A stretch of DNA of 64,000 nt from an uncultured Gemmatimonadaceae bacterium (GTDB lineage Bacteria > Gemmatimonadota > Gemmatimonadetes > Gemmatimonadales > Gemmatimonadaceae): assembly GCA_963790305.1 (NCBI GenBank), contig CAWBOC010000005.1, forward strand, positions 544,001-608,000, in the 5' to 3' direction. Shown here piece by piece: positions 1-64,000 of the stretch; within the stretch, counting starts at the first letter, position 1; every line of letters begins with the position of its first letter. A model generated the notes under the pieces. It saw only the letters and a program-made list of their open reading frames with translations, was not told the origin of the DNA and searched no databases. The translations under genes were made by a program, and so were the position numbers.

Positions 1-2020
1 GATCAGCGCTCCGACCTCGTTCGCGCGCATCGATCTGCGGAATGGCCCTGATGCCTGCCGCCTTCGCCTGCGCCGCGCTGGTCGCCAGCTGACCCGCGTA
101 GGTGAACGCCGCCGGCAGCACCATCGTATCGACCATCTGCTGCAGCGTGTACAGCTCGATCAGCATGTCCTTGATGTACCGCTCCATGCGGACATGGTAG
201 CGTGACTCGAGCTCCTCCTTCGTCAACACACCAAGCTTGCTCAGCAGCGACCGTGACTGCTTCGTCACCAGCTGCGCCAATGCCTCGGGCGTCCGGCGGT
301 AGTTAGGCAGCCCACGCTTCTCCGCTTCCGTCACCCACTCCTCGGCGTAGTTGTTCCCTTCGAAGCGGACGGGGGTCGACTCCTTGAACGACTCCTTCAC
401 GACCTTGAGCACGGCGTCATCCACCGACTTCGTCTTCTTGAGCTCCGCCTTCAGCGCCTCGGTGATCTCGGCCAGGCCATCGGCGACCGCGGCGTTCAGG
501 AGCGTCACCGGGAACGCGATCGACTGCGACGATCCCACCGCGCGGAACTCGAACTTGTTCCCCGTGAACGCGAACGGTGACGTGCGGTTGCGATCGGTGT
601 TGTCCTTCTCGATGTCGGGCAGCTTCGCCACGCCCAGCTTGATGAGCTGCTGCTCGGCGCCGCGGGCCGATTCCTTTCCGGCGATGATGCCATCGATCAG
701 CTTCGTCAGCATGTCGCCCATGAACACCGAGATGATCGCCGGCGGCGCTTCGTTCGCGCCGAGACGGTGTTCGTTGCCCGAGGTCGCGATGCCCGCGCGC
801 AGCAGGCCCGAGTGCTTGTGCACGCCGCGCAGTACCGCCGCCAGGAATACGAGGAAGCGGATGTTCTGATGCGGCGTCTTGCCGGGCTTGAGCAGGTTGA
901 GGCCGTCGAGCTCGTTGTCGGCCGTGATCGCCATCGACCAGTTGCAGTGCTTGCCCGAGCCGTTGATGCCGGCGAACGGCTTCTCGTGCAGCAACGCCTG
1001 GAGCCCGTGCCGCAGGGCGACGCGACGCATCGTCGCCATCACCATCTGGTTGTGGTCGACGCCGAGGTCGGTCTCCTCGAAGTGGGGCGCCATCTCGAAC
1101 TGCGACGGCGCGACCTCGTTATGCCGCGTCACGATCGGCACGCCGAGCTTGTAGAGCTCCTGCTCGATCTCGGCAATGCACGCCTGGATGCGCTCGGGAA
1201 TGCCGCCGAAATAGTGGTCCTCGAGCTGCTGGCCGCGTGGAGGTGGAGCGCCGACGAGCGTGCGGCCGGCCATGACGAGGTCGGGACGCATCGCGAAGTA
1301 ATTCCGGTCGATCAGGAAGTACTCCTGCTCCGGTCCCAGCGTCGTGAACACGCGCTGCACGCCCTTGTCGCCTAACAGCTCGAGCAGCTCGATCGCGCGC
1401 TGCGACAGCATGTCCGAGCTCCGCAGCATCGGGGTCATCTCGTCGAGCGCCTCGCCGTTGTAGCCGATGAACACCGACGGAATGCACAGCGTGCGGACGC
1501 CGCCCACCTCGTGGATGAACACCGGGCTGGCGGGGTTCCATGCCGTGTAGCCGCGCGCTTCCCAGGTCGCGCGCAGACCGCCCGACGGGAAGCTCGACGC
1601 ATCCGGCTCGCTCTGGATCAGCTGCGACGCCGAGAACGACTCCATCGGATGCTGGTTCTCGTCGAACGACAGGAAAGCATCGTGCTTCTCGGCGGTGAGT
1701 CCGGTCTGGGGCTGAAACCAGTGCGTGAAATGGGTCACCCCCCTGGAAATCGCCCATTCCTTGATGACCTGCGCCACGACGGGCGCAATCTCGAGGTCGA
1801 GCTTTTTCCCGAGTCGCACGGAGGCGACCAGCTTCTGGTAGACGTGCGCCGGCAGCTTGTCGCGCATCTGACGCGCGCCAAAGGTATTGCAGCCGAAGTA
1901 GGAGGAAGTCGGCAGATGGGCTCCGTTGGTGTGCGCGGACCCGTTAGGCGTGGCAGTGGGACGTGCGGTACGCCCCGCGATCTCCTGAAGGATAGCGCGG
2001 CGTGGACTGGCGACGGGCAT
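1..2020 (-). CDS. glnA: Glutamine synthetase type III (3' end beyond the window edge)
   Basis: Not in the ORF track because it has no stop in the window. Manual translation from ATG 2020 gives THFTHWFQPQTGLTAEKHDAF, EPDASSFPSGGLRATWEARGYTAW, GPEQEYFLID, TRHNEVAPSQFE and HEKPFAGINGSGKHCNWS, all GSIII motifs. Confidence 0.95.
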   Translation of the reverse strand, partial: MPVASPRRAILQEIAGRTARPTATPNGSAHTNGAHLPTSSYFGCNTFGARQMRDKLPAHVYQKLVASVRLGKKLDLEIAPVVAQVIKEWAISRGVTHFTHWFQPQTGLTAEKHDAFLSFDENQHPMESFSASQLIQSEPDASSFPSGGLRATWEARGYTAWNPASPVFIHEVGGVRTLCIPSVFIGYNGEALDEMTPMLRSSDMLSQRAIELLELLGDKGVQRVFTTLGPEQEYFLIDRNYFAMRPDLVMAGRTLVGAPPPRGQQLEDHYFGGIPERIQACIAEIEQELYKLGVPIVTRHNEVAPSQFEMAPHFEETDLGVDHNQMVMATMRRVALRHGLQALLHEKPFAGINGSGKHCNWSMAITADNELDGLNLLKPGKTPHQNIRFLVFLAAVLRGVHKHSGLLRAGIATSGNEHRLGANEAPPAIISVFMGDMLTKLIDGIIAGKESARGAEQQLIKLGVAKLPDIEKDNTDRNRTSPFAFTGNKFEFRAVGSSQSIAFPVTLLNAAVADGLAEITEALKAELKKTKSVDDAVLKVVKESFKESTPVRFEGNNYAEEWVTEAEKRGLPNYRRTPEALAQLVTKQSRSLLSKLGVLTKEELESRYHVRMERYIKDMLIELYTLQQMVDTMVLPAAFTYAGQLATSAAQAKAAGIRAIPQIDARERGRSAD

Positions 2021-2056
2021 GGGGGTGGGGCTCCGAGTCGGGGAACTGGGTGAAGG

Positions 2057-2084
2057 CTGCGAACTGCGTACTGCGTACTGCGTA
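2057..2084. repeat. Heptamer tandem repeat (CTGCGWA)x4 upstream of glnA
   Basis: ctgcgaa ctgcgta ctgcgta ctgcgta. Confidence 0.8.
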
Positions 2085-2381
2085 GTCTGCAGATCTGGCA
2101 AATTTATGCCCTCGTTTCGCGAAATCCAGGCCACGTTTTGGACGCTTTGACCCCGTGTTCGTGCAGAAAACGCACGATCACGCGGGCAGTGAGGCGTCCC
2201 GCCGATGCGCGGGCGCTACACTCCATGAGAACGCTTAAATGAAACAACGGCAGTCCTTTAGATCGCGTGACTACGCCTGACGGCGGCGCGTCTGAACACT
2301 GTGGTCGCCGTCCCCCCCGGAGCGGCCAGATCGGCGCGTCCGGGTTTGCCTATCCGCTGAATCCAAAAGGACTTCCAGACA

Positions 2382-2705
2382 ATGAATCGCCTGTTTGCCT
2401 CCGCCCTACTCGCCCTCGGGCTGGTCGCCATGCTCAACAACGCCAGCGCCGCCCAGCAGCACGTAGCCGCGCTGGGGAAAAAGTTCTCCACGGAAGAGGT
2501 CAGGATCGCCTCCGAGGACATGGTGATCTTCATCAACCAGGACAAGGTGGTTCATCAGGTCTTCTCGGTCACCGACGGACTTCGCTTCAACCTGAAGCGC
2601 CTTCCGCCGGGAGCTGCCAGCGGCGTTCGCTTCAAGAAGCGCGGTGTCGCCGAAGTTCGGTGCGCGATCCATCGCGACATGCGCATGAAGGTCGTCGTCG
2701 AGTAG
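2382..2705 (+). CDS. Small exported cupredoxin-fold (type 1 copper) protein
   Basis: Signal peptide; VHQVFS His plus C-terminal CAIHRDM (C-x2-H-x2-M) copper ligand loop. Confidence 0.8.
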   Translation: MNRLFASALLALGLVAMLNNASAAQQHVAALGKKFSTEEVRIASEDMVIFINQDKVVHQVFSVTDGLRFNLKRLPPGAASGVRFKKRGVAEVRCAIHRDMRMKVVVE

Positions 2706-2712
2706 CCCGCGA

Positions 2713-4491
2713 ATGGCCAATGTCGACGCCCCGTTCTCCACGCGGGCGGCCGACCGTCTTCGGGACCTGACGCTCGTCGGCAAACTCTCGCTCACCATGG
2801 CCGCGCTCCTGCTCACGCTCGCAGGAGTGATCGCGGTGACCATGGTGAGCACGAGCTCCAGCATCGCGCGACACACGGGAGAGCTGGTGGACGCGCGCCG
2901 AGTGAAGGAAATGGCCATCCTCTCACTCGCGCTCCTGCGCTCGCAGGACGACATGTCGAAGTCCATGCTGCTCGATCCCGACCGCATGGATTCGCTCGGC
3001 GTCGCCAAGGTCGAAGCGTATGACGAGTCGACGGTGCTGCTCAAGCGCATGGACTCGCTTTCCACCTCGGCGGAGCTCAGGCGCCTGACGCTGAAGCTTC
3101 GCGCCGTCGACGAAGAGCGCCTTCGCGCGCTCGACACGCGCATCCTCGAGCTCACCGGCGCCGGCGAATCAAAGGCGGCGACGCAGCTGTACTTCTCCGA
3201 GTACGAGCCCGTGCGCGCGGAGTATGAGCGCCTCGTCGAGGAGCTCGGCGTCGTGGCGGAGGCGCATGCGGAAAACGCCGCGCGTCGCGTCGCGTCAGCG
3301 AACCGTCGCGCGCTCATCTACATCTCGATCGCGCTCGCGGCGGGCATCGCGCTCGTTTCCTTCGGACTGTTCGGTGTCGCGCGCAAAGTTGGCAGCAAGC
3401 TGCGCGAGGCGGTCGAGCTCGTGGATACGGTGGCGCGTGGCAACCTCACCCGCGCGGTGCACGTCGATGCGCTCGACGAGACAGGTCGTATGGCGACGTC
3501 GGTGAACGCCATGGTTCGTGATCTTCGCCGGATGATCGGCGAGATCAAGACGACGAGCACACGACTGGTCTCGAGCAGCAGCGAGATCTCGACGGCCGCC
3601 AATGAATGCTCCAGCGCCGTCGTGACGCTTGGCGAAGCGATCGACCAGATCAGCTCGGGTGCACAGGATCAGGCCACCGTCACCAATGAAACGGTCGCCG
3701 TGGTCAAGAAGATGTCGTCGTCCATCGAGGAGGTCGTGCGTCAGGCCGCCGACATGGCGAAGGAGGGGAACCACACGGTGGACATTGCACGCCGCGGCGG
3801 GGACACAGTGCGCGCCGCGATTCAGGGAATGGATTCGACGCGTCATACCGTGCTCGATGCCGCCGCTCGCGTGAAAGAGCTGGCGGAGAACTCCGCTCGC
3901 ATCGGCGACATCAACAAAACCGTGTCGGCGATTGCCGATCAGTGCAATCTCCTCGCGCTCAACGCATCGATCGAGGCTGCGCGCGCCGGCGACCATGGCG
4001 CCGCGTTCCGCATCGTCGCTGACGAGATCCGCGACCTGGCGAACGAGTCGATGGCATCGTCCCAGCGCATCGGTCAGCTGCTCGCCGCGGTGCAGACGGG
4101 AATGGCGGACGTGATGGAGGCGATGCAGCTTGGTACGACGACGGCCGACGAAGGCGCCCACCAGGCCAAGACGGCCGAGGAGAGCCTCGAGGAGATCATG
4201 CAAACGCTCGAGGGGACGAATGGGCAGCTCCAGCGGATCGCCGAACGCGCTCACCTCGTGACGGGTGACGTCGCGAAGGTCGCGTCGTTGGTCGAGTCCG
4301 TGGCGGCCGTGGCCCAGCAGAGTGCCGCGTCGGCCGAGGAGATGTCGGCCCAGAGCGTACAGGTCGCCGAGGCGATCGCGCGGATCGCGAAGATCTCGTC
4401 CAATGGGCAGGATGCGCTAATGTCGGACGAGGAGACGCTTCCGATCATGGCCAGAAAGCTCGACCGTCTCATTGCCGGCTTCGAGGTTTAA
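2713..4491 (+). CDS. Methyl-accepting chemotaxis protein (2 TM, periplasmic helical sensor, HAMP, signalling domain)
   Basis: HAMP DETGRMATSVNAM; hairpin tip NLLALNASIEAARAGDHG. Confidence 0.93.
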   Translation: MANVDAPFSTRAADRLRDLTLVGKLSLTMAALLLTLAGVIAVTMVSTSSSIARHTGELVDARRVKEMAILSLALLRSQDDMSKSMLLDPDRMDSLGVAKVEAYDESTVLLKRMDSLSTSAELRRLTLKLRAVDEERLRALDTRILELTGAGESKAATQLYFSEYEPVRAEYERLVEELGVVAEAHAENAARRVASANRRALIYISIALAAGIALVSFGLFGVARKVGSKLREAVELVDTVARGNLTRAVHVDALDETGRMATSVNAMVRDLRRMIGEIKTTSTRLVSSSSEISTAANECSSAVVTLGEAIDQISSGAQDQATVTNETVAVVKKMSSSIEEVVRQAADMAKEGNHTVDIARRGGDTVRAAIQGMDSTRHTVLDAAARVKELAENSARIGDINKTVSAIADQCNLLALNASIEAARAGDHGAAFRIVADEIRDLANESMASSQRIGQLLAAVQTGMADVMEAMQLGTTTADEGAHQAKTAEESLEEIMQTLEGTNGQLQRIAERAHLVTGDVAKVASLVESVAAVAQQSAASAEEMSAQSVQVAEAIARIAKISSNGQDALMSDEETLPIMARKLDRLIAGFEV

Positions 4492-4500
4492 AGAACCAGA

Positions 4501-4566
4501 GGCGCTAAAGGCGCTAAAGGCGCTAAAGGCGCTAAAGGCGCTGAAGGCGCTAGAGGCGCTGGCGCT
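4501..4566. repeat. Nonamer tandem repeat GGCGCT(A/G)(A/G)A, six full units plus two partial
   Basis: ggcgctaaa x4, ggcgctgaa, ggcgctaga, ggcgct, ggcgct; intergenic. Confidence 0.9.
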
Positions 4567-4625
4567 GCCTCTTCCGATTGCAGCATTCTCGGCTCACCTT
4601 CGACGCTCGTCCCCCGGAGATCCCC

Positions 4626-6767
4626 ATGCGACTTCGCACTCTTTTCCTCATCGCTGCCACCGCGTTCGCGCCGCTGGCGGAAGCCCAGCGTCTCCAGTAT
4701 CCCGCGTCGAAGAAGGGAGACGTCGTTGACGACTACCACGGCACCTCGATCGCGGATCCCTTCCGCTGGATGGAGAACCTCGGCAGCACCGAGACTGTCG
4801 CCTGGATCCGCGCGCAGAACGCTGTCACACACAGCTATATGGAGAAGCTTCCGTACCGCGAGACGCTACGGAAGCGCATCACCGAGCTCTGGGATTACCC
4901 GAAGGTGTCGCTGCCATACCGCGAGGGCGGCCGCGTCTTCTATAGAAAGAACAGCGGGCTCCAGAAGCAGTCGGTGCTGTACATGCGGCGCTCACTCAGT
5001 GGCCCTCCGAGAGTCGTGCTCGACCCCAACAAGCTCTGGCCCGATGGAGCGACGGCGCTCTTCGGGTACACCGCCTCTCCGGACGGGAAGCACATCATCT
5101 ACTCGGTCTCCGAAGGGGGCGCGGACTGGCAAACGCTCCGCGTCCGCGACCTAACGACGCTTCGCGATCTTCGCGACAGCGTGCGGTGGGTCCGCTTCTC
5201 GGGCGTCGAGTGGACGAACGATGGAAAGGGGTTCTTCTACTCGCGCTATCCTGAGCCTCCGAAGGGCAAGAAGCTCGAAGCCGCGCTCAGCGGGCACGCT
5301 TTGTATTACCACCGTCTGGGCACGCCGCAGTCGCAGGATCAGCTGATCTATCAGCAAAAGGACCTGCCGACCTGGCTCTCCATTGGCGATGTCTCCGAGG
5401 ATGGCCGCTACCTCGTGATCGCCGTCTACCGTGGAGCGGATCCACGGAACCGACTGTACGTGAAGACGCTGGGCGACCCGATGGAGCCGAACATCAGCGC
5501 GCCGGTGAAGCCGCTCATCGTGGATGACGACGCGGAATTCACCTACATCGGCAACGTTGGCACGACGTTCTACGTGCGCACCGACCGTGGCGCGCCGAAT
5601 CGGAAGGTGATCGCAGTCGACGTGCGAGATCCGGCGCCGGAGAAGTGGCAAACGCTCATTCCCGAATCGAAGAACGCGATCGAGAACCTGGCATTAGCGG
5701 GCGGGCAGCTGGCCGTGCAGTACCTGGTGGATGTGAAGAGCGAGGTGAGGCTGTTCGATCCCAAGGGCAACCCGGCGGGCACGATCTCGCTTCCGGGAGT
5801 CGGCTCGGTGTTCGGTCTCTCAGGCCGGTACGACACGCCGGAGCTCTTCTACTCCTACACGTCGCCGCTCTATCCGACGACGGTGTTCCGCTACGATCAT
5901 CGATCGAAACAGAGCGCGCCCTTCGAGGCGGCCGCCTCGAAGTTCGACGTCGAGGGATATGAGACGAAGCAGCTATGGGCGACGTCGAAGGACGGAACGC
6001 GCATTCCCTACTTCGTGACGGCGCGCAAAGGATTGGCGCTCGATCGCGCCAATCCAACGCTCCTGTACGGCTACGGCGGCTTTTCCATCAGCGAGACACC
6101 GTACTATCGCCCGGATGTACCGGCCTGGCTGGAGCTCGGGGGCGTCTACGTCACCGCCAACATGCGCGGCGGCGGCGAGTACGGTGAGGCGTGGCATCAG
6201 GCGGGCATGCTCGACAAGAAGCAGAACGTCTTCGACGACTTCATCGCCGTCGCCGAGGCGCTCGTCCGCGAGGGCTATACCTCGCCCGAGCATCTCGCCG
6301 TGCTCGGTGGGTCGAATGGCGGTCTCCTCGTCGGCGCCGCAATGACCCAGCGCCCCGAGCTGTTCGCGGTGGCTCTCCCCGCCGTGGGCGTGCTCGACAT
6401 GCTGCGTTACGACAAATTCACCGGCGGCGCGCTGTGGGTAAGCGAGTACGGATCACCGTCGGACACGGCCGCCTTCAAGTACCTGCGTGCCTACTCACCG
6501 CTGCATAACGTGCGAGCGGGGACGTGCTATCCCGCCACGATGGTGACGACGTCGGACCACGATGACCGCGTGGTACCGAGCCATTCGTACAAGTACACGG
6601 CGGTGCTCCAGGAAGCACAGGGATGCGACAAGCCGATCCTGCTGCGTGTGGAAACGATGACGTCGCACGGCTATCGTCCGACCGACAAGCGGATCGCGGA
6701 GCTGGCCGATCAGTGGGCGTTCGCGATCGCAAACACGGGGATGAAGGTCGTCGACGTGACGCCGTAA
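4626..6767 (+). CDS. Prolyl oligopeptidase (S9A), exported
   Basis: GGAGA RBS before ATG 4626; signal peptide; DPFRWME, YGYGGF, GGSNGG nucleophile, HDDRV, SHG. Confidence 0.95.
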   Translation: MRLRTLFLIAATAFAPLAEAQRLQYPASKKGDVVDDYHGTSIADPFRWMENLGSTETVAWIRAQNAVTHSYMEKLPYRETLRKRITELWDYPKVSLPYREGGRVFYRKNSGLQKQSVLYMRRSLSGPPRVVLDPNKLWPDGATALFGYTASPDGKHIIYSVSEGGADWQTLRVRDLTTLRDLRDSVRWVRFSGVEWTNDGKGFFYSRYPEPPKGKKLEAALSGHALYYHRLGTPQSQDQLIYQQKDLPTWLSIGDVSEDGRYLVIAVYRGADPRNRLYVKTLGDPMEPNISAPVKPLIVDDDAEFTYIGNVGTTFYVRTDRGAPNRKVIAVDVRDPAPEKWQTLIPESKNAIENLALAGGQLAVQYLVDVKSEVRLFDPKGNPAGTISLPGVGSVFGLSGRYDTPELFYSYTSPLYPTTVFRYDHRSKQSAPFEAAASKFDVEGYETKQLWATSKDGTRIPYFVTARKGLALDRANPTLLYGYGGFSISETPYYRPDVPAWLELGGVYVTANMRGGGEYGEAWHQAGMLDKKQNVFDDFIAVAEALVREGYTSPEHLAVLGGSNGGLLVGAAMTQRPELFAVALPAVGVLDMLRYDKFTGGALWVSEYGSPSDTAAFKYLRAYSPLHNVRAGTCYPATMVTTSDHDDRVVPSHSYKYTAVLQEAQGCDKPILLRVETMTSHGYRPTDKRIAELADQWAFAIANTGMKVVDVTP

Positions 6768-6770
6768 GGC

Positions 6771-6870
6771 GCGGAATGCGGAATGCGGATTGTGAACGTG
6801 AAACCGCCTAACAAATGAGGGCTCCCACCGAGGTCGGAGCCCTCATTCGTAGAGCGAATTCGCAATCCGG
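6771..6870. repeat. Intergenic element: GCGGAAT heptamers, central hairpin (probable bidirectional terminator), degenerate inverted heptamers
   Basis: gcggaat gcggaat gcggatt (6771-6791); stem aatgagggctcc 6814-6825 / ggagccctcatt 6836-6847; aattcgc aatccgg 6857-6870; lies between convergent genes. Confidence 0.7.
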
Positions 6871-7326
6871 CTAGATCTCGTCGCGCAACGCTCCGGAGAC
6901 CCGGGCGGCCAGTGCGTCGAGCGAGATCGGCTTGTGGAGAAACCTCGCGACCTCGCCCTCCTTCAGCTGCATCGTGTCCGCCGAGTAGCCGGACATCAGG
7001 AGCAGCCGGACGCCAGGGTGCTCAATGGAAAGCCTCACCGCCAGCTCGCGACCGCTCATCCCTTGCAGCACGATGTCGGTGAGCACGAGATCGGTCGGCG
7101 TGCTGGCGCTGGCAATCAGCGCGAGGGCCGAATCGGCGTCGGCTGCTTCGACCACGCGGTACTCGAGCTTCTCGAGCAGGCCCCGGATGGAAGACCGAAC
7201 CTTCGGGTCGTCATCCACGAGAAGGACCGTAGGCCGGGCGGACTCGTGCGACCTGATCGGCGTTTTCGCGCGACCAGCTTTGGGTGTCTTTCGTGCGCGT
7301 GCGGGAGTTGGCTTCGATCGCGCCAC
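6871..7326 (-). CDS. Single-domain response regulator (receiver)
   Basis: VLLVDDD, LVLTDIVLQGMSG, MSGY, FLHKP; start uncertain. Confidence 0.88.
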   Translation of the reverse strand: MARSKPTPARARKTPKAGRAKTPIRSHESARPTVLLVDDDPKVRSSIRGLLEKLEYRVVEAADADSALALIASASTPTDLVLTDIVLQGMSGRELAVRLSIEHPGVRLLLMSGYSADTMQLKEGEVARFLHKPISLDALAARVSGALRDEI

Positions 7327-7471
7327 GGGCGTGGCCTCCGCGGTGGTGACGGTGCTTGACGTGCCTTGGTTTAGACGTGTGCGGGGGAATGGCGGTCACG
7401 TGCCACACAGCTTTTCATGAGAACGACCTCATTTCCCCGAAGCCGCCGGAAGTATTATCTTTGAGCCGTGG

Positions 7472-7544
7472 TGGGGTGTAGCTGAGCTGGCAAAGCACCG
7501 GACTGTTAATCCGGAGATCGGTGGTTCGAATCCACCCGCCCCAG
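7472..7544 (+). tRNA. tRNA-Asn (GTT), CCA not encoded
   Basis: Acceptor TGGGGTG/CGCCCCA, anticodon arm CCGGA-CTGTTAA-TCCGG, T arm GGTGG-TTCGAAT-CCACC, discriminator G. Confidence 0.95.
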
Positions 7545-7554
7545 TCGTGATGCA

Positions 7555-7590
7555 AAACCGCCCCGCACGGAGCTCCGTGCGGGGCGGTTT
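7555..7590. terminator. Perfect 36-bp palindrome, probable bidirectional terminator between tRNA-Asn and infA
   Basis: aaaccgccccgcacggag|ctccgtgcggggcggttt. Confidence 0.75.
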
Positions 7591-7601
7591 GCGTATCGTA
7601 C

Positions 7602-7820
7602 CTACTTGTGTCGGAAGGTGATGCGGCCGCGGGTCAGGTCATACGGCGACACCTCGACCTTCACCCGGTCGCCGGTGAGCACCCGGATGCGAAAGCGCCG
7701 CATCTTGCCCGCGATCGTCGCGAGCACCGAGTGACCGTTATCCAGGGCCACGCGGAACATGGCGCTCGGAAGAACGTCCGAAATCACCCCATCCATCTCT
7801 ACCATATCATGCTTCGCCAC
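7602..7820 (-). CDS. infA: Translation initiation factor IF-1
   Basis: GGAGG RBS then GTG 7820; [29 protein letters not shown]...[33 protein letters not shown]. Confidence 0.97.
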
Positions 7821-7993
7821 GTTTCCTCCGAATGTGCGGGACAGTTGACGCCGAGGACACGCGCGAAACGCAAACAGGGACCCGCACGAGTGTGGCAGGC
7901 CCCTGTATCCATCAGGAGGTGTCCGCGCAAAAATGCGCGTTACGTCGCTGAACCAATCTAGCTCCCAAGAGCCCGAAGCGCCACGGGAAGGGC

Positions 7994-8080
7994 GAATGCG
8001 GAGTGCGGAATGCGGAATCCTTGTAGGCATTGTCACGCAACGCTTTAGGTGTCGCTTCCGCATTCCGCATTGCTCATTCG
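7994..8080. repeat. Inverted pair of GAATGCG heptamer arrays
   Basis: gaatgcg gagtgcg gaatgcg gaat (7994-8018) ... ttccgcattccgcattgctcattcg (8056-8080). Confidence 0.7.
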
Positions 8081-8153
8081 TACTCCCGTGACTGCGGTCA
8101 CTTTCCCTCGTCATCCGTTTGCTTCCCTCATAGTCGCGAACGGAGGACCCGCC

Positions 8154-9242
8154 TTGCCACGACGCGCTCTGATCGCGCTCGCCTGCCTCACGATGCTCGC
8201 CTGTCAGCAGAACCCGACGGGCTACGTCATCGCCGCCGCGGGTCCGTGGAAGCAAGGGTACGGGCAGATGAACCGGTTGGGCATCGAGCTGGCCGTCGGC
8301 GAGATCAACGCGAACGGCGGCATCGATGGCCACAAGCTCGAGGTCATCTACCGCGATGACGAGGGCGACGGCGAGACCGCCGCAAAGATCGCGCAGGAGT
8401 TCGTCGCCAACCTCAACATCTCGGCGGTCGTTGGGCACGTGAATTCAGGCGCGATGGTCGCCGCCGCGAGAATCTACGACGGACAGCTCGCCGCGCTCGC
8501 GACGACCGCGACATCGCCCGACCTCACCGGCGTGTCGCCCTGGGTCTTCCGCGTCATCTCCTCCGACTCCGCGAACGGCATCGATCTCGCGCGCTTTGCC
8601 GCGAGACTCGGCGCGCAGCGCGCGGCCATTCTCTACGAGAACAACGCGTACGGACGCGGGCTCACCGATGCATTCCGCCGGAGCTTTCCGGGCGAGATCA
8701 TCAGCATCGACCCGATCACCAATGCCGCCGATCAGAACTTCGAGCCCTTCGTCTCCTTCTACAAGCTGAAGTCGCCGGAGATCGTGTTCGTCGCCGGTAC
8801 GGAAGCGTCGGGAATAGCGCTTCTACGCGAGGCGAAACGACAATCGCTGAACGCGAGATTCCTCGGCGGCAATGGGTGGACAGGGATTGTCGCCGACACG
8901 GCCGCGGCTGAGGGCGCATACGTCGGCGCACCGTTCACCGATGCAGATACGCGGCAGGAAGTCCGCCGGTTCGTACAGGCGTTTGTCGTCAAGAACCAGC
9001 GACTGCCCGACGGAAACGCTGCGCTTGCATACGACGCCACCGTGGTGATCGCTCGAGCGCTGGCGAAGCAGGGCGCAAGCCGTATCCGTGTTCGCGAGTT
9101 CCTGGCGGGGCTGGGTGGACGGACCGCGCTGAGCGGTGTCACTGGACCTATCGCCTTCCACAAGAACGGCGATCCAGTTGGAAAGAGCTTCGTGATGACA
9201 CGCGTCCGCCACGGCGCGCTCGTGCCGGAGTCACGGAAGTGA
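8154..9242 (+). CDS. LivJ/K-like (branched-chain amino acid family) substrate-binding lipoprotein
   Basis: GGAGG then TTG 8154; lipobox [42 protein letters not shown]. Confidence 0.88.
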
Positions 9243-10951
9243 GGTGGCGGGATCCGTTTCAGACGATCCGCGGCCTTCTGCTCGCCGGCTTCGTCGTGCT
9301 GTCGGTCATGATCGTCATCGCCGGCATGATCGGCGGGTGGTCGATGCTCTCGACCTCGCGCGTCATCCGCAACACGCTCGACGCGGTGCAGGAGGAGACG
9401 CGGCTCTCGTCGCAGTTCGCGTCGAGCATCGCGCAAGAAGTAGCGGCGGCGAGGCGATATCTCGATCGGCGCGATTCAACGGCGGGGCAGGCATTCACGC
9501 GGCTGGGCTGGGAAGCGCACCGCATTCAGCGCGCGATGAACAACCTGCCTTCGCAGACGATGGAAGAGATCGCGCTGGTCGCCGCGATCAATGCCACGCT
9601 CTCGCACATCGAGGTGCGCTACGCGCGTGCCCACCGGCTTGCCGACCTCGGCCGCCACGACATCGCGCTCCGGGAGGCCGAAGCGACAGCACCCCTCGCC
9701 GCGCGCCTGCTCGGTGATGTCGAGCGGCTCGGTCAGAGAAAAGCGCGCAAGGTGGCCGAGGCGGCCGATCGGTTGCAGCGCGCGACCATCAAGCGCGCCG
9801 TCTCACTCGCCTTCGTCATTCTCACCGCGCTCGGATTGGCGCTCATCGTCGTCGTCACCACCGTCCGGCGCGTGGCAAGACCACTCGATCGCCTGGTGAC
9901 GCACGCCCGTCGACTGAACGAAGGCGACTTCACCGCGCGCACCACAGGCGACATGCCTGGCGAATTCCGTATTCTCGCCAGCATGATGAACCAGACCACC
10001 GAGTCGCTCTCGCGAATCGTCTCGGTGGTGGCGCAGACGGCGAAGGACGTGGCCGGGTCCGCTCGCGAGCTTTCCTCGGTCACCGAGCAGATCTCCGGCA
10101 CGGCGGGTGAGACCGCCACCGCAATGAACGAAGTCTCGGCGGGCGCGGAGAAGCAGGTGAAGCAGCTCCGGTGGATCGACAGCTCGCTTCAGTCCATGCG
10201 CGATGCTGCGCACAGCGTCCTCGGCGGCGCCGAAGCGGTGAATGTCCTGGCGGAAGGCATTGCGCGGTCAGCAGGCGAGAAGCGTGTCGAGGTCGTGCGG
10301 ACGCTGGGCATTCTCACCGACGTCCGTGATACGGTGCAGACCGCCTCCGCCGAAGTGAAAGCGTTGAACGCGACGGCGGCGGACATTAATCGCTTCGTGG
10401 AAGCGGTGAGCCGCATTGCCGAGCAGACCAATCTCCTCGCGCTCAACGCCGCGATCGAAGCCGCGCGCGCCGGAAAGGCGGGCAAGGGCTTCGCGGTCGT
10501 TGCCGATGAGGTGCGCAAGCTGGCCGAGCAGACTCAGACTGCCGCCAACGACATCGTGCAGATGACGGCGGTGGTGTCGCAGCGCGTGTCGAGCACGACC
10601 GAAGCGATGAAGATCGGCGTCGCCCGAGTGGCCGAGATCGAGCTCGTATCCCGCGACATCGACGAGGCGCTCAACGCGATCGCCGACGCTGCCGAGCGCA
10701 CGCGTGTGGCCGCGCACAATGTCGCGGTCGCCGCGCAGGGGAATGCCGACGCGGTGCAGGGCGCGGCGACGAGCGTGATGTCGATCGCCAAGACGGCCGA
10801 GCATCACGCCGAGTCGGCGCAACACGTGAGCGCGTCGACCCAGGAGCAGAGCGCGGCGTGTGAGCAGATGAGCTCCGCGTCGTCGCAGCTGCTTCACACC
10901 TCCACGCAGCTCAAGAGCCTGGTGGACACTCTGAAGACGGTCACGGTGTGA
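9239..10951 (+). CDS. Methyl-accepting chemotaxis protein
   Basis: Two TM segments, [43 protein letters not shown] overlap with upstream gene. Confidence 0.95.
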
Positions 10952-11904
10952 TCGTCGACTGTCACGTTCATCTCAGCGCGTTCACGCCGGGGCACGGGTA
11001 CATGTCGCGAACGCTGCTGGACAGTCTGCCATTCCGCTTCATGCGCTGGAAGTTCGGCCTCCTCGGCGAGGACGCGAACACCGAGCGTACACTCGAGGAG
11101 CTGCTCGCGCGAACGGTTGCCGAGGCGAATCCGGTGAATGCGGCGGTCGTGCTCGCCTTCGACGCGGTGCATGACGCCGCGGGCAAACGCAATGCGGCAC
11201 GCACCCACTTCGAGGTGGCGAACGACTACGTTCGCGACGTGACGCGCAAGTATCCGGGGCTCTTGTATGGCGCGTCGATCCACCCCTATCGGCGCGATGC
11301 CGTTGCGGAGCTCGAGCGCGTGGCGCGTGACGGCGCGGTGCTCATCAAGTGGCTGCCCATCACGCAGGACATCGATCCATCGGACGCGCGGTGCCTTCCG
11401 TTCTACGAGGCGCTTTCCGATCTGAAGATGCCGCTGTTGAGCCACACCGGCTGGGAGCGCACGTTGCCGACGGCGAACAACCGCGTCGCCGATCCTGCGC
11501 TGCTCCGCCCGGCGTTGGAGCGAGGTGTCACGGTGATCATGGCGCATTGCGGGACGAAGTCGTTCTACGGCGAGAGCTGCCACGTCGACTCGTTCATGCG
11601 CATGGCGCGCGAGTGGGAGCACTGCTACGGCGACACGTCGGCATTGAATCTTCCCACGCGAGCCTATGGATGGCGTCGGCTGCTCGAAGACGACGTGGTG
11701 CGCGAAAAGCTGGTGCACGGCAGCGACTGGCCCATTCTGCCGTTGCCGCCGCTTCGGCGGATCGGACTCGCGGGTGCGCTCGCGCTCCTGCGGGAGAGGA
11801 ACTGGATGCGGCGCGACGCGCTGGTGAAGCAGCGTCTTGGGCTGGAGGGCGAGTACTGGACGCGGGCGGGGAGGCTGCTGCGGATTCCTGGGGCGGCGCG
11901 CTAG
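10948..11904 (+). CDS. Amidohydrolase family protein (amidohydrolase-2-like)
   Basis: DCHVH, SIHP, SHTG, MAHCG, GSDWP; GTGA overlap. Confidence 0.88.
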
Positions 11905-11915
11905 ACGGCAGTTAG

Positions 11916-12338
11916 CTATTTCATTCGCACCGACCCATCCTCGCCAATCGTCCACGCGGGATTGAACGCGACCTCCCACAGATGCCCATCGGGGTCCGCG
12001 AAATAGCCTGAATACCCGCCCCACGCGGTCTCCTCGGCCGACTTGAGGATCGCGGCGCCGGCGGCCGCCGCCTCGGCGAGTACCGCGTCGACGTCGTCAC
12101 GCGCGCGCACGTTATGCGCCAGGGCGATACCGCCGAATGTGGACTCATCATCCTCGATCTGCGCATCGGCCGCGAGATCGCGGCGCCCAAAGAGCGCGAT
12201 GATCGGTCCGCCTGTCTCATAGAACACGACGTCGTCGCTGGCAAAGCCAGGCTTCCATCCCAGACCGTGCTCGTAAAATCGGCGGGCGCGCCGGAGATCG
12301 GCGACGCCGAGGGTTACCAGGCTCATGCGTTGTTCCAT
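11916..12338 (-). CDS. VOC/glyoxalase family protein
   Basis: MEQRMSLVTLGVADL...WGGYSGYFADPDGHLWEVAFNP. Confidence 0.93.
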   Translation of the reverse strand: MEQRMSLVTLGVADLRRARRFYEHGLGWKPGFASDDVVFYETGGPIIALFGRRDLAADAQIEDDESTFGGIALAHNVRARDDVDAVLAEAAAAGAAILKSAEETAWGGYSGYFADPDGHLWEVAFNPAWTIGEDGSVRMK

Positions 12339-12427
12339 GGCCGCCTCATCCGTTGACACGCGCTGGTCGCCAGGCTGGCGAACCCAGCGGCACGAGGGAT
12401 AAGCTAGCGGCTCCTCGCCTGCTCGCC

Positions 12428-13198
12428 ATGCGCCTGATAGTCCTGTTCGCTCTGACCGTCGCGGCCTGCGCGCCACGTCGCCCTCCGGCGCCCCCCACCG
12501 CCGCGACGACGCTCATCACGAACGCGCGCCTCATCGACGGGTCGGGGGGCGCGGCACGGTCGGGTGGCGTCCGCATTGCCGGCGACCGGATCGCTGAGGT
12601 CGGCACCCTGCGAGCGCGCCCCGGCGAGCGCGTGATCGACGCAGGCGGCCTCGCGTTGGCGCCCGGGTTCATCGACACGCACAGCCACCACGACCGCGGA
12701 TTGTTCGACATGCGCGATGCGGTGGCGGCCGTGAGCCAGGGGATCACCACGATGACGATCGTGATCGATGGGATCTCGCGGCGCTTTCGCAGGTACTGGG
12801 CTCGCGGGGCGGTCGCCCCTTATATCAACGATGACGGAACCATCGCGCCGACGGCGGCGGGAGGATCGATCCCGTTCGCTCCCGACATCACAATGCGCGC
12901 CCTCGTCGCGATGCGCGAACGGTACGGCGATGACCTGTACACGCGGTATGGATTCCTCGATGCTTTCAATCCGACGCTCAAAGCGTCGGGAGTGCGGCTG
13001 CTGCGCGGGCGCATTATTGCCGGAAAGGGCTGGTTCGATGACAACTACATCGGCATCGATCAGGGTCCGATCGTGGCGATGAGCGAAAATCACCGCTCCG
13101 GGCTTCTGTGGACTCTCATGAAGCGCAGTCCCTACATCGTTCGTGGACTCTGCCGCGCGGGCTTCACCGGCGGCTGGATCGAAGGGAGATGCAACTGA
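12428..13198 (+). pseudogene. Chimeric ORF: N-terminus of an N-acyl-D-amino-acid deacylase fused to the C-terminus of a GH144/glycoamylase-family glucanase
   Basis: ITNARLIDGSG..LAPGFIDTHSH..AVSQGITT followed directly by NDDGTIAPTAAGGSIPFAP..YGFLDAFNPT..YIGIDQGPI..ENHRSGLLW..AGFTGGW; junction about 12750. Confidence 0.75.
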
Positions 13199-15505
13199 TG
13201 ACGGCACGGCTCTCGATCGCGTGCGCCGCCCTGATTTTCTCCGCGGCATCGGCGGCGGCACAGGCAGGACCATCCCGGGCGACGCGTTTCGTCGATTCCC
13301 TCGTCGCGCGGATGACGCTCGAAGAGAAGCTCGGTCAGCTCACCCAGGTGCCCGGACGCTGGGGCGACACGGGACCGCAGGTTCCCGAAGGCGGTGAGGA
13401 CGAGATTCGTCGCGGGCACGTCGGCTCGTTCCTCGGCGTCTTCGGTGCGGGGTACACGCGTCGCATGCAGGAGATTGCGCTTCAGTCGCGGCTGAAGATC
13501 CCACTCCTGTTCGCGCACGACGTCATCCACGGCTTCCGCACGATCTTTCCCGTTTCGATCGCCGAAGCAGCGTCGTGGGACCCCCAGGCGGTGGAGCGCG
13601 CCGCGCGCATCGCCGCGACGGAGGCGACCGCCGCGGGGTTGCACTGGACCTTCGCGCCAATGGTGGACATCGCCCGCGACGCGCGGTGGGGACGCATTGT
13701 CGAGGGTGCCGGAGAGGATCCGTATCTCGGATCGATCATGGCCGGTGCGCGCGTGCGGGGCTTTCAGGGCACCGATCTCAGCGCTCCGAACACGATGCTC
13801 GCGACGGCGAAGCACTTCGTCGGCTACGGCGCGGCCGAAGGCGGGCGCGACTACAACATCGCCGACATCCCAGAGGTCACCCTTCGCGACATCTACCTGC
13901 CGCCGTTTCACGCAGCGGTCGACGCGGGCGCGGCGTCGGTCATGGCATCGTTCAATGAAGTTGCCGGCGTTCCGGTGCATGCCAGCGAGCGGTTGATCGA
14001 CGGTTTGCTGCGTACGGAGTGGGGATGGAACGGCCTCCTCGTCAGCGACTGGACGGGGGTGCTCGAGCTCATTCCGCACGGCGTGGCAGCCGACTCCGCG
14101 GCGGCGGGAGCGCTCGCGCTGCGTGCGGGCGTCGACGTCGACATGGTAAGCCGCATCTACTTCAACAAGCTGACACCACTCGTCCGATCGGGACGAGTCA
14201 GCGATGCGAGACGTCGACGCCGCGGTGCGGCGCGTCCTGCGCGCGAAATACGACCTGGGTCTCTTCGCCGATCCGTTCCGCTACAGTGACACGACGCGCG
14301 AGCGCCAGACGCTACTCGCCGCCGAGCATCGCGCGGCGGCGCGTGAGCTAGCGCGGAAGGCGATCGTGCTCCTCAGGAACGAGGGCCGAGCGCTCCCACT
14401 TGCCAAGTCGTTAGGTACGATCGCGGTCATCGGGTCCCTTGCCACCGACGCACGCTCCTCGATCGGCAACTGGTCGGCCGCGGGACGTGCCGAAGAAGGC
14501 GTCACGGTGCTGGACGGCATTCGCCGCGCCGTGCCGTCGGCGCGCGTCGTCTACGCGCGTGGCGCGGACTCGGCCACCGCCGACACCAGCGGATTCGCTG
14601 AAGCCGTTCGCGTGGCGCGCGATGCGGATGTCGTCGTCCTCGTGGTCGGCGAGCATCAGGAGCAGAGCGCGGAAGCGAACAACCGCGCGTTCCTCGGCTT
14701 GCCGGGCGCGCAGGACGGGCTCGTGCGGGCGGTGCGTGCAGCGGGGAAGCCCGTCGTCGTCGTGCTGATGGGCGGGCGTCCGCTCGCGATCTCCTCGTTC
14801 GCGGACAGCGTGCCCGCGATCATGCACGCCTGGTACCTCGGCACCGAGATGGGGAATGCGGTGGCGGACGTGCTGTTCGGCGAGGCGAACCCCTCGGGCA
14901 AGCTCCCTGTGACGATCCCGCGCACGGTCGGACAGGTTCCGCTGTACTACAACCACAAGCACACCGGCCGGCCGCCGGTCGCGAACCAGAAATACACGTC
15001 GAAGTACATCGACGTGCCGTGGACGCCGCTTTACCCGTTCGGCCATGGATTGAGCTACACGACGTTCGCGTATCGCAATCTCCGGCTCAGCGCGACGACC
15101 ATGCGACCGGGCGATACGCTGATCGTCAGCGTGGACGTCACGAACACCGGCGATCGCGTGGGCGACGAGGTGGTTCAGCTGTACATCCGGGATGAAGTCG
15201 GCACGCTCACGCGCCCGGTGAAGGAGTTGCGCGGCTTCCGCCGCATCACGCTCCAGCCCGGCCAGACGCAGTCCGTGTCATTCCCCCTCGGCTCCAAGGA
15301 TCTGGCCTTCCATGACGCGGCGCTCGATCTCGTCGTCGAGCCGGGATTCTTTCGCGTGTACGTGGGGTCGAGCTCCGAGCGTGTGGAGGAGGCGCGCTTC
15401 GAGCTCGTCGATCCGCGGCGATGCGGGAAGCGCGTGCTGCGGCGCGAGGTTCCGAGGTTCACATGGCCGGTGAAGAGTCGAGTGGGGGCAGTGGCATGTC
15501 GATGA
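13198..15505 (+). CDS. bglX: GH3 beta-glucosidase BglX, split by a +1 frameshift near 14203
   Basis: MTLEEKLGQL, DVIHG, ARDARWGR, KHFVGYG, VSDW in frame 1; continues DVDAAVRRVL..NPSGKLP..YPFGHGLSYTTF..EVVQLY in the 14204 ORF; span 2308 nt = 3n+1. Confidence 0.88.
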
Positions 15506-16986
15506 GTCAATGCGGAATGCGGAATGCGGATTGGGGATGGGGGTTCATCGCCGCTCTCTGCCTCCTCTGCCCGGCGAACGCAGGCGCTCAGGCGCGGGGG
15601 GCGCAGCAGCCACGCAACGTCATTTTCATTCTCAGCGACGACCATCGGCACGACTTCATGGGCTTCGTGAAGGGCGCGCCGCCGTTCCTGCGCACGCCCA
15701 ACATCGATCGCATGGCGGCGCGCGGGTCGTACGTGCCGAACGCGTTCGTGACCACGGCACTGTGCTCGCCGAGTCGGGCGTCGATTCTCACCGGGCGGTA
15801 TGCGCATCGGCACGGGGTGGTGGACAACACGTCGCCGATTCCCAAGGGCACGATGTTCTTTCCGGAGCTGCTGCAGCGCGCCGGCTATCGCACGGCATAC
15901 ATCGGCAAGTGGCACATGGGCGAGGACGAGGAGAGCGACATGCCGCGCCCGGGCTTCGACCGCTGGGTGAGCTTCCGCGGGCAGGGCGTCTACGTCGATC
16001 CAACCCTCAACGTCGACGGCACACGACGGCAGGTGCGCGGCTACACCACCGATGTTCTCACCGACCAGGCGCTGGAGTGGCTGCGCGGCGTGCGGCGATC
16101 GGATCCCAACAAGCCGTTCTTTCTCTACCTGGCGCACAAGGCGGTGCACGCGGAGTTCATCCCCTCGCCGCGCCACGCGGGAAAGTACGCGAAGGAGCCG
16201 ATTCCGTATCCGGAAACAATGGCGAATACGGAATCCAACGCCCGTGGAAAGCCGCGCTGGGTGCGCGAGCAGCGTAACAGCTGGCACGGGGTCGACTACG
16301 CGTATCATGGCGCGCTGAAGTTCGACGAGTTCTACCGCAGTTACGCCGAGACGCTGCTGGCGGTGGATGAGAGCATTGGGCGCGTGCTCGATTTCCTCGA
16401 TCAGAACGGGCTCACCAACTCGACGATGGTCGTCTACACGAGCGACAACGGCTTCGTCCTCGGCGAGCACGGCCTGATCGACAAGCGCCATGCGTACGAG
16501 AAGTCGATGCGCGTGCCCATGGTCGCCTATGCTCCCGGGATGATCGCCGCCGGCGACACCATCACGCAGATGGTGCGGAACATCGACATCGCGCCGACGA
16601 TTCTCGCGCTCGCCGGCGTGCAGAGCACCTGGGACATGGACGGTCAGTCTGTTCTCTCGGCGCTGCGCGGCGAGGCCCCGGCCTTACGCGGCGAGCTCTT
16701 GTACGAGTACTACTGGGAGTACGCGTTCCCGCACACGCCCACCACGTTCGCGCTTCGCGGCGACCGCTACAAATACATCTTCTACCACGGCATTTGGGAT
16801 ACGAACGAGCTGTACGATCTCGTGTCCGACCCGCTGGAGCGCTTCAACCTGATCGACGCACCAATGATGCAGGACACGGTGCGCGCGATGCGGACGCGGC
16901 TGTTCGACCGACTTCAGGCAACGGATGGGATGCGCATTCCCGTTCGGCGCGGGGATTGGCAAGCAGGGGAGAGGAAACTCCCGTGA
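15502..16986 (+). CDS. Sulfatase (formylglycine-dependent, carbohydrate sulfatase-like)
   Basis: NVIFILSDDHR, LCSPSRASILTG (CxPxR), GKWHMG, SDNG; ATGA overlap with bglX; start uncertain. Confidence 0.92.
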   Translation: MSQCGMRNADWGWGFIAALCLLCPANAGAQARGAQQPRNVIFILSDDHRHDFMGFVKGAPPFLRTPNIDRMAARGSYVPNAFVTTALCSPSRASILTGRYAHRHGVVDNTSPIPKGTMFFPELLQRAGYRTAYIGKWHMGEDEESDMPRPGFDRWVSFRGQGVYVDPTLNVDGTRRQVRGYTTDVLTDQALEWLRGVRRSDPNKPFFLYLAHKAVHAEFIPSPRHAGKYAKEPIPYPETMANTESNARGKPRWVREQRNSWHGVDYAYHGALKFDEFYRSYAETLLAVDESIGRVLDFLDQNGLTNSTMVVYTSDNGFVLGEHGLIDKRHAYEKSMRVPMVAYAPGMIAAGDTITQMVRNIDIAPTILALAGVQSTWDMDGQSVLSALRGEAPALRGELLYEYYWEYAFPHTPTTFALRGDRYKYIFYHGIWDTNELYDLVSDPLERFNLIDAPMMQDTVRAMRTRLFDRLQATDGMRIPVRRGDWQAGERKLP

Positions 16987-17067
16987 TTCACGGCGCTCGT
17001 TGCGCAACTCAGAGCTCGCTATTCACCGGCCGAATAGGCCGAGGAAACCTTACCGACGGAGCGAACC

Positions 17068-18685
17068 GTGGGACAGCTCGCCACGCTGGACTGGATCGTC
17101 ATCGCGCTCTACTTCGTGCTCACCTTTACCATCGCCATCTGGGTGACGGTACGCGAGCGCTCGCGGGATACCTCGACCGACTATTTCCTTGCCGGGCGCA
17201 ACATCGGGTGGTTCATCGTCGGTGCGTCGCTGTTCGCGTCGAACATTGGCTCCGAGCATCTCGTCGGGCTCGCGGGCACCGGCGCGGCCAGCGGCATGGC
17301 GGTGGGCCAGTTCGAGGTGCTCGCGTCATTGATCCTCCTCATGCTGGGCTGGGTGTTCGTGCCGTTCTACCTGCGGAGCGGCGTGTTCACGATGCCGGAG
17401 TTTCTCGAGCGGAGGTACTCGTCAGGCGCCCGATGGTATTTGGCGATCGTGTCGATCATCGCCTACGTGCTGACGAAGATCTCCGTCACGATCGCGGCCG
17501 GCGGCATCGTGTTCGAGGCGCTGATGGGCATCGATTTCTGGACGGGGGCGATGATCGTCGTCGTCGCGACGGGGATCTACACCGTGTTCGGCGGCCTTCG
17601 CGCGGTGCTGTACACGGACATGATCCAGATGTTCGTGCTCATCGGTGGTGCCGTGGCGGTCACGCTGGTGGGTCTCGACGCGTTGGGCGGCTGGAATGAG
17701 AATGATTCGCACCGCGGGCCCCGGATTTCTCGACATGTGGAAACCGGCGAGCGATCCGAACTTCCCCTGGACGGGAATTCTGTTCGGCGCACCGATCCTC
17801 GGCGTGTGGTACTGGTGTACCGATCAGTTCATCGTGCAGCGCGTTCTGTCGGCGAAGGACCAGGACGAGGCACGACGGGGAGCGATTTTCGCCGGGTATC
17901 TCAAGCTTCTTCCGCTGTTCATCTTCGTCATCCCCGGGCTCGTGGCCTACGCGCTGGCGCAGCGCGGGCTGATCACGCTCGAGCATCCCGATCAGGCACT
18001 GCCGACGCTGGTGGCTGCGCTCATGCCCGATGGATTGCGGGGCATCGTCGTTGCCGGCCTGCTCGCCGCGCTCATGAGCTCGCTGTCGGCGGTGTTCAAC
18101 TCCTGCTCGACGCTGATCACGTGGGACGTCTACAAGAAGCTTCACCCGGCCGCGTCGGAGCGGCGCCTGGTCGTCATCGGCCAGGCCTCGACCGCGATCC
18201 TCGTCGGTCTTGGTCTGCTGTGGATCCCGCTGATGAAGCTCATCTCGGGGCAGCTCTACCAGTATCTCCAGAGCGTGCAGGCGTACATCTCACCACCGAT
18301 CGCGGCGGTCTTTCTGTTAGGCGTGCTGTGGCGACGTGTGAACGCCGCCGGGGCAATGACGGCGCTCATCGGCGGGTTCATCCTCGGGGTCGGCCGCCTG
18401 CTCGCCGAGCTGAACAGGGACGGGCTCACGGGATGGATGCACACGTACGCGACGATCAACTTCCTGCACTTCGCCATCCTGCTGTTCGTGATCTGCACCG
18501 CGATACTGATCGGCGTGAGCCTGGTGACCGCGCCGCCGCCACCGGAGAAGGTCGAGGGGATCACGTTCGACACGACGCAACGCACGACGGAGGGGCCGCG
18601 GGGGCGCGGCTGGCGGCGCACCGACCTCGTTCTCAGCGTCGTTCTGGCGCTCTGCGTGGGGGCGATCTGGCTGTATTTCTCCTAG
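17068..18685 (+). CDS. Sodium:solute symporter (SSS), split by a +1 frameshift near 17700
   Basis: YFLAGR, ASNIGSEHLVGLAG, GGLRAVLYTD then WYWCTDQFIVQRVLSAK, AALMSSL in the 17645 ORF; span 1618 nt = 3n+1. Confidence 0.88.
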
Positions 18686-18786
18686 GCCGGCGGAAGGCAC
18701 TGCACGTGGCTTGACGCTTGCACTTCAGGTGCGCGCGACCCCATGGCAGACGGGGGCGCGCTCACCCGAGAAACCGGATGTCCATC

Positions 18787-19197
18787 ATGCGTGCACTTTT
18801 CGTTATGCTCGCTCTCGCCGCGTCGCTGTCCGCGCGGCCGACCGCGGCACAAGCTTCACCGCCTCGCGACACCACCGTGCGCGACAGCCTCTCGTTCAGC
18901 GTCGGCGAGCTGTACGCGGCCTTTGGGTTGACGATGTCGGAGGACGACGCCTACCGAATGACGAAGTCGCTGACGACGTTCGTAGTTCGCGACAAGGGCG
19001 TGGAGATCCAGAAAACCGATGGGCGGAAGCTGGGGGAGGACATCCTCGTGCTGCTATCGCTCGTGTCGGATTCCACGGCCGCCAAGGTCAGTGCGGTCCG
19101 TCGGGCCGGCAAGGCGTCGGTCAGCGCCGAGGACGAGAAGAAGTGGGAGGAGAAGGTCGCGGCGATGCGGAGGCTCGCGGAGGGCAAGAGTCCTTAG
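18787..19197 (+). CDS. Hypothetical exported protein
   Basis: Signal peptide MRALFVMLALAASLSA; plausible codon usage; no recognised domain. Confidence 0.6.
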   Translation: MRALFVMLALAASLSARPTAAQASPPRDTTVRDSLSFSVGELYAAFGLTMSEDDAYRMTKSLTTFVVRDKGVEIQKTDGRKLGEDILVLLSLVSDSTAAKVSAVRRAGKASVSAEDEKKWEEKVAAMRRLAEGKSP

Positions 19198-19233
19198 AGG
19201 CACAGTGTGATACCGCGACGAGCGCAGACCGCC

Positions 19234-19323
19234 TACCACAGAGGCACAGAGGGCACAGAGGACAGCCAACTGCAACGGCCGTTGCAGTTGGCTGTCCTCT
19301 GTGCCCTCTGTGCCTCTGTGGTA
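19234..19323. repeat. Perfect 90-bp palindrome containing CACAGAG/CTCTGTG repeats
   Basis: 45-bp arm taccacagaggcacagagggcacagaggacagccaactgcaacgg followed immediately by its exact reverse complement. Confidence 0.95.
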
Positions 19324-19344
19324 AGCATTGCGACTCGTGGCGCC

Positions 19345-20067
19345 ATGATCACCGCCCTGCTCGCGCTCTCCTCGGCCTGCCACTCACTCCCTTCACGCCC
19401 CGTGGAACAGCCGGGAACGCGGGTCGTCTCCATGAACCGCCGGCTCGTTCGCGAGGTCGCGGGCCAGTACCAGCTTTTCCTCCCTCGGGATTACGGCTCG
19501 AGCACCGAACGGTGGCCGCTCATCCTCTTCCTGCATGGAGGCGGCGAGCGCGGGGATGACATCGAGAAGGTGAAGGTGCATGGGCCGATCAGGATCGCGG
19601 CGCAGCGGCCGGACTTTCCCTTCATCGTTGTTGCGCCGCAGGTTGCGATCAACATGATCTGGTCGACGACGAGGCTCGATGCACTCCTCGATGACGTGCA
19701 GGAGAACTATCGCGTCGATCCCGATCGCATCTATCTCACCGGGCTCAGCATGGGGGGCTACGGCGCCTGGCACCTGGCGATGGAGTTTCCCCATCGGTTT
19801 GCCGCGCTCGCGGCCATCAGTGGTGGTGCGACGCCCTCAGGGATGTGCGCGTTGAAGCACCTGCCCATTTGGGTGTTCCACGGCGCGAAGGATGACGTCA
19901 TCAAGCCCGATCGCTCGGAGGAGCTCGTCGAGCGCTTGAAGCAATGCAATGGGAACGTGAGATTCACCGTGTATCCCGACGCAGGACACGACGCGTGGAC
20001 GCGTACGTACGAAAACCCGGAGCTCTACGACTGGTTTCTCCAGCATCGACGCCAGCCCGCTCCATGA
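19345..20067 (+). CDS. Alpha/beta-hydrolase esterase / predicted peptidase, probable lipoprotein
   Basis: PLILFLHGGGERG, RIYLTGLSMGGYG, WVFHGAKD, AGHDAW. Confidence 0.9.
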   Translation: MITALLALSSACHSLPSRPVEQPGTRVVSMNRRLVREVAGQYQLFLPRDYGSSTERWPLILFLHGGGERGDDIEKVKVHGPIRIAAQRPDFPFIVVAPQVAINMIWSTTRLDALLDDVQENYRVDPDRIYLTGLSMGGYGAWHLAMEFPHRFAALAAISGGATPSGMCALKHLPIWVFHGAKDDVIKPDRSEELVERLKQCNGNVRFTVYPDAGHDAWTRTYENPELYDWFLQHRRQPAP

Positions 20068-21335
20068 GCGTCTGGCGCGTGCCGTTGTTGGCGTGTGCCC
20101 TGATCGTCGTTGGATCCTGTCAAAGAGCGACGGTCGCGACCGGCGACGTCGCACCGGCGGAGACGTGGTGGCGCGGCAACACGCACACGCACACGCTCTG
20201 GTCGGACGGCGATGACTTCCCGGAAGGCGTCGCCGACTGGTACAAGCGCAACGGCTATCACTTTCTTGCCATCACCGACCACAACACGCTCGCCGCGGCC
20301 GAGCGTTGGCTCCCTATCCCACCCGCCGGACCTGCACGCGAGGCATACACGAAGTATCGCGAGCGATCCGGCTCGAGCTGGGTGGAAGAACGCCGATCGG
20401 GTGACACCCTCCTTGTGCGCCTGAAGCGGTTTCCCGAGTACCGTGCGCGCGTCGAGGAGAGCGGCCGCTTCATTCTTGTCCCCGGCGAGGAGATCACCCA
20501 GTATCTCGGGGGGAAGGGTGCGCACATGAACGCGCTCAACCTCGCCGAGCCGGTCTCGGAGCAAAAGGGCGCTTCACTCCTGGAGATGTTTCGGAAGGAC
20601 CTCGACTCGCTGCGCGCGCAGGAAGCGCGCACGCGACGGGAGATCGTCGCGGTGCTCAATCATCCGAACTTTCTCTGGAGTCAAACGGCCGAGGATCTGA
20701 TCGCGCTTCCCGACCTCCGGTTCTTCGAGGTGTACAACGGCCATCCGCTCGTCAACATCCTCGGCGATTCCTTGCGACCGGGGAATGAGCGCATCTGGGA
20801 CATCGTGCTGACCCGACGCCTGACGAGCGGCGGCGCCATGCTCTACGGCGTCGCTACCGATGACGCGCACGATTACCACCAGTTCGCCCCGCGTCAGCGC
20901 AATCCGGGACGGGGGTGGATCATGGTGCGGTCCTCGAGGCTCGCCAGCGATTCACTGATGCGGGCCCTGAAGCGTGGGGAATTCTACGCGAGCACTGGCG
21001 TGGCCCTTTCGGAACTGCGGCGTGAAGGCCAACGTCTCACGCTCGCCATCAAAGGCCAGCCCGGCGTGAGCTACACGACACAGTTCATCGGGACGCGCCG
21101 AGGCTATGACACCGCCAGCGTGGCCATGCACGACTCCGCCGGCGCGGTCCTCACACGGCGCTATGGCAACGATGTCGGCGCGGTGCTCAGCGCGGTACGC
21201 GGAACAACGGCGAGCTACACACTGCGCGGCGACGAGATCTACGTCCGGGCGAGGATCGTGTCCACGCAGCCAAAAGCGAATCCCTCCTACGACGGAGAGG
21301 TTGAGATGGCCTGGACGCAGCCGGTACAGCCATGA
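20064..21335 (+). CDS. PHP-fold metallohydrolase, probable lipoprotein
   Basis: GNTHTHTLWSDG, ITDHN, GEE, NHP, ATDDAH. Confidence 0.85.
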   Translation: MSVWRVPLLACALIVVGSCQRATVATGDVAPAETWWRGNTHTHTLWSDGDDFPEGVADWYKRNGYHFLAITDHNTLAAAERWLPIPPAGPAREAYTKYRERSGSSWVEERRSGDTLLVRLKRFPEYRARVEESGRFILVPGEEITQYLGGKGAHMNALNLAEPVSEQKGASLLEMFRKDLDSLRAQEARTRREIVAVLNHPNFLWSQTAEDLIALPDLRFFEVYNGHPLVNILGDSLRPGNERIWDIVLTRRLTSGGAMLYGVATDDAHDYHQFAPRQRNPGRGWIMVRSSRLASDSLMRALKRGEFYASTGVALSELRREGQRLTLAIKGQPGVSYTTQFIGTRRGYDTASVAMHDSAGAVLTRRYGNDVGAVLSAVRGTTASYTLRGDEIYVRARIVSTQPKANPSYDGEVEMAWTQPVQP

Positions 21336-23992
21336 AGGCCGGGCTGCTCGCGATCGCGTACACCTGTGCGGGTGTCGCAGTCGCGCAGGAAGGCGACACG
21401 ACGTTCATCATCACCGACACATCCGTGGTGCAGGGTGCGTTCAGCGCCGTCGCCGTCACACGCGACCGGATCGAGACCAACTATCCGCGCGCGCCGCGGG
21501 AAGTGATGTTCAAGTTCAGCATCAACGGTCAGGACAACGAGTTCCCGCCCGGCACGGACCACATGATCTACGTCCGTCCGCGTGCGGGAAAGATCACGAC
21601 GCCCATCTATCAGTTCGGTCGCGTCGATGCACCTCGGACGCCGAAGCCGGAAGATGCTCCTCCGAGCGAGGAAAGCACGGCACAGGTGACGTTTCGCCTC
21701 GACATGCGCCCGGTGCTCGCGAGCTTCCGTGGTCGCGGAACCTATGATCCGCCGAACGGCGCCCCCATTCGCAGGCGTGATTTCAAGGGCGTCTACATCG
21801 TCGGCAACGCCGAGCCGCTGACCTGGGACTTCTCGGTGCTCGAGCCGGGATCACAGTTCGAGCTCACCGACCCCAATCGCGACGGGATCTACACCGTCAC
21901 GCTGCCCTTCGAGACGATCTACACGAGGCCGGCCGACGACAGCGGACGCGCAGTCTGGGTGCGGAAGCGCGACATCGCGCGCTTCCCCGAGCTCGTGTCC
22001 TCGCAGCGGCTGGTCGACGCGCTGTACCGACTGTCGCTGGAGGAGCTCGTCGAGCTGCGTCGCGACGATGGCGCGCTCATGGGTGGTGCCAAGTGGGAGG
22101 GCATTTGGACGCGCGACGTGTCGTGGGGCGCCATGCTCGCCTTTGCGGCCATCGCGCCTGACGAGGTGCGACGGAGTCTCCTGGTGAAGGTCGACTCGAC
22201 CGGCCGCATCATCCAGGACACCGGAACCGGCGGCTCGTGGCCGGTGTCGACCGACCGAATGGCGTGGGCGCTCGCGGCGTGGGAGCTCTACGCCGTCACC
22301 GGCGACCGCGACTGGCTGCGACAGTGCTACGACATCATCCGCCGCTCGGCCGAAGCCGATCTCGCCGTCGCGTTCAACGGTACGACGGGACTTTTTCGGG
22401 GGGAGTCATCGTTCCTCGACTGGCGCGAGCAGAGCTATCCCGCGTGGATGGATCCGCGAGATATCTACCAATCCGAGAATCTCGGCACCAACGCCCTGCA
22501 CTACGCGGCGTATCGCGTCCTCAGCCGCATGGCGAGCGCGTTAGGCGAGTCGCCGCTCCGGTGGGATTCGGTAGCGGGCCGCGTCCGTCAGGGGATGAAC
22601 ACGCACCTGTGGCTGTCGGAGAATGGCTATTACGGGCAGTTCCGATATGGACGCGTGCACCAGTCACTTTCCCCGCGGGCGGAAGGGCTCGGTGAGGCAC
22701 TCGCGATCATCTATGGCGTCGCAGCAGACGAGCAGCGCGACGTCCTCACTCGGCGCGCGCCGGTGGTGCCTTTTGGCGTGCCGAGCTTCTGGCCATACAT
22801 CGGCGATCAGCCGGCATATCACAATGCGGGAATCTGGCCGCAGGTGGTTGGATTCTGGACCTGGGCGGCGGCTGAGGCGGGCAATGCCGCGGCAGTGGAG
22901 CACGGGCTTGGGTCGATCTACCGGGCCGCGGCGCTCTTTCTCACCAACAAGGAGAACATGGTGGCCGCGACGGGCCACTTCGAGGGCACCGAGCTCAACT
23001 CCGACCGGCTCATCGGAAGTGTCGGCGCGAACCTGGCGACGGTATTCCGTGTGCTGTTCGGGATGCGGTTCGAGTACGATCGCCTCGTGTTTCGGCCCTT
23101 CGTTCCGCGTGCGTACGATGGTGAGCGTACGCTGCGCAACCTGCGATATCGCGGCGCGACGCTGACGATCACGGTACGTGGATTCGGCAACGCGGTGGCA
23201 AGCGCGACCCTCGATGGCCGGGCCTTGCCGAATCCGGAGATTCCGGCGGGCCTAACGGGCGCACACACGATCGAGCTGACGATGAATGGCGAGGTCGGGC
23301 CGTCCACCATCAACATCGTGGAGAACCGGGCTGCGCCGGCGACACCGCTCGTCGCGCTGCGCGCGGGGCGGCTCGTGTGGCGGCCCGTCCCTCGCGCAGT
23401 GAGCTACCTGATTTACCAAAATGGACGTCGCAGCTCGGCGACGACCTCGGCGCAGGCGCGCGTGGATCAGGGGAGCGGGCTCGCCGAGTATCAGGTCATG
23501 GCGGTCGACGCGAATGGGGTCGGGTCGTTTCTCAGCGAGCCGATACGCGTGGTGCCGCCGGATGCCGTGATTCTGGCTGAGCCACCGGGAAGTAACATCG
23601 ACACGGCCCACGCGGACGCTGATGGTGATGGATCCATCGAGCTGGCGGTGGGCGCGAACACTGAGGTGCAGTTCACCATCGACGTTCCCGTCGCCGGCGT
23701 GTACGCGATCGACGCGCGCTACGCGAACGGAAGCGGGCCGATCAATACCGGGGACAAGACGGCGATCCGGTCGCTGCTCGTCGACGGGACACGCGTCGGA
23801 TCACTCGTCCTGCCGCATCGGGGCGTCGACCTGTGGACGGACTGGGGCTATAGCAGCGTGCTGACGACGTGGCTCGCTGCCGGGTCGCACACCCTGACGC
23901 TTGCGTACACGCCTGTCGACCGGAACATGAATGGTGCGGTCAACACGGCACTGCTCGATCACGTGCGCCTGACGAGACTGGCCGAGCGATAG
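21332..23992 (+). CDS. Exported glycoside hydrolase ((alpha/alpha)6, amylo-alpha-1,6-glucosidase/MGH1-like) with CBM-like modules
   Basis: WTRDVSW, QDTGTGGSWPVSTDR, GESSFLDWREQSYP, YHNAGIWP; C-terminal YANG..WG CBM-like beta domain. Confidence 0.8.
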   Translation: MKAGLLAIAYTCAGVAVAQEGDTTFIITDTSVVQGAFSAVAVTRDRIETNYPRAPREVMFKFSINGQDNEFPPGTDHMIYVRPRAGKITTPIYQFGRVDAPRTPKPEDAPPSEESTAQVTFRLDMRPVLASFRGRGTYDPPNGAPIRRRDFKGVYIVGNAEPLTWDFSVLEPGSQFELTDPNRDGIYTVTLPFETIYTRPADDSGRAVWVRKRDIARFPELVSSQRLVDALYRLSLEELVELRRDDGALMGGAKWEGIWTRDVSWGAMLAFAAIAPDEVRRSLLVKVDSTGRIIQDTGTGGSWPVSTDRMAWALAAWELYAVTGDRDWLRQCYDIIRRSAEADLAVAFNGTTGLFRGESSFLDWREQSYPAWMDPRDIYQSENLGTNALHYAAYRVLSRMASALGESPLRWDSVAGRVRQGMNTHLWLSENGYYGQFRYGRVHQSLSPRAEGLGEALAIIYGVAADEQRDVLTRRAPVVPFGVPSFWPYIGDQPAYHNAGIWPQVVGFWTWAAAEAGNAAAVEHGLGSIYRAAALFLTNKENMVAATGHFEGTELNSDRLIGSVGANLATVFRVLFGMRFEYDRLVFRPFVPRAYDGERTLRNLRYRGATLTITVRGFGNAVASATLDGRALPNPEIPAGLTGAHTIELTMNGEVGPSTINIVENRAAPATPLVALRAGRLVWRPVPRAVSYLIYQNGRRSSATTSAQARVDQGSGLAEYQVMAVDANGVGSFLSEPIRVVPPDAVILAEPPGSNIDTAHADADGDGSIELAVGANTEVQFTIDVPVAGVYAIDARYANGSGPINTGDKTAIRSLLVDGTRVGSLVLPHRGVDLWTDWGYSSVLTTWLAAGSHTLTLAYTPVDRNMNGAVNTALLDHVRLTRLAER

Positions 23993-24010
23993 CTCGGCCA
24001 CCGCAGGGTG

Positions 24011-24421
24011 CTACGGCCGTCGCGGCGAATCGGCCGCGACCGCTGGCGCGGACACCGGCCCGCCACCTCGCAACGCAGCGACGAGGCCCATCGAGAAGAG
24101 CCCGATCTGGACGTAGCCCCGCGGCTCGCGCCAATCGTTGAGCATCTCGTACGCGAAGGCGATCACCAGACCGGCGACATTGGCCGCGGCGGCGACCCAC
24201 CGCTCCATGGATCCTGCCGGCGCGCCGCGCGCGAGCAGCGTGACGGCGCCGATGAGCATGATCGCGACGCCAGTGCCGGCGAACCAGAGCGCAGTGAGCC
24301 TGAAGACGGGCCGGTACGCGAGAAACGTGATGCCGAGGTGCAGCGCGCCCATCGCGAGAGAGAGGAACCCCGCGATGGTGAGCGCGCGGTGCCCGGTGTA
24401 CAGACCGCTCCTCGTTTGCAC
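24011..24421 (-). CDS. Hypothetical membrane protein (about 4 TM)
   Basis: GGAGGAGG RBS before GTG; hydrophobic segments. Confidence 0.7.
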   Translation of the reverse strand: MQTRSGLYTGHRALTIAGFLSLAMGALHLGITFLAYRPVFRLTALWFAGTGVAIMLIGAVTLLARGAPAGSMERWVAAAANVAGLVIAFAYEMLNDWREPRGYVQIGLFSMGLVAALRGGGPVSAPAVAADSPRRP

Positions 24422-24605
24422 GACCTCCTCCTCCCGTTGTTTGTGGCTGAGAACATACGCGTCTGGACGCGATCGGCCAGGAGTGAGGGTCGGGCGCCTC
24501 CTTGTGCGAGGGCTCCGCTACGCGAACATTCGAGTTCGGGACGGTGAGGGAGTCCCAAGGGGGGTGGCCATGTTTGCCACGGCGTGAATCGCCAAGGAGG
24601 TCTCA

Positions 24606-25478
24606 ATGTCGCTCGCCGGAAGGAATGCCCTGATCACTGGCAGCTCGCGGGGCATAGGTCGCGGCATCGCGCTGAAGCTCGCGGAACGCGGTGCACACGT
24701 TGGAATCACCTACTACCAGAACGAGGAGTCGGCGAAAGACGTGCTGAAGAAGGTGCGGGATATCGGCTCCGATGGGTTCGTCACGCAAGTGGACGTATGC
24801 GACACCGACGCGATCGACCGCCTCTTCCAGCGCACGAGATCGGAGTTCGGGACGCTCGACATTCTCGTCAGCAATGCGCGCAGCGAGATCCCAACGTTCT
24901 ACGAGGCTCCACTCGACCTCGCCAGTGAGAAGTGGGACACGGCGTGCAACTCGCAAGGCAAGGCATTTCTGCTCGAGGTTCAGAAGGCGTCGAAGATCAT
25001 GGGGACGGGCGGCCGAATCATTGCGGTCACCTATGCCGACGGCAGCCGCACGGGGAGCTGGCTTCCGTGGGTCGCGATGGGATCGGCGAAGGCGGCCATG
25101 GAATCGCTCGTCCGCTACTTCGGGGTCGCCCTCGCGAGGCGTGGAATCACCGTGAATGCCGTGAGTCCCGGCTTCACGGAAGACAGCGTGCTGAACTCGT
25201 TACCGGAAGCCGCGCAGGAGATGGTTCGTGAGTGGCACGGACAGGGGTGGACCCCGATGGGGCGGTTAGGCACACCCGCAGATATCGGAAACGTCGTGGC
25301 CTTGCTGTGCTCTGAGGAAGCAGGCTGGATTACCGGCCAGACCGTATACGCCGATGGCGGCGCATCATTGGTGAGTGGTGGACTGCCGCCGGCTATTCAG
25401 GGGTGGGAGGCACCGGCGCCGCGGGAAGAGCGTGCGGTGGCGACGCCGGCGGCGACCGAGGCGCAAATGGCGACATAG
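24606..25478 (+). CDS. SDR oxidoreductase (FabL-like enoyl reductase subgroup)
   Basis: AGGAGG RBS; TGSSRGIG, SNA, KAAMESLVRY, VNAVSPG, TPMGRLGTPADI, ITGQ..DGG. Confidence 0.92.
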   Translation: MSLAGRNALITGSSRGIGRGIALKLAERGAHVGITYYQNEESAKDVLKKVRDIGSDGFVTQVDVCDTDAIDRLFQRTRSEFGTLDILVSNARSEIPTFYEAPLDLASEKWDTACNSQGKAFLLEVQKASKIMGTGGRIIAVTYADGSRTGSWLPWVAMGSAKAAMESLVRYFGVALARRGITVNAVSPGFTEDSVLNSLPEAAQEMVREWHGQGWTPMGRLGTPADIGNVVALLCSEEAGWITGQTVYADGGASLVSGGLPPAIQGWEAPAPREERAVATPAATEAQMAT

Positions 25479-25480
25479 CC

Positions 25481-25590
25481 GGATTGCGGATTGCGGATTG
25501 CTGATTGCGGATTGCACAGGGGGCAGCCCTCGCGACGCTGAAGGCTGCCCCTCGGTATATTTCGGCTTCCGCAATCAGCAATCCGCAATC
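25481..25590. repeat. Inverted GGATTGC/GCAATCC heptamer arrays around a GC hairpin
   Basis: ggattgc x3, tgattgc, ggattgc; ggggcagcc/ggctgcccc stem; gcaatca gcaatcc gcaatc. Confidence 0.85.
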
Positions 25591-25598
25591 GACTCTCC

Positions 25599-27276
25599 AT
25601 GCCTCCCCAGTTCATCTACGTCATGAAGGCCCTGCGCAAGGTGGTCCCACCTTCGCGCGTGATCCTCGACGACATTCGGCTCTCCTTTTACCCCGGCGCC
25701 AAGATCGGCGTCCTCGGCCCCAACGGCGCCGGAAAGTCATCGCTGCTCCGCATCATGGCGGGCATCGACCAGGACATTCAGGGCGAAGCGTGGGCCGCCA
25801 AGGGCACGAAGATCGGCTACCTCTCGCAGCAGCCCGAGCTCGACACATCGAAGGATGTCCGCGGCAACGTCGAAGAGGCGCTCAAGGACCAGCGCAAAGC
25901 CCTCGAGCGCTTCAACGACATCGCGATGAAGTTCGCCGAGCCGATGGACGACGACGCGATGAACAAGCTGCTCGACGAGCAGGGTCGCCTTCAGGAGTAC
26001 ATTGACGCGCACGACCTCTGGAATCTCGACAACAAGATCGAGGTCGCGATGGATGCGCTGCGCCTTCCTCCGGCCGATGCCGACGTGAAGAAGCTCAGCG
26101 GGGGAGAGAAGCGCCGCGTCGCCCTGTGCCGCGTGCTCCTCGAGGAGCCCGATCTGCTGTTGCTCGACGAGCCGACGAACCACCTCGACGCCGAGAGCGT
26201 CGCGTGGCTCGAGAAGCATCTCGAGCAGTTTCCGGGGACGGTCGTGGCGATCACGCACGACCGCTACTTCCTCGACAACGTCGCGAAGTGGATCCTCGAG
26301 CTCGACCGGGGGCGCGGAATCCCGTACGAAGGGAACTACTCCTCGTGGCTGGATCAGAAGCGCACGCGGCTCGCGCAGGAAGAGAAATCCGTCAGCGCTC
26401 GGCAGCGCACCCTCGAGCGCGAGCTGGAGTGGGTGCGTCTCGCGCCGCGGGCTCGTCAGGCGAAGTCGAAAGCGCGTATTCAGAAGTACGAGGAGCTGGC
26501 AAGTGAGACGCAGCTCGAGCGCATCGCGCAGAACGAGATCGTGATCCCGCCCGCCCCACGGTTGGGGAATGACGTGGTGATCGCGAACGATCTGCGCAAG
26601 GCGTACGGAGACAATCTTCTCTTCGAGGGGTTGTCCTTTTCATTGCCGCGCGGCGGCATCGTCGGCGTCATCGGACCGAACGGAGCGGGGAAGACGACAC
26701 TCTTTCGCATGATCGACGGCACGGAGAAGCCCGATGCCGGCTCGCTCAAGGTCGGCGAGACGGTGCAGCTCGCCTACGCGGACCAGTCGCGCACGCTCGA
26801 CGGCAAGAAAACCGTGTGGGACGAGATCTCCGGCGGCCTGGAGCAGATCATGGTCGGCAAGAAGGAGATCAATTCGCGCGCGTATCTCGCCAGCTTCAAC
26901 TTTCGAGGGGCCGATCAGCAGAAACGCGTCGGCGACCTTGCCGGTGGCGAGCGCAACCGCCTGCATTTGGCGAAGACGCTGATGGCGGGCGGCAACCTGC
27001 TGCTGCTCGACGAGCCCACCAACGATCTCGATGTGGACACGCTGCGCGCGCTCGAGGACGCGCTGGTCGATTTCGCAGGATGCGCGGTCGTCATCTCCCA
27101 CGATCGCTGGTTCCTCGACCGCATCGCGACGCAATATTCTCGCGTTCGAGGGAAATTCCGAGGTGGTGTGGTTCGAGGGAAACTACGAGGCGTACAAGGA
27201 GGATCTGCGCAGGCGGAAGGGGATCGACGCCGACCAGCCGCACCGCGTGGCGTACAGGAAGCTGGTGCGCGCGTAG
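25599..27276 (+). CDS. ettA: Energy-dependent translational throttle protein EttA (ABC-F), +1 frameshift near 27133
   Basis: [53 protein letters not shown] resumes in the next frame; span 1678 nt = 3n+1. Confidence 0.93.
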
Positions 27277-27410
27277 GCGACGGGATGGGATCACTAGACC
27301 TTCGAGGGCGTATTACATCCCACTGAGCCGGCCCCGTGAGCGCGATGTGGGCGTCGAGGTCGCCCCCGCCGTGTAGCTGTTGCCAACTTGCTTCACTGGA
27401 CTAGGACTGT

Positions 27411-28109
27411 ATGCTGGACGTTCTACTCGAGTCATCCACGGCACCGCCGCGGCCGAACCCGGCCACTGTGTTCAGCGTCGTCGTCCATACGGCGCTGATT
27501 GTGTTCTTCGTCGTCGGTCGCGAAAAACTTCGGCCTGAGGCGTATAGCGGCGAGAGCGAGAATGTGCGTTATCTCATTCCCCTCGACCGTGTAAAGGCCC
27601 CGCCGCCGCTCGCGGTGCGAGTCCACTGGCATGGCGCCGGCCTTGTCGGGGAGAGCGCTGGATTCGACCTGGGGGTGACAGAGGCCGACGCCCTAGCGGG
27701 TCCGCCTGTGTCGGGACGGAAGAGGGCAGCCCACGCGGCAACCCTGCCGGAGGCTCAAGACTTCGTGTACGACACTGTCGCCACCGCGATCGACGTCGAC
27801 TCGGTCGCCCGTGTCATTGAAAGTGCGGCCCCCGCGTATCCCCCGACTCTGTTGGCCAGGAACATCGAGGGCAGAGCTCTCGTGCAGTTCGTTGTCGACA
27901 CGCTGGGACGGGTCGATACCGTGTCATTCGCGGTGATCGAGACCACGCACGCTGAGTTTGCCGAGGCTGTTCGCGCGGTCGCTCCGGCCATGCGCTTCAC
28001 GCCGGCCATCATGGCGTCGCACAAGGTAAAGCAGCTCGTGCGCCAGCCGTTCGTGTTCAGGATTCTGCCGCCGCCCCAGACCGCTGCGAAGCCGGATTCG
28101 GTGTCCTGA
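27411..28109 (+). CDS. TonB family C-terminal domain protein
   Basis: TM with SVVVH; PAYPP..IEGRALVQFVVDTLGRV..MRFTPA..VKQLVRQPFVF. Confidence 0.85.
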   Translation: MLDVLLESSTAPPRPNPATVFSVVVHTALIVFFVVGREKLRPEAYSGESENVRYLIPLDRVKAPPPLAVRVHWHGAGLVGESAGFDLGVTEADALAGPPVSGRKRAAHAATLPEAQDFVYDTVATAIDVDSVARVIESAAPAYPPTLLARNIEGRALVQFVVDTLGRVDTVSFAVIETTHAEFAEAVRAVAPAMRFTPAIMASHKVKQLVRQPFVFRILPPPQTAAKPDSVS

Positions 28110-28305
28110 AACCCGCCAGCGATCCCAGGGTCGGGACGTTCAGCCTGGGCATATGTGAGTAAAGAGAGGGGAGCGTACCTGGCGCAACTGTCGGGACTCA
28201 CGCTGCCATCTCCAAGTCCGCACCATAACCCAGCGCGACAAGACGGCCCCGCGGCAAGCAGGGCTCTCCACGAGCGCTCCATCTGCTCCATCTCCGCCGA
28301 GGCGC

Positions 28306-29286
28306 CTAACGTCGTTTGCGCATCTCGCCGGTGGTCGATGCGCCGCGGCCGCGCGACGGACGGCGGCCCTCCCGCTCGCGGCGCAGGTGGTCGATGAGCG
28401 CGCGGAGCGCCGGCGTGGCTTGGCGCCGCTCTGGGTAGAACAGGTAGTAGCCGGGAAAAGGCGCACAATACTTCTCCAGCACTGGTACCAGCGTGCCGCG
28501 CGCCACGTCGTCGCGTACCATGTCCTCGTATACGATGGTCAGGCCGAGTCCCGTGCGTGCCAGACCGAGGTTGACGCGGGAGTCCGTCGACAGGACGCGC
28601 CCCGGCACGGCGACCACGATCTCGGGCCCGCCCCCGATGCGGCCGTCCGTTCCCGGCTCCGTAAACTCCCAACGGTATCCCGGCGCATCCGCGGTCCGGT
28701 GCCAATTGAGGCACTCGTGCCTGACGAGGTCGCGCGGATGGCGCGGCTTGGGATGCCGCGCGAAATAGGCTGGCGCACCCACGACGGTCATCCGGATGTC
28801 GCCAGTGACGGGCACCGCGATCATGTCCCGGTCGATCACTTCGCCAAGCTGGATGCCGGCGTCATGCCCGAGCGCCACGACGTCGACGACCGCGTCGCTC
28901 ACCACGAGGTCGAGCTTCACTTCGGTGTAGGAGGTGAGGAAGCTGGCGAAGAGTGGTCCGGCGAAAACCGGGTCCACGTCCGGCCCAACGAGCAAGCGCA
29001 GCGTCCCCCGCGGCGCATCTCCCAGCTCACCGGCCGCTGCAACAGCCGACTCCACCTCGGCGAGTGCAGGGCGAACCGCAGCATAGAGCCGCTGGCCCGC
29101 CTCCGAAAGGCTCACACTTCGCGTGGTGCGGTGCACGAGCGGAACGCCTACACGGTCCTCCAACTTGCGAAGCGCTTGGCTCACCGCCGACGCTGTCACC
29201 CCGAGTCGTTCTCCGGCCACGCGGAAATTCCGCGATTCCGCCACTGCGGCGAACACCACCATGCCGTCGAGCGCGTCCGGCGTCAT
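28306..29286 (-). CDS. LysR family transcriptional regulator
   Basis: HTH FRVAGERLGVTASAVSQALRKLEDRVGVPLVHRTTRSVSLSEAG; divergent from the cupin operon. Confidence 0.95.
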   Translation of the reverse strand: MTPDALDGMVVFAAVAESRNFRVAGERLGVTASAVSQALRKLEDRVGVPLVHRTTRSVSLSEAGQRLYAAVRPALAEVESAVAAAGELGDAPRGTLRLLVGPDVDPVFAGPLFASFLTSYTEVKLDLVVSDAVVDVVALGHDAGIQLGEVIDRDMIAVPVTGDIRMTVVGAPAYFARHPKPRHPRDLVRHECLNWHRTADAPGYRWEFTEPGTDGRIGGGPEIVVAVPGRVLSTDSRVNLGLARTGLGLTIVYEDMVRDDVARGTLVPVLEKYCAPFPGYYLFYPERRQATPALRALIDHLRREREGRRPSRGRGASTTGEMRKRR

Positions 29287-29357
29287 GAAGCAATGCTTAA
29301 CAGCACATGAAGCACTGTCAAGTAGATCGCAATGCCGGAAAATGGTTGATTGGTGAC

Positions 29358-29858
29358 ATGCGACTTCACCTGATCATCGCCGCGGCGCTTGCGTCTCACG
29401 GCCTCACTGCATTGACTGGCCACGCGCAGCAACAGGAGCGACCTCCAGTGAACATCACTCGTGCGGGCTCATTGCCCTCGAACAAGGGACCGGCCGACTG
29501 GTTCACCGGCACAGTCCGCATCGACCCGCTCTTTACCGCGCCCGCGCCTGCGCGCGCCGCTGGCGCTACCGTCACCTTCGAACCGGGCGCTCGCACGGCG
29601 TGGCACACGCACCCGCTAGGGCAGACGCTCATCGTCGTCTCTGGCCTCGGCCGCGTGCAGCGCGAGGGCGGCCCGGTCGAAGAGATCCGGCCCGGCGACG
29701 TCGTGGAGATTCCGCCCGGCGTCAAACACTGGCACGGCGCATCGCCAAGGACGGCGATGGCGCACATCGCGATTCAGGAAGCGCTCGACGGGAAGGTGGT
29801 CGAGTGGCTCGAGCACGTCACCGACACCCAATACGCGGCGCCGCCGCGTGAACGCTGA
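29358..29858 (+). CDS. Cupin domain protein
   Basis: [35 protein letters not shown]; start uncertain. Confidence 0.9.
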
Positions 29859-29868
29859 GGCCAACGCC

Positions 29869-31020
29869 ATGACAACGAAAACGATCCTTTTCACGACACT
29901 GCTGCTCGGAGCTATCGTGGGTACCGCAACGGCATATCGAACCCTCGCGGACACCCAGAGGAACGAGACATCCCCGCGAAGCGCGAACGCAAACGGAGGC
30001 GATATGCAACTGACGAAAGAATGGGACAAGACATTTCAGAAAAGCGACAAGGTCGATCACCAGAAGGTGACGTTCACGAACCGCTACGGCATCACCCTGG
30101 TAGCCGACCTGTATCTCCCGAAAAATCGTGGCAGCCAGCGGATGGCAGCACTCGCCATCAGCGGTCCGTTTGGCGCCGTGAAAGAGCAATCCTCCGGCTT
30201 GTACGCACAAACGATGGCCGAGCGTGGCTACATCACGCTTGCGTTCGATCCGTCTCATACAGGAGAAAGCGGTGGAGCGCCTCGCAACCTGGCGTCTCCG
30301 GACATCAACACGGAAGACTTCAGCGCCGCCGTGGATTATCTCGGCCTGGTGCCGTCGGTCGATCGTGAGCGAATCGGCATCATCGGCATTTGCGGCTTCG
30401 CGGGCATGGGCCTGAATGCGGCTGCCGTCGATAAGCGCATCAAGGCTGTCGTCACCACAAGCATGTACGACATGTCTCGAGTGATGGCCAGAGGATATTT
30501 CGATGCCCTGACGAGGGAGCAGCGCACGCAGATGCTGGAACAGTTGAGCCAGCAGCGCTGGGCTGACGCCGAAAGGGGGTCTCCGACCCCGGGCTCGCGG
30601 ATTCTCCCCGAGAGTCTCGAGGGCATCACCAATCCGGTCATTCGAATGTACTTCGACTACTACCGCACGCCTCGCGGCTTCCACAAACGCTCGCCAAACT
30701 CGAATGGAGCCTGGACCGCAACCACGCCAATGTCGTTCATGAACCTGCCGTTGCTGACCTACATCGATGAAATCTCGCCGCGTCCCATCCTGCTCATCGC
30801 GGGTGAAAATGCGCACTCACGTTACTTCAGCGAAGACGCATACAAGGCCGCCGCGCAGCCCAAGGAGCTGGTGATCATCGACAATGCCGACCACGTCGAT
30901 CTATACGATCGCACGGACAAAATCCCCTTCGACAGGATTACCGAGTTCTTCAACAAGAACCTGATGGTTCGGGAAGCCAGAGTATCTGTGGAGGAAGGCG
31001 AGCTTGCTGCTCGTCTCTAG
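29869..31020 (+). CDS. Alpha/beta hydrolase (Cys nucleophile GICG)
   Basis: NRYGITLVADLY, GPFGAVKEQ, GICGFAG, PRPILLIAG, HVDLYD. Confidence 0.9.
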   Translation: MTTKTILFTTLLLGAIVGTATAYRTLADTQRNETSPRSANANGGDMQLTKEWDKTFQKSDKVDHQKVTFTNRYGITLVADLYLPKNRGSQRMAALAISGPFGAVKEQSSGLYAQTMAERGYITLAFDPSHTGESGGAPRNLASPDINTEDFSAAVDYLGLVPSVDRERIGIIGICGFAGMGLNAAAVDKRIKAVVTTSMYDMSRVMARGYFDALTREQRTQMLEQLSQQRWADAERGSPTPGSRILPESLEGITNPVIRMYFDYYRTPRGFHKRSPNSNGAWTATTPMSFMNLPLLTYIDEISPRPILLIAGENAHSRYFSEDAYKAAAQPKELVIIDNADHVDLYDRTDKIPFDRITEFFNKNLMVREARVSVEEGELAARL

Positions 31021-31410
31021 ATGGCGGTGAGAATTCTCCTGGAGGTCGAGGGCGGGGCACTCACCGTCACCCTCCCGGATACGGCAGTAGCGCGGGATTT
31101 CGCCGCGCTACTGCCGCTCGATCTTTCGCTCGACGACTACGCGGCCACGGAAAAAATCGCGCACCTGCCGAGGAAGCTCACGACGGCCGGAGCGCCCCCG
31201 GGCACGGCCGCTGCGGCTGGCGACATCGCCTACTACGCCCCGTGGGGAAACTTGGCCCTGTTCTATCGAGATTCCGGCTACGCGGATGGACTCGTCAGGC
31301 TCGGCCGCCTGGATGACCGCGATGCTGTCGATGCGCTCCGCAGGCCAGGGCCGCTTCGCGCCAGGATCGAGCTGGTGCAGGCCCCACCAGAGCGGACAGA
31401 GGATACCTAA
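31021..31410 (+). CDS. Cyclophilin-like fold protein
   Basis: ARDFAALLPL, EKIAHLPRKL, GDIAYYAPWGNLALFY. Confidence 0.85.
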   Translation: MAVRILLEVEGGALTVTLPDTAVARDFAALLPLDLSLDDYAATEKIAHLPRKLTTAGAPPGTAAAAGDIAYYAPWGNLALFYRDSGYADGLVRLGRLDDRDAVDALRRPGPLRARIELVQAPPERTEDT

Positions 31411-31413
31411 CGC

Positions 31414-32124
31414 ATGTCAACGACCTCACAGCGACCGCGCGTCGTCTGCCACATGATGGCGTCGGTGGATGGACGCATCGTCACCGACGACTGGCCCCTC
31501 TCCGCCGCCGAGTTGCGACAGTACGAAGAGGTGCACGAGACGTATGGGGCGGACGCGTGGATCGTCGGCAGGGTGACGATGGAGCAGCATTTCGCGGCGG
31601 GGGCGCGCAGTCCGGCGGATATCGCGCAGCAGTACAGTGGTTCGCCGCGCGAAGACTTCATCGCACCTGGCGAGCACGAATCGTTCGCGATCGCGGTCGA
31701 TCCGAGCGGCCGTCTCGTGTGGGATTCGGGTGGGATCGACGGCGATCACATTGTCGCGATGCTGACCGAGCGCGTGTCGGACGACTACCTCGCCTCGCTC
31801 CGCCGGCGCGGCGTCTCATATCTCCTGGCGGGGCGAGACGAGCTGGATCTCGTGCTCGGTCTCGAGAAGATCGGTGCCCGGCTCGGGGTGCGTACGCTGA
31901 TGCTGGAGGGTGGCGGGGGGATCAATGGCTCCATCCTGCGCGCGGGCCTCGTGGATGAGTTGAGTCTTCTCGTAGCGCCGGTGGCGGACGGACGCGCAGG
32001 TAAGGCGACGCTCTTCGACGTAGACGGCGAGGGTTTTGCGCCGCGCCGACTTGCGCTCGAGTCCGTGGAACGGCGCGCGGACGGCATGCTCTGGCTGCGC
32101 TACAGGATCGAGCCGGGTCCGTAG
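31414..32124 (+). CDS. RibD C-terminal / DHFR-family reductase
   Basis: HMMASVDGRI, LMLEGGGGINGSILRAGLVDELSLLVAP. Confidence 0.9.
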   Translation: MSTTSQRPRVVCHMMASVDGRIVTDDWPLSAAELRQYEEVHETYGADAWIVGRVTMEQHFAAGARSPADIAQQYSGSPREDFIAPGEHESFAIAVDPSGRLVWDSGGIDGDHIVAMLTERVSDDYLASLRRRGVSYLLAGRDELDLVLGLEKIGARLGVRTLMLEGGGGINGSILRAGLVDELSLLVAPVADGRAGKATLFDVDGEGFAPRRLALESVERRADGMLWLRYRIEPGP

Positions 32125-32165
32125 TCGGTTGCCTACGGCGAACGCCACGCCGCTAGTTTGCCACG

Positions 32166-34331
32166 ATGCGAATCCAGTGGATCTACGTCCTTCTTCTCAC
32201 CGGCCTTCAGCTCGTCTCGCCACTTCAGGCGCAGCAACGAAGGACTGGGGTAGTCCAGGTCACCATCGAGGAGGCGATGGGAATGGTGAGCGGCCTGCTG
32301 GTCCGCTCAGGTACGGAAAGCACGCGCAGCGACGCGGAAGGAAAAGCACGCCTCGTCCTTCCGGCTGGTCGTCACATGCTCTCGGTCATGAGCATCGGCT
32401 TCAAACCGGCCCAGGTCGCGGTCACGGTTATTGCCGATAGCGTCGTGACGGTGACCGTCAGGGTCGAGATGGCCGAGATGGCGATGGAGGAGGTGAGGAT
32501 CAGCGCGACTCGAACGGGGCGGCTCGCCGGCGAGACGCCGGTCCGCGTCGAAGTCCTCGATGAGATGGAAGTGGACGAGAACACGTTGATGGCGCCGAGC
32601 GGCATCACAATGCTCCTCAACGAGACCCCGGGCCTTCGCGTCCACGCGGCATCGCCTACGCTCGGCACGGGCAGCGTCCGGATTCTCGGACTGCCCGGCC
32701 AATACACCGCGTTGTTGGCAGATGGCCTGCCGCTCTACGGTGGGGGCACCAGCGCGCTCGGACCGCTCGACATCTCGCCCGTCGATCTCCAGCGCGTGGA
32801 GATCATCAAGGGCGCCGCGTCGTCGCTCTATGGTGGCCAGGCTCTCGGTGGCGTCATCAACTTCATTTCAAAGCAGCCGTCGGGGAGGAGCGAAGTGCTG
32901 CTCAACCGCCGCACGATGGGCGTGACGGACGCCGCCGCGTGGCTGAGTCATCGCAGGGAATCCGGAACCGGCGTCTCACTCCTGACGTCCGGCACCGAGC
33001 AGAGCGCGTATGACGTTGATAGCGACGGCTGGGCAGATCAGCCGCGAGCGCAGCGATTCGGAGTACGTCCCCGACTGAACGCGTTCGACACACGGGGCCG
33101 TTCGCTATTCGTGACGGCAGGCTATGGATACGACAGCCGAAAAGGCGGCACACTCGGCGACGCGCTCACGCCCGCGGGGACGGCATTTCGAGAAGCCCTA
33201 ACGAGCCGGCGGGCCGACCTGGGCGCAACAGCCAACGTTCCGCTCCGCGATTCCGGAAGCGTGGCCGTCCGCTTCGCGGTCTCCACCTCATCGCGACGAC
33301 GTGAGTTTGGCATTGGACCACTCGAGGAAGAGCATACCGCAACTGGCTTCCTGGAGCTCACGCGATTGATCACGACGTCGCGAGGCACCACCGTCATTGG
33401 ATCGGCGGTGCAGCTCGATGATTTCGAGAACTCGCTGAACGAGGCATACGATCATCGCTGGGTTACGCCAAGTCTCTTCGCGACGACCCAGCGCAACGTC
33501 GGACCATTGACGCTCTCGGCTAGCGTGCGCGGCGACGTCCATCCCGAAGCGGGCTTTCAGGTGACCGAGCGCCTCGCTGCGCTGGCGAAACCAGTCGAAG
33601 GATGGTCTGTGCGACTGAGCGCCGGGACCGGGTTCGCGGCACCGGCCGCCACAATCGAAGAGACCGAAGCGATCGGGCTGCGTGCCGTTCGCCCCGGCGC
33701 TCAGCTGAAGCGCGAGCGAAGTCTCGGTACGATGCTCGACGTCAATGGCGAGGTTGCCGGCGCGGAGCTCCTGGTCACTGCCTACGGATCATACATCCGG
33801 GACGCCATACAGCTCGCGGATGGGATGGATGGCACCGGTGAAGGAATCCTGAAGAACGCGAGCGAGCATGTGCGCATCGCCGGCGTCGAAGGCGCGGCGA
33901 TCTGGCGATTCGAGGGTGGCAAGTTCCTCGCAACCTATGGCTACACGCACGGCACTCGTCCCGATGCCATGACCGGCGTGCGCGAGCCAATTCCCCTGCT
34001 CCCGCGTCATCGCGTCGGCGGCGATCTCATGTTCGAGAAGGAGAAGGACTATCGGGTCGGTATAGAAGGAATTTTCTACGGGGTACAATCCCTCGATGAC
34101 AACCCCTTCCGGAGCGAGTCGAAACCGTACGTCTATGTAATGGCCATTGCGATGAAGCAGTTCGGGGGACTCGAGGTGGTCGCGAACTTCGAGAATCTCC
34201 TGAACGTGCGGCAGACCGACACGGATCCGCTCGTTCGCCCGACGCCCCACACTGGGGGGCGGTGGACGACCGACGTTTGGGCGCCGTTGGAAGGCTTCAT
34301 GGCAAACGTCGCGGTTCGGTATCGCTGGTAA
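32166..34331 (+). CDS. TonB-dependent receptor
   Basis: Signal peptide; plug LQRVEIIKGAASSLYGGQALGGVINFISK; ENLLN; C-terminal aromatic VRYRW. Confidence 0.92.
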   Translation: MRIQWIYVLLLTGLQLVSPLQAQQRRTGVVQVTIEEAMGMVSGLLVRSGTESTRSDAEGKARLVLPAGRHMLSVMSIGFKPAQVAVTVIADSVVTVTVRVEMAEMAMEEVRISATRTGRLAGETPVRVEVLDEMEVDENTLMAPSGITMLLNETPGLRVHAASPTLGTGSVRILGLPGQYTALLADGLPLYGGGTSALGPLDISPVDLQRVEIIKGAASSLYGGQALGGVINFISKQPSGRSEVLLNRRTMGVTDAAAWLSHRRESGTGVSLLTSGTEQSAYDVDSDGWADQPRAQRFGVRPRLNAFDTRGRSLFVTAGYGYDSRKGGTLGDALTPAGTAFREALTSRRADLGATANVPLRDSGSVAVRFAVSTSSRRREFGIGPLEEEHTATGFLELTRLITTSRGTTVIGSAVQLDDFENSLNEAYDHRWVTPSLFATTQRNVGPLTLSASVRGDVHPEAGFQVTERLAALAKPVEGWSVRLSAGTGFAAPAATIEETEAIGLRAVRPGAQLKRERSLGTMLDVNGEVAGAELLVTAYGSYIRDAIQLADGMDGTGEGILKNASEHVRIAGVEGAAIWRFEGGKFLATYGYTHGTRPDAMTGVREPIPLLPRHRVGGDLMFEKEKDYRVGIEGIFYGVQSLDDNPFRSESKPYVYVMAIAMKQFGGLEVVANFENLLNVRQTDTDPLVRPTPHTGGRWTTDVWAPLEGFMANVAVRYRW

Positions 34332-34344
34332 ACCACCGGGCCCC

Positions 34345-34533
34345 ATGAGGCGTCAGAGGAACGAGGCCGCGCAACGCCTGTTCGCTCGAGCGGGATTCCG
34401 AGCAACGGTGGTCGTGATGACACGCGAGTCAAGGGAAGCGGGTCTTGACGTCGCGACCGTGTTAGGTAGTCGAGAAGAGCCTTCCCCAGGCGAACCCCCT
34501 GAGCATATTGTCTGGCGGGATGCGCACAAGTGA
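34345..34533 (+). pseudogene. Possible C-terminal remnant of a GNAT acetyltransferase
   Basis: NEAAQRLFARAGFR matches the GNAT N-x-x-A-x-x-L-(F/Y)-x3-GF motif; the rest of the domain is absent. Confidence 0.45.
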
Positions 34534-36151
34534 GCCCTATGTTGGCGGGGCAGCCGAGCTGTTCGCCGGTCCAGGCGAGATGGCTGCCCGCTGCCGCGCG
34601 TTCGATTGGTCGTCGACGCCACTCGGTCCGGTCGAGCAGTGGCCGCAGAGCCTGCGTACCATGGCTGCCGCGGTGCTCGCGTCGAGAAACCCCATGCTGC
34701 TCTTCTGGGGACCCGAGCTGGTCCAGATCTATAACGACGCCTTTCGCCCCAGTCTGGGGAGATCTGACGGAGTAGCGGCCCGGCATCCGCGCGCTCTGGG
34801 CATGAGGGCGGCCGACTTCTGGAGTGACGTCTGGGCCGTTGTCGGACCGCAGATCGAGGGCGTCATGACGCGCGGCGAGGCGGTCTGGTTCGAGAACCTC
34901 CACCTCCCCATCGAGCGTGATGGCAAGCTCGACGACGCGTGGTGGACGTACAGCTATAGCCCTGTCCGGGATGATGATGGGCGCATCGGCGGCACGCTCG
35001 TCGTGTGTCTCGAGACCACCGCCGCGGTGCGCGCACATACGGAGCTCGAGGCCGAGCGCGCTCGATCGGCCGGCATCCTCGAGGCCATGGCGGACGCGCA
35101 TCTTGCACTGGACAGGGACTTCCGCATTGTCAGCGTCAACGAAACGATGGTGCGCAACGTCAACCTCCCGCGCGCGGCAATGCTCGGCCGCTCCGTCTGG
35201 GAGGTCTTCCCCGGGCTCCTCGGGTCGCCCTTTGAGCAGGCGTACCGGCGCGCCGCCACCGAGCGACAGGAATCGCACCTCACGCATCCCTACGGCGACC
35301 GACGTCTCGATCTGGTGGCCGAGGTGGACGCGTATCCGACACCCGAGGGAGGGGTCGCCATCTTCTGGCGCGACATCACGGAACGCCAGCGGGCCACCGC
35401 CGAGCGCGAGCGCGCTCGTGCGGAGGCGGAGGCTGCGCGCGCCGAGGCGGAAGCGGCGAACCGAGCGAAGGCCACCTTCCTGGCGATGATGAGTCACGAG
35501 CTGCGGACGCCACTCAACGCCATCGGCGGCTACGCGCAGCTCATGCTCGCCGGCATACCGATCCAGCTTACGGAGGGGCAGCAGAATTATCTCGAGCGCA
35601 TCGTGAAGAGTCAGCAGCACCTCCTCGGCCTCATCGATGCCGTGCTCACCCACGCCAAGCTGGAATCGGGGAAGGAGACCTACCGCCTCAGCGAGGTCAC
35701 TGCGCGTGAGGTGCTCGAGGTCGTCGATCCGCTCACGGCGCCGCAGCGCGCCGCGAAGCGCCTGCAGTACGACGCCAGCCAGTGCGACCTTACGCTCGTG
35801 TTTCATGCAGACAGAGAGAAGGTCGTGCAGATTCTTCTCAACGTGCTCTCGAATGCGGCGAAGTTCACCCCGGCTGGCGGCCAGATCATCGTCACCACCG
35901 ACGTCCCATCGCCCGGAGTTGGTGCCGTGGCCATCCGCGACACGGGCATCGGGATGACCGCTGCTCAGCTCGAGCGCGTTTTCGAGCCGTTCGTCCAGTT
36001 CGACAGCCCACTCGCGCGCGAGAACAAGGGAGTCGGGCTCGGGATGCCGATCAGTCGCGAGCTGGCGCGCGGGATGGGAGGCGATCTTCTCGTGGCAAGC
36101 GAGCCGGGCGCCGGGTCCACCTTCACGCTGCTGCTTCCGCTGCGCCGTTAG
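34520..36151 (+). CDS. Cytoplasmic PAS-domain sensor histidine kinase
   Basis: FDWSSTPLGP PAS-like N-terminus; MSHELRTPL, NVLSNAAKFT, DTGIG, GVGLG. Confidence 0.95.
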   Translation: MRTSEPYVGGAAELFAGPGEMAARCRAFDWSSTPLGPVEQWPQSLRTMAAAVLASRNPMLLFWGPELVQIYNDAFRPSLGRSDGVAARHPRALGMRAADFWSDVWAVVGPQIEGVMTRGEAVWFENLHLPIERDGKLDDAWWTYSYSPVRDDDGRIGGTLVVCLETTAAVRAHTELEAERARSAGILEAMADAHLALDRDFRIVSVNETMVRNVNLPRAAMLGRSVWEVFPGLLGSPFEQAYRRAATERQESHLTHPYGDRRLDLVAEVDAYPTPEGGVAIFWRDITERQRATAERERARAEAEAARAEAEAANRAKATFLAMMSHELRTPLNAIGGYAQLMLAGIPIQLTEGQQNYLERIVKSQQHLLGLIDAVLTHAKLESGKETYRLSEVTAREVLEVVDPLTAPQRAAKRLQYDASQCDLTLVFHADREKVVQILLNVLSNAAKFTPAGGQIIVTTDVPSPGVGAVAIRDTGIGMTAAQLERVFEPFVQFDSPLARENKGVGLGMPISRELARGMGGDLLVASEPGAGSTFTLLLPLRR

Positions 36152-36180
36152 GCATCGGCGACACCAACTCCTCGGACACC

Positions 36181-39100
36181 ATGGCCACCCCGACTCGGAT
36201 GCTCCGACCCCTCGCTCTCTCCCTGCTCCTTCTCACGGTGGCCGGCATCGGCGCGGCACAGCAACCGCAGCCCCGCGTCCTCGTCTTCTCCAGGACCACC
36301 GGCTTCCGACACAGCTCGATCGAGACCGGGATTGCCGCAGTGCAGAAGCTCGGGCGGGAGAATGGCTTCGCCGTCGAGGCGACCGAGGACGCGGCCGTAT
36401 TCTCCGAGCGCAGCCTGAGACGATTCCGTGCTGTCGTCTTTCTCAATACCACTGGCGACATCCTGAACGCGACACAGCAGGATGCGTTCGAGCGCTACAT
36501 CCAGGCGGGCGGTGGCTGGGTCGGCATCCATTCCGCGGCCGACACCGAGTACGAGTGGCCGTGGTACGGGCGACTTGCCGGCGCGTACTTCGAGAGCCAC
36601 CCCAACGATCCCAACGTCCGGAAAGGCACGTTCCGCGTGCTGGACAAAACCCATCCGTCGACCGAGGGGTTTCCGGACCGCTGGGAGCGCGAGGACGAGT
36701 TCTACAACTTCAAGTCCATCGACCGCGACATCCGGGTGCTCGTCGACATCGACGAGACGAGCTACGAAGGCGGCACCAACGGCTCCCGCCACCCGATGAG
36801 CTGGTATCACCCGTACGACGGTGGCCGCGCGTTCTACACGAACATGGGCCACACCGAGGCGACGTTCTCAGAGCCGCTGTTCCTCCGTCACCTCCTCGGC
36901 GGACTGCGCTACGCGATAGGAACGGATTCGTTGAACTACGGACGGGTGCGTCCGGAGGAGAATCGATTCACGAAGGTCGTGCTCGCCGACAAGCTGAACG
37001 AGCCGGTGGAGCTCGCGGTTCTGCCTGACGAGCGAGTGCTCTTCATCGAGCGCAGAGGTCCCGTCAACCTCTACCGCCCGGCGACGGGACAGTACACGAA
37101 GCTCGCGACGATTCCCGTCAGCAACAAATACACGAAGGGCCAGGACGGAGAGGACGGGCTGCTCGGGCTCGCCGCCGACCCGAACTTCGCCAGCAATGGC
37201 TGGATCTACCTCTACTACTCGCCTGTCGGGCCGGAGCCGAAGAACGTGCTCGCTCGCTACACGATGAAAGGCGATTCGCTCGATCTCGCTTCAGCCGTGA
37301 TCGTTCTGGAGGTCCCCGTTCAACGCGACGAGTGCTGCCACACGGGCGGCTCGATCGCGTTCGACCGCCAGGGCAACCTCTACCTCTCCACGGGCGACAA
37401 CACCAACCCGTTCGCGACCGGCTACGCCCCGATCGACGAGCGCCCCAACCGTTCGCCGTGGGACGCGCAGAAGTCGTCCGCGAACACGAACGACCTGCGG
37501 GGCAAGATCCTTCGCATTCATCCCGAGCCTAACGGGACGTACACGATCCCGGAGGGAAACCTCTTTCCGAGGGGGACGCCGCAGACCCGGCCGGAGATCT
37601 ACACCATGGGTCACCGAAACCCGTACCGCATCGCCGTCGACACGCGGACCGGGTTCGTCTACTGGGGCGACGTCGGTCCCGACGCGGGCGCGGATTCGGC
37701 GGGGCGTGGGCCGGCCGGTCACGACGAGATCGGGCAGGCGCGGCGCGCCGGGAACTTCGGGTGGCCGCATTTCGTGGCCGACAACAAGGCGTATTTCGAC
37801 GTGGACTTCGGCACGATGACGGCCGGTCCCAGGTTCGATCCCGCGCGCCCCATGAACACCTCGCCGAACAACACCGGCCGAACCGAGCTGCCCCCAGCGC
37901 AGAGAGCATTCATCTGGTACCCGTACGGCCCGTCGGCGGAATTTCCGCTCGTTGGCAACGGCGGTCGCACCGCCATGGCCGGTCCGGTCCTTCACCGCGC
38001 CGATTTCCCGAACGCGGAGCGACCCTTTCCTGCGTATTACGATGGCAAGCTCTTCATTTACGAGTGGATGCGTGGATGGGTCATCGCCGTCACCATGGAC
38101 GAGCAGGGGAATCTCGTCTCCATGGAGCGCTTCATGGCGAGCCACAAGTTCAGCAACCCGATGGACATGGAGTTCGGGCCCAACGGCGACCTGTACGTCC
38201 TCGAGTACGGCACCGCGTGGTTCCAGGGCAACGACGACGCCCGGCTCGTCCGCATCGAGTACAACGGCGGCAATCGCAAGCCGATCGTCGCGGTTGGCGT
38301 CGACAAGCCGGCTGGAGCGACACCCCTAACGGTCGCACTGTCGTCCGTCGGCACCACCGATCTCGACGACGACGAGCTCCGATACGAGTGGAAGATTTCG
38401 CGCGCCAACGGGACCGCCGTCCGGACGCTCACCAGTCCCAACCCGACGTTCACCTTCGCGACGCCGGGCGTGTACACCGCGTCGCTCGTCGTCACCGACG
38501 CGCAGGGGGCGCGCGATTCGGCAAAGACGCAGATCGCCGCCGGGAACGAGCCGCCGAGGGTGGACATCGATCTGCTCGGAAGCAACCGGACGTTCTTCTT
38601 CCCCCGTGTCCCTGTCCGCTACGCTGTGCGCGTAACCGACCGCGAGGATGGCTCGCTCCAAAACGCGCGGATTCCCGCGAGCCGCGTGGTCGTGACGGCG
38701 GCGTACCACACGCAGGGACTCGTGCAAAGCCAAGGCGGACAACAGGTGGCCGTCGTGCCAGCGTCGCACGAGGCGGGCAGGCGCCTGATCGAGGGCGGTA
38801 CCTGTCTCTCGTGCCACCAGGTGGCCAAGGCGTCGGTCGGCCCCTCGTACACCGCCGTGGCGCGCCGGTATCGCGGTGACACCAGCGCGAGGGCGCGGCT
38901 CGTCCGGAAGATCCGCGCTGGAGGGTCGGGCGTGTGGGGCCAGACGATGATGCCGGCACATCCGCAGCTCACCGAGGCGCAAGCCTCGGCGATGGTGGCG
39001 TACATCCTCAGCCTGGCCCAGCCCCGCCCGCCATCGCTTCCCGTGCGCGGTTCGTACGTGCCCGCCGCACGGACCGACACGTCGCCACAAGGCGTCGTCG

Positions 39101-39603
39101 TATTGCGAGCCGCATACAGCGATCGAGGTGCGAACGGCATTCGCAGCGCTTCGGCGGAGAACGCGGTTGTGCTCCGCTCGCCGGTGGTCGTCGTTGCCCG
39201 CGGCGAGGTAGCGGATGGCGTGCAGAAGTACGCAGGACCGGAGGTACCGGTCGAGGTGACGATTGGCGCCCGATCCGGCGCCTTCGTCGGGTTCAAGCAA
39301 CTCGATCTCACCGGGCTGTCGGCCATCGTCTTCTCGGCCTCGGCGCCCGTGCCTAACGTCAACAGCACGGGCGGCAGGGTCGAGGTTCGGCTGGACTCGG
39401 TGACGGGCGTTCTGGTGGGCCAGACCGAGCTCATCCAGCCGCAGCCCGCGATGGTGGCGCCTTTGGAATTGCGCGCAGCGCTCAGGCCCACGACGGGGCT
39501 GCACGATGTCTATTTCGTCTTTCGAAACGAGAGCGCCAAGGAAGGCCAGAACCTCTTCGTGCTGTTCACGGCTGCCTTCGTGAGAGGCACCGGCTCGCGC
39601 TAG
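36181..39603 (+). CDS. Exported multidomain protein: ThuA-like + PQQ/sugar dehydrogenase propeller + PKD + cytochrome c + CBM6-like
   Basis: VLVFSRTTGFRHSSI (ThuA); CCHTGG, LRGKILRI, GHRNPYR (GSDH); GVYTASLVVTD (PKD); CLSCH..GP..MPAH (cyt c); GLHDVYFVF (CBM6). Confidence 0.88.
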   Translation: MATPTRMLRPLALSLLLLTVAGIGAAQQPQPRVLVFSRTTGFRHSSIETGIAAVQKLGRENGFAVEATEDAAVFSERSLRRFRAVVFLNTTGDILNATQQDAFERYIQAGGGWVGIHSAADTEYEWPWYGRLAGAYFESHPNDPNVRKGTFRVLDKTHPSTEGFPDRWEREDEFYNFKSIDRDIRVLVDIDETSYEGGTNGSRHPMSWYHPYDGGRAFYTNMGHTEATFSEPLFLRHLLGGLRYAIGTDSLNYGRVRPEENRFTKVVLADKLNEPVELAVLPDERVLFIERRGPVNLYRPATGQYTKLATIPVSNKYTKGQDGEDGLLGLAADPNFASNGWIYLYYSPVGPEPKNVLARYTMKGDSLDLASAVIVLEVPVQRDECCHTGGSIAFDRQGNLYLSTGDNTNPFATGYAPIDERPNRSPWDAQKSSANTNDLRGKILRIHPEPNGTYTIPEGNLFPRGTPQTRPEIYTMGHRNPYRIAVDTRTGFVYWGDVGPDAGADSAGRGPAGHDEIGQARRAGNFGWPHFVADNKAYFDVDFGTMTAGPRFDPARPMNTSPNNTGRTELPPAQRAFIWYPYGPSAEFPLVGNGGRTAMAGPVLHRADFPNAERPFPAYYDGKLFIYEWMRGWVIAVTMDEQGNLVSMERFMASHKFSNPMDMEFGPNGDLYVLEYGTAWFQGNDDARLVRIEYNGGNRKPIVAVGVDKPAGATPLTVALSSVGTTDLDDDELRYEWKISRANGTAVRTLTSPNPTFTFATPGVYTASLVVTDAQGARDSAKTQIAAGNEPPRVDIDLLGSNRTFFFPRVPVRYAVRVTDREDGSLQNARIPASRVVVTAAYHTQGLVQSQGGQQVAVVPASHEAGRRLIEGGTCLSCHQVAKASVGPSYTAVARRYRGDTSARARLVRKIRAGGSGVWGQTMMPAHPQLTEAQASAMVAYILSLAQPRPPSLPVRGSYVPAARTDTSPQGVVVLRAAYSDRGANGIRSASAENAVVLRSPVVVVARGEVADGVQKYAGPEVPVEVTIGARSGAFVGFKQLDLTGLSAIVFSASAPVPNVNSTGGRVEVRLDSVTGVLVGQTELIQPQPAMVAPLELRAALRPTTGLHDVYFVFRNESAKEGQNLFVLFTAAFVRGTGSR

Positions 39604-40257
39604 TTCGTCGCGCGATCCGCGCGAGCGGGTGCGGGGCTTGACGAGGATTCCCGTCCGGAGCCGCTCGAACGAATAGCGCATCAGCTCACTGACGGCAGCC
39701 GGTTCCGGCAGCTGGCCATCGATGGCGAGCATGGCAATGCCGTGCACGAGCGCCCAGTTGTATGTGGCCATCAGCAGGGCGTCATCCCCAAAGAGCACCC
39801 TGTCGTGCTGCAACGAGGCGACGGCGTCCACGAGCGCCTGGAAGGCGCCTCGCGCTTCGACGGCGAGCTCGGGCTCCTTTGCTTGCGGGTCGACGAACCC
39901 GCCGAACATCACGCGATAGTGCGACGGATTGTCGACGGCGAACCGAACGTAGGCAACGCCCATGGCATGGAACGCCCCGTCGTTCCGCCCGCCTTCCTCC
40001 CACGCGGCAACAAGCTGCCGTCGTAATGTGCTGAAGCCTTCGGTGGCGACGGCCGCCAGCAACGCGCGCTTGTCGGTGAAGTGTCGATAGAGCGCTGTAC
40101 GCGACACCCCCAACCGAGCGCCAATGTCGCGTAGCGTGACGCCATCGACGCCCTCGGCGCGGATGGTGGCGAGCGCCTCATCGAGGAGCGCCCGGCGCAG
40201 GTTGCCATGATGGTAGGAGCGGCGCGGCTTGCCCACCGGGCGCGTCGGTCGAGGCAT
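39600..40257 (-). CDS. TetR family regulator (WHG-type C-domain); true stop probably TAG at 39600-39602 after a +1 indel
   Basis: YHHGNLRRALL..LGVSRTALYRHF..YRVMF..WALVHG; as written it reads through to 38326. Confidence 0.85.
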
Positions 40258-40281
40258 GTGACCTCTATCTTACATGCAGGG

Positions 40282-40334
40282 TGTTGACATTGTCAACATG
40301 GCATCCTAGTCTATGTTGACATTGGCAACATAGA
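40282..40334. promoter_or_regulatory. Two palindromic TetR-type operators overlapping a sigma70 promoter
   Basis: TGTTGACA-T-TGTCAACA (40282-40298) and TCTATGTTGACA-T-TGGCAACATAGA (40310-40334); TTGACA 40284 - 17 nt - TAGTCT 40307. Confidence 0.8.
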
Positions 40335-40344
40335 GAGGACGGCC

Positions 40345-41343
40345 ATGGATTCCACACAACACCACGCTACTCGTCCAGCTCGGGTCCGAGCCGCTGCACT
40401 GCGTGATACACTCTGGCGCGGGAGCCCGCCGCTCACGGCGGTCGGGCTGCTCATGCTCGTCGTCGCCGTCGCTTCGCTGGTCGGCGTGTTCGCGGATCCG
40501 CGCATCATTACCGGCGCACCCGCCTGGCTCAAGCCCTTCAAGTTCGCGATCTCGACCGCCGTCTATAGCCTCACGCTCGCGTGGATCTTCCAATGGCTCA
40601 CGGACTGGCCGCGGGTCCGCCGGATCGTTGGCTGGACGACCGCGATCGTGTTCGTGCTCGAGGTGGCGATCATCGACGCGCAGGCGTGGCGCGGAACGAC
40701 CAGCCACTTCAACGCGGCGACCCCGCTCGATCGCGTACTGTTCGGCGTGATGGGTGCCGCGATTGTGCTGCAGACCCTCGTGAGCATGTCGGTCGCGGTC
40801 GCGTTGTGGCGGCACCGCTTCGCCGATCGCTCACTCGCATGGGCCCTGCGACTCGGCATGACGCTGACCATCGCTGGCGCGATGACTGGCCCCCTCATGA
40901 CTCGCCCCACGGCAGCGCAACTTGCGGATGCGCGCGCCGGTCGCGGCATACCGATCGTAGGCGCGCATTCAGTCGGCGGGGTGGACGGCGGTCCCGGCGT
41001 GCCGGTCACGGGGTGGAGTCGAGAGCACGGCGATGTGCGCGTTCCGCACTTCATCGGACTGCACGCGATCCAGGTGCTGGCGCTCATCGCGGTCGGGCTG
41101 CGGCGGTGGCGCCGTTCAGAAAACGTTCGCGTCAGGGTCGTGCTTGTTGCCGCGGCGAGCTACGGGTCGCTGTTTCTGTTGCTGCTCTGGGAAGCGCTGC
41201 GCGGAAAGAGCATCGTGGCCCCCGATGCGCTGGCACTCACGTCGATCGCGGTCTGGGCAACCATCACGGTACTCCTCATCGGCTGGATCGGCATCGGCTC
41301 CCGCGGCGCCTCGCGCGACCGCCTCGACCGGGCGGCGGTATGA
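40345..41343 (+). CDS. Conserved-looking integral membrane protein
   Basis: Multiple TM segments; WLKPFKF, RGTTSHFN, GAHSVG, GDVRVPHFIGLHAIQ. Confidence 0.8.
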   Translation: MDSTQHHATRPARVRAAALRDTLWRGSPPLTAVGLLMLVVAVASLVGVFADPRIITGAPAWLKPFKFAISTAVYSLTLAWIFQWLTDWPRVRRIVGWTTAIVFVLEVAIIDAQAWRGTTSHFNAATPLDRVLFGVMGAAIVLQTLVSMSVAVALWRHRFADRSLAWALRLGMTLTIAGAMTGPLMTRPTAAQLADARAGRGIPIVGAHSVGGVDGGPGVPVTGWSREHGDVRVPHFIGLHAIQVLALIAVGLRRWRRSENVRVRVVLVAAASYGSLFLLLLWEALRGKSIVAPDALALTSIAVWATITVLLIGWIGIGSRGASRDRLDRAAV

Positions 41344-41777
41344 TCGGCGAACAGCTTTTCTCGCTTCTGAACCTCGTGGCCATCGTAGCGTGGCTGCCCT
41401 TGGTGTTTCTGCCGCGAGCGCGCTGGGCGTCGACCCTCGTACCGGTAGTGATTCCGTCCGTGCTCGCGGCGGTCTACGTCGTGCTCGCGGCTGTGGGCGT
41501 GACGCAGAGCGAGGGTGGTTTTTCGTCCATGGCAGGCGTCCGCACGCTGTTCGACAACGATTGGGCGCTGCTTGCGGGATGGACGCACTATCTGGCATTC
41601 GACCTGTTCGTAGGTGGCTGGGAAGTACGCGATTCACAGCGGCGAGGCATTCCACATCTACTCGTTGTGCCGGCGCTGGTCCTGACGTTCCTCTTCGGGC
41701 CCGGAGGCTTCCTGCTCTATCTGGCGCTCCGCCGATTCGCGCCGAACAGGGTCGCGGCGAGCTCGTCCGTCGAGTAG
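41340..41777 (+). CDS. ABA4-like (DUF4281) membrane protein
   Basis: GWTHYLAFDLFVGGW, LTFLFGPGGFLLY; ATGA overlap. Confidence 0.85.
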   Translation: MIGEQLFSLLNLVAIVAWLPLVFLPRARWASTLVPVVIPSVLAAVYVVLAAVGVTQSEGGFSSMAGVRTLFDNDWALLAGWTHYLAFDLFVGGWEVRDSQRRGIPHLLVVPALVLTFLFGPGGFLLYLALRRFAPNRVAASSSVE

Positions 41778-41932
41778 CGGCGACGCACCGCTCGAACGCA
41801 CCCCTGGACGGGCGTAACGCACGAAGCCTGCGCGGTTTAGCGCCGATGTCGAATTTGCGGGGGCTCGTTCGACGTCTGGGTAGAGGCAACGAATCAGGCA
41901 GTGTCACGACGCAAACCACCAGGAGATCGCAC

Positions 41933-42394
41933 ATGAGCACGACCGAAACCGCCGCCCCCACGATCCAAAACGCCGGCACGAAGCCGACGACGCCCCGCAA
42001 GCTGTTCGTCAACATTCCCGTCCGCGACCTTCAGCGGTCGATCGATTTCTTCGAGACGCTCGGATTCGCCTTCAACACGCAGTTCACCGACGCAACGGCC
42101 ACGTGCATGCTTGTCGGCGAGGATGCGTACTTCATGCTCATCTCCACGGAGCGATTCAAGGAGTTCAGCAAGCGACCCGTGGGTGACTCGCAGAAGGAGA
42201 CGAACGCGCTCTTCGCGATCAGCGTGGACAACCGCGACGAAGTCGACACGTTCGTGAACAAGGCGCTAACGGCCGGTGGCTCACGTGCCGCCGATCCGCA
42301 GGATCATGGATTCATGTATGCGTGGAGCTTCTACGACATCGATGGGCACCACTGGGAAGTGTTCTGGATGGATCCCAGCGCGGTCCAAGGCTGA
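41933..42394 (+). CDS. VOC/glyoxalase family protein
   Basis: AGGAG RBS; FVNIPVRDLQRS..QDHGFMY..DIDGHHWEVFWMD. Confidence 0.9.
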   Translation: MSTTETAAPTIQNAGTKPTTPRKLFVNIPVRDLQRSIDFFETLGFAFNTQFTDATATCMLVGEDAYFMLISTERFKEFSKRPVGDSQKETNALFAISVDNRDEVDTFVNKALTAGGSRAADPQDHGFMYAWSFYDIDGHHWEVFWMDPSAVQG

Positions 42395-42416
42395 GCAAAA
42401 ACAGGGAGAGACGACA

Positions 42417-43370
42417 ATGTCCCACACTCAAGTTGCGGCACTTGCCCTCATCCTCGCGAGCACGGCCATGGTCGCCGCGCCGTCGAGCGGCAGTGCACAG
42501 GGCGCAAAAGCCAACGACCGCCCCGCCGCCACAGCGAAGCCTACGCCCTCGAAGAAGGGCTACGTCCTCGCCAACGGCGTGAACTACTACTACGAAATCC
42601 ACGGCCGCGGCGAGCCGCTGCTGCTCCTGCATGGTGGACTCGGGTCAATCGACATGTTCGGGCCCGTTCTCCCAGCGTTCGCCAAGGAGAGGCAGGTTAT
42701 CGCTGTCGACCTCCACGGACATGGCCGCACCGCGCTCGGCGATCGCCCGATCAGCCTGATCGACATTGGCGACGACCTCGCCGTCGTACTGAAGCAGCTG
42801 GGATATGAGAAGGTCGACGTTCTTGGCTACTCGTTTGGCGCTGGCGCGGGGTTCCGGCTGGCGGTCCAGCACCCCTCGCTAGTGCGTCGCCTGGGGGTCG
42901 CGTCGGCGCCGTACGCGCAGGACGGCTTCCATCCCGAGATGCTTCCGCAGCAAGCGCAGGTAGGCGCGGCGATGGCGGACGCGATGAAGGAGACGCCAAT
43001 GTACATCTCGTACGCGGCGGTCGCGCCGAAGCCGCAGGATTTTCCCAGGCTGCTGGATCGCATGGGTGAGCTCATGCGTAAGCCGTATGACTGGTCCGAC
43101 GATGTGAAGAAGCTCCAGATGCCGGTAATGCTCATCTACGGCGATAGCGACATGATCCGTCCCGATCACATCGTGCGCTTCTATCAGCTTCTGGGCGGCG
43201 GGCTCCGCGATGCGGGGTGGATGCGCGAGCACATGTCGAAGAACCGTCTTGCGATCCTTCCCAACCTGACGCACTACGAGGTGTTCATGTCGCCCATGCT
43301 GGCGCCCACCGTTTTGCCATTTCTCAATGGGCAGAGCACTGGTCCGTCGTGGGCTGGGCAGGTGAAGTAG
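42417..43370 (+). CDS. Exported alpha/beta hydrolase
   Basis: Signal peptide; LLLHGGLG, DLHGHGRT, GYSFG, GDSD, THY. Confidence 0.9.
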   Translation: MSHTQVAALALILASTAMVAAPSSGSAQGAKANDRPAATAKPTPSKKGYVLANGVNYYYEIHGRGEPLLLLHGGLGSIDMFGPVLPAFAKERQVIAVDLHGHGRTALGDRPISLIDIGDDLAVVLKQLGYEKVDVLGYSFGAGAGFRLAVQHPSLVRRLGVASAPYAQDGFHPEMLPQQAQVGAAMADAMKETPMYISYAAVAPKPQDFPRLLDRMGELMRKPYDWSDDVKKLQMPVMLIYGDSDMIRPDHIVRFYQLLGGGLRDAGWMREHMSKNRLAILPNLTHYEVFMSPMLAPTVLPFLNGQSTGPSWAGQVK

Positions 43371-43405
43371 AAGGTGTCGAGGTCTGGACACCCTCGACGA
43401 CCTAG

Positions 43406-43434
43406 TTGACGATGGCAGTCGCCTCCCATACCTT
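43406..43434 (+). promoter_or_regulatory. Sigma70-type promoter of the his operon
   Basis: TTGACG (43406-43411) - 17 nt - TACCTT (43429-43434); predicted +1 at or near the leader ATG at 43441. Confidence 0.65.
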
Positions 43435-43440
43435 GGGAAC

Positions 43441-43521
43441 ATGACCACGACCATTCGCCATCATCGCGCGCACCACCTCCACGGCCCGACGGGTCGGGGC
43501 GACGCGCGCGCATGCGGATGA
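43441..43521 (+). CDS. hisL: His-rich attenuation leader peptide MTTTIRHHRAHHLHGPTGRGDARACG
   Basis: 26 codons with 5 His in codons 7-14, directly upstream of a terminator and hisG. Confidence 0.8.
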   Translation: MTTTIRHHRAHHLHGPTGRGDARACG

Positions 43522-43552
43522 CCGTGTAACGGCACCTGAGCGCACGTACGCT

Positions 43553-43589
43553 GCGGCCCGTCCCTCCTGGACGGGCCGTTTTTCTTTTT
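43553..43589 (+). terminator. Attenuator terminator of the his operon
   Basis: gcggcccgtcc-ctcct-ggacgggccgt followed by ttttcttttt, 12 nt before the hisG ATG. Confidence 0.88.
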
Positions 43590-43601
43590 CGGTCAACTCC
43601 C

Positions 43602-44498
43602 ATGCTCGAACGACGAACGACTTCGCGACTGCGCATCGCGCTCCCCAACAAGGGGCGTCTCACCGACGACGTGCGCACGCTCTTCTCTGACGCCGGCCTC
43701 GAGCTGCGCGCAGCCGGCGAGCGCGCGCTCGTCGCGTCGCTCGGCGGCGATTTCGAGGCGATCTTCGTTCGCGCGCAGGACATTCCGGAGTTCGTCGCCG
43801 ACGGGGCCGCGGACGTCGGCGTGACCGGGTGGGATCTCGTGCGCGAGTCGGAGCGCGACCTCGAGTCGGTGCTCGATCTCGAATGCGGTCGGTGCCGTCT
43901 CGTCGTCGCCGCGCGTGAGGAGAGCGGCATTACCTCACTCCAGGACATAGTCAGCGACGGAAACGGCGGGCCACGCGTCGCAACCGCGTTCCCGCGGATC
44001 ACCGAGCGCTACTTCGCCGACGCACGCCTGCCGATCACGATCGTGCCGGTGAGCGGGGCCGCCGAAATCGCCCCGCATCTGGGCATCGCCGACATCGTCA
44101 CCGATCTCGTCTCCACGGGCTCGACGCTTCGTGTCAATCAGCTCCGTGAGATCGCGACGATCCTCGAGTCCACCGCTCGCCTGATCACGGCACCTAACGG
44201 GCTGGAATCGCCACGTCGACGCTCGATCGAGGAGCTGGTGACCGCACTGGAATCGGTGCTGCGAGCGCGGGGCAAGCGGTACGTGATGGCGAACATGCCG
44301 CGGGCAGCACTCGATCAGGTACGGCGTGTCCTTCCGGGCCTCAACGGTCCAACGGTGATCGACATCCTGAATGGGGGCGATCTGGTCGCGGTCCACGCCG
44401 TCGTCGCCCAGGACGCGATCTACCGCACCATTGCCGACCTCAAGGCACTGGGCGGTGAAGGCATCCTGGTCACGCGCATCGAGCGGGTGATGCCGTGA
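43602..44498 (+). CDS. hisG: ATP phosphoribosyltransferase (long form)
   Basis: IALPNKGRL, VRAQDIP, GVTGWD, GAAEIAP, DLVSTGSTL, C-terminal regulatory domain. Confidence 0.97.
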   Translation: MLERRTTSRLRIALPNKGRLTDDVRTLFSDAGLELRAAGERALVASLGGDFEAIFVRAQDIPEFVADGAADVGVTGWDLVRESERDLESVLDLECGRCRLVVAAREESGITSLQDIVSDGNGGPRVATAFPRITERYFADARLPITIVPVSGAAEIAPHLGIADIVTDLVSTGSTLRVNQLREIATILESTARLITAPNGLESPRRRSIEELVTALESVLRARGKRYVMANMPRAALDQVRRVLPGLNGPTVIDILNGGDLVAVHAVVAQDAIYRTIADLKALGGEGILVTRIERVMP

Positions 44499-45832
44499 AG
44501 ACGCCGACCCGCAAACCGCTTTTCGCGTTGCGCGGCGCGATCGCGGATCTCGACGCCCGCGACGCCAGGGTTCTGCTCGACCGTGGATTCACCACTGACC
44601 CTCTGCTCCGTGACCGCGTCTCGGCGATCATCGCGCGCGTCTGGGAGGAGCGAGACGCCGCCCTGCGAGACCTGGCTCGCGAGCTCGACGGAGTGGACCT
44701 CGATGAGCTCGAGGTGCCGCGGGAGCGATGCACGCGCGCACTCACCACGCTCGATCCCGCGCTTCGCCGGGTGCTCCAGCGGGCGGCGGACAACATTACC
44801 CGGGTTCACCGTGCGATACCGGTCTCGCCGATGGAAGTAGAGCCGGAACCCGGCATCGTGATCGGCCGTCGTCCCGATCCGCTCGAGCGCATTGGCGTTT
44901 ATGCGCCGGGTGGCCGCGCGGCGTATCCAAGCTCGGTGCTCATGGGCGCGATTCCCGCCCGCGTCGCGGGCGTGCGCGAGATAACACTGTGCTCGCCGCC
45001 TCAGCGGAAAACCGGTCTTCCATCCGAGATCGTGCTCGCTGCTGCCGCGCTCGGGGGCGTGGACCGAGTGTTCGCCATCGGTGGAGCGGGCGCGATCGCC
45101 GCCATGGCCTACGGAACGGAAAGCGTCGCTCGCGTCGACCGCATTGTCGGCCCGGGCAATGCGTACGTCGCGGAGGCAAAGCTCCAGGTGAGAAACACCG
45201 TCGCCACCGACTCTCCCGCCGGACCGAGCGAGCTGCTGATCATCGCGGACGCCAGCGCGGAGCCGGAGCTGGTGGCGCGAGAGATGCTCGCGCAAGCGGA
45301 GCACGACACGGACGCGTGCGTCGTTTGCGTCATGGTCGGCGGTACCTCCCCCGACGTCATTGAGAGCATCGTCCGCATGCGGCTTGTCGATCAGCCGCGC
45401 GCAATGATCATCGCGTCGGCACTCGCCACTCGTGGCGCGCTTCTCACCGCCACGTCGGTGGACGAAGCGTTGGCCTTCGCCGAGCGGTATGCGCCGGAGC
45501 ATCTCCTTCTCGCTGTCCGTGATCCGCAGGCGCTCGTCCCACGCGTCCGCAATGCGGGCACCATTTTCGTCGGTACATCGTCGTCGGTGACGTTCGGCGA
45601 CTATATGACTGGCGCAAACCATGTGCTCCCCACGGGCGGCCTCGCCCGCTGCTATTCCGGACTTTCGACGCTCGACTTCGTGCGCTGGACGACCTATCAG
45701 CGCGTCACACCAGCGGCCGCGGCGCGACTCGCCGACGATGTGGCAAGCTTCGCGGAATCGGAGGGTCTGGCGGCGCATGCGGATGCTGCGCGCTCATGGT
45801 CTGCGCCGACGAGCGCCGAGGCGCTGCGATGA
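44495..45832 (+). CDS. hisD: Histidinol dehydrogenase
   Basis: GVYAPGGRAAYPSS, GPGNAYV, AGPSE, QAEHD, APEHL, GDY..GANHVLPT. Confidence 0.97.
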   Translation: MKTPTRKPLFALRGAIADLDARDARVLLDRGFTTDPLLRDRVSAIIARVWEERDAALRDLARELDGVDLDELEVPRERCTRALTTLDPALRRVLQRAADNITRVHRAIPVSPMEVEPEPGIVIGRRPDPLERIGVYAPGGRAAYPSSVLMGAIPARVAGVREITLCSPPQRKTGLPSEIVLAAAALGGVDRVFAIGGAGAIAAMAYGTESVARVDRIVGPGNAYVAEAKLQVRNTVATDSPAGPSELLIIADASAEPELVAREMLAQAEHDTDACVVCVMVGGTSPDVIESIVRMRLVDQPRAMIIASALATRGALLTATSVDEALAFAERYAPEHLLLAVRDPQALVPRVRNAGTIFVGTSSSVTFGDYMTGANHVLPTGGLARCYSGLSTLDFVRWTTYQRVTPAAAARLADDVASFAESEGLAAHADAARSWSAPTSAEALR

Positions 45833-46884
45833 CGACCTCGCTCGAGCTCGCGCGTGCAGCATATCGCGAGGTTTCCCTCTACACGGTCGATTCCACGCCG
45901 TGTGCGGTGGATCTGAGCGACAACACCAACCTGTGGGGCGCGCCCCCCGCGGCGCGGAGGGCACTGAGCGAGCTCGCTGACGGAGGCTTCACGCGCTATC
46001 CCTCGGCGTATGCGTCGGAGCTGAAAGATGCGCTTGCCGCATACGTCGGCGTGGATGCGTCTCGCATCGCCACCGGGTGCGGCTCCGACGACATCCTCGA
46101 TTCGGCAATTCGGGCATTCGCCGAGCCGGGCGCCCGAATCGCCTTTTGCGCGCCGACGTTCGCGATGATCCCGATCTTCGCGCGCCTGAATGGAGTGGAG
46201 CCGGTCGCCGTGCCGATGACGCCAGCCTGGGATATCGATCCCGATGGCTTGCTGAACAGCGACGCGCGTGTCGTCTACATCTGCTCGCCGAACAACCCGA
46301 CCGGAACGACCGCCTCACGAAACGCGATCGAACAGATCATCGCCGCCGCTCCGGGCTTCGTGATACTCGACGAGGCCTATGCTGAGTTTGCTGGCAGCAG
46401 TTGTGTCGATCTCGCGACGAAGTACGATCGCGTCCTCATCGTCCGCACGATGTCCAAGGCCTTCGGCCTCGCGGGGCTGCGCGTGGGATATGCCGTCGGC
46501 GCCCCAGCGCTGGTCGCCGAGGTCGAGAAGTCGCGCGGGCCGTACAAGGTGAGCACGGTGGCCGAGCGCGCGGCGGTCGCGTCACTCACGCACGATCGGG
46601 GATGGGTCGCCGAACGCGTCGAAGACGCGCACAGGAGCCGGAATCGGCTGACGGAGTCGCTGCGTGCGCTCGGTCTCGCGCCGCTGCCGTCGGAGGCGAA
46701 CTTCGTGCTGGCTCCCGTCGCGGGAGCGTTGGGCGTCGCACAGCGAATGCGCGAGCGCGGCGTCGCCGTCAGAGCCTTCGAGAGGCTGCCGCTGGTGGGC
46801 GATGCCCTGCGGATCACCGCCGGTCCGGCGCCGATGATGGACGAGGCGCTCGCGGTGCTCGAGGAGGCGCTCCGATGCGGGTGA
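45829..46884 (+). CDS. hisC: Histidinol-phosphate aminotransferase
   Basis: CSPNNPTG, DEAYAEF, RTMSKAFGLAGLRVGY, SEANF. Confidence 0.95.
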   Translation: MTTSLELARAAYREVSLYTVDSTPCAVDLSDNTNLWGAPPAARRALSELADGGFTRYPSAYASELKDALAAYVGVDASRIATGCGSDDILDSAIRAFAEPGARIAFCAPTFAMIPIFARLNGVEPVAVPMTPAWDIDPDGLLNSDARVVYICSPNNPTGTTASRNAIEQIIAAAPGFVILDEAYAEFAGSSCVDLATKYDRVLIVRTMSKAFGLAGLRVGYAVGAPALVAEVEKSRGPYKVSTVAERAAVASLTHDRGWVAERVEDAHRSRNRLTESLRALGLAPLPSEANFVLAPVAGALGVAQRMRERGVAVRAFERLPLVGDALRITAGPAPMMDEALAVLEEALRCG

Positions 46885-47471
46885 CCATTCTGGACTATGG
46901 GGCCGGGAACCTGCACTCTCTCGCGAAGGCACTCGACGATGGCGCGTGGACGGTACGAGTCGACGCTGATCCGATCGCGGCGCTGGACACGGATGTCCTG
47001 GTTCTTCCGGGCGTCGGCGCCTTTGGACACGCCGCCTCACGATTGGCGCCGGCGCGTGCGGCGATTCGCGATGCGATTCACGGAGGGCTTCCTTGCGTGG
47101 GAATCTGTCTCGGCATGCAGCTGCTGTTCACTGAAAGCGACGAGGGCGACGGCGCCGGTCTCGACGTGATCGGCGGGCGCGTCACGCGTGTCCGCGCACG
47201 CCGTGTCCCCCATATCGGCTGGACCACGATCGCGGAGACGAACGACTGGGCGTTCGAGCGTGCCCCGCTCGACGTCGCCTACTACGCGAACGGATTCGCA
47301 TGCAGGCCGACGCGTCCTGATGTCATCCGCGCGTGGAGTGTGCACGAGCGTGACCGATTCCCAGCGATGGTTCGTAACGGGAGCGCCGTGGGGGTGCAGT
47401 TTCATCCAGAAAAGAGCTCGCGCGCCGGCGTGGCGTTTCTCCGAGCCCTGGTTCGGGAGGCCGAAAGTTGA
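46875..47471 (+). CDS. hisH: Imidazole glycerol phosphate synthase glutaminase subunit
   Basis: DYGAGNL, LPGVGAF, GICLGMQLL, VPHIGW, QFHPEKS. Confidence 0.95.
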   Translation: MRVTILDYGAGNLHSLAKALDDGAWTVRVDADPIAALDTDVLVLPGVGAFGHAASRLAPARAAIRDAIHGGLPCVGICLGMQLLFTESDEGDGAGLDVIGGRVTRVRARRVPHIGWTTIAETNDWAFERAPLDVAYYANGFACRPTRPDVIRAWSVHERDRFPAMVRNGSAVGVQFHPEKSSRAGVAFLRALVREAES

Positions 47472-48193
47472 TCGCCATTCCCGCGGTGGATCTGCGTGGC
47501 GGCGCCTGCGTCCAGCTCGTCGGCGGCTCATACGACCACGAGCGGCTGCGCTTCGATGATCCGCTCGGTGTCGCGCGCGGCTGGGCGCGAATCGGATTCA
47601 CTCGCCTCCACCTCGTCGATCTCGACGCGGCCACCGGGCGAGGATCGAACGAGGATCTGGTCGCCGAGCTGCTGCGCGATCGTGAGGCGAGTGTTCAGGT
47701 TGGCGGCGGGGTCCGGAGTGGCGATGACATCGAGCGCCTGCTGACGCAGGGTGCGGATCGCGTCGTCGTTGGGACGCGCGCGATCGAGGAGCCCGGCTGG
47801 ATCGATGCAATGTCGTCGCTGTTCCCGGGCGAGCTCGTCGTCGCCGCCGATGTTCGCGATCGCCGTGTCGTGACGCGCGGCTGGGAGAAGACGCTCGCCC
47901 GCAACGTGATCGACGTCGTCGAAGAGTTGAACGCGCTCCCGCTCGCCGCCATCATGGTGACGGCCGTGCATCGCGAGGGACAGCTCGCGGGAACCGACCT
48001 GTTCCTCATGGAAGATGTGGCGGAGGCGAGCGACCATCCCGTATACGCGTCTGGCGGCATCACGACCTACGCAGACCTGCGCGCGCTGGAGGATCGCGGG
48101 CTCGCCGGCGCCATCGTCGGCATGGCGCTCTACACCGGCGTGCTCGACGCGCGGCTCATCGCCGAGGAATTCGCGGAGGAGTTCGTGGAATGA
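47468..48193 (+). CDS. hisA: ProFAR isomerase
   Basis: IPAVDLRGG, LHLVDLDAA, QVGGGVR, ASGGI. Confidence 0.95.
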   Translation: MIAIPAVDLRGGACVQLVGGSYDHERLRFDDPLGVARGWARIGFTRLHLVDLDAATGRGSNEDLVAELLRDREASVQVGGGVRSGDDIERLLTQGADRVVVGTRAIEEPGWIDAMSSLFPGELVVAADVRDRRVVTRGWEKTLARNVIDVVEELNALPLAAIMVTAVHREGQLAGTDLFLMEDVAEASDHPVYASGGITTYADLRALEDRGLAGAIVGMALYTGVLDARLIAEEFAEEFVE

Positions 48194-48744
48194 CTGTGAT
48201 CACGAGAGAGACGCGTGAGACCCGTGTGCGCGTCGAGATCAAGCCGGGGCCGGGTGAGGGGACGATCGACACGGGCGTCCGCTTTCTCGATCACATGCTC
48301 GCGACGCTCGCGCGCTACGGCGGGCTGGAGCTGTCGGTCAGCGCGCGGGGCGATCTTCCCCATCATGTCATCGAGGACACCGCCATCGCCTTCGGTGCGG
48401 CGCTGGCGCAGTTCCACCCTCAGCGCATCGCGCGGTACGGTGACCGAACGATTCCCATGGACGACGCGCTCGTGCACGCATGTATCGACATCGGTGGCCG
48501 GCCGTTCTATCGCGGCCCGCTGCCGAGCACGCTCTACGATCACTGGATGCGTTCCTTCGCCGATCACGCGCGCGCGACGGTGCATGTGCGCGTATTGCGC
48601 GGACGCGACCGCCACCACGTGATCGAGGCCGCGTTCAAGGCGCTCGGCCTCGCGTTGCGCGATGCGCTGGTAGTGACGGAGGCTGGCATGAGCACAAAGG
48701 GGGATGTCTCATGGGGAGACCTCGCGCGGACCCGGGAGGCGTAA
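48190..48744 (+). CDS. hisB: Imidazoleglycerol-phosphate dehydratase
   Basis: RETRET, FLDHML, HHVIED, PMDDAL, HHVIEAAFKA. Confidence 0.95.
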   Translation: MTVITRETRETRVRVEIKPGPGEGTIDTGVRFLDHMLATLARYGGLELSVSARGDLPHHVIEDTAIAFGAALAQFHPQRIARYGDRTIPMDDALVHACIDIGGRPFYRGPLPSTLYDHWMRSFADHARATVHVRVLRGRDRHHVIEAAFKALGLALRDALVVTEAGMSTKGDVSWGDLARTREA

Positions 48745-49505
48745 TGCTCACCCGACTCGTTGTCTGCCTCGACATGCGCGATGGACGCGTCGTGAAGGGC
48801 GTTCGGTTCGAAGGATTGCGCGACGTTGGCGACCCGGTGGAATTGGCCGCGCGGTACGAGACCGAGGGGGCGGACGAAGTCGTCTTTCTCGACATCTCGG
48901 CCAGCGTCGAGGGCCGAGCGACGCTGCTCGCAACCGTGCGCCGCGCTGCCGATGTGCTCTTCGTACCGCTGACGGTGGGTGGAGGCGTGCGTAGCGTCGA
49001 GGATGTCGCGAACGCGCTTCGCGCCGGCGCGGACAAGGTGAGCATCAATACCGCGGCGATCGCGCGCCCCGCCGTGATGACGGAGTGTGCGGAACGCTTC
49101 GGCTCCCAGTGCGTCGTCGCGAGCATCGATGCGCGACGCGACGGCGACGACCGATGGCTCGTGTGGACCCATGGTGGCAGCAGACGCACTGAGATCGACG
49201 CCGTTGCGTGGGCGCGCGAATGCGTTGCTCGCGGGGCGGGGGAGATCCTTCTCACGAGCATCGATCGAGACGGCGCGCGACAGGGGTACGATCTCGAGCT
49301 GACGCGCGCCGTGTCTGACGCCGTGTCCGTGCCGGTCATCGCGTCGGGTGGCGCGGGGTGCGCGGCCCACGTGCGTGACGCGATCGTCGAAGGCGGTGCC
49401 GACGCCGTGCTGGTCGCGGGGATTCTCCACGACGGTCTCACGACCGTGCGCGAGCTCAAGGACGTGCTTGCACGGGCCAACATTCCCGTTCGGGCGGTCG
49501 CGTGA
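48744..49505 (+). CDS. hisF: Imidazole glycerol phosphate synthase cyclase subunit
   Basis: CLD..GRVVKG, GADEVVFLDI, PLTVGGG, GAGEILLTSIDRDG, VIASGGAG. Confidence 0.97.
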   Translation: MLTRLVVCLDMRDGRVVKGVRFEGLRDVGDPVELAARYETEGADEVVFLDISASVEGRATLLATVRRAADVLFVPLTVGGGVRSVEDVANALRAGADKVSINTAAIARPAVMTECAERFGSQCVVASIDARRDGDDRWLVWTHGGSRRTEIDAVAWARECVARGAGEILLTSIDRDGARQGYDLELTRAVSDAVSVPVIASGGAGCAAHVRDAIVEGGADAVLVAGILHDGLTTVRELKDVLARANIPVRAVA

Positions 49506-50281
49506 CGGCCGCGACGACACAGCGCGCACTGCTCGACGCGGTGCATGAGGCGGCGCGAGTGGCCGGGGACGTGGCGATGCGTCACTACCAGACATCGCTC
49601 GCGGTCGAGTCGAAATCTGACGGCTCGCCGGTCACGATCGCCGATCGCGAGGCGGAGTCCGCGGTGCGCGAGTGGATCACGCGGCGATTCCCGGATGACG
49701 GCATCGAAGGCGAAGAGCTCGGCGTCTTGCGTCCCGACGCGCGGCGTCGCTGGCTCGTCGATCCCATCGACGGCACGAAGACGTTCGTGCGCGGTGTACC
49801 GCTCTGGGGAACGCTGGTCGCGATCGTCGAAGGCACCGACGTGCTCGCCGGCGCGGCGTTCTTCCCCGCGGTCGATGAGATGGTCGTCGCCGCGCGCGGG
49901 GAAGGCATGTGGTGGAACGATGTGCGCTGTTGCGTATCGCGCGTCGATCGCCTCGATCGTGCCACGGTGCTCACCACCGATGAGCGGTTCCCGCACAGTG
50001 CCGACAAGCGCGCCGCGTGGTGGCGCCTGAGCGAGCGCGCGATGGTGAGCCGGTCGTGGGGCGACTGCTACGGCTATCTCCTGGTCGCGACCGGACGCGC
50101 CGAGGTGATGGTCGACGGCGCGATGTCGGCGTGGGATGCGGCCGCGCTGGAGCCGATCATCGAGGAAGCAGGCGGCGTCTTCACCGATTGGACGGGCGCA
50201 CGTACGGCGTTCGGCGGTAACGCGATCGCCACCAACGGGGCGCTCGCGGTCGAGACGCGATCGCTCCTGCTCCGTTCATGA
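49502..50281 (+). CDS. hisN: Histidinol-phosphatase, inositol monophosphatase family
   Basis: [22 protein letters not shown]; located within the his operon. Confidence 0.88.
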
Positions 50282-50898
50282 TGCTGACGCTTCCCACGCT
50301 CGACTTCTCCAGGAGCGACGGCGTCGTCACGGTCGTGACGCAGGACGCGCGCACCGGTGCGGTGCTGATGGTGGCCCAGGCCGACCGCGAGGCGCTCGAA
50401 CGCACGGTCGCAACCGGTGAAATGCACTATCGCTCGCGCACGCGCGGGCTGTGGCACAAGGGAGCGACGAGCGGGAATGTCCAGCGCGTCGTCTCGCTCA
50501 CGGCCGACTGCGACGGTGACGCACTGCTCGCGCGCGTGATTCCGGCTGGGCCCGCGTGTCACACCGGCGCGGGGACGTGCTTCGGTGTCGACGATGCCCG
50601 GCCCACATCCAGCATTGTGGTGCTCGAGCGTCTCGACCGCACGATCGCATCTCGAGCGGACACGACGGGCACCGACGGAGAGAGCTACACGCGACGGCTC
50701 CTTGCCGACCGCAACCTGCGGCTCAAGAAGCTCGGGGAAGAGTGCGCGGAGCTCCTGACGGCGTGCGCCGACGGGAACCGCGAGCGCGCCGTCGAAGAGG
50801 GGGCCGATCTCGTGTACCACGCGCTCGTCGCGCTGCGCGCCGTGAACGCCTCGCTCGAGGACGTGTGTACCGAGTTGGCGCGCCGAGAAATGGCGTAG
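50278..50898 (+). CDS. hisIE: Bifunctional PR-AMP cyclohydrolase / PR-ATP pyrophosphatase
   Basis: [41 protein letters not shown]. Confidence 0.95.
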
Positions 50899-50954
50899 AG
50901 GCCATCGGCGAGCAGGCTCGGAACTCTTCCACACTGCTCAGCGTACGCCATCAC

Positions 50955-52190
50955 ATGCAGTCCACTCGCAAGCCTGGAGCGCGCATTCGTGCGCCCGGCA
51001 GCCCGCCCAAGCCACGGCGTCCGCTGTCGCGCGGGGGCTCTTTTTTCGGCCGCCTCCTCGCCATCCTGGTTACCTGCTGGTTGGTGGTCGGCGCCATGGT
51101 CGCTCCCGTGATTCCGGGAGGATGGCCTGCCATGGGCGTGGCGATGCTCGTGCTCACCGGGTTGCCGCTCGCGGCATTCATCGGGCGCCAGCGGCGACGA
51201 GAGACGCCGGGGGCGTTCGTCAGACTCTTCGTCTACCGGCCCTTCTGGTACGCACAGCTCCTGGTGCTGTTCGCGGGAGCCGCCGGCATCGCGGGGCTTC
51301 TGCTCGGTGCGCCGTTCGGCGCCGCGCTGACCCTCGGGCGGTGGATGATCGCCGCGGCATCCGCCCTCTTCGCGTTAGGCGCGATCGCGGGATGGGTCGG
51401 CTCGCGGTGGCTGCACCTCCGCCAGCTCACCGCCACCTTCCCCGACCTGCCGCCCTCGCTCGAAGGGCTGCGCATCGTCCAGCTGTCCGACCTCCACATC
51501 GGCCCGCAGACGTCGCGCCGCTTCCTCCACCGGGTGCGCTCAATGGTGGCGGCCGCGGGCGGAGACCTCATCGCGGTGACCGGCGACCTCGTCGACGACC
51601 ACGCGCCCGACAGCGCCCACTACGCCGCGGCGTTAGGCGAGCTCACCGCCCCGCTCGGCGTCTACGTCGTTCCCGGCAATCACGACGTCTACGCCAACTG
51701 GCCGGCCGTACGCGCTGAGCTGGAGCGGTTGCCGGTGACGATCCTGGTCAACGAGTCACGGGTGGTTGCGCGCGGCGAGGGACGGTTCGCCATTGCCGGA
51801 ACGGGAGATCCGGCCGGTCGCTGGGTGGCGACGTCGCATGCGGCACCCGACATCGACGCCGCGCTTGGCGACGTTCCGCCGGGCACCTTCACCATCGCGC
51901 TGGCCCATAACCCGTCGCTCTGGTCTGCGCTCGCCGACCGCGGCGTCGATCTCACCCTGAGCGGCCACACCCATTGGGGTCAGCTCGCGTTCCCGAAGTT
52001 CAAGTGGAGCCTGGCCGGACTCTTCCTCGATCACGCCATGGGGGTGGTTACGCGCGACGCTTCGCTGTTGTACATCCACCCGGGCACGGGGTTCTGGGGA
52101 ATTCCGTTCCGGATTGGCGCGCGTCCCGAAGTCACCATCATCGAGCTGAGACGCGGCGCTCGCGTGGGACTTGGATCCGTCACTGGATGA
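50955..52190 (+). CDS. Membrane-anchored metallophosphoesterase
   Basis: N-terminal TM segments; SDLH, GDLVD, GNHD, AHNP, GHTHWGQ. Confidence 0.92.
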   Translation: MQSTRKPGARIRAPGSPPKPRRPLSRGGSFFGRLLAILVTCWLVVGAMVAPVIPGGWPAMGVAMLVLTGLPLAAFIGRQRRRETPGAFVRLFVYRPFWYAQLLVLFAGAAGIAGLLLGAPFGAALTLGRWMIAAASALFALGAIAGWVGSRWLHLRQLTATFPDLPPSLEGLRIVQLSDLHIGPQTSRRFLHRVRSMVAAAGGDLIAVTGDLVDDHAPDSAHYAAALGELTAPLGVYVVPGNHDVYANWPAVRAELERLPVTILVNESRVVARGEGRFAIAGTGDPAGRWVATSHAAPDIDAALGDVPPGTFTIALAHNPSLWSALADRGVDLTLSGHTHWGQLAFPKFKWSLAGLFLDHAMGVVTRDASLLYIHPGTGFWGIPFRIGARPEVTIIELRRGARVGLGSVTG

Positions 52191-53218
52191 CGACAGCCGG
52201 CACCACTCGCTACGATCGAATGACGTACCGCCGGTGCGGCCGCAGCGGGCTCAAGCTCCCCGCGGTCTCGCTCGGGCTGTGGCATAACTTCGGAAGCGTC
52301 GACCCGCCAGACGAGGCGCGCGCCATGGTGCGGCGAGCCTTCGACCTCGGCATCACGCACTTCGATCTCGCGAACAACTACGGCCCGGAGCCGGGCACGG
52401 CCGAGGAGACGTTCGGGCGGATCCTGCGGCGTGACCTCGCGAGTCATCGCGACGAGATGATCATCTCGACCAAAGCCGGATGGCGAATGTGGCCGGGCCC
52501 CTATGGGGATCACGGCTCGCGAAAGTATCTCCTCGCCAGCCTCGATCAGAGTCTCGAGCGGATGCAGCTCGAGTACGTCGATATCTTCTACCATCACCGG
52601 CCGGATCCGGAAACGCCGGTGGAGGAGAGCATGCTCGCGCTCGACCAGGCGGTGCGCCTGGGCAAGGCGATCTACGCTGGAATCTCGGCGTACGATCCGG
52701 AGCAGACTCGCGAGGCGCTCAAGATTCTGCGCGAGCTCCGCACACCGTGCATCATCCACCAGCCGCGGTACAGCATGCTCGACCGCCGCATCGAGGATGG
52801 GCTGCTCGACGTGCTCGCCGAGGAGGGACTCGGCTGCATCGTCTTCTCGCCGCTGGCGCAGGGGCTGCTGACGAACCGGTATCTGCGCGACATTCCCGCC
52901 GGCTCGCGCGCGAGCAAGGAGCACGGCGCATTGCGGCCCGATGAGATCACGGAGGAACGTCGAGCGCAGCTCGTCCGCCTGAACCAGATTGCGGCCCGCC
53001 GCGGCCAGAGCCTTGCTCAGCTCGCGATCGCGTGGGTTCTCCGGCATGACACGGTGACATCGGCGCTCATCGGCGCGAGCCGCGTGGCGCAGATCGATGA
53101 TGGAGTCGCCGCCCTCGACAATCTCGATCTGTCGAAAGCGGAGTTGCGCGAGATCGAGGACGCGCTCGCTCCAGCGCAGCAGTCGCGAGCGAGCCAGAAA
53201 ACGAGCACACGGGTCTGA
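52187..53218 (+). CDS. mgrA: Aldo/keto reductase, L-glyceraldehyde-3-phosphate reductase type
   Basis: YRRCGRSGLKLPAVSLGLWHNFG, HFDLANNYGP, STKAG, YVDIFYHHRPDP. Confidence 0.9.
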   Translation: MTTAGTTRYDRMTYRRCGRSGLKLPAVSLGLWHNFGSVDPPDEARAMVRRAFDLGITHFDLANNYGPEPGTAEETFGRILRRDLASHRDEMIISTKAGWRMWPGPYGDHGSRKYLLASLDQSLERMQLEYVDIFYHHRPDPETPVEESMLALDQAVRLGKAIYAGISAYDPEQTREALKILRELRTPCIIHQPRYSMLDRRIEDGLLDVLAEEGLGCIVFSPLAQGLLTNRYLRDIPAGSRASKEHGALRPDEITEERRAQLVRLNQIAARRGQSLAQLAIAWVLRHDTVTSALIGASRVAQIDDGVAALDNLDLSKAELREIEDALAPAQQSRASQKTSTRV

Positions 53219-53230
53219 TCGGGGAACGTC

Positions 53231-55063
53231 ATGCGCAAGAGCATAGCGGCAGGGCTCATTCTTGGCGTTACGGCGCTCGCGTGCCGTGGCGAAGCTGATC
53301 GGCAGGCACGCAGCGACAGCGCGCGAGCGCGGACCGCAACGGTAGCTGGCGGGCGAATCGCGGCCGCGCGTACGGGACCAGCGGGCGAGTGGGGCATGCC
53401 GGCCGGGGACTACGCGAACTCCCGCTACAGCGAGCTATCGCAGATCACTGTCGCGAACGCGAAAGACCTGCGCGTGGCGTGGGCCTTCTCGACTGGAACG
53501 CTGCGCGGCCACGAAGGGCAACCACTCGTCATCGACAACACGATGTACGTGGTCACTCCCTTCCCGAACGTCGCGTACGCATTCGATCTCACGCAGGCGG
53601 GACAGCCGCTCAAATGGAAGTTCCGGCCGCGCAACTCACAGGCGGCCATCGGCCAGGCGTGCTGCAATGTCGTGAACCGCGGAGCAGCGTACGCCGACGG
53701 CAGGCTCTTCTACAATCTCCTCGAAGGCACCACCGTCGCCGTAAACGTTCGAGACGGCACACAAGCGTGGCGCACTCGCGTCGCGAACCTGGAGCGCGGC
53801 GAGACGATCACGATGGCACCCATCGTGGTGAAGAATCACGTGCTCGTCGGCAACAGCGGCGGGGAGCTCGGCGTGCGCGGATGGATCGCGGCGCTCGACA
53901 CGCGGACGGGAAAGGAAGTCTGGCGCGCGTACAGCGCGGGGCCCGATCGCGACGTGAAGATCGGACCCCGCTTCAAGCCATTCTACGCCCACGACCGAGG
54001 CACGAACCTCGGCGTCTCCACCTGGCCGGCGGACGCATGGAAAACCGGCGCCGGTGCCGTGTGGGGATGGCTGTCGTACGACCCGGAGCTCAATCTCGTG
54101 TACCACGGCACCAGTAACCCGGGACCGTGGAACGCCGAACAGCGTCCGGGCGACAACAAGTGGACGTGCGCGATCCTCGCGCGCGATGCCGATACGGGCG
54201 AGCTCGTGTGGGCGTTCCAGGTGACGCCGCACGACATGTGGGACTACGACGCGGTCAACGAGAACATCCTCGTCGACCTTCCCATCGAGGGCACGCTGCG
54301 AAAGGTGCTCGTCCACTTCGATCGGAACGGCTTCGCGTACGTCCTCGACCGGGCGACCGGCGAAGCGCTCATGGCCCACCCCTTCGTGCCAATGAACTGG
54401 TCGACGGGAGTAGACCTAACGACTGGCCGCCCGACGGTGGTCCCGGCAAAGGCCACCGCGCAGGGGAAGAAGGTGACGAACATCTGTCCGAGCCTCGAGG
54501 GCGGGAAGAACCAGCAGCCCGCGGCGTTTTCCCCCAAGACCGGCCTGTTCTACGTCCCAACGATCAATCTGTGCATGGACTTCGAGGCCCGCCCGGCCAC
54601 CTACATTCCCGGGACACCGTACATCGGCGCGAGCGCGCCGGAATACGCTGGACCGGACGGCTACCGTGGCGAGTTCATGGCATTCGACGTCACCACCGGT
54701 CGCAAGGCGTGGGGGATCCGTGAGCCATACCCGGTGTGGGGCGGTGCGCTCGCGACGGCGGGCGACGTCGTGTTCTACGGCACCCTCGACGGGTGGTTCA
54801 AGGCCGTCGATGCGCACACCGGTGACGTTCTGTGGCGGTTCAAGCTGGGCTCTGGTGTCGTCGGGAATCCCGTGACGTATCTGGGTCCGGACGGCAAGCA
54901 GTACGTCGCCATCTACTCCGGGCTCGGTGGCGACATGGGCGTGCTCATCGCCGGGGATGTTTCCGCGAACCTCCCCCACGATGTGCGCGTGCGCGGCACG
55001 ACCCTTCCCGACATTGGGCGGTGGACGAGCTGGGGCGGGGTGCTGTTCGTATTCTCGTTGTAG
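53231..55063 (+). CDS. xoxF: PQQ-dependent methanol/ethanol-family dehydrogenase, XoxF-like (lanthanide signature), probable lipoprotein
   Basis: FSTGTLRGHEG, ACC-VVNRG, GGELGVRG, WGW.SYDP, NPGPWN, RPGDNKW, TPHDMWDYDAVNE, YGTLDG. Confidence 0.8.
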   Translation: MRKSIAAGLILGVTALACRGEADRQARSDSARARTATVAGGRIAAARTGPAGEWGMPAGDYANSRYSELSQITVANAKDLRVAWAFSTGTLRGHEGQPLVIDNTMYVVTPFPNVAYAFDLTQAGQPLKWKFRPRNSQAAIGQACCNVVNRGAAYADGRLFYNLLEGTTVAVNVRDGTQAWRTRVANLERGETITMAPIVVKNHVLVGNSGGELGVRGWIAALDTRTGKEVWRAYSAGPDRDVKIGPRFKPFYAHDRGTNLGVSTWPADAWKTGAGAVWGWLSYDPELNLVYHGTSNPGPWNAEQRPGDNKWTCAILARDADTGELVWAFQVTPHDMWDYDAVNENILVDLPIEGTLRKVLVHFDRNGFAYVLDRATGEALMAHPFVPMNWSTGVDLTTGRPTVVPAKATAQGKKVTNICPSLEGGKNQQPAAFSPKTGLFYVPTINLCMDFEARPATYIPGTPYIGASAPEYAGPDGYRGEFMAFDVTTGRKAWGIREPYPVWGGALATAGDVVFYGTLDGWFKAVDAHTGDVLWRFKLGSGVVGNPVTYLGPDGKQYVAIYSGLGGDMGVLIAGDVSANLPHDVRVRGTTLPDIGRWTSWGGVLFVFSL

Positions 55064-55072
55064 GAGGGGAGC

Positions 55073-55567
55073 ATGTCGAGACTCTGGTATTTGTTGCCGT
55101 GCCTAACGGTCGTTGGAGCGGCGGTGGCGGCGACGAATGGCGTCCAGGCGAATGCGCAGGTGGTTGCCGACACGCTACGTTTCGTCGCTCACGAGGAGTA
55201 TATCCCGGTGGGGTTGCCGTCCCGGGCCAGGCCATTGGCGCTGACAAATCCGTTCGACGGGAACCGCGAGGCGATCGCGACCGGAGCGCGCATCTTCGTC
55301 GCGTACAATTGCGTGGACTGTCACGGCGCCGACGGCTCCGGCGCAATGGGGCCGAGCTTCCAGGACGGCCGTTGGCGCTTCGGCGGTTCGGCGGGAGAGG
55401 TCTTCGAGTCGATCTACCAGGGCCGGCCCGAAGGCATGCCCGCCTGGGGCGGGCGAATATCGGAAGAGCAGATCTGGATGCTTGTCGCCTATATTCGCAC
55501 CCTCACGGCGGGTGACCTGACGACGGAGAACTTCAGCGGGGCCGCGCAGGAGCGAATGGGACACTGA
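55073..55567 (+). CDS. Exported c-type cytochrome (XoxG/cytochrome cL-like partner)
   Basis: Signal peptide; NPF, CVDCHG, MGPSF, GMPAW; directly downstream of the PQQ dehydrogenase. Confidence 0.85.
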   Translation: MSRLWYLLPCLTVVGAAVAATNGVQANAQVVADTLRFVAHEEYIPVGLPSRARPLALTNPFDGNREAIATGARIFVAYNCVDCHGADGSGAMGPSFQDGRWRFGGSAGEVFESIYQGRPEGMPAWGGRISEEQIWMLVAYIRTLTAGDLTTENFSGAAQERMGH

Positions 55568-55609
55568 GGGTGATTCGCCAGTCGCCTTACATCAATCAAC
55601 AACGACCTC

Positions 55610-56077
55610 GTGACTGATCCTACCGATCCCGCGTCGCGGCCCTGGTCCGCGGCGCCGAGCGCCAAAGCACGGAACGCGGTTCAGCGCTCCGTGACGGCGC
55701 TGCTGGATGAGCTGGCGCCGGAACGCGTTCTCACGCGTGGCGAGCGGATCCGCCTGCCCGTCGAGCAGCACCGGACGCCTTCGGGCTGCGTGCTACAGGC
55801 GGCGACGGCCGCGGTGAGCGTCTCCTGGTTTCCGGAGGCGTCCCCGGATGCCACGCTCGGTGAGCTGCGGGTCATCGTCTGGCGCGGCACCGTCTCTCGC
55901 CGCGGCTCAAAGCGAGAGAGCGCGACGATGGTGCGAGAGATCGTACTGCACCCCATCGAGCGGCCATTGGAAGACTGCCTGTGGCGCGCGACGGATGGCG
56001 CCGAATACGATACGGCGGCCCTCGCCGCCTACTGCATTGCCTTGCTGGAGGACCAGGTGCGCGCCGACAATGGCTGA
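55610..56077 (+). CDS. Hypothetical protein
   Basis: ORF with typical codon usage that fills the gap; no recognised motif. Confidence 0.6.
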   Translation: MTDPTDPASRPWSAAPSAKARNAVQRSVTALLDELAPERVLTRGERIRLPVEQHRTPSGCVLQAATAAVSVSWFPEASPDATLGELRVIVWRGTVSRRGSKRESATMVREIVLHPIERPLEDCLWRATDGAEYDTAALAAYCIALLEDQVRADNG

Positions 56078-56297
56078 GTTCACCCCTCGAGATCGCGCGG
56101 TCGGCCAGTGGGTGCTGGCGGTGATGTTCACCATCGCCGCCGTCGCCGCGGCCCTCTGGAGCTGGCGGCTGATTCGCGCCGAGGGACTGACCGTGCGGTC
56201 GGCGATCTGGGTGCTCGCGCTGCTCGGTTTCATCTCACTCGCCTGGCGAAGCGCACGCGCTGCCAGCCTCGCTGGTCGAGGAGCACCGCCGCCCTAA
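56070..56297 (+). CDS. Small 2-TM membrane protein
   Basis: MAEFTPRDRAVGQWVLAVMFTIAAVAAALW...; overlaps the upstream stop. Confidence 0.55.
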   Translation: MAEFTPRDRAVGQWVLAVMFTIAAVAAALWSWRLIRAEGLTVRSAIWVLALLGFISLAWRSARAASLAGRGAPPP

Positions 56298-56309
56298 CGA
56301 GGGAACGGG

Positions 56310-57644
56310 TCAGGGCTCGGCCGACGCCGCGATCCTGCGAACGAGCTCGCTGGCGGGGTCGGCGCCGCGGCGGATGTCGATTGCCGCCGGAGCGCCAATG
56401 CGCAGCCACACGCCACCGTTTCCGGCGGTGAGGGCCGCCGGTTGGGGATGCAGAAAGAGCCCCGACACGTCGATCGTGTCGATGGCCACCACCTCACGCA
56501 GATCTCCGACATCGCGCACCCGCGGGCCTGCGCGAGCCAGCGCATCGTCATAGGTGAGAGCGACGTCGGCCCGTAGCGGCGACATCCGTGGGAGCACCAG
56601 CTGTCCGCCTCGAAGGAGCACGTCACTCGCCCCGCCGCGGTTGCCAGGGAGTGATTCGTATGCGTCCGGGTCAGCGTTCGCGTAGCTCCCGGTCGCGATC
56701 GCATCGAGAGCCGCGAGCAACCCGGCGACGTTCAGGCTCCGCAGCCGCTGCTTCTCGGGATCGTCAGGCAGCGCCCCGCTCTCGATGAGCACCGTGCTCG
56801 TTCCCCACTGCTGCATGAGGTCGCCGAACGCGCGCGGGTTGAAGGTGTCGTCGTATCGCGCGATGCGCCCGGGAATCTCTGCGCCGAGCGTTCGCGCGAT
56901 CACCGCGGCCACGAGCCGGGCGCGCGAGCGTACCTCGTTGTAGCTCCGATCATCGGAAAATGGCGGAGCGAGCAGCGCGATCCCGACCTGCCGGCCCCGC
57001 GGTCCCGCCAGCACCCGCGCTCCCTGATCGTGCAGGTTGAATCCAAAGTCCGGTCGAATGCGATCACGCAGGCTCTTGAGCGTTCTGGCCTCTGGCGTTG
57101 CCAGCTGTCGCGCATCGCGGTTGATGTCGATGCCAGCGGCGTTCTCGCGCTCAAAGACCTCGGCCCCATCGGGATTGAGCATCGGGACGAAGATGATCGT
57201 CACGCGCTCCCGCAGTCGCTCGCGGAGAGGGTCGTTCGTCGCCTCGGCGAGGAATCGAAAGATGTCGGCAAGCGCCATCGTCGCGGTGGCCTCGTCGCCG
57301 TGCATCTGCGACCAGAGGAGCACGGTGACCGGGCCTGCGCCGAAGGTGACCGACCGGATTGGACGTCCCTGAAGCGACCGCCCAATCTCGTCGATGCGGA
57401 GTGAGCCCGAGGAGATGGAGGGTTGGATGGCCTGCCAATACGTCTCGTGAGTGAAGCGCCGACTGGTGATCGCGGCGACGCGAAACTGCTCGGCAATGCG
57501 TAGTCCGTGGGCGACCGGGAGGGAAACGGTCGCGGATGGCGCGCTACCGTTGGTGCCCGGTGCGGCGCTGGTCGCGCAAGCGGCGAGCAAGGCGGCGGCG
57601 AGCGCGGTCTGGGCTCGGGCTCGGAGAGATTGAATTCTTTTCAC
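56310..57644 (-). CDS. M14 zinc carboxypeptidase family lipoprotein
   Basis: Lipobox LAAC; MHGDE (HxxE), PMLNPDG, DINRD, NLHDQ. Confidence 0.9.
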   Translation of the reverse strand: MKRIQSLRARAQTALAAALLAACATSAAPGTNGSAPSATVSLPVAHGLRIAEQFRVAAITSRRFTHETYWQAIQPSISSGSLRIDEIGRSLQGRPIRSVTFGAGPVTVLLWSQMHGDEATATMALADIFRFLAEATNDPLRERLRERVTIIFVPMLNPDGAEVFERENAAGIDINRDARQLATPEARTLKSLRDRIRPDFGFNLHDQGARVLAGPRGRQVGIALLAPPFSDDRSYNEVRSRARLVAAVIARTLGAEIPGRIARYDDTFNPRAFGDLMQQWGTSTVLIESGALPDDPEKQRLRSLNVAGLLAALDAIATGSYANADPDAYESLPGNRGGASDVLLRGGQLVLPRMSPLRADVALTYDDALARAGPRVRDVGDLREVVAIDTIDVSGLFLHPQPAALTAGNGGVWLRIGAPAAIDIRRGADPASELVRRIAASAEP

Positions 57645-57782
57645 GGAGGAGAGGTGACGACCTCATAAGAGTGCGCCCCGCCAAGCGGTTACACCAGAAG
57701 CGGCGACCGTATCCCCGCCGTGGGCTCACGCGTCTTCTTCCGAGGCGGATTCGCCACCTCCTCGCCACCCATTCGCTCGTAA

Positions 57783-59219
57783 ATGTCAGTCTGCGATCAC
57801 TGCGCAACCGAGCTTCCGGACGCCGCACGCTTCTGCTTCGTCTGCGGGCAGGACGTCGTTCCGACGGCCGCGGCGGCGACGAAGCCGCACCTCGAAGCCG
57901 ATGCGATCGGCAAGCTCAAGGCGCGCTTGGCGAAAAGCCTGGACGGTCGATACCAGCTGCGTGAGCTCCTTGGCGCCGGTGGCATGGGGGTCGTGTTCCT
58001 CGCCGAGGACCTCAGCCTCGGCAGGTCCGTAGCGATCAAGGTGCTCCCGACGGAGCTCTCGAGCGACAGGAACATTGTGGCGCGCTTCCGGCGGGAGGCG
58101 AAGACCGCCGCCAGCCTCGACCATCCCGGGATCATCCCCGTGCTGTCGGTCGAGAGCGACCAGGAGTTGCACTACTTCGTCATGAAGTACGTTGCCGGGC
58201 AAACGCTCGAAGCGACGCTGCGTGACGGGCCGCTTCCCATCCCGCTGGCGGTTCAGGTGCTGCGCGAAGCCGCGGCTGCACTCGGCTACGCCCACCGGCG
58301 TGGAGTCGTCCATCGCAATGTGAAGCCGGCGAACATCATGCTCGAGGACGACCGCGTCATCGTCACCGACTTCGGCATCTCGAAGGTCGAGGCGACCTCG
58401 TCGAGCAGTGCGACGACCGCCGCGCGATTGACCGACCTCGGTACGGTCGTCGGCACCCCCGCATACATGGCACCCGAGCAGGCGATCGGTCAGCCCGTCG
58501 ATGGCCGCACCGACCAATACGCGCTGGGCGTCGTCGGCTTCGAGATGCTGGCCGGGAAGGTTCCGTTCGATGACCTGACGCCGCACGCGATCATTCAGCG
58601 TCACATCAACAATCTGCCCCCCGATCTGGGGACGCTGCGGCCCGATGCACCGCGACATGTCCTGGGGGCGATCTCGCGCGCTCTGTCGAAGGCGCCGTCC
58701 AATCGATTCCCGACAATGGAGGAGCTCGCGGCGGCGCTCGCCGGCGCCGGATCTCGCGGGACGGCGAACCTCGAGTTCTCGGTGCCGGTCGCGAACATGA
58801 CAGAGACGACGCCGCGAGTCGTGACCGCGTCGAAAGGCAGCCGGCTCGGGCGCTGGGCGGCAGTCGTCGTGTTGTTGCTCGCTGGTATCGGCGGTGCCGC
58901 GGCGTGGGCCCGCGGTGCGCGCGATACGCCAGCGCGGGCGGCGGAGGTCAGCGCGCCCGCGCGCCCGAGCACGACGGAGCGGTCGGCCCGTCGCCGCTCA
59001 GTCTCGTTCACCGTCGACGCGAAGCCGCGCGCCACGATCTACATCAACGACGTGCGCGTCGGGGAAACGCCGCTGTCCGGGCACAGGCTGCTCGTCGGCC
59101 GCGAGTATCACATTCGCGCCGTACGCGACGGCTACCGCACGAAGCGCGAGACGATCACGACCACGGGAACGGCGCCCGTCCGGCGCAGCTACGTACTGGA
59201 GCGCGCGAGGCGCCGTTAG
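57783..59219 (+). CDS. Hanks-type Ser/Thr protein kinase with N-terminal zinc ribbon, TM and PEGA-like domain
   Basis: CxxC..CxxC; GAGGMG, VAIK, HRNVKPAN, DFG, GTPAYMAPE; GETP. Confidence 0.93.
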   Translation: MSVCDHCATELPDAARFCFVCGQDVVPTAAAATKPHLEADAIGKLKARLAKSLDGRYQLRELLGAGGMGVVFLAEDLSLGRSVAIKVLPTELSSDRNIVARFRREAKTAASLDHPGIIPVLSVESDQELHYFVMKYVAGQTLEATLRDGPLPIPLAVQVLREAAAALGYAHRRGVVHRNVKPANIMLEDDRVIVTDFGISKVEATSSSSATTAARLTDLGTVVGTPAYMAPEQAIGQPVDGRTDQYALGVVGFEMLAGKVPFDDLTPHAIIQRHINNLPPDLGTLRPDAPRHVLGAISRALSKAPSNRFPTMEELAAALAGAGSRGTANLEFSVPVANMTETTPRVVTASKGSRLGRWAAVVVLLLAGIGGAAAWARGARDTPARAAEVSAPARPSTTERSARRRSVSFTVDAKPRATIYINDVRVGETPLSGHRLLVGREYHIRAVRDGYRTKRETITTTGTAPVRRSYVLERARRR

Positions 59220-59965
59220 GCGATCTGCAGGCCAAGGTGGAACGTCCCCGCGTAGCCCTGGCCAGCTTCCGCGACGCTCAGCATCAACTGGTCGCCATTG
59301 CGCCGGAAGATACCGTCGCCCTCGTTGCGTACGGTCCGCTGCCCCTTACTCACGTACGGCTCCCGCGCGTGCACGCGGTCGGTGAGCGCATCATCGAAGT
59401 AGAGCTGTGACGTGAACTCGTGGCCCCGCGCCGCGGCGGGCTCTGTCCGCACCTTGAAGTGCGTGTGGACGGTTCTCCCGCGGTACCATCCTGGATAGAT
59501 CGTGGTGAACCGCGCCGTTCCGGTGGCGTCGGTCAGCTGATAGCCGCGGAGAAAGAGCTGACCCATCGTGTCGAAGGATGGATCACGTACGCCGGAGTAC
59601 ACGCCGTCGGCGTCGCATTGCCAGAGATCGACGCGGGCGCCCGAGAGCGGCGTGCACGCGCCGCCGTTCCCAATGCGGGACACAACGATCGCGATCTCGA
59701 GTGGAGCGCCCGCCTTGGTCGCGCCGCTCTGGGGATCGGATCGAATGTCGGAGCGATCGAGGCGGCCATCCACGAAGTACGGGCCCTCGGTCTGCTCAGG
59801 GCGAACGACGCATGACGGCAGCGCGCCGGCTGACGCCATGCCTCCTTCGGCCACCTCGCGAGATGGCCTGCATCCGGCGAGTGCCGCGAGACCGGAGGCA
59901 CCGAGCAGCGCGAGAATCTCGCGGCGCGAGAGCAGCCTGCCGACCTGGACGTCGTCGCGATCCAT
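59216..59965 (-). CDS. Intradiol ring-cleavage dioxygenase family protein with Tat/lipoprotein signal
   Basis: SRREIL..LAGC; EGPYF, WQCDADGVYS, TIYPGWY.GRTVHTH. Confidence 0.9.
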   Translation of the reverse strand: MDRDDVQVGRLLSRREILALLGASGLAALAGCRPSREVAEGGMASAGALPSCVVRPEQTEGPYFVDGRLDRSDIRSDPQSGATKAGAPLEIAIVVSRIGNGGACTPLSGARVDLWQCDADGVYSGVRDPSFDTMGQLFLRGYQLTDATGTARFTTIYPGWYRGRTVHTHFKVRTEPAAARGHEFTSQLYFDDALTDRVHAREPYVSKGQRTVRNEGDGIFRRNGDQLMLSVAEAGQGYAGTFHLGLQIA

Positions 59966-60025
59966 ATTCCTCCTGGCAAAGGCAACCGTTCGTGCTCAAA
60001 CTGTGGGCCTCGCCCCGAATACGCC

Positions 60026-61369
60026 ATGCCAGCCCTGCGCCGCCCGCCCGGCCCCAAAGGCCACTTCCTCCTCGGCAACCTTCCGGAGCTGGGGACCGAC
60101 ATCCTCGGACTCTTCGCATCCTGCGCGCGTGATCATGGGGAGGTCGCCTTCCTGAGCCTCGCAGGATGGCCGGCGTTCGTGCTCAGCAATCCGGAGCACA
60201 TTGAGCAGGTGCTGGTGACTGATCACAAGAACTTCATCAAGCACACGTTCTTTTGGCGTCACGTCCGGGGCATTTTCGGCAACGGGCTGCTCACCAGCGA
60301 GGGCGACTTCTGGCTTCGTCAACGGCGTCTCGCACAGCCGTCGTTCCACCGGGACCGCATCGCGGCCTATGGCGACGTGATGGTGAGCTACACCGAGCAC
60401 GCGCTTGACCAATGGCGCGACGGCGACACGCTCGACGTGCATCACGAGCTCATGCGTCTCACGCTGTTGATCGTCGCGAAAGTGCTGTTCGATGCCGACG
60501 TGGCGCATGAGGTGGAAACCATTGGCGGCGCGCTCGACGATGCGACGAAGGAGATCGCCTCTCGATTTCGCCGGCCCTTCCGAATTCCCGACGCGATCCC
60601 GATTCCCGGGAATCTCCGGTACAAGCGCGCCGTTCGTCGGCTCGACGGCGTCGTCCATCGCATCATCGACGAGCATCGGGATCACGATGGGCGGGGCGAC
60701 CTGCTCGGCATGCTCATGCAGGCGCGGGATGAAGACGGCCGGGCAATGACCACCGAGCAGCTACGCGACGAGGCGATCACCATCCTTCTCGCGGGGCACG
60801 AGACCACGGCGATCGCGCTGTCGTGGGCGTGCTACCTTCTGTCGAAGCACCCGGCGGTCGCCGAGAACATCCGGACGGAGCTCACCGACGTTCTCGGCAG
60901 CAAGCGAGCGCCGACGGTCGCGGACCTGCCACGGCTGCGATTCACCGAAATGGTGGTCATGGAGGCGATGCGGCTCTATCCTCCCGCGTACGCGTTAGGC
61001 CGCGAGGCGGTCGAGGACTGTACGATCGCCGGCTATCAGGTCCCCGCCGGGACCTCGATCTTCATCAGTCCCTGGGTCGTGCATCGCGACGCGCGGTGGT
61101 TCGACCGCCCGGAGGAATTCCTCCCGGAGCGGTGGGCGGGAAATGCCGCGCAGCGGTTGCCGAGGTTTGCGTACTTCCCCTTTGGAGGGGGGCCGCGCAT
61201 CTGCATTGGGAATCGATTCGCGATGATGGAAGCGGTGCTGCTGCTCGCCTGCATCGTGCGGCGATTTCGGTTGGTGCTGGATGACGAAAAGGGCGTAGCG
61301 CTCTTTCCAACGATCACGCTACGCCCCGCTAACGGCATCAGGATGACGGTCCGCAGACGTTCAGTCTGA
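60026..61369 (+). CDS. Cytochrome P450
   Basis: AGHETT, EAMR (ExxR), PERW, FGGGPRICIG. Confidence 0.97.
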   Translation: MPALRRPPGPKGHFLLGNLPELGTDILGLFASCARDHGEVAFLSLAGWPAFVLSNPEHIEQVLVTDHKNFIKHTFFWRHVRGIFGNGLLTSEGDFWLRQRRLAQPSFHRDRIAAYGDVMVSYTEHALDQWRDGDTLDVHHELMRLTLLIVAKVLFDADVAHEVETIGGALDDATKEIASRFRRPFRIPDAIPIPGNLRYKRAVRRLDGVVHRIIDEHRDHDGRGDLLGMLMQARDEDGRAMTTEQLRDEAITILLAGHETTAIALSWACYLLSKHPAVAENIRTELTDVLGSKRAPTVADLPRLRFTEMVVMEAMRLYPPAYALGREAVEDCTIAGYQVPAGTSIFISPWVVHRDARWFDRPEEFLPERWAGNAAQRLPRFAYFPFGGGPRICIGNRFAMMEAVLLLACIVRRFRLVLDDEKGVALFPTITLRPANGIRMTVRRRSV

Positions 61370-61732
61370 GCGCTTCTTCCGCGGCAAGCCGCCCCGTCCC
61401 CTGGTCGTGTTGTCCGCGCGGTGCGAGCGGCTTCCCGTGACACCGTGAAGGTTGCCGGTGTTGTCGCTCGGCCCATCCCCGGTCTTCCCGTGCTGATGAT
61501 CCTTCGCGAACCGCGTCCGCTCGCTGTTCTTTTCTCCCTCGTCGTGCTGCTGTCGGTCCTCGACGAGGCGGCGCTTGCCCTCGCGCGCCGCTCGAATCCG
61601 TTTGCGCTCGGCGACTTCTTCGACCGGCTCCGCCGGTGGGGCCTCGTGGAGCTGCTCGACGAATCGCGCGTGCGTGCGCGGCCCGTGTTGTCCCTCGGCG
61701 TGCATTGATCGCGGATCTCTACGCTTGCCCAT
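61361..61732 (-). CDS. Hypothetical hydrophilic protein
   Basis: MGKRRDPRSMHAEGQHG...; charged low-complexity ORF with plausible codon usage. Confidence 0.45.
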   Translation of the reverse strand: MGKRRDPRSMHAEGQHGPRTHARFVEQLHEAPPAEPVEEVAERKRIRAAREGKRRLVEDRQQHDEGEKNSERTRFAKDHQHGKTGDGPSDNTGNLHGVTGSRSHRADNTTRGRGGLPRKKRSD

Positions 61733-61856
61733 GTCCACATGTCCTCCCGATTGTGCGTCAAATGTGGACGATAGCTTCAACATTGGGGCCACCGACCGCT
61801 CGAACTGGCGAATGAAGAAAAAGGGGCGCCGGAGAAGCGCTTGTACAGCGCCCCCG

Positions 61857-63047
61857 CTAGTCGCTCGTCATAATGAACAGCGGCGCCCCGTCGAACTCGT
61901 AGATCGGCCGCAATCGCTCGGTGTTGTAGTACTTCCTGACGTCTACCACTTTCTTCTCCGACGTTACGCTCGTGATCGGCACGCTGTCGTAGACGCCGCG
62001 GTGGATGCTGACGAGACGACCGTATTGCTTCTTCAGCACCAGCTGCAGGGCGAGATTGCCGAAGGCCATTGGCACGATCGAGTCGAGCGCGTCGGGATCG
62101 CCGGAGCGAACGAGGTAGCCGAGTCGCTGATTGACGACGTCAATGCGGCGGCCGTTGTTGTATTTCGGCGAGTACTCCTTGAGCGCCGCGGCGATCTTGT
62201 CGCCCACGCCACCGAGCTTCTTGTGACCGAACATGTCGGTCTCTTCGCTCTCGAAGCTCATCCCCTGGTGCGCGCTGAGACTCGCGCCCTCGGACACCAG
62301 CGCCACCGAATACTTGCTCGTGTGCCGGTTGTGGTCGTAGACCATGAGCTCGGTGAGCTGCTCGACGTCGGCCGCGTACTCGGGAATCAGACAGCGATCG
62401 GCCGCGCCGGCCATCGTCGGAAGGAGCGCGGTGAACCCGGCATATCGGCCAAAGACTTCGATCACCAGAAAGCGCTCATGCGATCCCGCCGACGTCCGCA
62501 GCCGGTGCGTGAGCTCGATCGTCCGGGTGACGCAGGTACTGAACCCGATGCAGTAGTCGGTACCGTAGACGTCGTTGTCCATCGTCTTCGGAATCGCGAC
62601 GACGTGTATCCCTTCGTCGTGCAGACGCTTTCCATAGCTCAGGGTGTCGTCGCCGCCGATGGGGATGAGCGCGTCCACGCCGATGTGCTCGAGGTTCTTG
62701 AGCACGTCGGGGGTGACGTCGTTGATGTCGGCGTCGTATCCGCTCATGTGCGTGGGCACTCGCTGGCGGGGCAGATGGCTGGGGCGCGTGCGCGAGGTGT
62801 GGAGGAACGTGCCGCCAGTGCGGCCAGCGCGATTCACGATCGCCTCGGAGAGCTCCTGCACGCTCTCGCTGTTGTCCACGCCTTTCTCGCGATTGTAATC
62901 GACAAGGCCCGCCCAACCGCGGCGAATGCCGACGACGCGGTATCCTTCGCGGAGCGCGCGGATGGTGATCGCCCGAATCGCGGGGTTCAGACCGGGGACG
63001 TCACCGCCGCCGGTCAGGATGGCGATAGTGCCTTTGGCGGGAGGCAT
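61857..63047 (-). CDS. pfkA: 6-phosphofructokinase (PfkA family, PPi-type signature)
   Basis: ILTGGGDVPGLN, GGTFLHTSR, GGDDT, PKTMDND, EVFGR. Confidence 0.95.
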   Translation of the reverse strand: MPPAKGTIAILTGGGDVPGLNPAIRAITIRALREGYRVVGIRRGWAGLVDYNREKGVDNSESVQELSEAIVNRAGRTGGTFLHTSRTRPSHLPRQRVPTHMSGYDADINDVTPDVLKNLEHIGVDALIPIGGDDTLSYGKRLHDEGIHVVAIPKTMDNDVYGTDYCIGFSTCVTRTIELTHRLRTSAGSHERFLVIEVFGRYAGFTALLPTMAGAADRCLIPEYAADVEQLTELMVYDHNRHTSKYSVALVSEGASLSAHQGMSFESEETDMFGHKKLGGVGDKIAAALKEYSPKYNNGRRIDVVNQRLGYLVRSGDPDALDSIVPMAFGNLALQLVLKKQYGRLVSIHRGVYDSVPITSVTSEKKVVDVRKYYNTERLRPIYEFDGAPLFIMTSD

Positions 63048-63060
63048 GGGAGCTAAAAAA

Positions 63061-63096
63061 GGCGCTAAGGGCGCTGGGGGCGCTAGGGGCGCTGAA
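63061..63096. repeat. Nonamer repeat GGCGCTNNN x4
   Basis: ggcgctaag ggcgctggg ggcgctagg ggcgctgaa; same unit as at 4501. Confidence 0.8.
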
Positions 63097-63098
63097 GG

Positions 63099-63240
63099 AG
63101 GGATCAGGAGTCAGGAGTCAGGGATCAGGGGTGGAAAGGGGCCGCCGCGCTTCGCGCGGGCGGCCCTCATCAGATGAGCGCGGCAGCTGGGCTGCCGCGC
63201 CTTTCCATCCCTGACTCCTGATCCCTGACTCCTGACCCCT
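63099..63240. repeat. 41-bp imperfect inverted repeats built from AGGRRTC heptamers enclosing two GC hairpins
   Basis: agggatc aggagtc aggagtc agggatc aggggtggaaagg ... cctttccatccctgactcctgatccctgactcctgacccct. Confidence 0.85.
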
Positions 63241-63241
63241 A

Positions 63242-64000
63242 CTAGTCTGCCAGCTTCCGTAGCTCCGCCAGCAGCGCCACCTCCTGCGGCGACGGTATCG
63301 CGGAGCGCGCCACCAGCTTCACCAGCTCACTGTCGCGCTCGTACAGATCGTTCGCGAACCACAGGTTGCCGTCGCGCACGTACGCCGTGAAATACACGAT
63401 GTAGACGGGGATTTTCTTCTTGAGCACGACCTGACGATTCGTTCCCTCCGTCGCGCGCTCGATCCGGTCCTCCGTCCATCCAGGCATTCCCGCGAGCGCG
63501 TACTTCGCCAGCTCCAGCGGCTTCTCGACACGGATGCATCCGTGGCTGAACGCGCGCACGTCGCGATCGAACAGCGAATGATCGGGCGTGTCGTGCAAAT
63601 AAATGTTCAGATCGTTGGGGAAGATGAACTTCACCGTTCCAAGCGCGTTCTTCTTGCCCGGGCGCTGGCGAATGCGCGGACCGCCCCGATCTTCCACGAT
63701 CTCGTATTCGTTGCGCTCCAGATAGCTGGGATCGGCGTTGATCTTCGGCCACAGCTCCTCCTCAGCGATCTTCTCTGGAACGTTCCAGTACGGCGCGAAC
63801 TCCAGGTAGGTCATCGAGTCGGCGAACGCCGGCGTTGCCTGGTCGGCGTAGTCCTGGCCGACGATCACCTTCATCGAGAGGACGGGCCGTCCGTTGTCGT
63901 AGGCGTCGAGGTGGAACGCCGGCACGTTGACGTAGATGTACCGGTCGCCTAACGAACGCGGCATCCAGCGATACCGCTCGAGATTGGCCATGATCTGTCC
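63242..64000 (-). CDS. L,D-transpeptidase (YcbB/YkuD family), 5' end beyond the window
   Basis: NLERYRW, VNVPAF, PYWNVP, NALG.VKF.FPN, IYLHDTP, SHGCIR. Confidence 0.93.
   Translation of the reverse strand, partial: GQIMANLERYRWMPRSLGDRYIYVNVPAFHLDAYDNGRPVLSMKVIVGQDYADQATPAFADSMTYLEFAPYWNVPEKIAEEELWPKINADPSYLERNEYEIVEDRGGPRIRQRPGKKNALGTVKFIFPNDLNIYLHDTPDHSLFDRDVRAFSHGCIRVEKPLELAKYALAGMPGWTEDRIERATEGTNRQVVLKKKIPVYIVYFTAYVRDGNLWFANDLYERDSELVKLVARSAIPSPQEVALLAELRKLAD

Follow-up and report, generated by a model that had tools for sequence, protein, structure and literature searches.

The window analyzed here is a 64-kb stretch of G000, a 4.31-Mb Gemmatimonadaceae MAG from a soil bacterium. It carries exactly 27 copies of the word CCTAAC/GTTAGG, at the positions listed in the first-pass annotation of this DNA and with the 15:12 orientation split given there (CCTAAC 15 times on the plus strand and 12 times on the minus strand). 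In dinucleotide-preserving shuffles of the window, the mean count was 6.64 and the maximum 14, and 0 of 100 shuffles reached 27. As had also been claimed, 21 of the 27 copies extend to CCTAACG and 4 to CCTAACA; one of the remaining copies is followed by T and one by C. Eighteen sites are preceded by G, and 13 form the full octamer GCCTAACG. The estimate of about ten other CTAA/TTAG tetramers was close, with 43 such tetramers in the window, 27 of them in the word and 16 elsewhere, including 4 within a 9-bp tandem repeat at 4505-4532.

Within genes, the word is read in several frames. It appears as CCT-AAC (Pro-Asn) at 302..307 (minus strand, TGCCTAACTA, in a minus-strand gene), 1943..1948 (minus, full octamer, CGCCTAACGG), 37528..37533 (plus, full octamer, gene 35782-39603), 39352..39357 (plus, full octamer), and 44193..44198 (plus, CACCTAACGG, gene 43602-44498). 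The site at 39352 is kept in 8/8 aligned congener stretches and that at 37528 in 4/8, the rest having GCCTGACG or GCCGAACG. The frame G-TTA-GG (Leu-Gly) is used at 1371..1376 (plus, CGCCTAACAG, in an opposite-strand gene), 18316..18321 (minus, again CGCCTAACAG, gene 17645-18685), 22540..22545 (minus, full octamer, gene 21332-23992, kept in 3/3 aligned congeners), 25265..25270 (minus, TGCCTAACCG, gene 24606-25478), 60994..60999 (minus, full octamer, gene 60026-61369), and 63948..63953 (plus, full octamer, in a minus-strand gene running off the window). The frame C-CTA-AC (Leu-Thr) is found on the plus strand at 5150..5155 (GACCTAACGA, gene 4578-6767), 23251..23256 (full octamer, gene 21332-23992, kept in 2/3 aligned congeners), 33197..33202 (GCCCTAACGA, gene 32166-34331), 38325..38330 (CCCCTAACGG, kept in 0/8 aligned congener stretches, which have CTG or TTG there), 54415..54420 (GACCTAACGA, gene 53231-55063, encoding a PQQ dehydrogenase), and 55102..55107 (full octamer, gene 55073-55567). 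Five copies had been said to contain stop codons, and an ORF of at least 129 aa does end at each: TAG of the minus-strand ORF 28306-29286 (28305..28310, plus, full octamer), TAA of ORF 31021-31410 (31406..31411, plus, TACCTAACGC), TAG of ORF 34508-36151 (36147..36152, minus, full octamer), TAA of ORF 55848-56297 (56293..56298, plus, GCCCTAACGA), and TAG of ORF 57783-59219 (59215..59220, minus, full octamer). The copies outside called genes lie at 6807..6812 (plus, CGCCTAACAA), 14410..14415 (minus, TACCTAACGA), 34461..34466 (minus, TACCTAACAC), and 51374..51379 and 51632..51637 (both minus and full octamers).

Genome-wide, GCCTAACG occurs 855 times in G000 (436 forward, 419 reverse) against 44 to 68 expected copies and is the rank 1 outlier among 32,583 octamers. 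The first-pass annotation had only the 6- or 7-mer form and missed the octamer, which is non-palindromic, its reverse complement, CGTTAGGC, being a different sequence. The hexamer CCTAAC itself has 1,547 sites (796 on one strand and 751 on the other); about 1,530 are expected from single-base frequencies, which bears out the earlier caveat that the raw count is close to a mononucleotide expectation. Under Markov models, the observed/expected ratio of the octamer ranges from 12.6 (order 1) to 19.3 (order 3), far from the value near 1 that would have spoken against a signal. The motif has sharp edges: information content is approximately zero beyond positions −1 and +6, and the sequences on either side of the 1,547 sites show no conservation. 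A REP or MITE-type repeat was accordingly rejected, there being no conserved flanks and no longer palindromic unit. One-letter variants of the word are also enriched in a position-dependent manner; GTTATGC and GTCAGGC are enriched, and GTTAAGC, GTTAGAC, and GTTGGGC are not.

The word overrides codon choice. When synonymous codons were shuffled within genes so that proteins were preserved (40 shuffles), 40.4 ± 5.8 copies were obtained in genes, compared with 630 observed, a ratio of 15.6. Where Leu stands in the context xxG-Leu-Gly, 10.7% of its codons are TTA, compared with 0.27% after a codon whose last letter is not G, so that the excess of TTA in the word context, on which the first-pass annotation had made its proposal depend, is clear; 533 of the 1,040 TTA codons of G000 sit in G-TTA-GG. 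The word is present in all six frames plus spacers, at a density of 0.55/kb outside called genes versus 0.31/kb inside, and its density is even from one codon-usage class to another. In rpoB, there are 4 word sites in G000, 15 in G016, the genome richest in the word, and none in any of nine word-poor relatives. These sites arose at the codon level through CTC/CTG to TTA, CTN to CTA, and CCG to CCT and through the residue changes D to N, K to R, and A to G; a series of CTC, CTA, and TTA is seen inside the genus. The codon override and the several frames support the earlier proposal of a signal imposed on coding sequence at the DNA level, and the original observation is confirmed.

Sites are balanced between strands along replication arms, which we defined by cumulative GC skew. 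A 950-kb replichore arm of constant skew has a strand ratio of 159:155, and the two arms of contig C5 have ratios of 87:78 and 105:95. Neighboring sites have the same orientation in 776 cases and opposite orientations in 758. A non-palindromic octamer found about every 5 kb, with a copy number like that of Chi in Escherichia coli, might suggest a replication-oriented signal of the Chi, KOPS, or AIMS type; this reading is refuted because there is no skew, leaving it a negligible probability and agreeing with the earlier view that the motif is not strand-polarised. The sites are also evenly spaced, with short-range repulsion extending to about 500 bp in G000 and about 300 bp in G016. Close pairs are depleted in G000 (gaps of ≤100 bp, 17 versus 55 expected; gaps of ≤50 bp, 9 versus 28 expected), and inverted word pairs 30 to 160 bp apart number only 5 in the genome.

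Among congeners, the octamer was intact in 37 of 54 site-by-congener comparisons; for 8-nt windows overall, the figure in these alignments was 29%. More widely, scattered genera are rich in the word, their relatives have it about 15-fold less often, and inside one genus the density differs 60-fold between G235 and G291 on the one hand and the word-poor G287 on the other. The genomes G012, G005, and G030 are word-rich as well, and in the cultured Gemmatirosa kalamazoonensis the two megaplasmids hold 1,479 copies, which is reported here for the first time; chromosome-sized contigs and megaplasmids carry the word alike. Several lineages that are not sister to one another have expanded the identical octamer, a pattern more in keeping with a conserved reader that was already there than with a receptor specific to one lineage.

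Overlooked, too, in the first-pass annotation was an exact match: every letter of the word agrees with the R' core (GTTRRRY type) that integron attC sites have in this order, the crossover site of gene cassettes. attC sites have the consensus core GTTRRRY and inverse core RYYYAAC, and GTTAGGC conforms to the former. In the arrays of G021, G019, and G029, the attC sites fold as textbook bulged hairpins that run from GCCTAAC to CGTTAGGC, the latter matching the word at 8/8 letters. The order is rich in integron integrases: IntI scored above the curated cutoff in 22 of the 31 relatives and in all 5 of the further genomes. In G000 itself, an intact intI is accompanied by at least 10 short attC-like repeats in an array, and these end in GTTAGGG, not GTTAGGC. 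The dispersed words of G000 are single half sites without a hairpin that do not adjoin intI or cassettes: no cassette or solo attC was found beside them, and none of the five inverted pairs showed attC architecture (z scores of +1.25 to −2.07). They do not track the presence of IntI, and their enrichment and conservation show that they are not incidental.

As the best reading, held tentatively and as possible rather than probable, we propose by analogy that GCCTAACG may be an uptake-sequence-like self tag that acts at the DNA level for a putative sequence-specific protein. Of the three analogies offered in the first-pass annotation, that with uptake sequences fits best. Such a protein would read the octamer, which is kept at high and even density genome-wide, and a component of a DNA import or recombination route would prefer DNA that carries it. 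Alleles that held the word by chance would be taken up and recombined more often, and the word would therefore spread wherever the protein sequence tolerates it, by molecular drive possibly aided by selection. Uptake or recombination would then be the word-reading step, these bacteria would presumably be naturally competent, and the identity of word and attC core would reflect one reader specificity common to the order. The DUS of Neisseriaceae (receptor, ComP) and the USS of Pasteurellaceae resemble the word in being short, non-palindromic, strand-equal, and present in hundreds to thousands of copies, in occupying all frames and spacers against codon usage, and in being evenly distributed and lineage-restricted with enriched one-letter variants. 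The known systems differ in phylum, and it is the word that coincides with an integron core; the dialects of Neisseria DUS drift, whereas here an identical octamer recurs in several separate lineages, and Neisseria has inverted terminator-type pairs at gene ends, whereas the word lacks such pairs. The machinery for DNA import is there, ComEC and PilT each having been found in 31 of 31 genomes; both also occur in word-poor genomes and therefore do not discriminate. Profiling of ComEC, PilT, and the LTD lipoprotein revealed no dedicated word receptor; the last of these, a DNA-binding candidate reader, was rejected as uncorrelated with the word, and VirB4 was rejected, its family having been found in 0 of 31 relatives. 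A narrow literature search for natural competence in the phylum yielded no paper describing it. The word statistics listed above would equally arise for any other selected protein-binding site.

One such alternative, rather unlikely in our judgment, is that the word is read by IntI or a close tyrosine recombinase relative, the copies being double-stranded R-box half sites that could serve as attG-like cassette landing sites, as integrase-titrating decoys, or as sites recruiting chromosomal DNA. The 8/8 identity with the R' end of attC in three genomes, the wide occurrence of the integrase, and the intact intI of G000 argue for it, and an order-wide conserved reader would account for the repeated expansion of the same octamer. 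Cassette insertion at non-classical genomic attG sites has moreover been described in print, according to papers citing that work. On the other hand, word richness does not track integrase presence: no IntI above the cutoff was found in the word-rich G012 and G005, the richest genome, G016, has IntI only as fragments in three frames, and intact copies exist in many word-poor genomes, including G287. The GTTAGGG ends of the attC repeats in G000, the tolerated variants, which depart from GTTRRRY, and the lack of attC architecture in all five inverted pairs weigh against it as well, as do the two indels between G000 and G008 in the window, neither of which is bounded by the word; thousands of active recombination sites should also harm the cell. 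A binding site for an abundant nucleoid-associated protein, the third possibility raised in the first-pass annotation and one in which density would be kept by selection on chromosome organization, would agree with the even spacing and repulsion, orientation independence, presence on chromosome-sized contigs and megaplasmids, and uniform density over gene classes. We consider it distinctly unlikely, as no candidate protein was found, no nucleoid protein is known to us to drive codon-overriding octamers by the thousand, and the 60-fold contrast within one genus is hard to square with housekeeping architecture.

Improbable, too, is a neutral repair bias in which mismatch-specific nicking or very-short-patch-type repair converts near-cognates to the word in heteroduplexes, comparably to the action of Vsr at CCWGG. 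Such a bias would account for occurrence in every frame and in spacers without per-site benefit, and the single-step intermediates within the genus agree with it, but the deficit of close pairs is unexpected under pure conversion bias and the search of G000 for a C5 methyltransferase gave no match; Vsr was rejected as the source of the word, there being no family match in G000. Very unlikely, as well, is a target of a DNA modification enzyme, either HIP1-like and methyltransferase-linked or a Type IIG/BREX-like asymmetric site. MmeI-family sites are asymmetric with A in the penultimate place, a shape that CCTAAC shares, and G000 encodes a 1,021-aa MmeI-like Type IIG protein adjoining an SNF2 helicase. 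Word-rich or not, 29 of the 31 relatives have this protein, and residues apparently marking word-rich clades did not do so in the independent lineages G012, G016, and G030. The only other methyltransferase found in G000, of the D12 class, was not found in those same three word-rich genomes and is present in word-poor ones; neither enzyme tracks the word, and both were rejected as readers. PF01555 and PF00145 gave no match in G000. SMRT detects m5C and unusual modifications poorly. The published SMRT methylome of Gemmatirosa kalamazoonensis reports only RGATCY, ATGCAC, and CCAGN7TCA, and ATGCAC is unenriched there (37 copies versus about 45 to 50 expected). This strain is word-rich, and its methylome without the word is therefore evidence against an m6A/m4C methylation site. 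For these marks, to which the verdict is limited, the modification reading is largely refuted, and the methyltransferase analogy with HIP1 drawn in the first-pass annotation is contradicted. HIP1 (GCGATCGC) of cyanobacteria is reported to be a hyper-abundant octamer that is more conserved than chance would allow, recurs at quasi-regular spacing, and had an obscure function for decades (PMC4390886, PMC5861425, PMC13756078), and the word is likewise hyper-abundant, conserved, and evenly spaced. Unlike the palindromic HIP1, which is recognized by orphan methyltransferases, the word lacks symmetry, does not appear in the m6A/m4C methylome published for a word-rich strain, and shows no correlation with the methyltransferases that were found.

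One further reading, unlikely as it stands, is that the word and the integron core are the same signal, with one order-wide specificity. Either import would be tuned to the core, or the integrase family would read chromosomal half sites. In the import version, cassettes and self DNA would be preferentially imported, and highly transforming lineages would fill with the word. In the integrase version, thousands of half sites would make the whole chromosome a platform for cassette landing and recruitment. If true, either version would be the first link of integrons to a genome-wide sequence tag.

The window (G000:C5:544001-608000) lies in the 4.31-Mb assembly (13 contigs, 66% G+C) of the Gemmatimonadaceae genome G000. 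All 27 CCTAAC/GTTAGG sites listed by the first-pass annotation were located where it had placed them, compared to a mean of 6.6 and a maximum of 14 in 100 dinucleotide-preserving shuffles. As claimed, 21 of these sites extend to CCTAACG and 4 to CCTAACA; a G precedes the core in 18/27, and 13/27 carry the full octamer GCCTAACG; this motif, as core or full octamer, is here called the word. Of the 43 CTAA/TTAG tetramers in the window, 27 fall inside it.

Genome-wide, CCTAAC occurs at 1,547 sites in G000, split 796:751 between the strands. A G stands before the core in 71% of these sites and after it in 79%, and information content is absent outside the eight positions of the word, which is therefore not a REP or MITE element. 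The annotation had cautioned that the raw count is close to a single-base expectation, and rightly so: composition predicts by simple arithmetic about 1,530 CCTAAC sites, an agreement that arises because all other NCTAAN contexts are rare. The density of CCTAAC was 359/Mb in G000 versus 23/Mb in approximately 1 Mb of pooled word-poor relatives, a 15.5-fold difference, and the remaining fifteen NCTAAN contexts had similar densities in both. Under the Markov models that the annotation had proposed as a check, the excess of the octamer persisted, with 855 copies of GCCTAACG versus 68 (first order) or 44 (third order) expected, and it ranked first among 32,583 octamers under both models. One-letter variants were enriched at certain positions only (ACCTAACG, GCATAACG, GCCTAACA, and GCCTNACG). 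In two word-poor relatives, G009 (200 kb searched) and G010 (80 kb), no comparable alternative word was found.

We then delineated the word in coding sequence using gene calls that we made ourselves (3,136 genes, 79% of the genome); these are rough, so that the figures depending on them are approximate. The core was found in every reading frame and outside called genes: 533 copies read G-TTA-GG (Leu-Gly), 236 CCT-AAC (Pro-Asn), 191 C-CTA-AC (Leu-Thr), and 86 GTT-AGG (Val-Arg), while the stop-codon frames accounted for 46 and 48 copies, and 407 lay outside called genes. At each of the five window sites where a stop codon had been claimed in the word, an open reading frame of at least 129 aa indeed terminates within it. 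When synonymous codons were shuffled inside each gene with proteins preserved (40 shuffles), 218 ± 17 genic copies of CCTAAC and 40.4 ± 5.8 of the octamer were expected, versus 1,047 and 630 observed. Moreover, TTA made up 10.7% (533/4,965) of the Leu codons preceding Gly if the prior codon ended in G, and 0.27% (12/4,474) otherwise; 533 of the 1,040 TTA codons in called genes lie inside the word. The annotation had named two outcomes that would speak against a DNA-level signal, namely, a count near expectation under a codon-aware null model and no excess of TTA/CTA in this context; given the codon shuffle and the TTA contexts, neither was found.

The density of the word was 0.25 to 0.34 per kb across all codon-usage quintiles and flat along genes, and 0.55 per kb outside called genes. 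Replichore polarity was absent (159:155 on one 950-kb arm), and the relative orientation of neighboring sites was random (776 same, 758 opposite). Close pairs were scarce in G000, the pair-correlation ratio being 0.3 at <100 bp and approximately 1 near 500 to 750 bp; in the word-rich genome G016, the ratio reached approximately 1 near 300 bp.

Among 31 relatives examined, with the unpublished word-poor genome G015 as one comparator among several and no conclusion depending on it alone, all members of the G000 genus were rich in the octamer (382 to 1,006 copies). Beyond this genus, G012 (605 copies), G016 (6,360 in 5.1 Mb), and G030 from another family (345) were also rich, and the remaining 19 genomes held 6 to 65 copies. 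In a 183-kb sample of G016, CCTAAC occurred every 490 bp with unchanged motif edges. Across 301 genomes of the phylum, with richness set at ≥300 copies and ≥2 times the reversed-word control, 11 passed, 9 from the Gemmatimonadaceae and 2 from one genus of a second family, and none of the 106 sampled genomes from the other ten families did. Within one genus, G235 and G291 carry 3,896 and 4,141 copies beside 66 in G287, which is 92% identical to the rich pair over the 736 RpoB residues compared and has CTC at all five RpoB-region sites of the pair. One conserved-protein tree, on which gains and losses are indistinguishable, requires at least three to four changes of the rich/poor label, and RpoB identities are in line with this.

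How the word arises was examined in a codon alignment of rpoB, seven further loci being left out for spurious antisense frames. rpoB contains 4 word sites in G000, 3 in each of its congeners G006 and G003, 15 in G016, 4 in G030, and 0 in nine word-poor relatives. At the orthologous places, word-poor genomes have CTC or CTG-GGN, CTN-ACN, or CCG-AAC; thus, most sites are synonymous recodings, and some exchange one residue for a similar one (D to N, K to R, and A to G). One site reads CTC, CTA, and TTA across three congeners, and the same permissive positions were hit in separate lineages. In congener alignments, the octamer was intact in 37/54 site-by-relative comparisons versus 29% of all 8-nt windows, the 54 comparisons representing only about a dozen distinct sites in nonindependent relatives.

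Two DNA methyltransferases are recognizable in G000, an MmeI-like Type IIG enzyme and a D12-class enzyme. The former (1,021 aa) adjoins a 739-aa SNF2/DrmD-like helicase at L024:9023-14371 (G000:C7:233022-238370). It is kept in 29/31 genomes of the order, word-rich or not, with identities of 87% down to 36% that track phylogeny, a stability unusual for a restriction-type gene. Six columns in its alignment appeared to mark word-rich genomes (R880 in 13/17 versus 0/38) and failed on the independent lineages G012, G016, and G030. The D12-class gene is uncorrelated with the word, as it was not found in these same three genomes and is present in word-poor ones. Four further proteins with methyltransferase-like motifs were identified as aconitase, a CarboxypepD_reg protein, UxuA, and RlmL, and no match to Vsr, C5 methyltransferases, or the N6_N4 family was found in G000 (94% complete). 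The cultured Gemmatirosa kalamazoonensis strain KBS708, a nonpathogenic soil isolate, is word-rich, with 778 and 701 octamers versus 20 and 19 reversed controls, as counted on its two megaplasmids only; in a 150-kb sample, 115/127 CTAA tetramers lie within the word. The SMRT methylome paper on this strain, which names GEO GSE55390 for the deposited kinetics, lists only the m6A motifs RGATCY, ATGCAC, and CCAGN7TCA, each >99% modified. m6A or m4C on the word is therefore unlikely, since such modification of so abundant a word would have been reported; m5C is conceivable. ATGCAC was not enriched in the 150-kb sample. At NZ_CP007130.1 108118-108173 (KBS708 plasmid 2), four octamers are spaced 12 or 24 bp apart, suggesting a short tandem repeat that incorporates the word.

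Candidate readers linked to DNA transfer did not discriminate either: ComEC and PilT are universal among the relatives, a DNA-binding LTD lipoprotein encoded in a DNA-capture-like locus shows no correlation with the word, and VirB4 was found in 0/31 relatives. Other repeats were also observed. A 9-bp tandem repeat of four GCGCTAAAGG-containing units lies at window positions 4505-4540; nonamer arrays akin to CGCCTCTAG, which the annotation had called nonamer repeats, are scattered over the genome, chiefly outside called genes (of 306 CTCTAG sites, 77 are genic). Downstream of a gene at 24606-25478, a hairpin at approximately 25480-25590 (−50 kcal/mol over 180 nt) has arms composed of heptamers in tandem, GGATTGC and its complement. 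A related octamer, AATGCGGA/TCCGCATT (628 copies versus 98 expected), ranks next in over-representation behind the word and the derivatives that overlap it.

Clusters in the word-poor relatives G021 (C95), G019 (C3), and G029 (C1) were considered a tandem-repeat gene, a notion dismissed by folding, which revealed integron cassette arrays. Their units of approximately 95 to 140 nt recur every 500 to 650 bp or a multiple thereof, start with GCCTAAC, terminate in CGTTAGGC, and adopt bulged hairpin folds with energies of −25 to −39 kcal/mol, except for one truncated unit. Thus, the word equals the R′ end of attC, the cassette recombination site, over all eight letters. Over its first 20 kb, the G021 array (L003/L004, G021:C95:1-24000) contains 19 attC-type pairs, compared to 6 in L005 (G019:C3) and one in L006 (G029:C1); sites are near-identical inside a given array. 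Integrons in Gemmatimonadota are on record (PMC8618304). G000 has its own at G000:C9:694912-715400 (L182), with an intact intI and, downstream on the same strand, an array of at least 10 short (∼45-nt) attC-like repeats ending in GTTAGGG, in a region of low coding score.

That the word is read by an integrase-related protein is unlikely; the idea keeps some weight because the identical octamer rose repeatedly and equals the integron core of the order, pointing to a conserved, preexisting specificity. However, the integrase IntI, above the curated cutoff in 22/31 relatives and 5/5 further genomes, fails to discriminate word richness by presence or intactness: it went undetected in the word-rich genomes G012 and G005, consists of fragments in G016, and is intact in many word-poor genomes. 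Furthermore, the repeats of G000 itself end in GTTAGGG, and the enriched one-letter variants depart from the GTTRRRY degeneracy of attC. Inverted word pairs in G000 do not qualify as solo attC sites (attC architecture in 0/5), and the word bounds neither of two window indels between G000 and its congener G008, both boundaries lying away from it. A cassette origin was likewise rejected: few of the 341 open frames of ≥70 aa in the three arrays (at least 16 query frames) had G000 homologues, and no clear attC lay in the flanks of the five homologues inspected, one of which has only a GTTAGGC within a short inverted repeat downstream.

Two segments of the window differ between G000 and G008. A 1.1-kb stretch at 24459-25599, replaced by 107 bp in G008, carries the gene at 24606-25478, whose product shares 64.5% identity across 265 aa with an ORF in the G021 cassette array; no attC was seen beside it. 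An 8.9-kb stretch at 27277-36177 has no counterpart at the syntenic locus of G008 and of the relative G002, which have approximately 97 bp instead; parts are present in G003 and G004, and its boundaries fall in spacers, away from the word.

Altogether, our data fit a protein-read DNA tag maintained by drive or selection. Tentatively, uptake-sequence drive would keep up the word; to our knowledge, no other mechanism gives an asymmetric word statistics of this kind. It is doubtful that the two readings combine, with DNA import favoring the integron core or the chromosome acting as a platform for cassettes. Non-classical attG sites in genomes, as well as the capture of cassettes from single-stranded transforming DNA, are described in PMC12614218 and a bioRxiv preprint.

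We found no published description of the word in literature searches on the octamer, on CCTAAC/GTTAGG methylation, or on uptake sequences in the phylum, nor in passages on Gemmatimonadota integrons or GTTAGGC as an integron core. We know of only two bacterial families, those of the uptake sequences DUS and USS, with hyper-abundant genomic words whose reader is known. The cyanobacterial octamer HIP1 has gone unexplained for decades (PMC4390886, PMC5861425, and PMC13756078). The word is a third, very strong case of hyper-abundance, in a little-studied soil phylum. Since it equals the integron crossover core of the order and rich and poor genomes coexist within one genus, its reader should be findable by comparative genomics, and the word richness of the cultured type strain of G. 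kalamazoonensis opens the question to direct laboratory tests. If an uptake preference is true, sequence-specific DNA uptake would extend beyond the Proteobacteria; if the integrase link is true, it would inform our view of cassette recruitment and placement by integrons.
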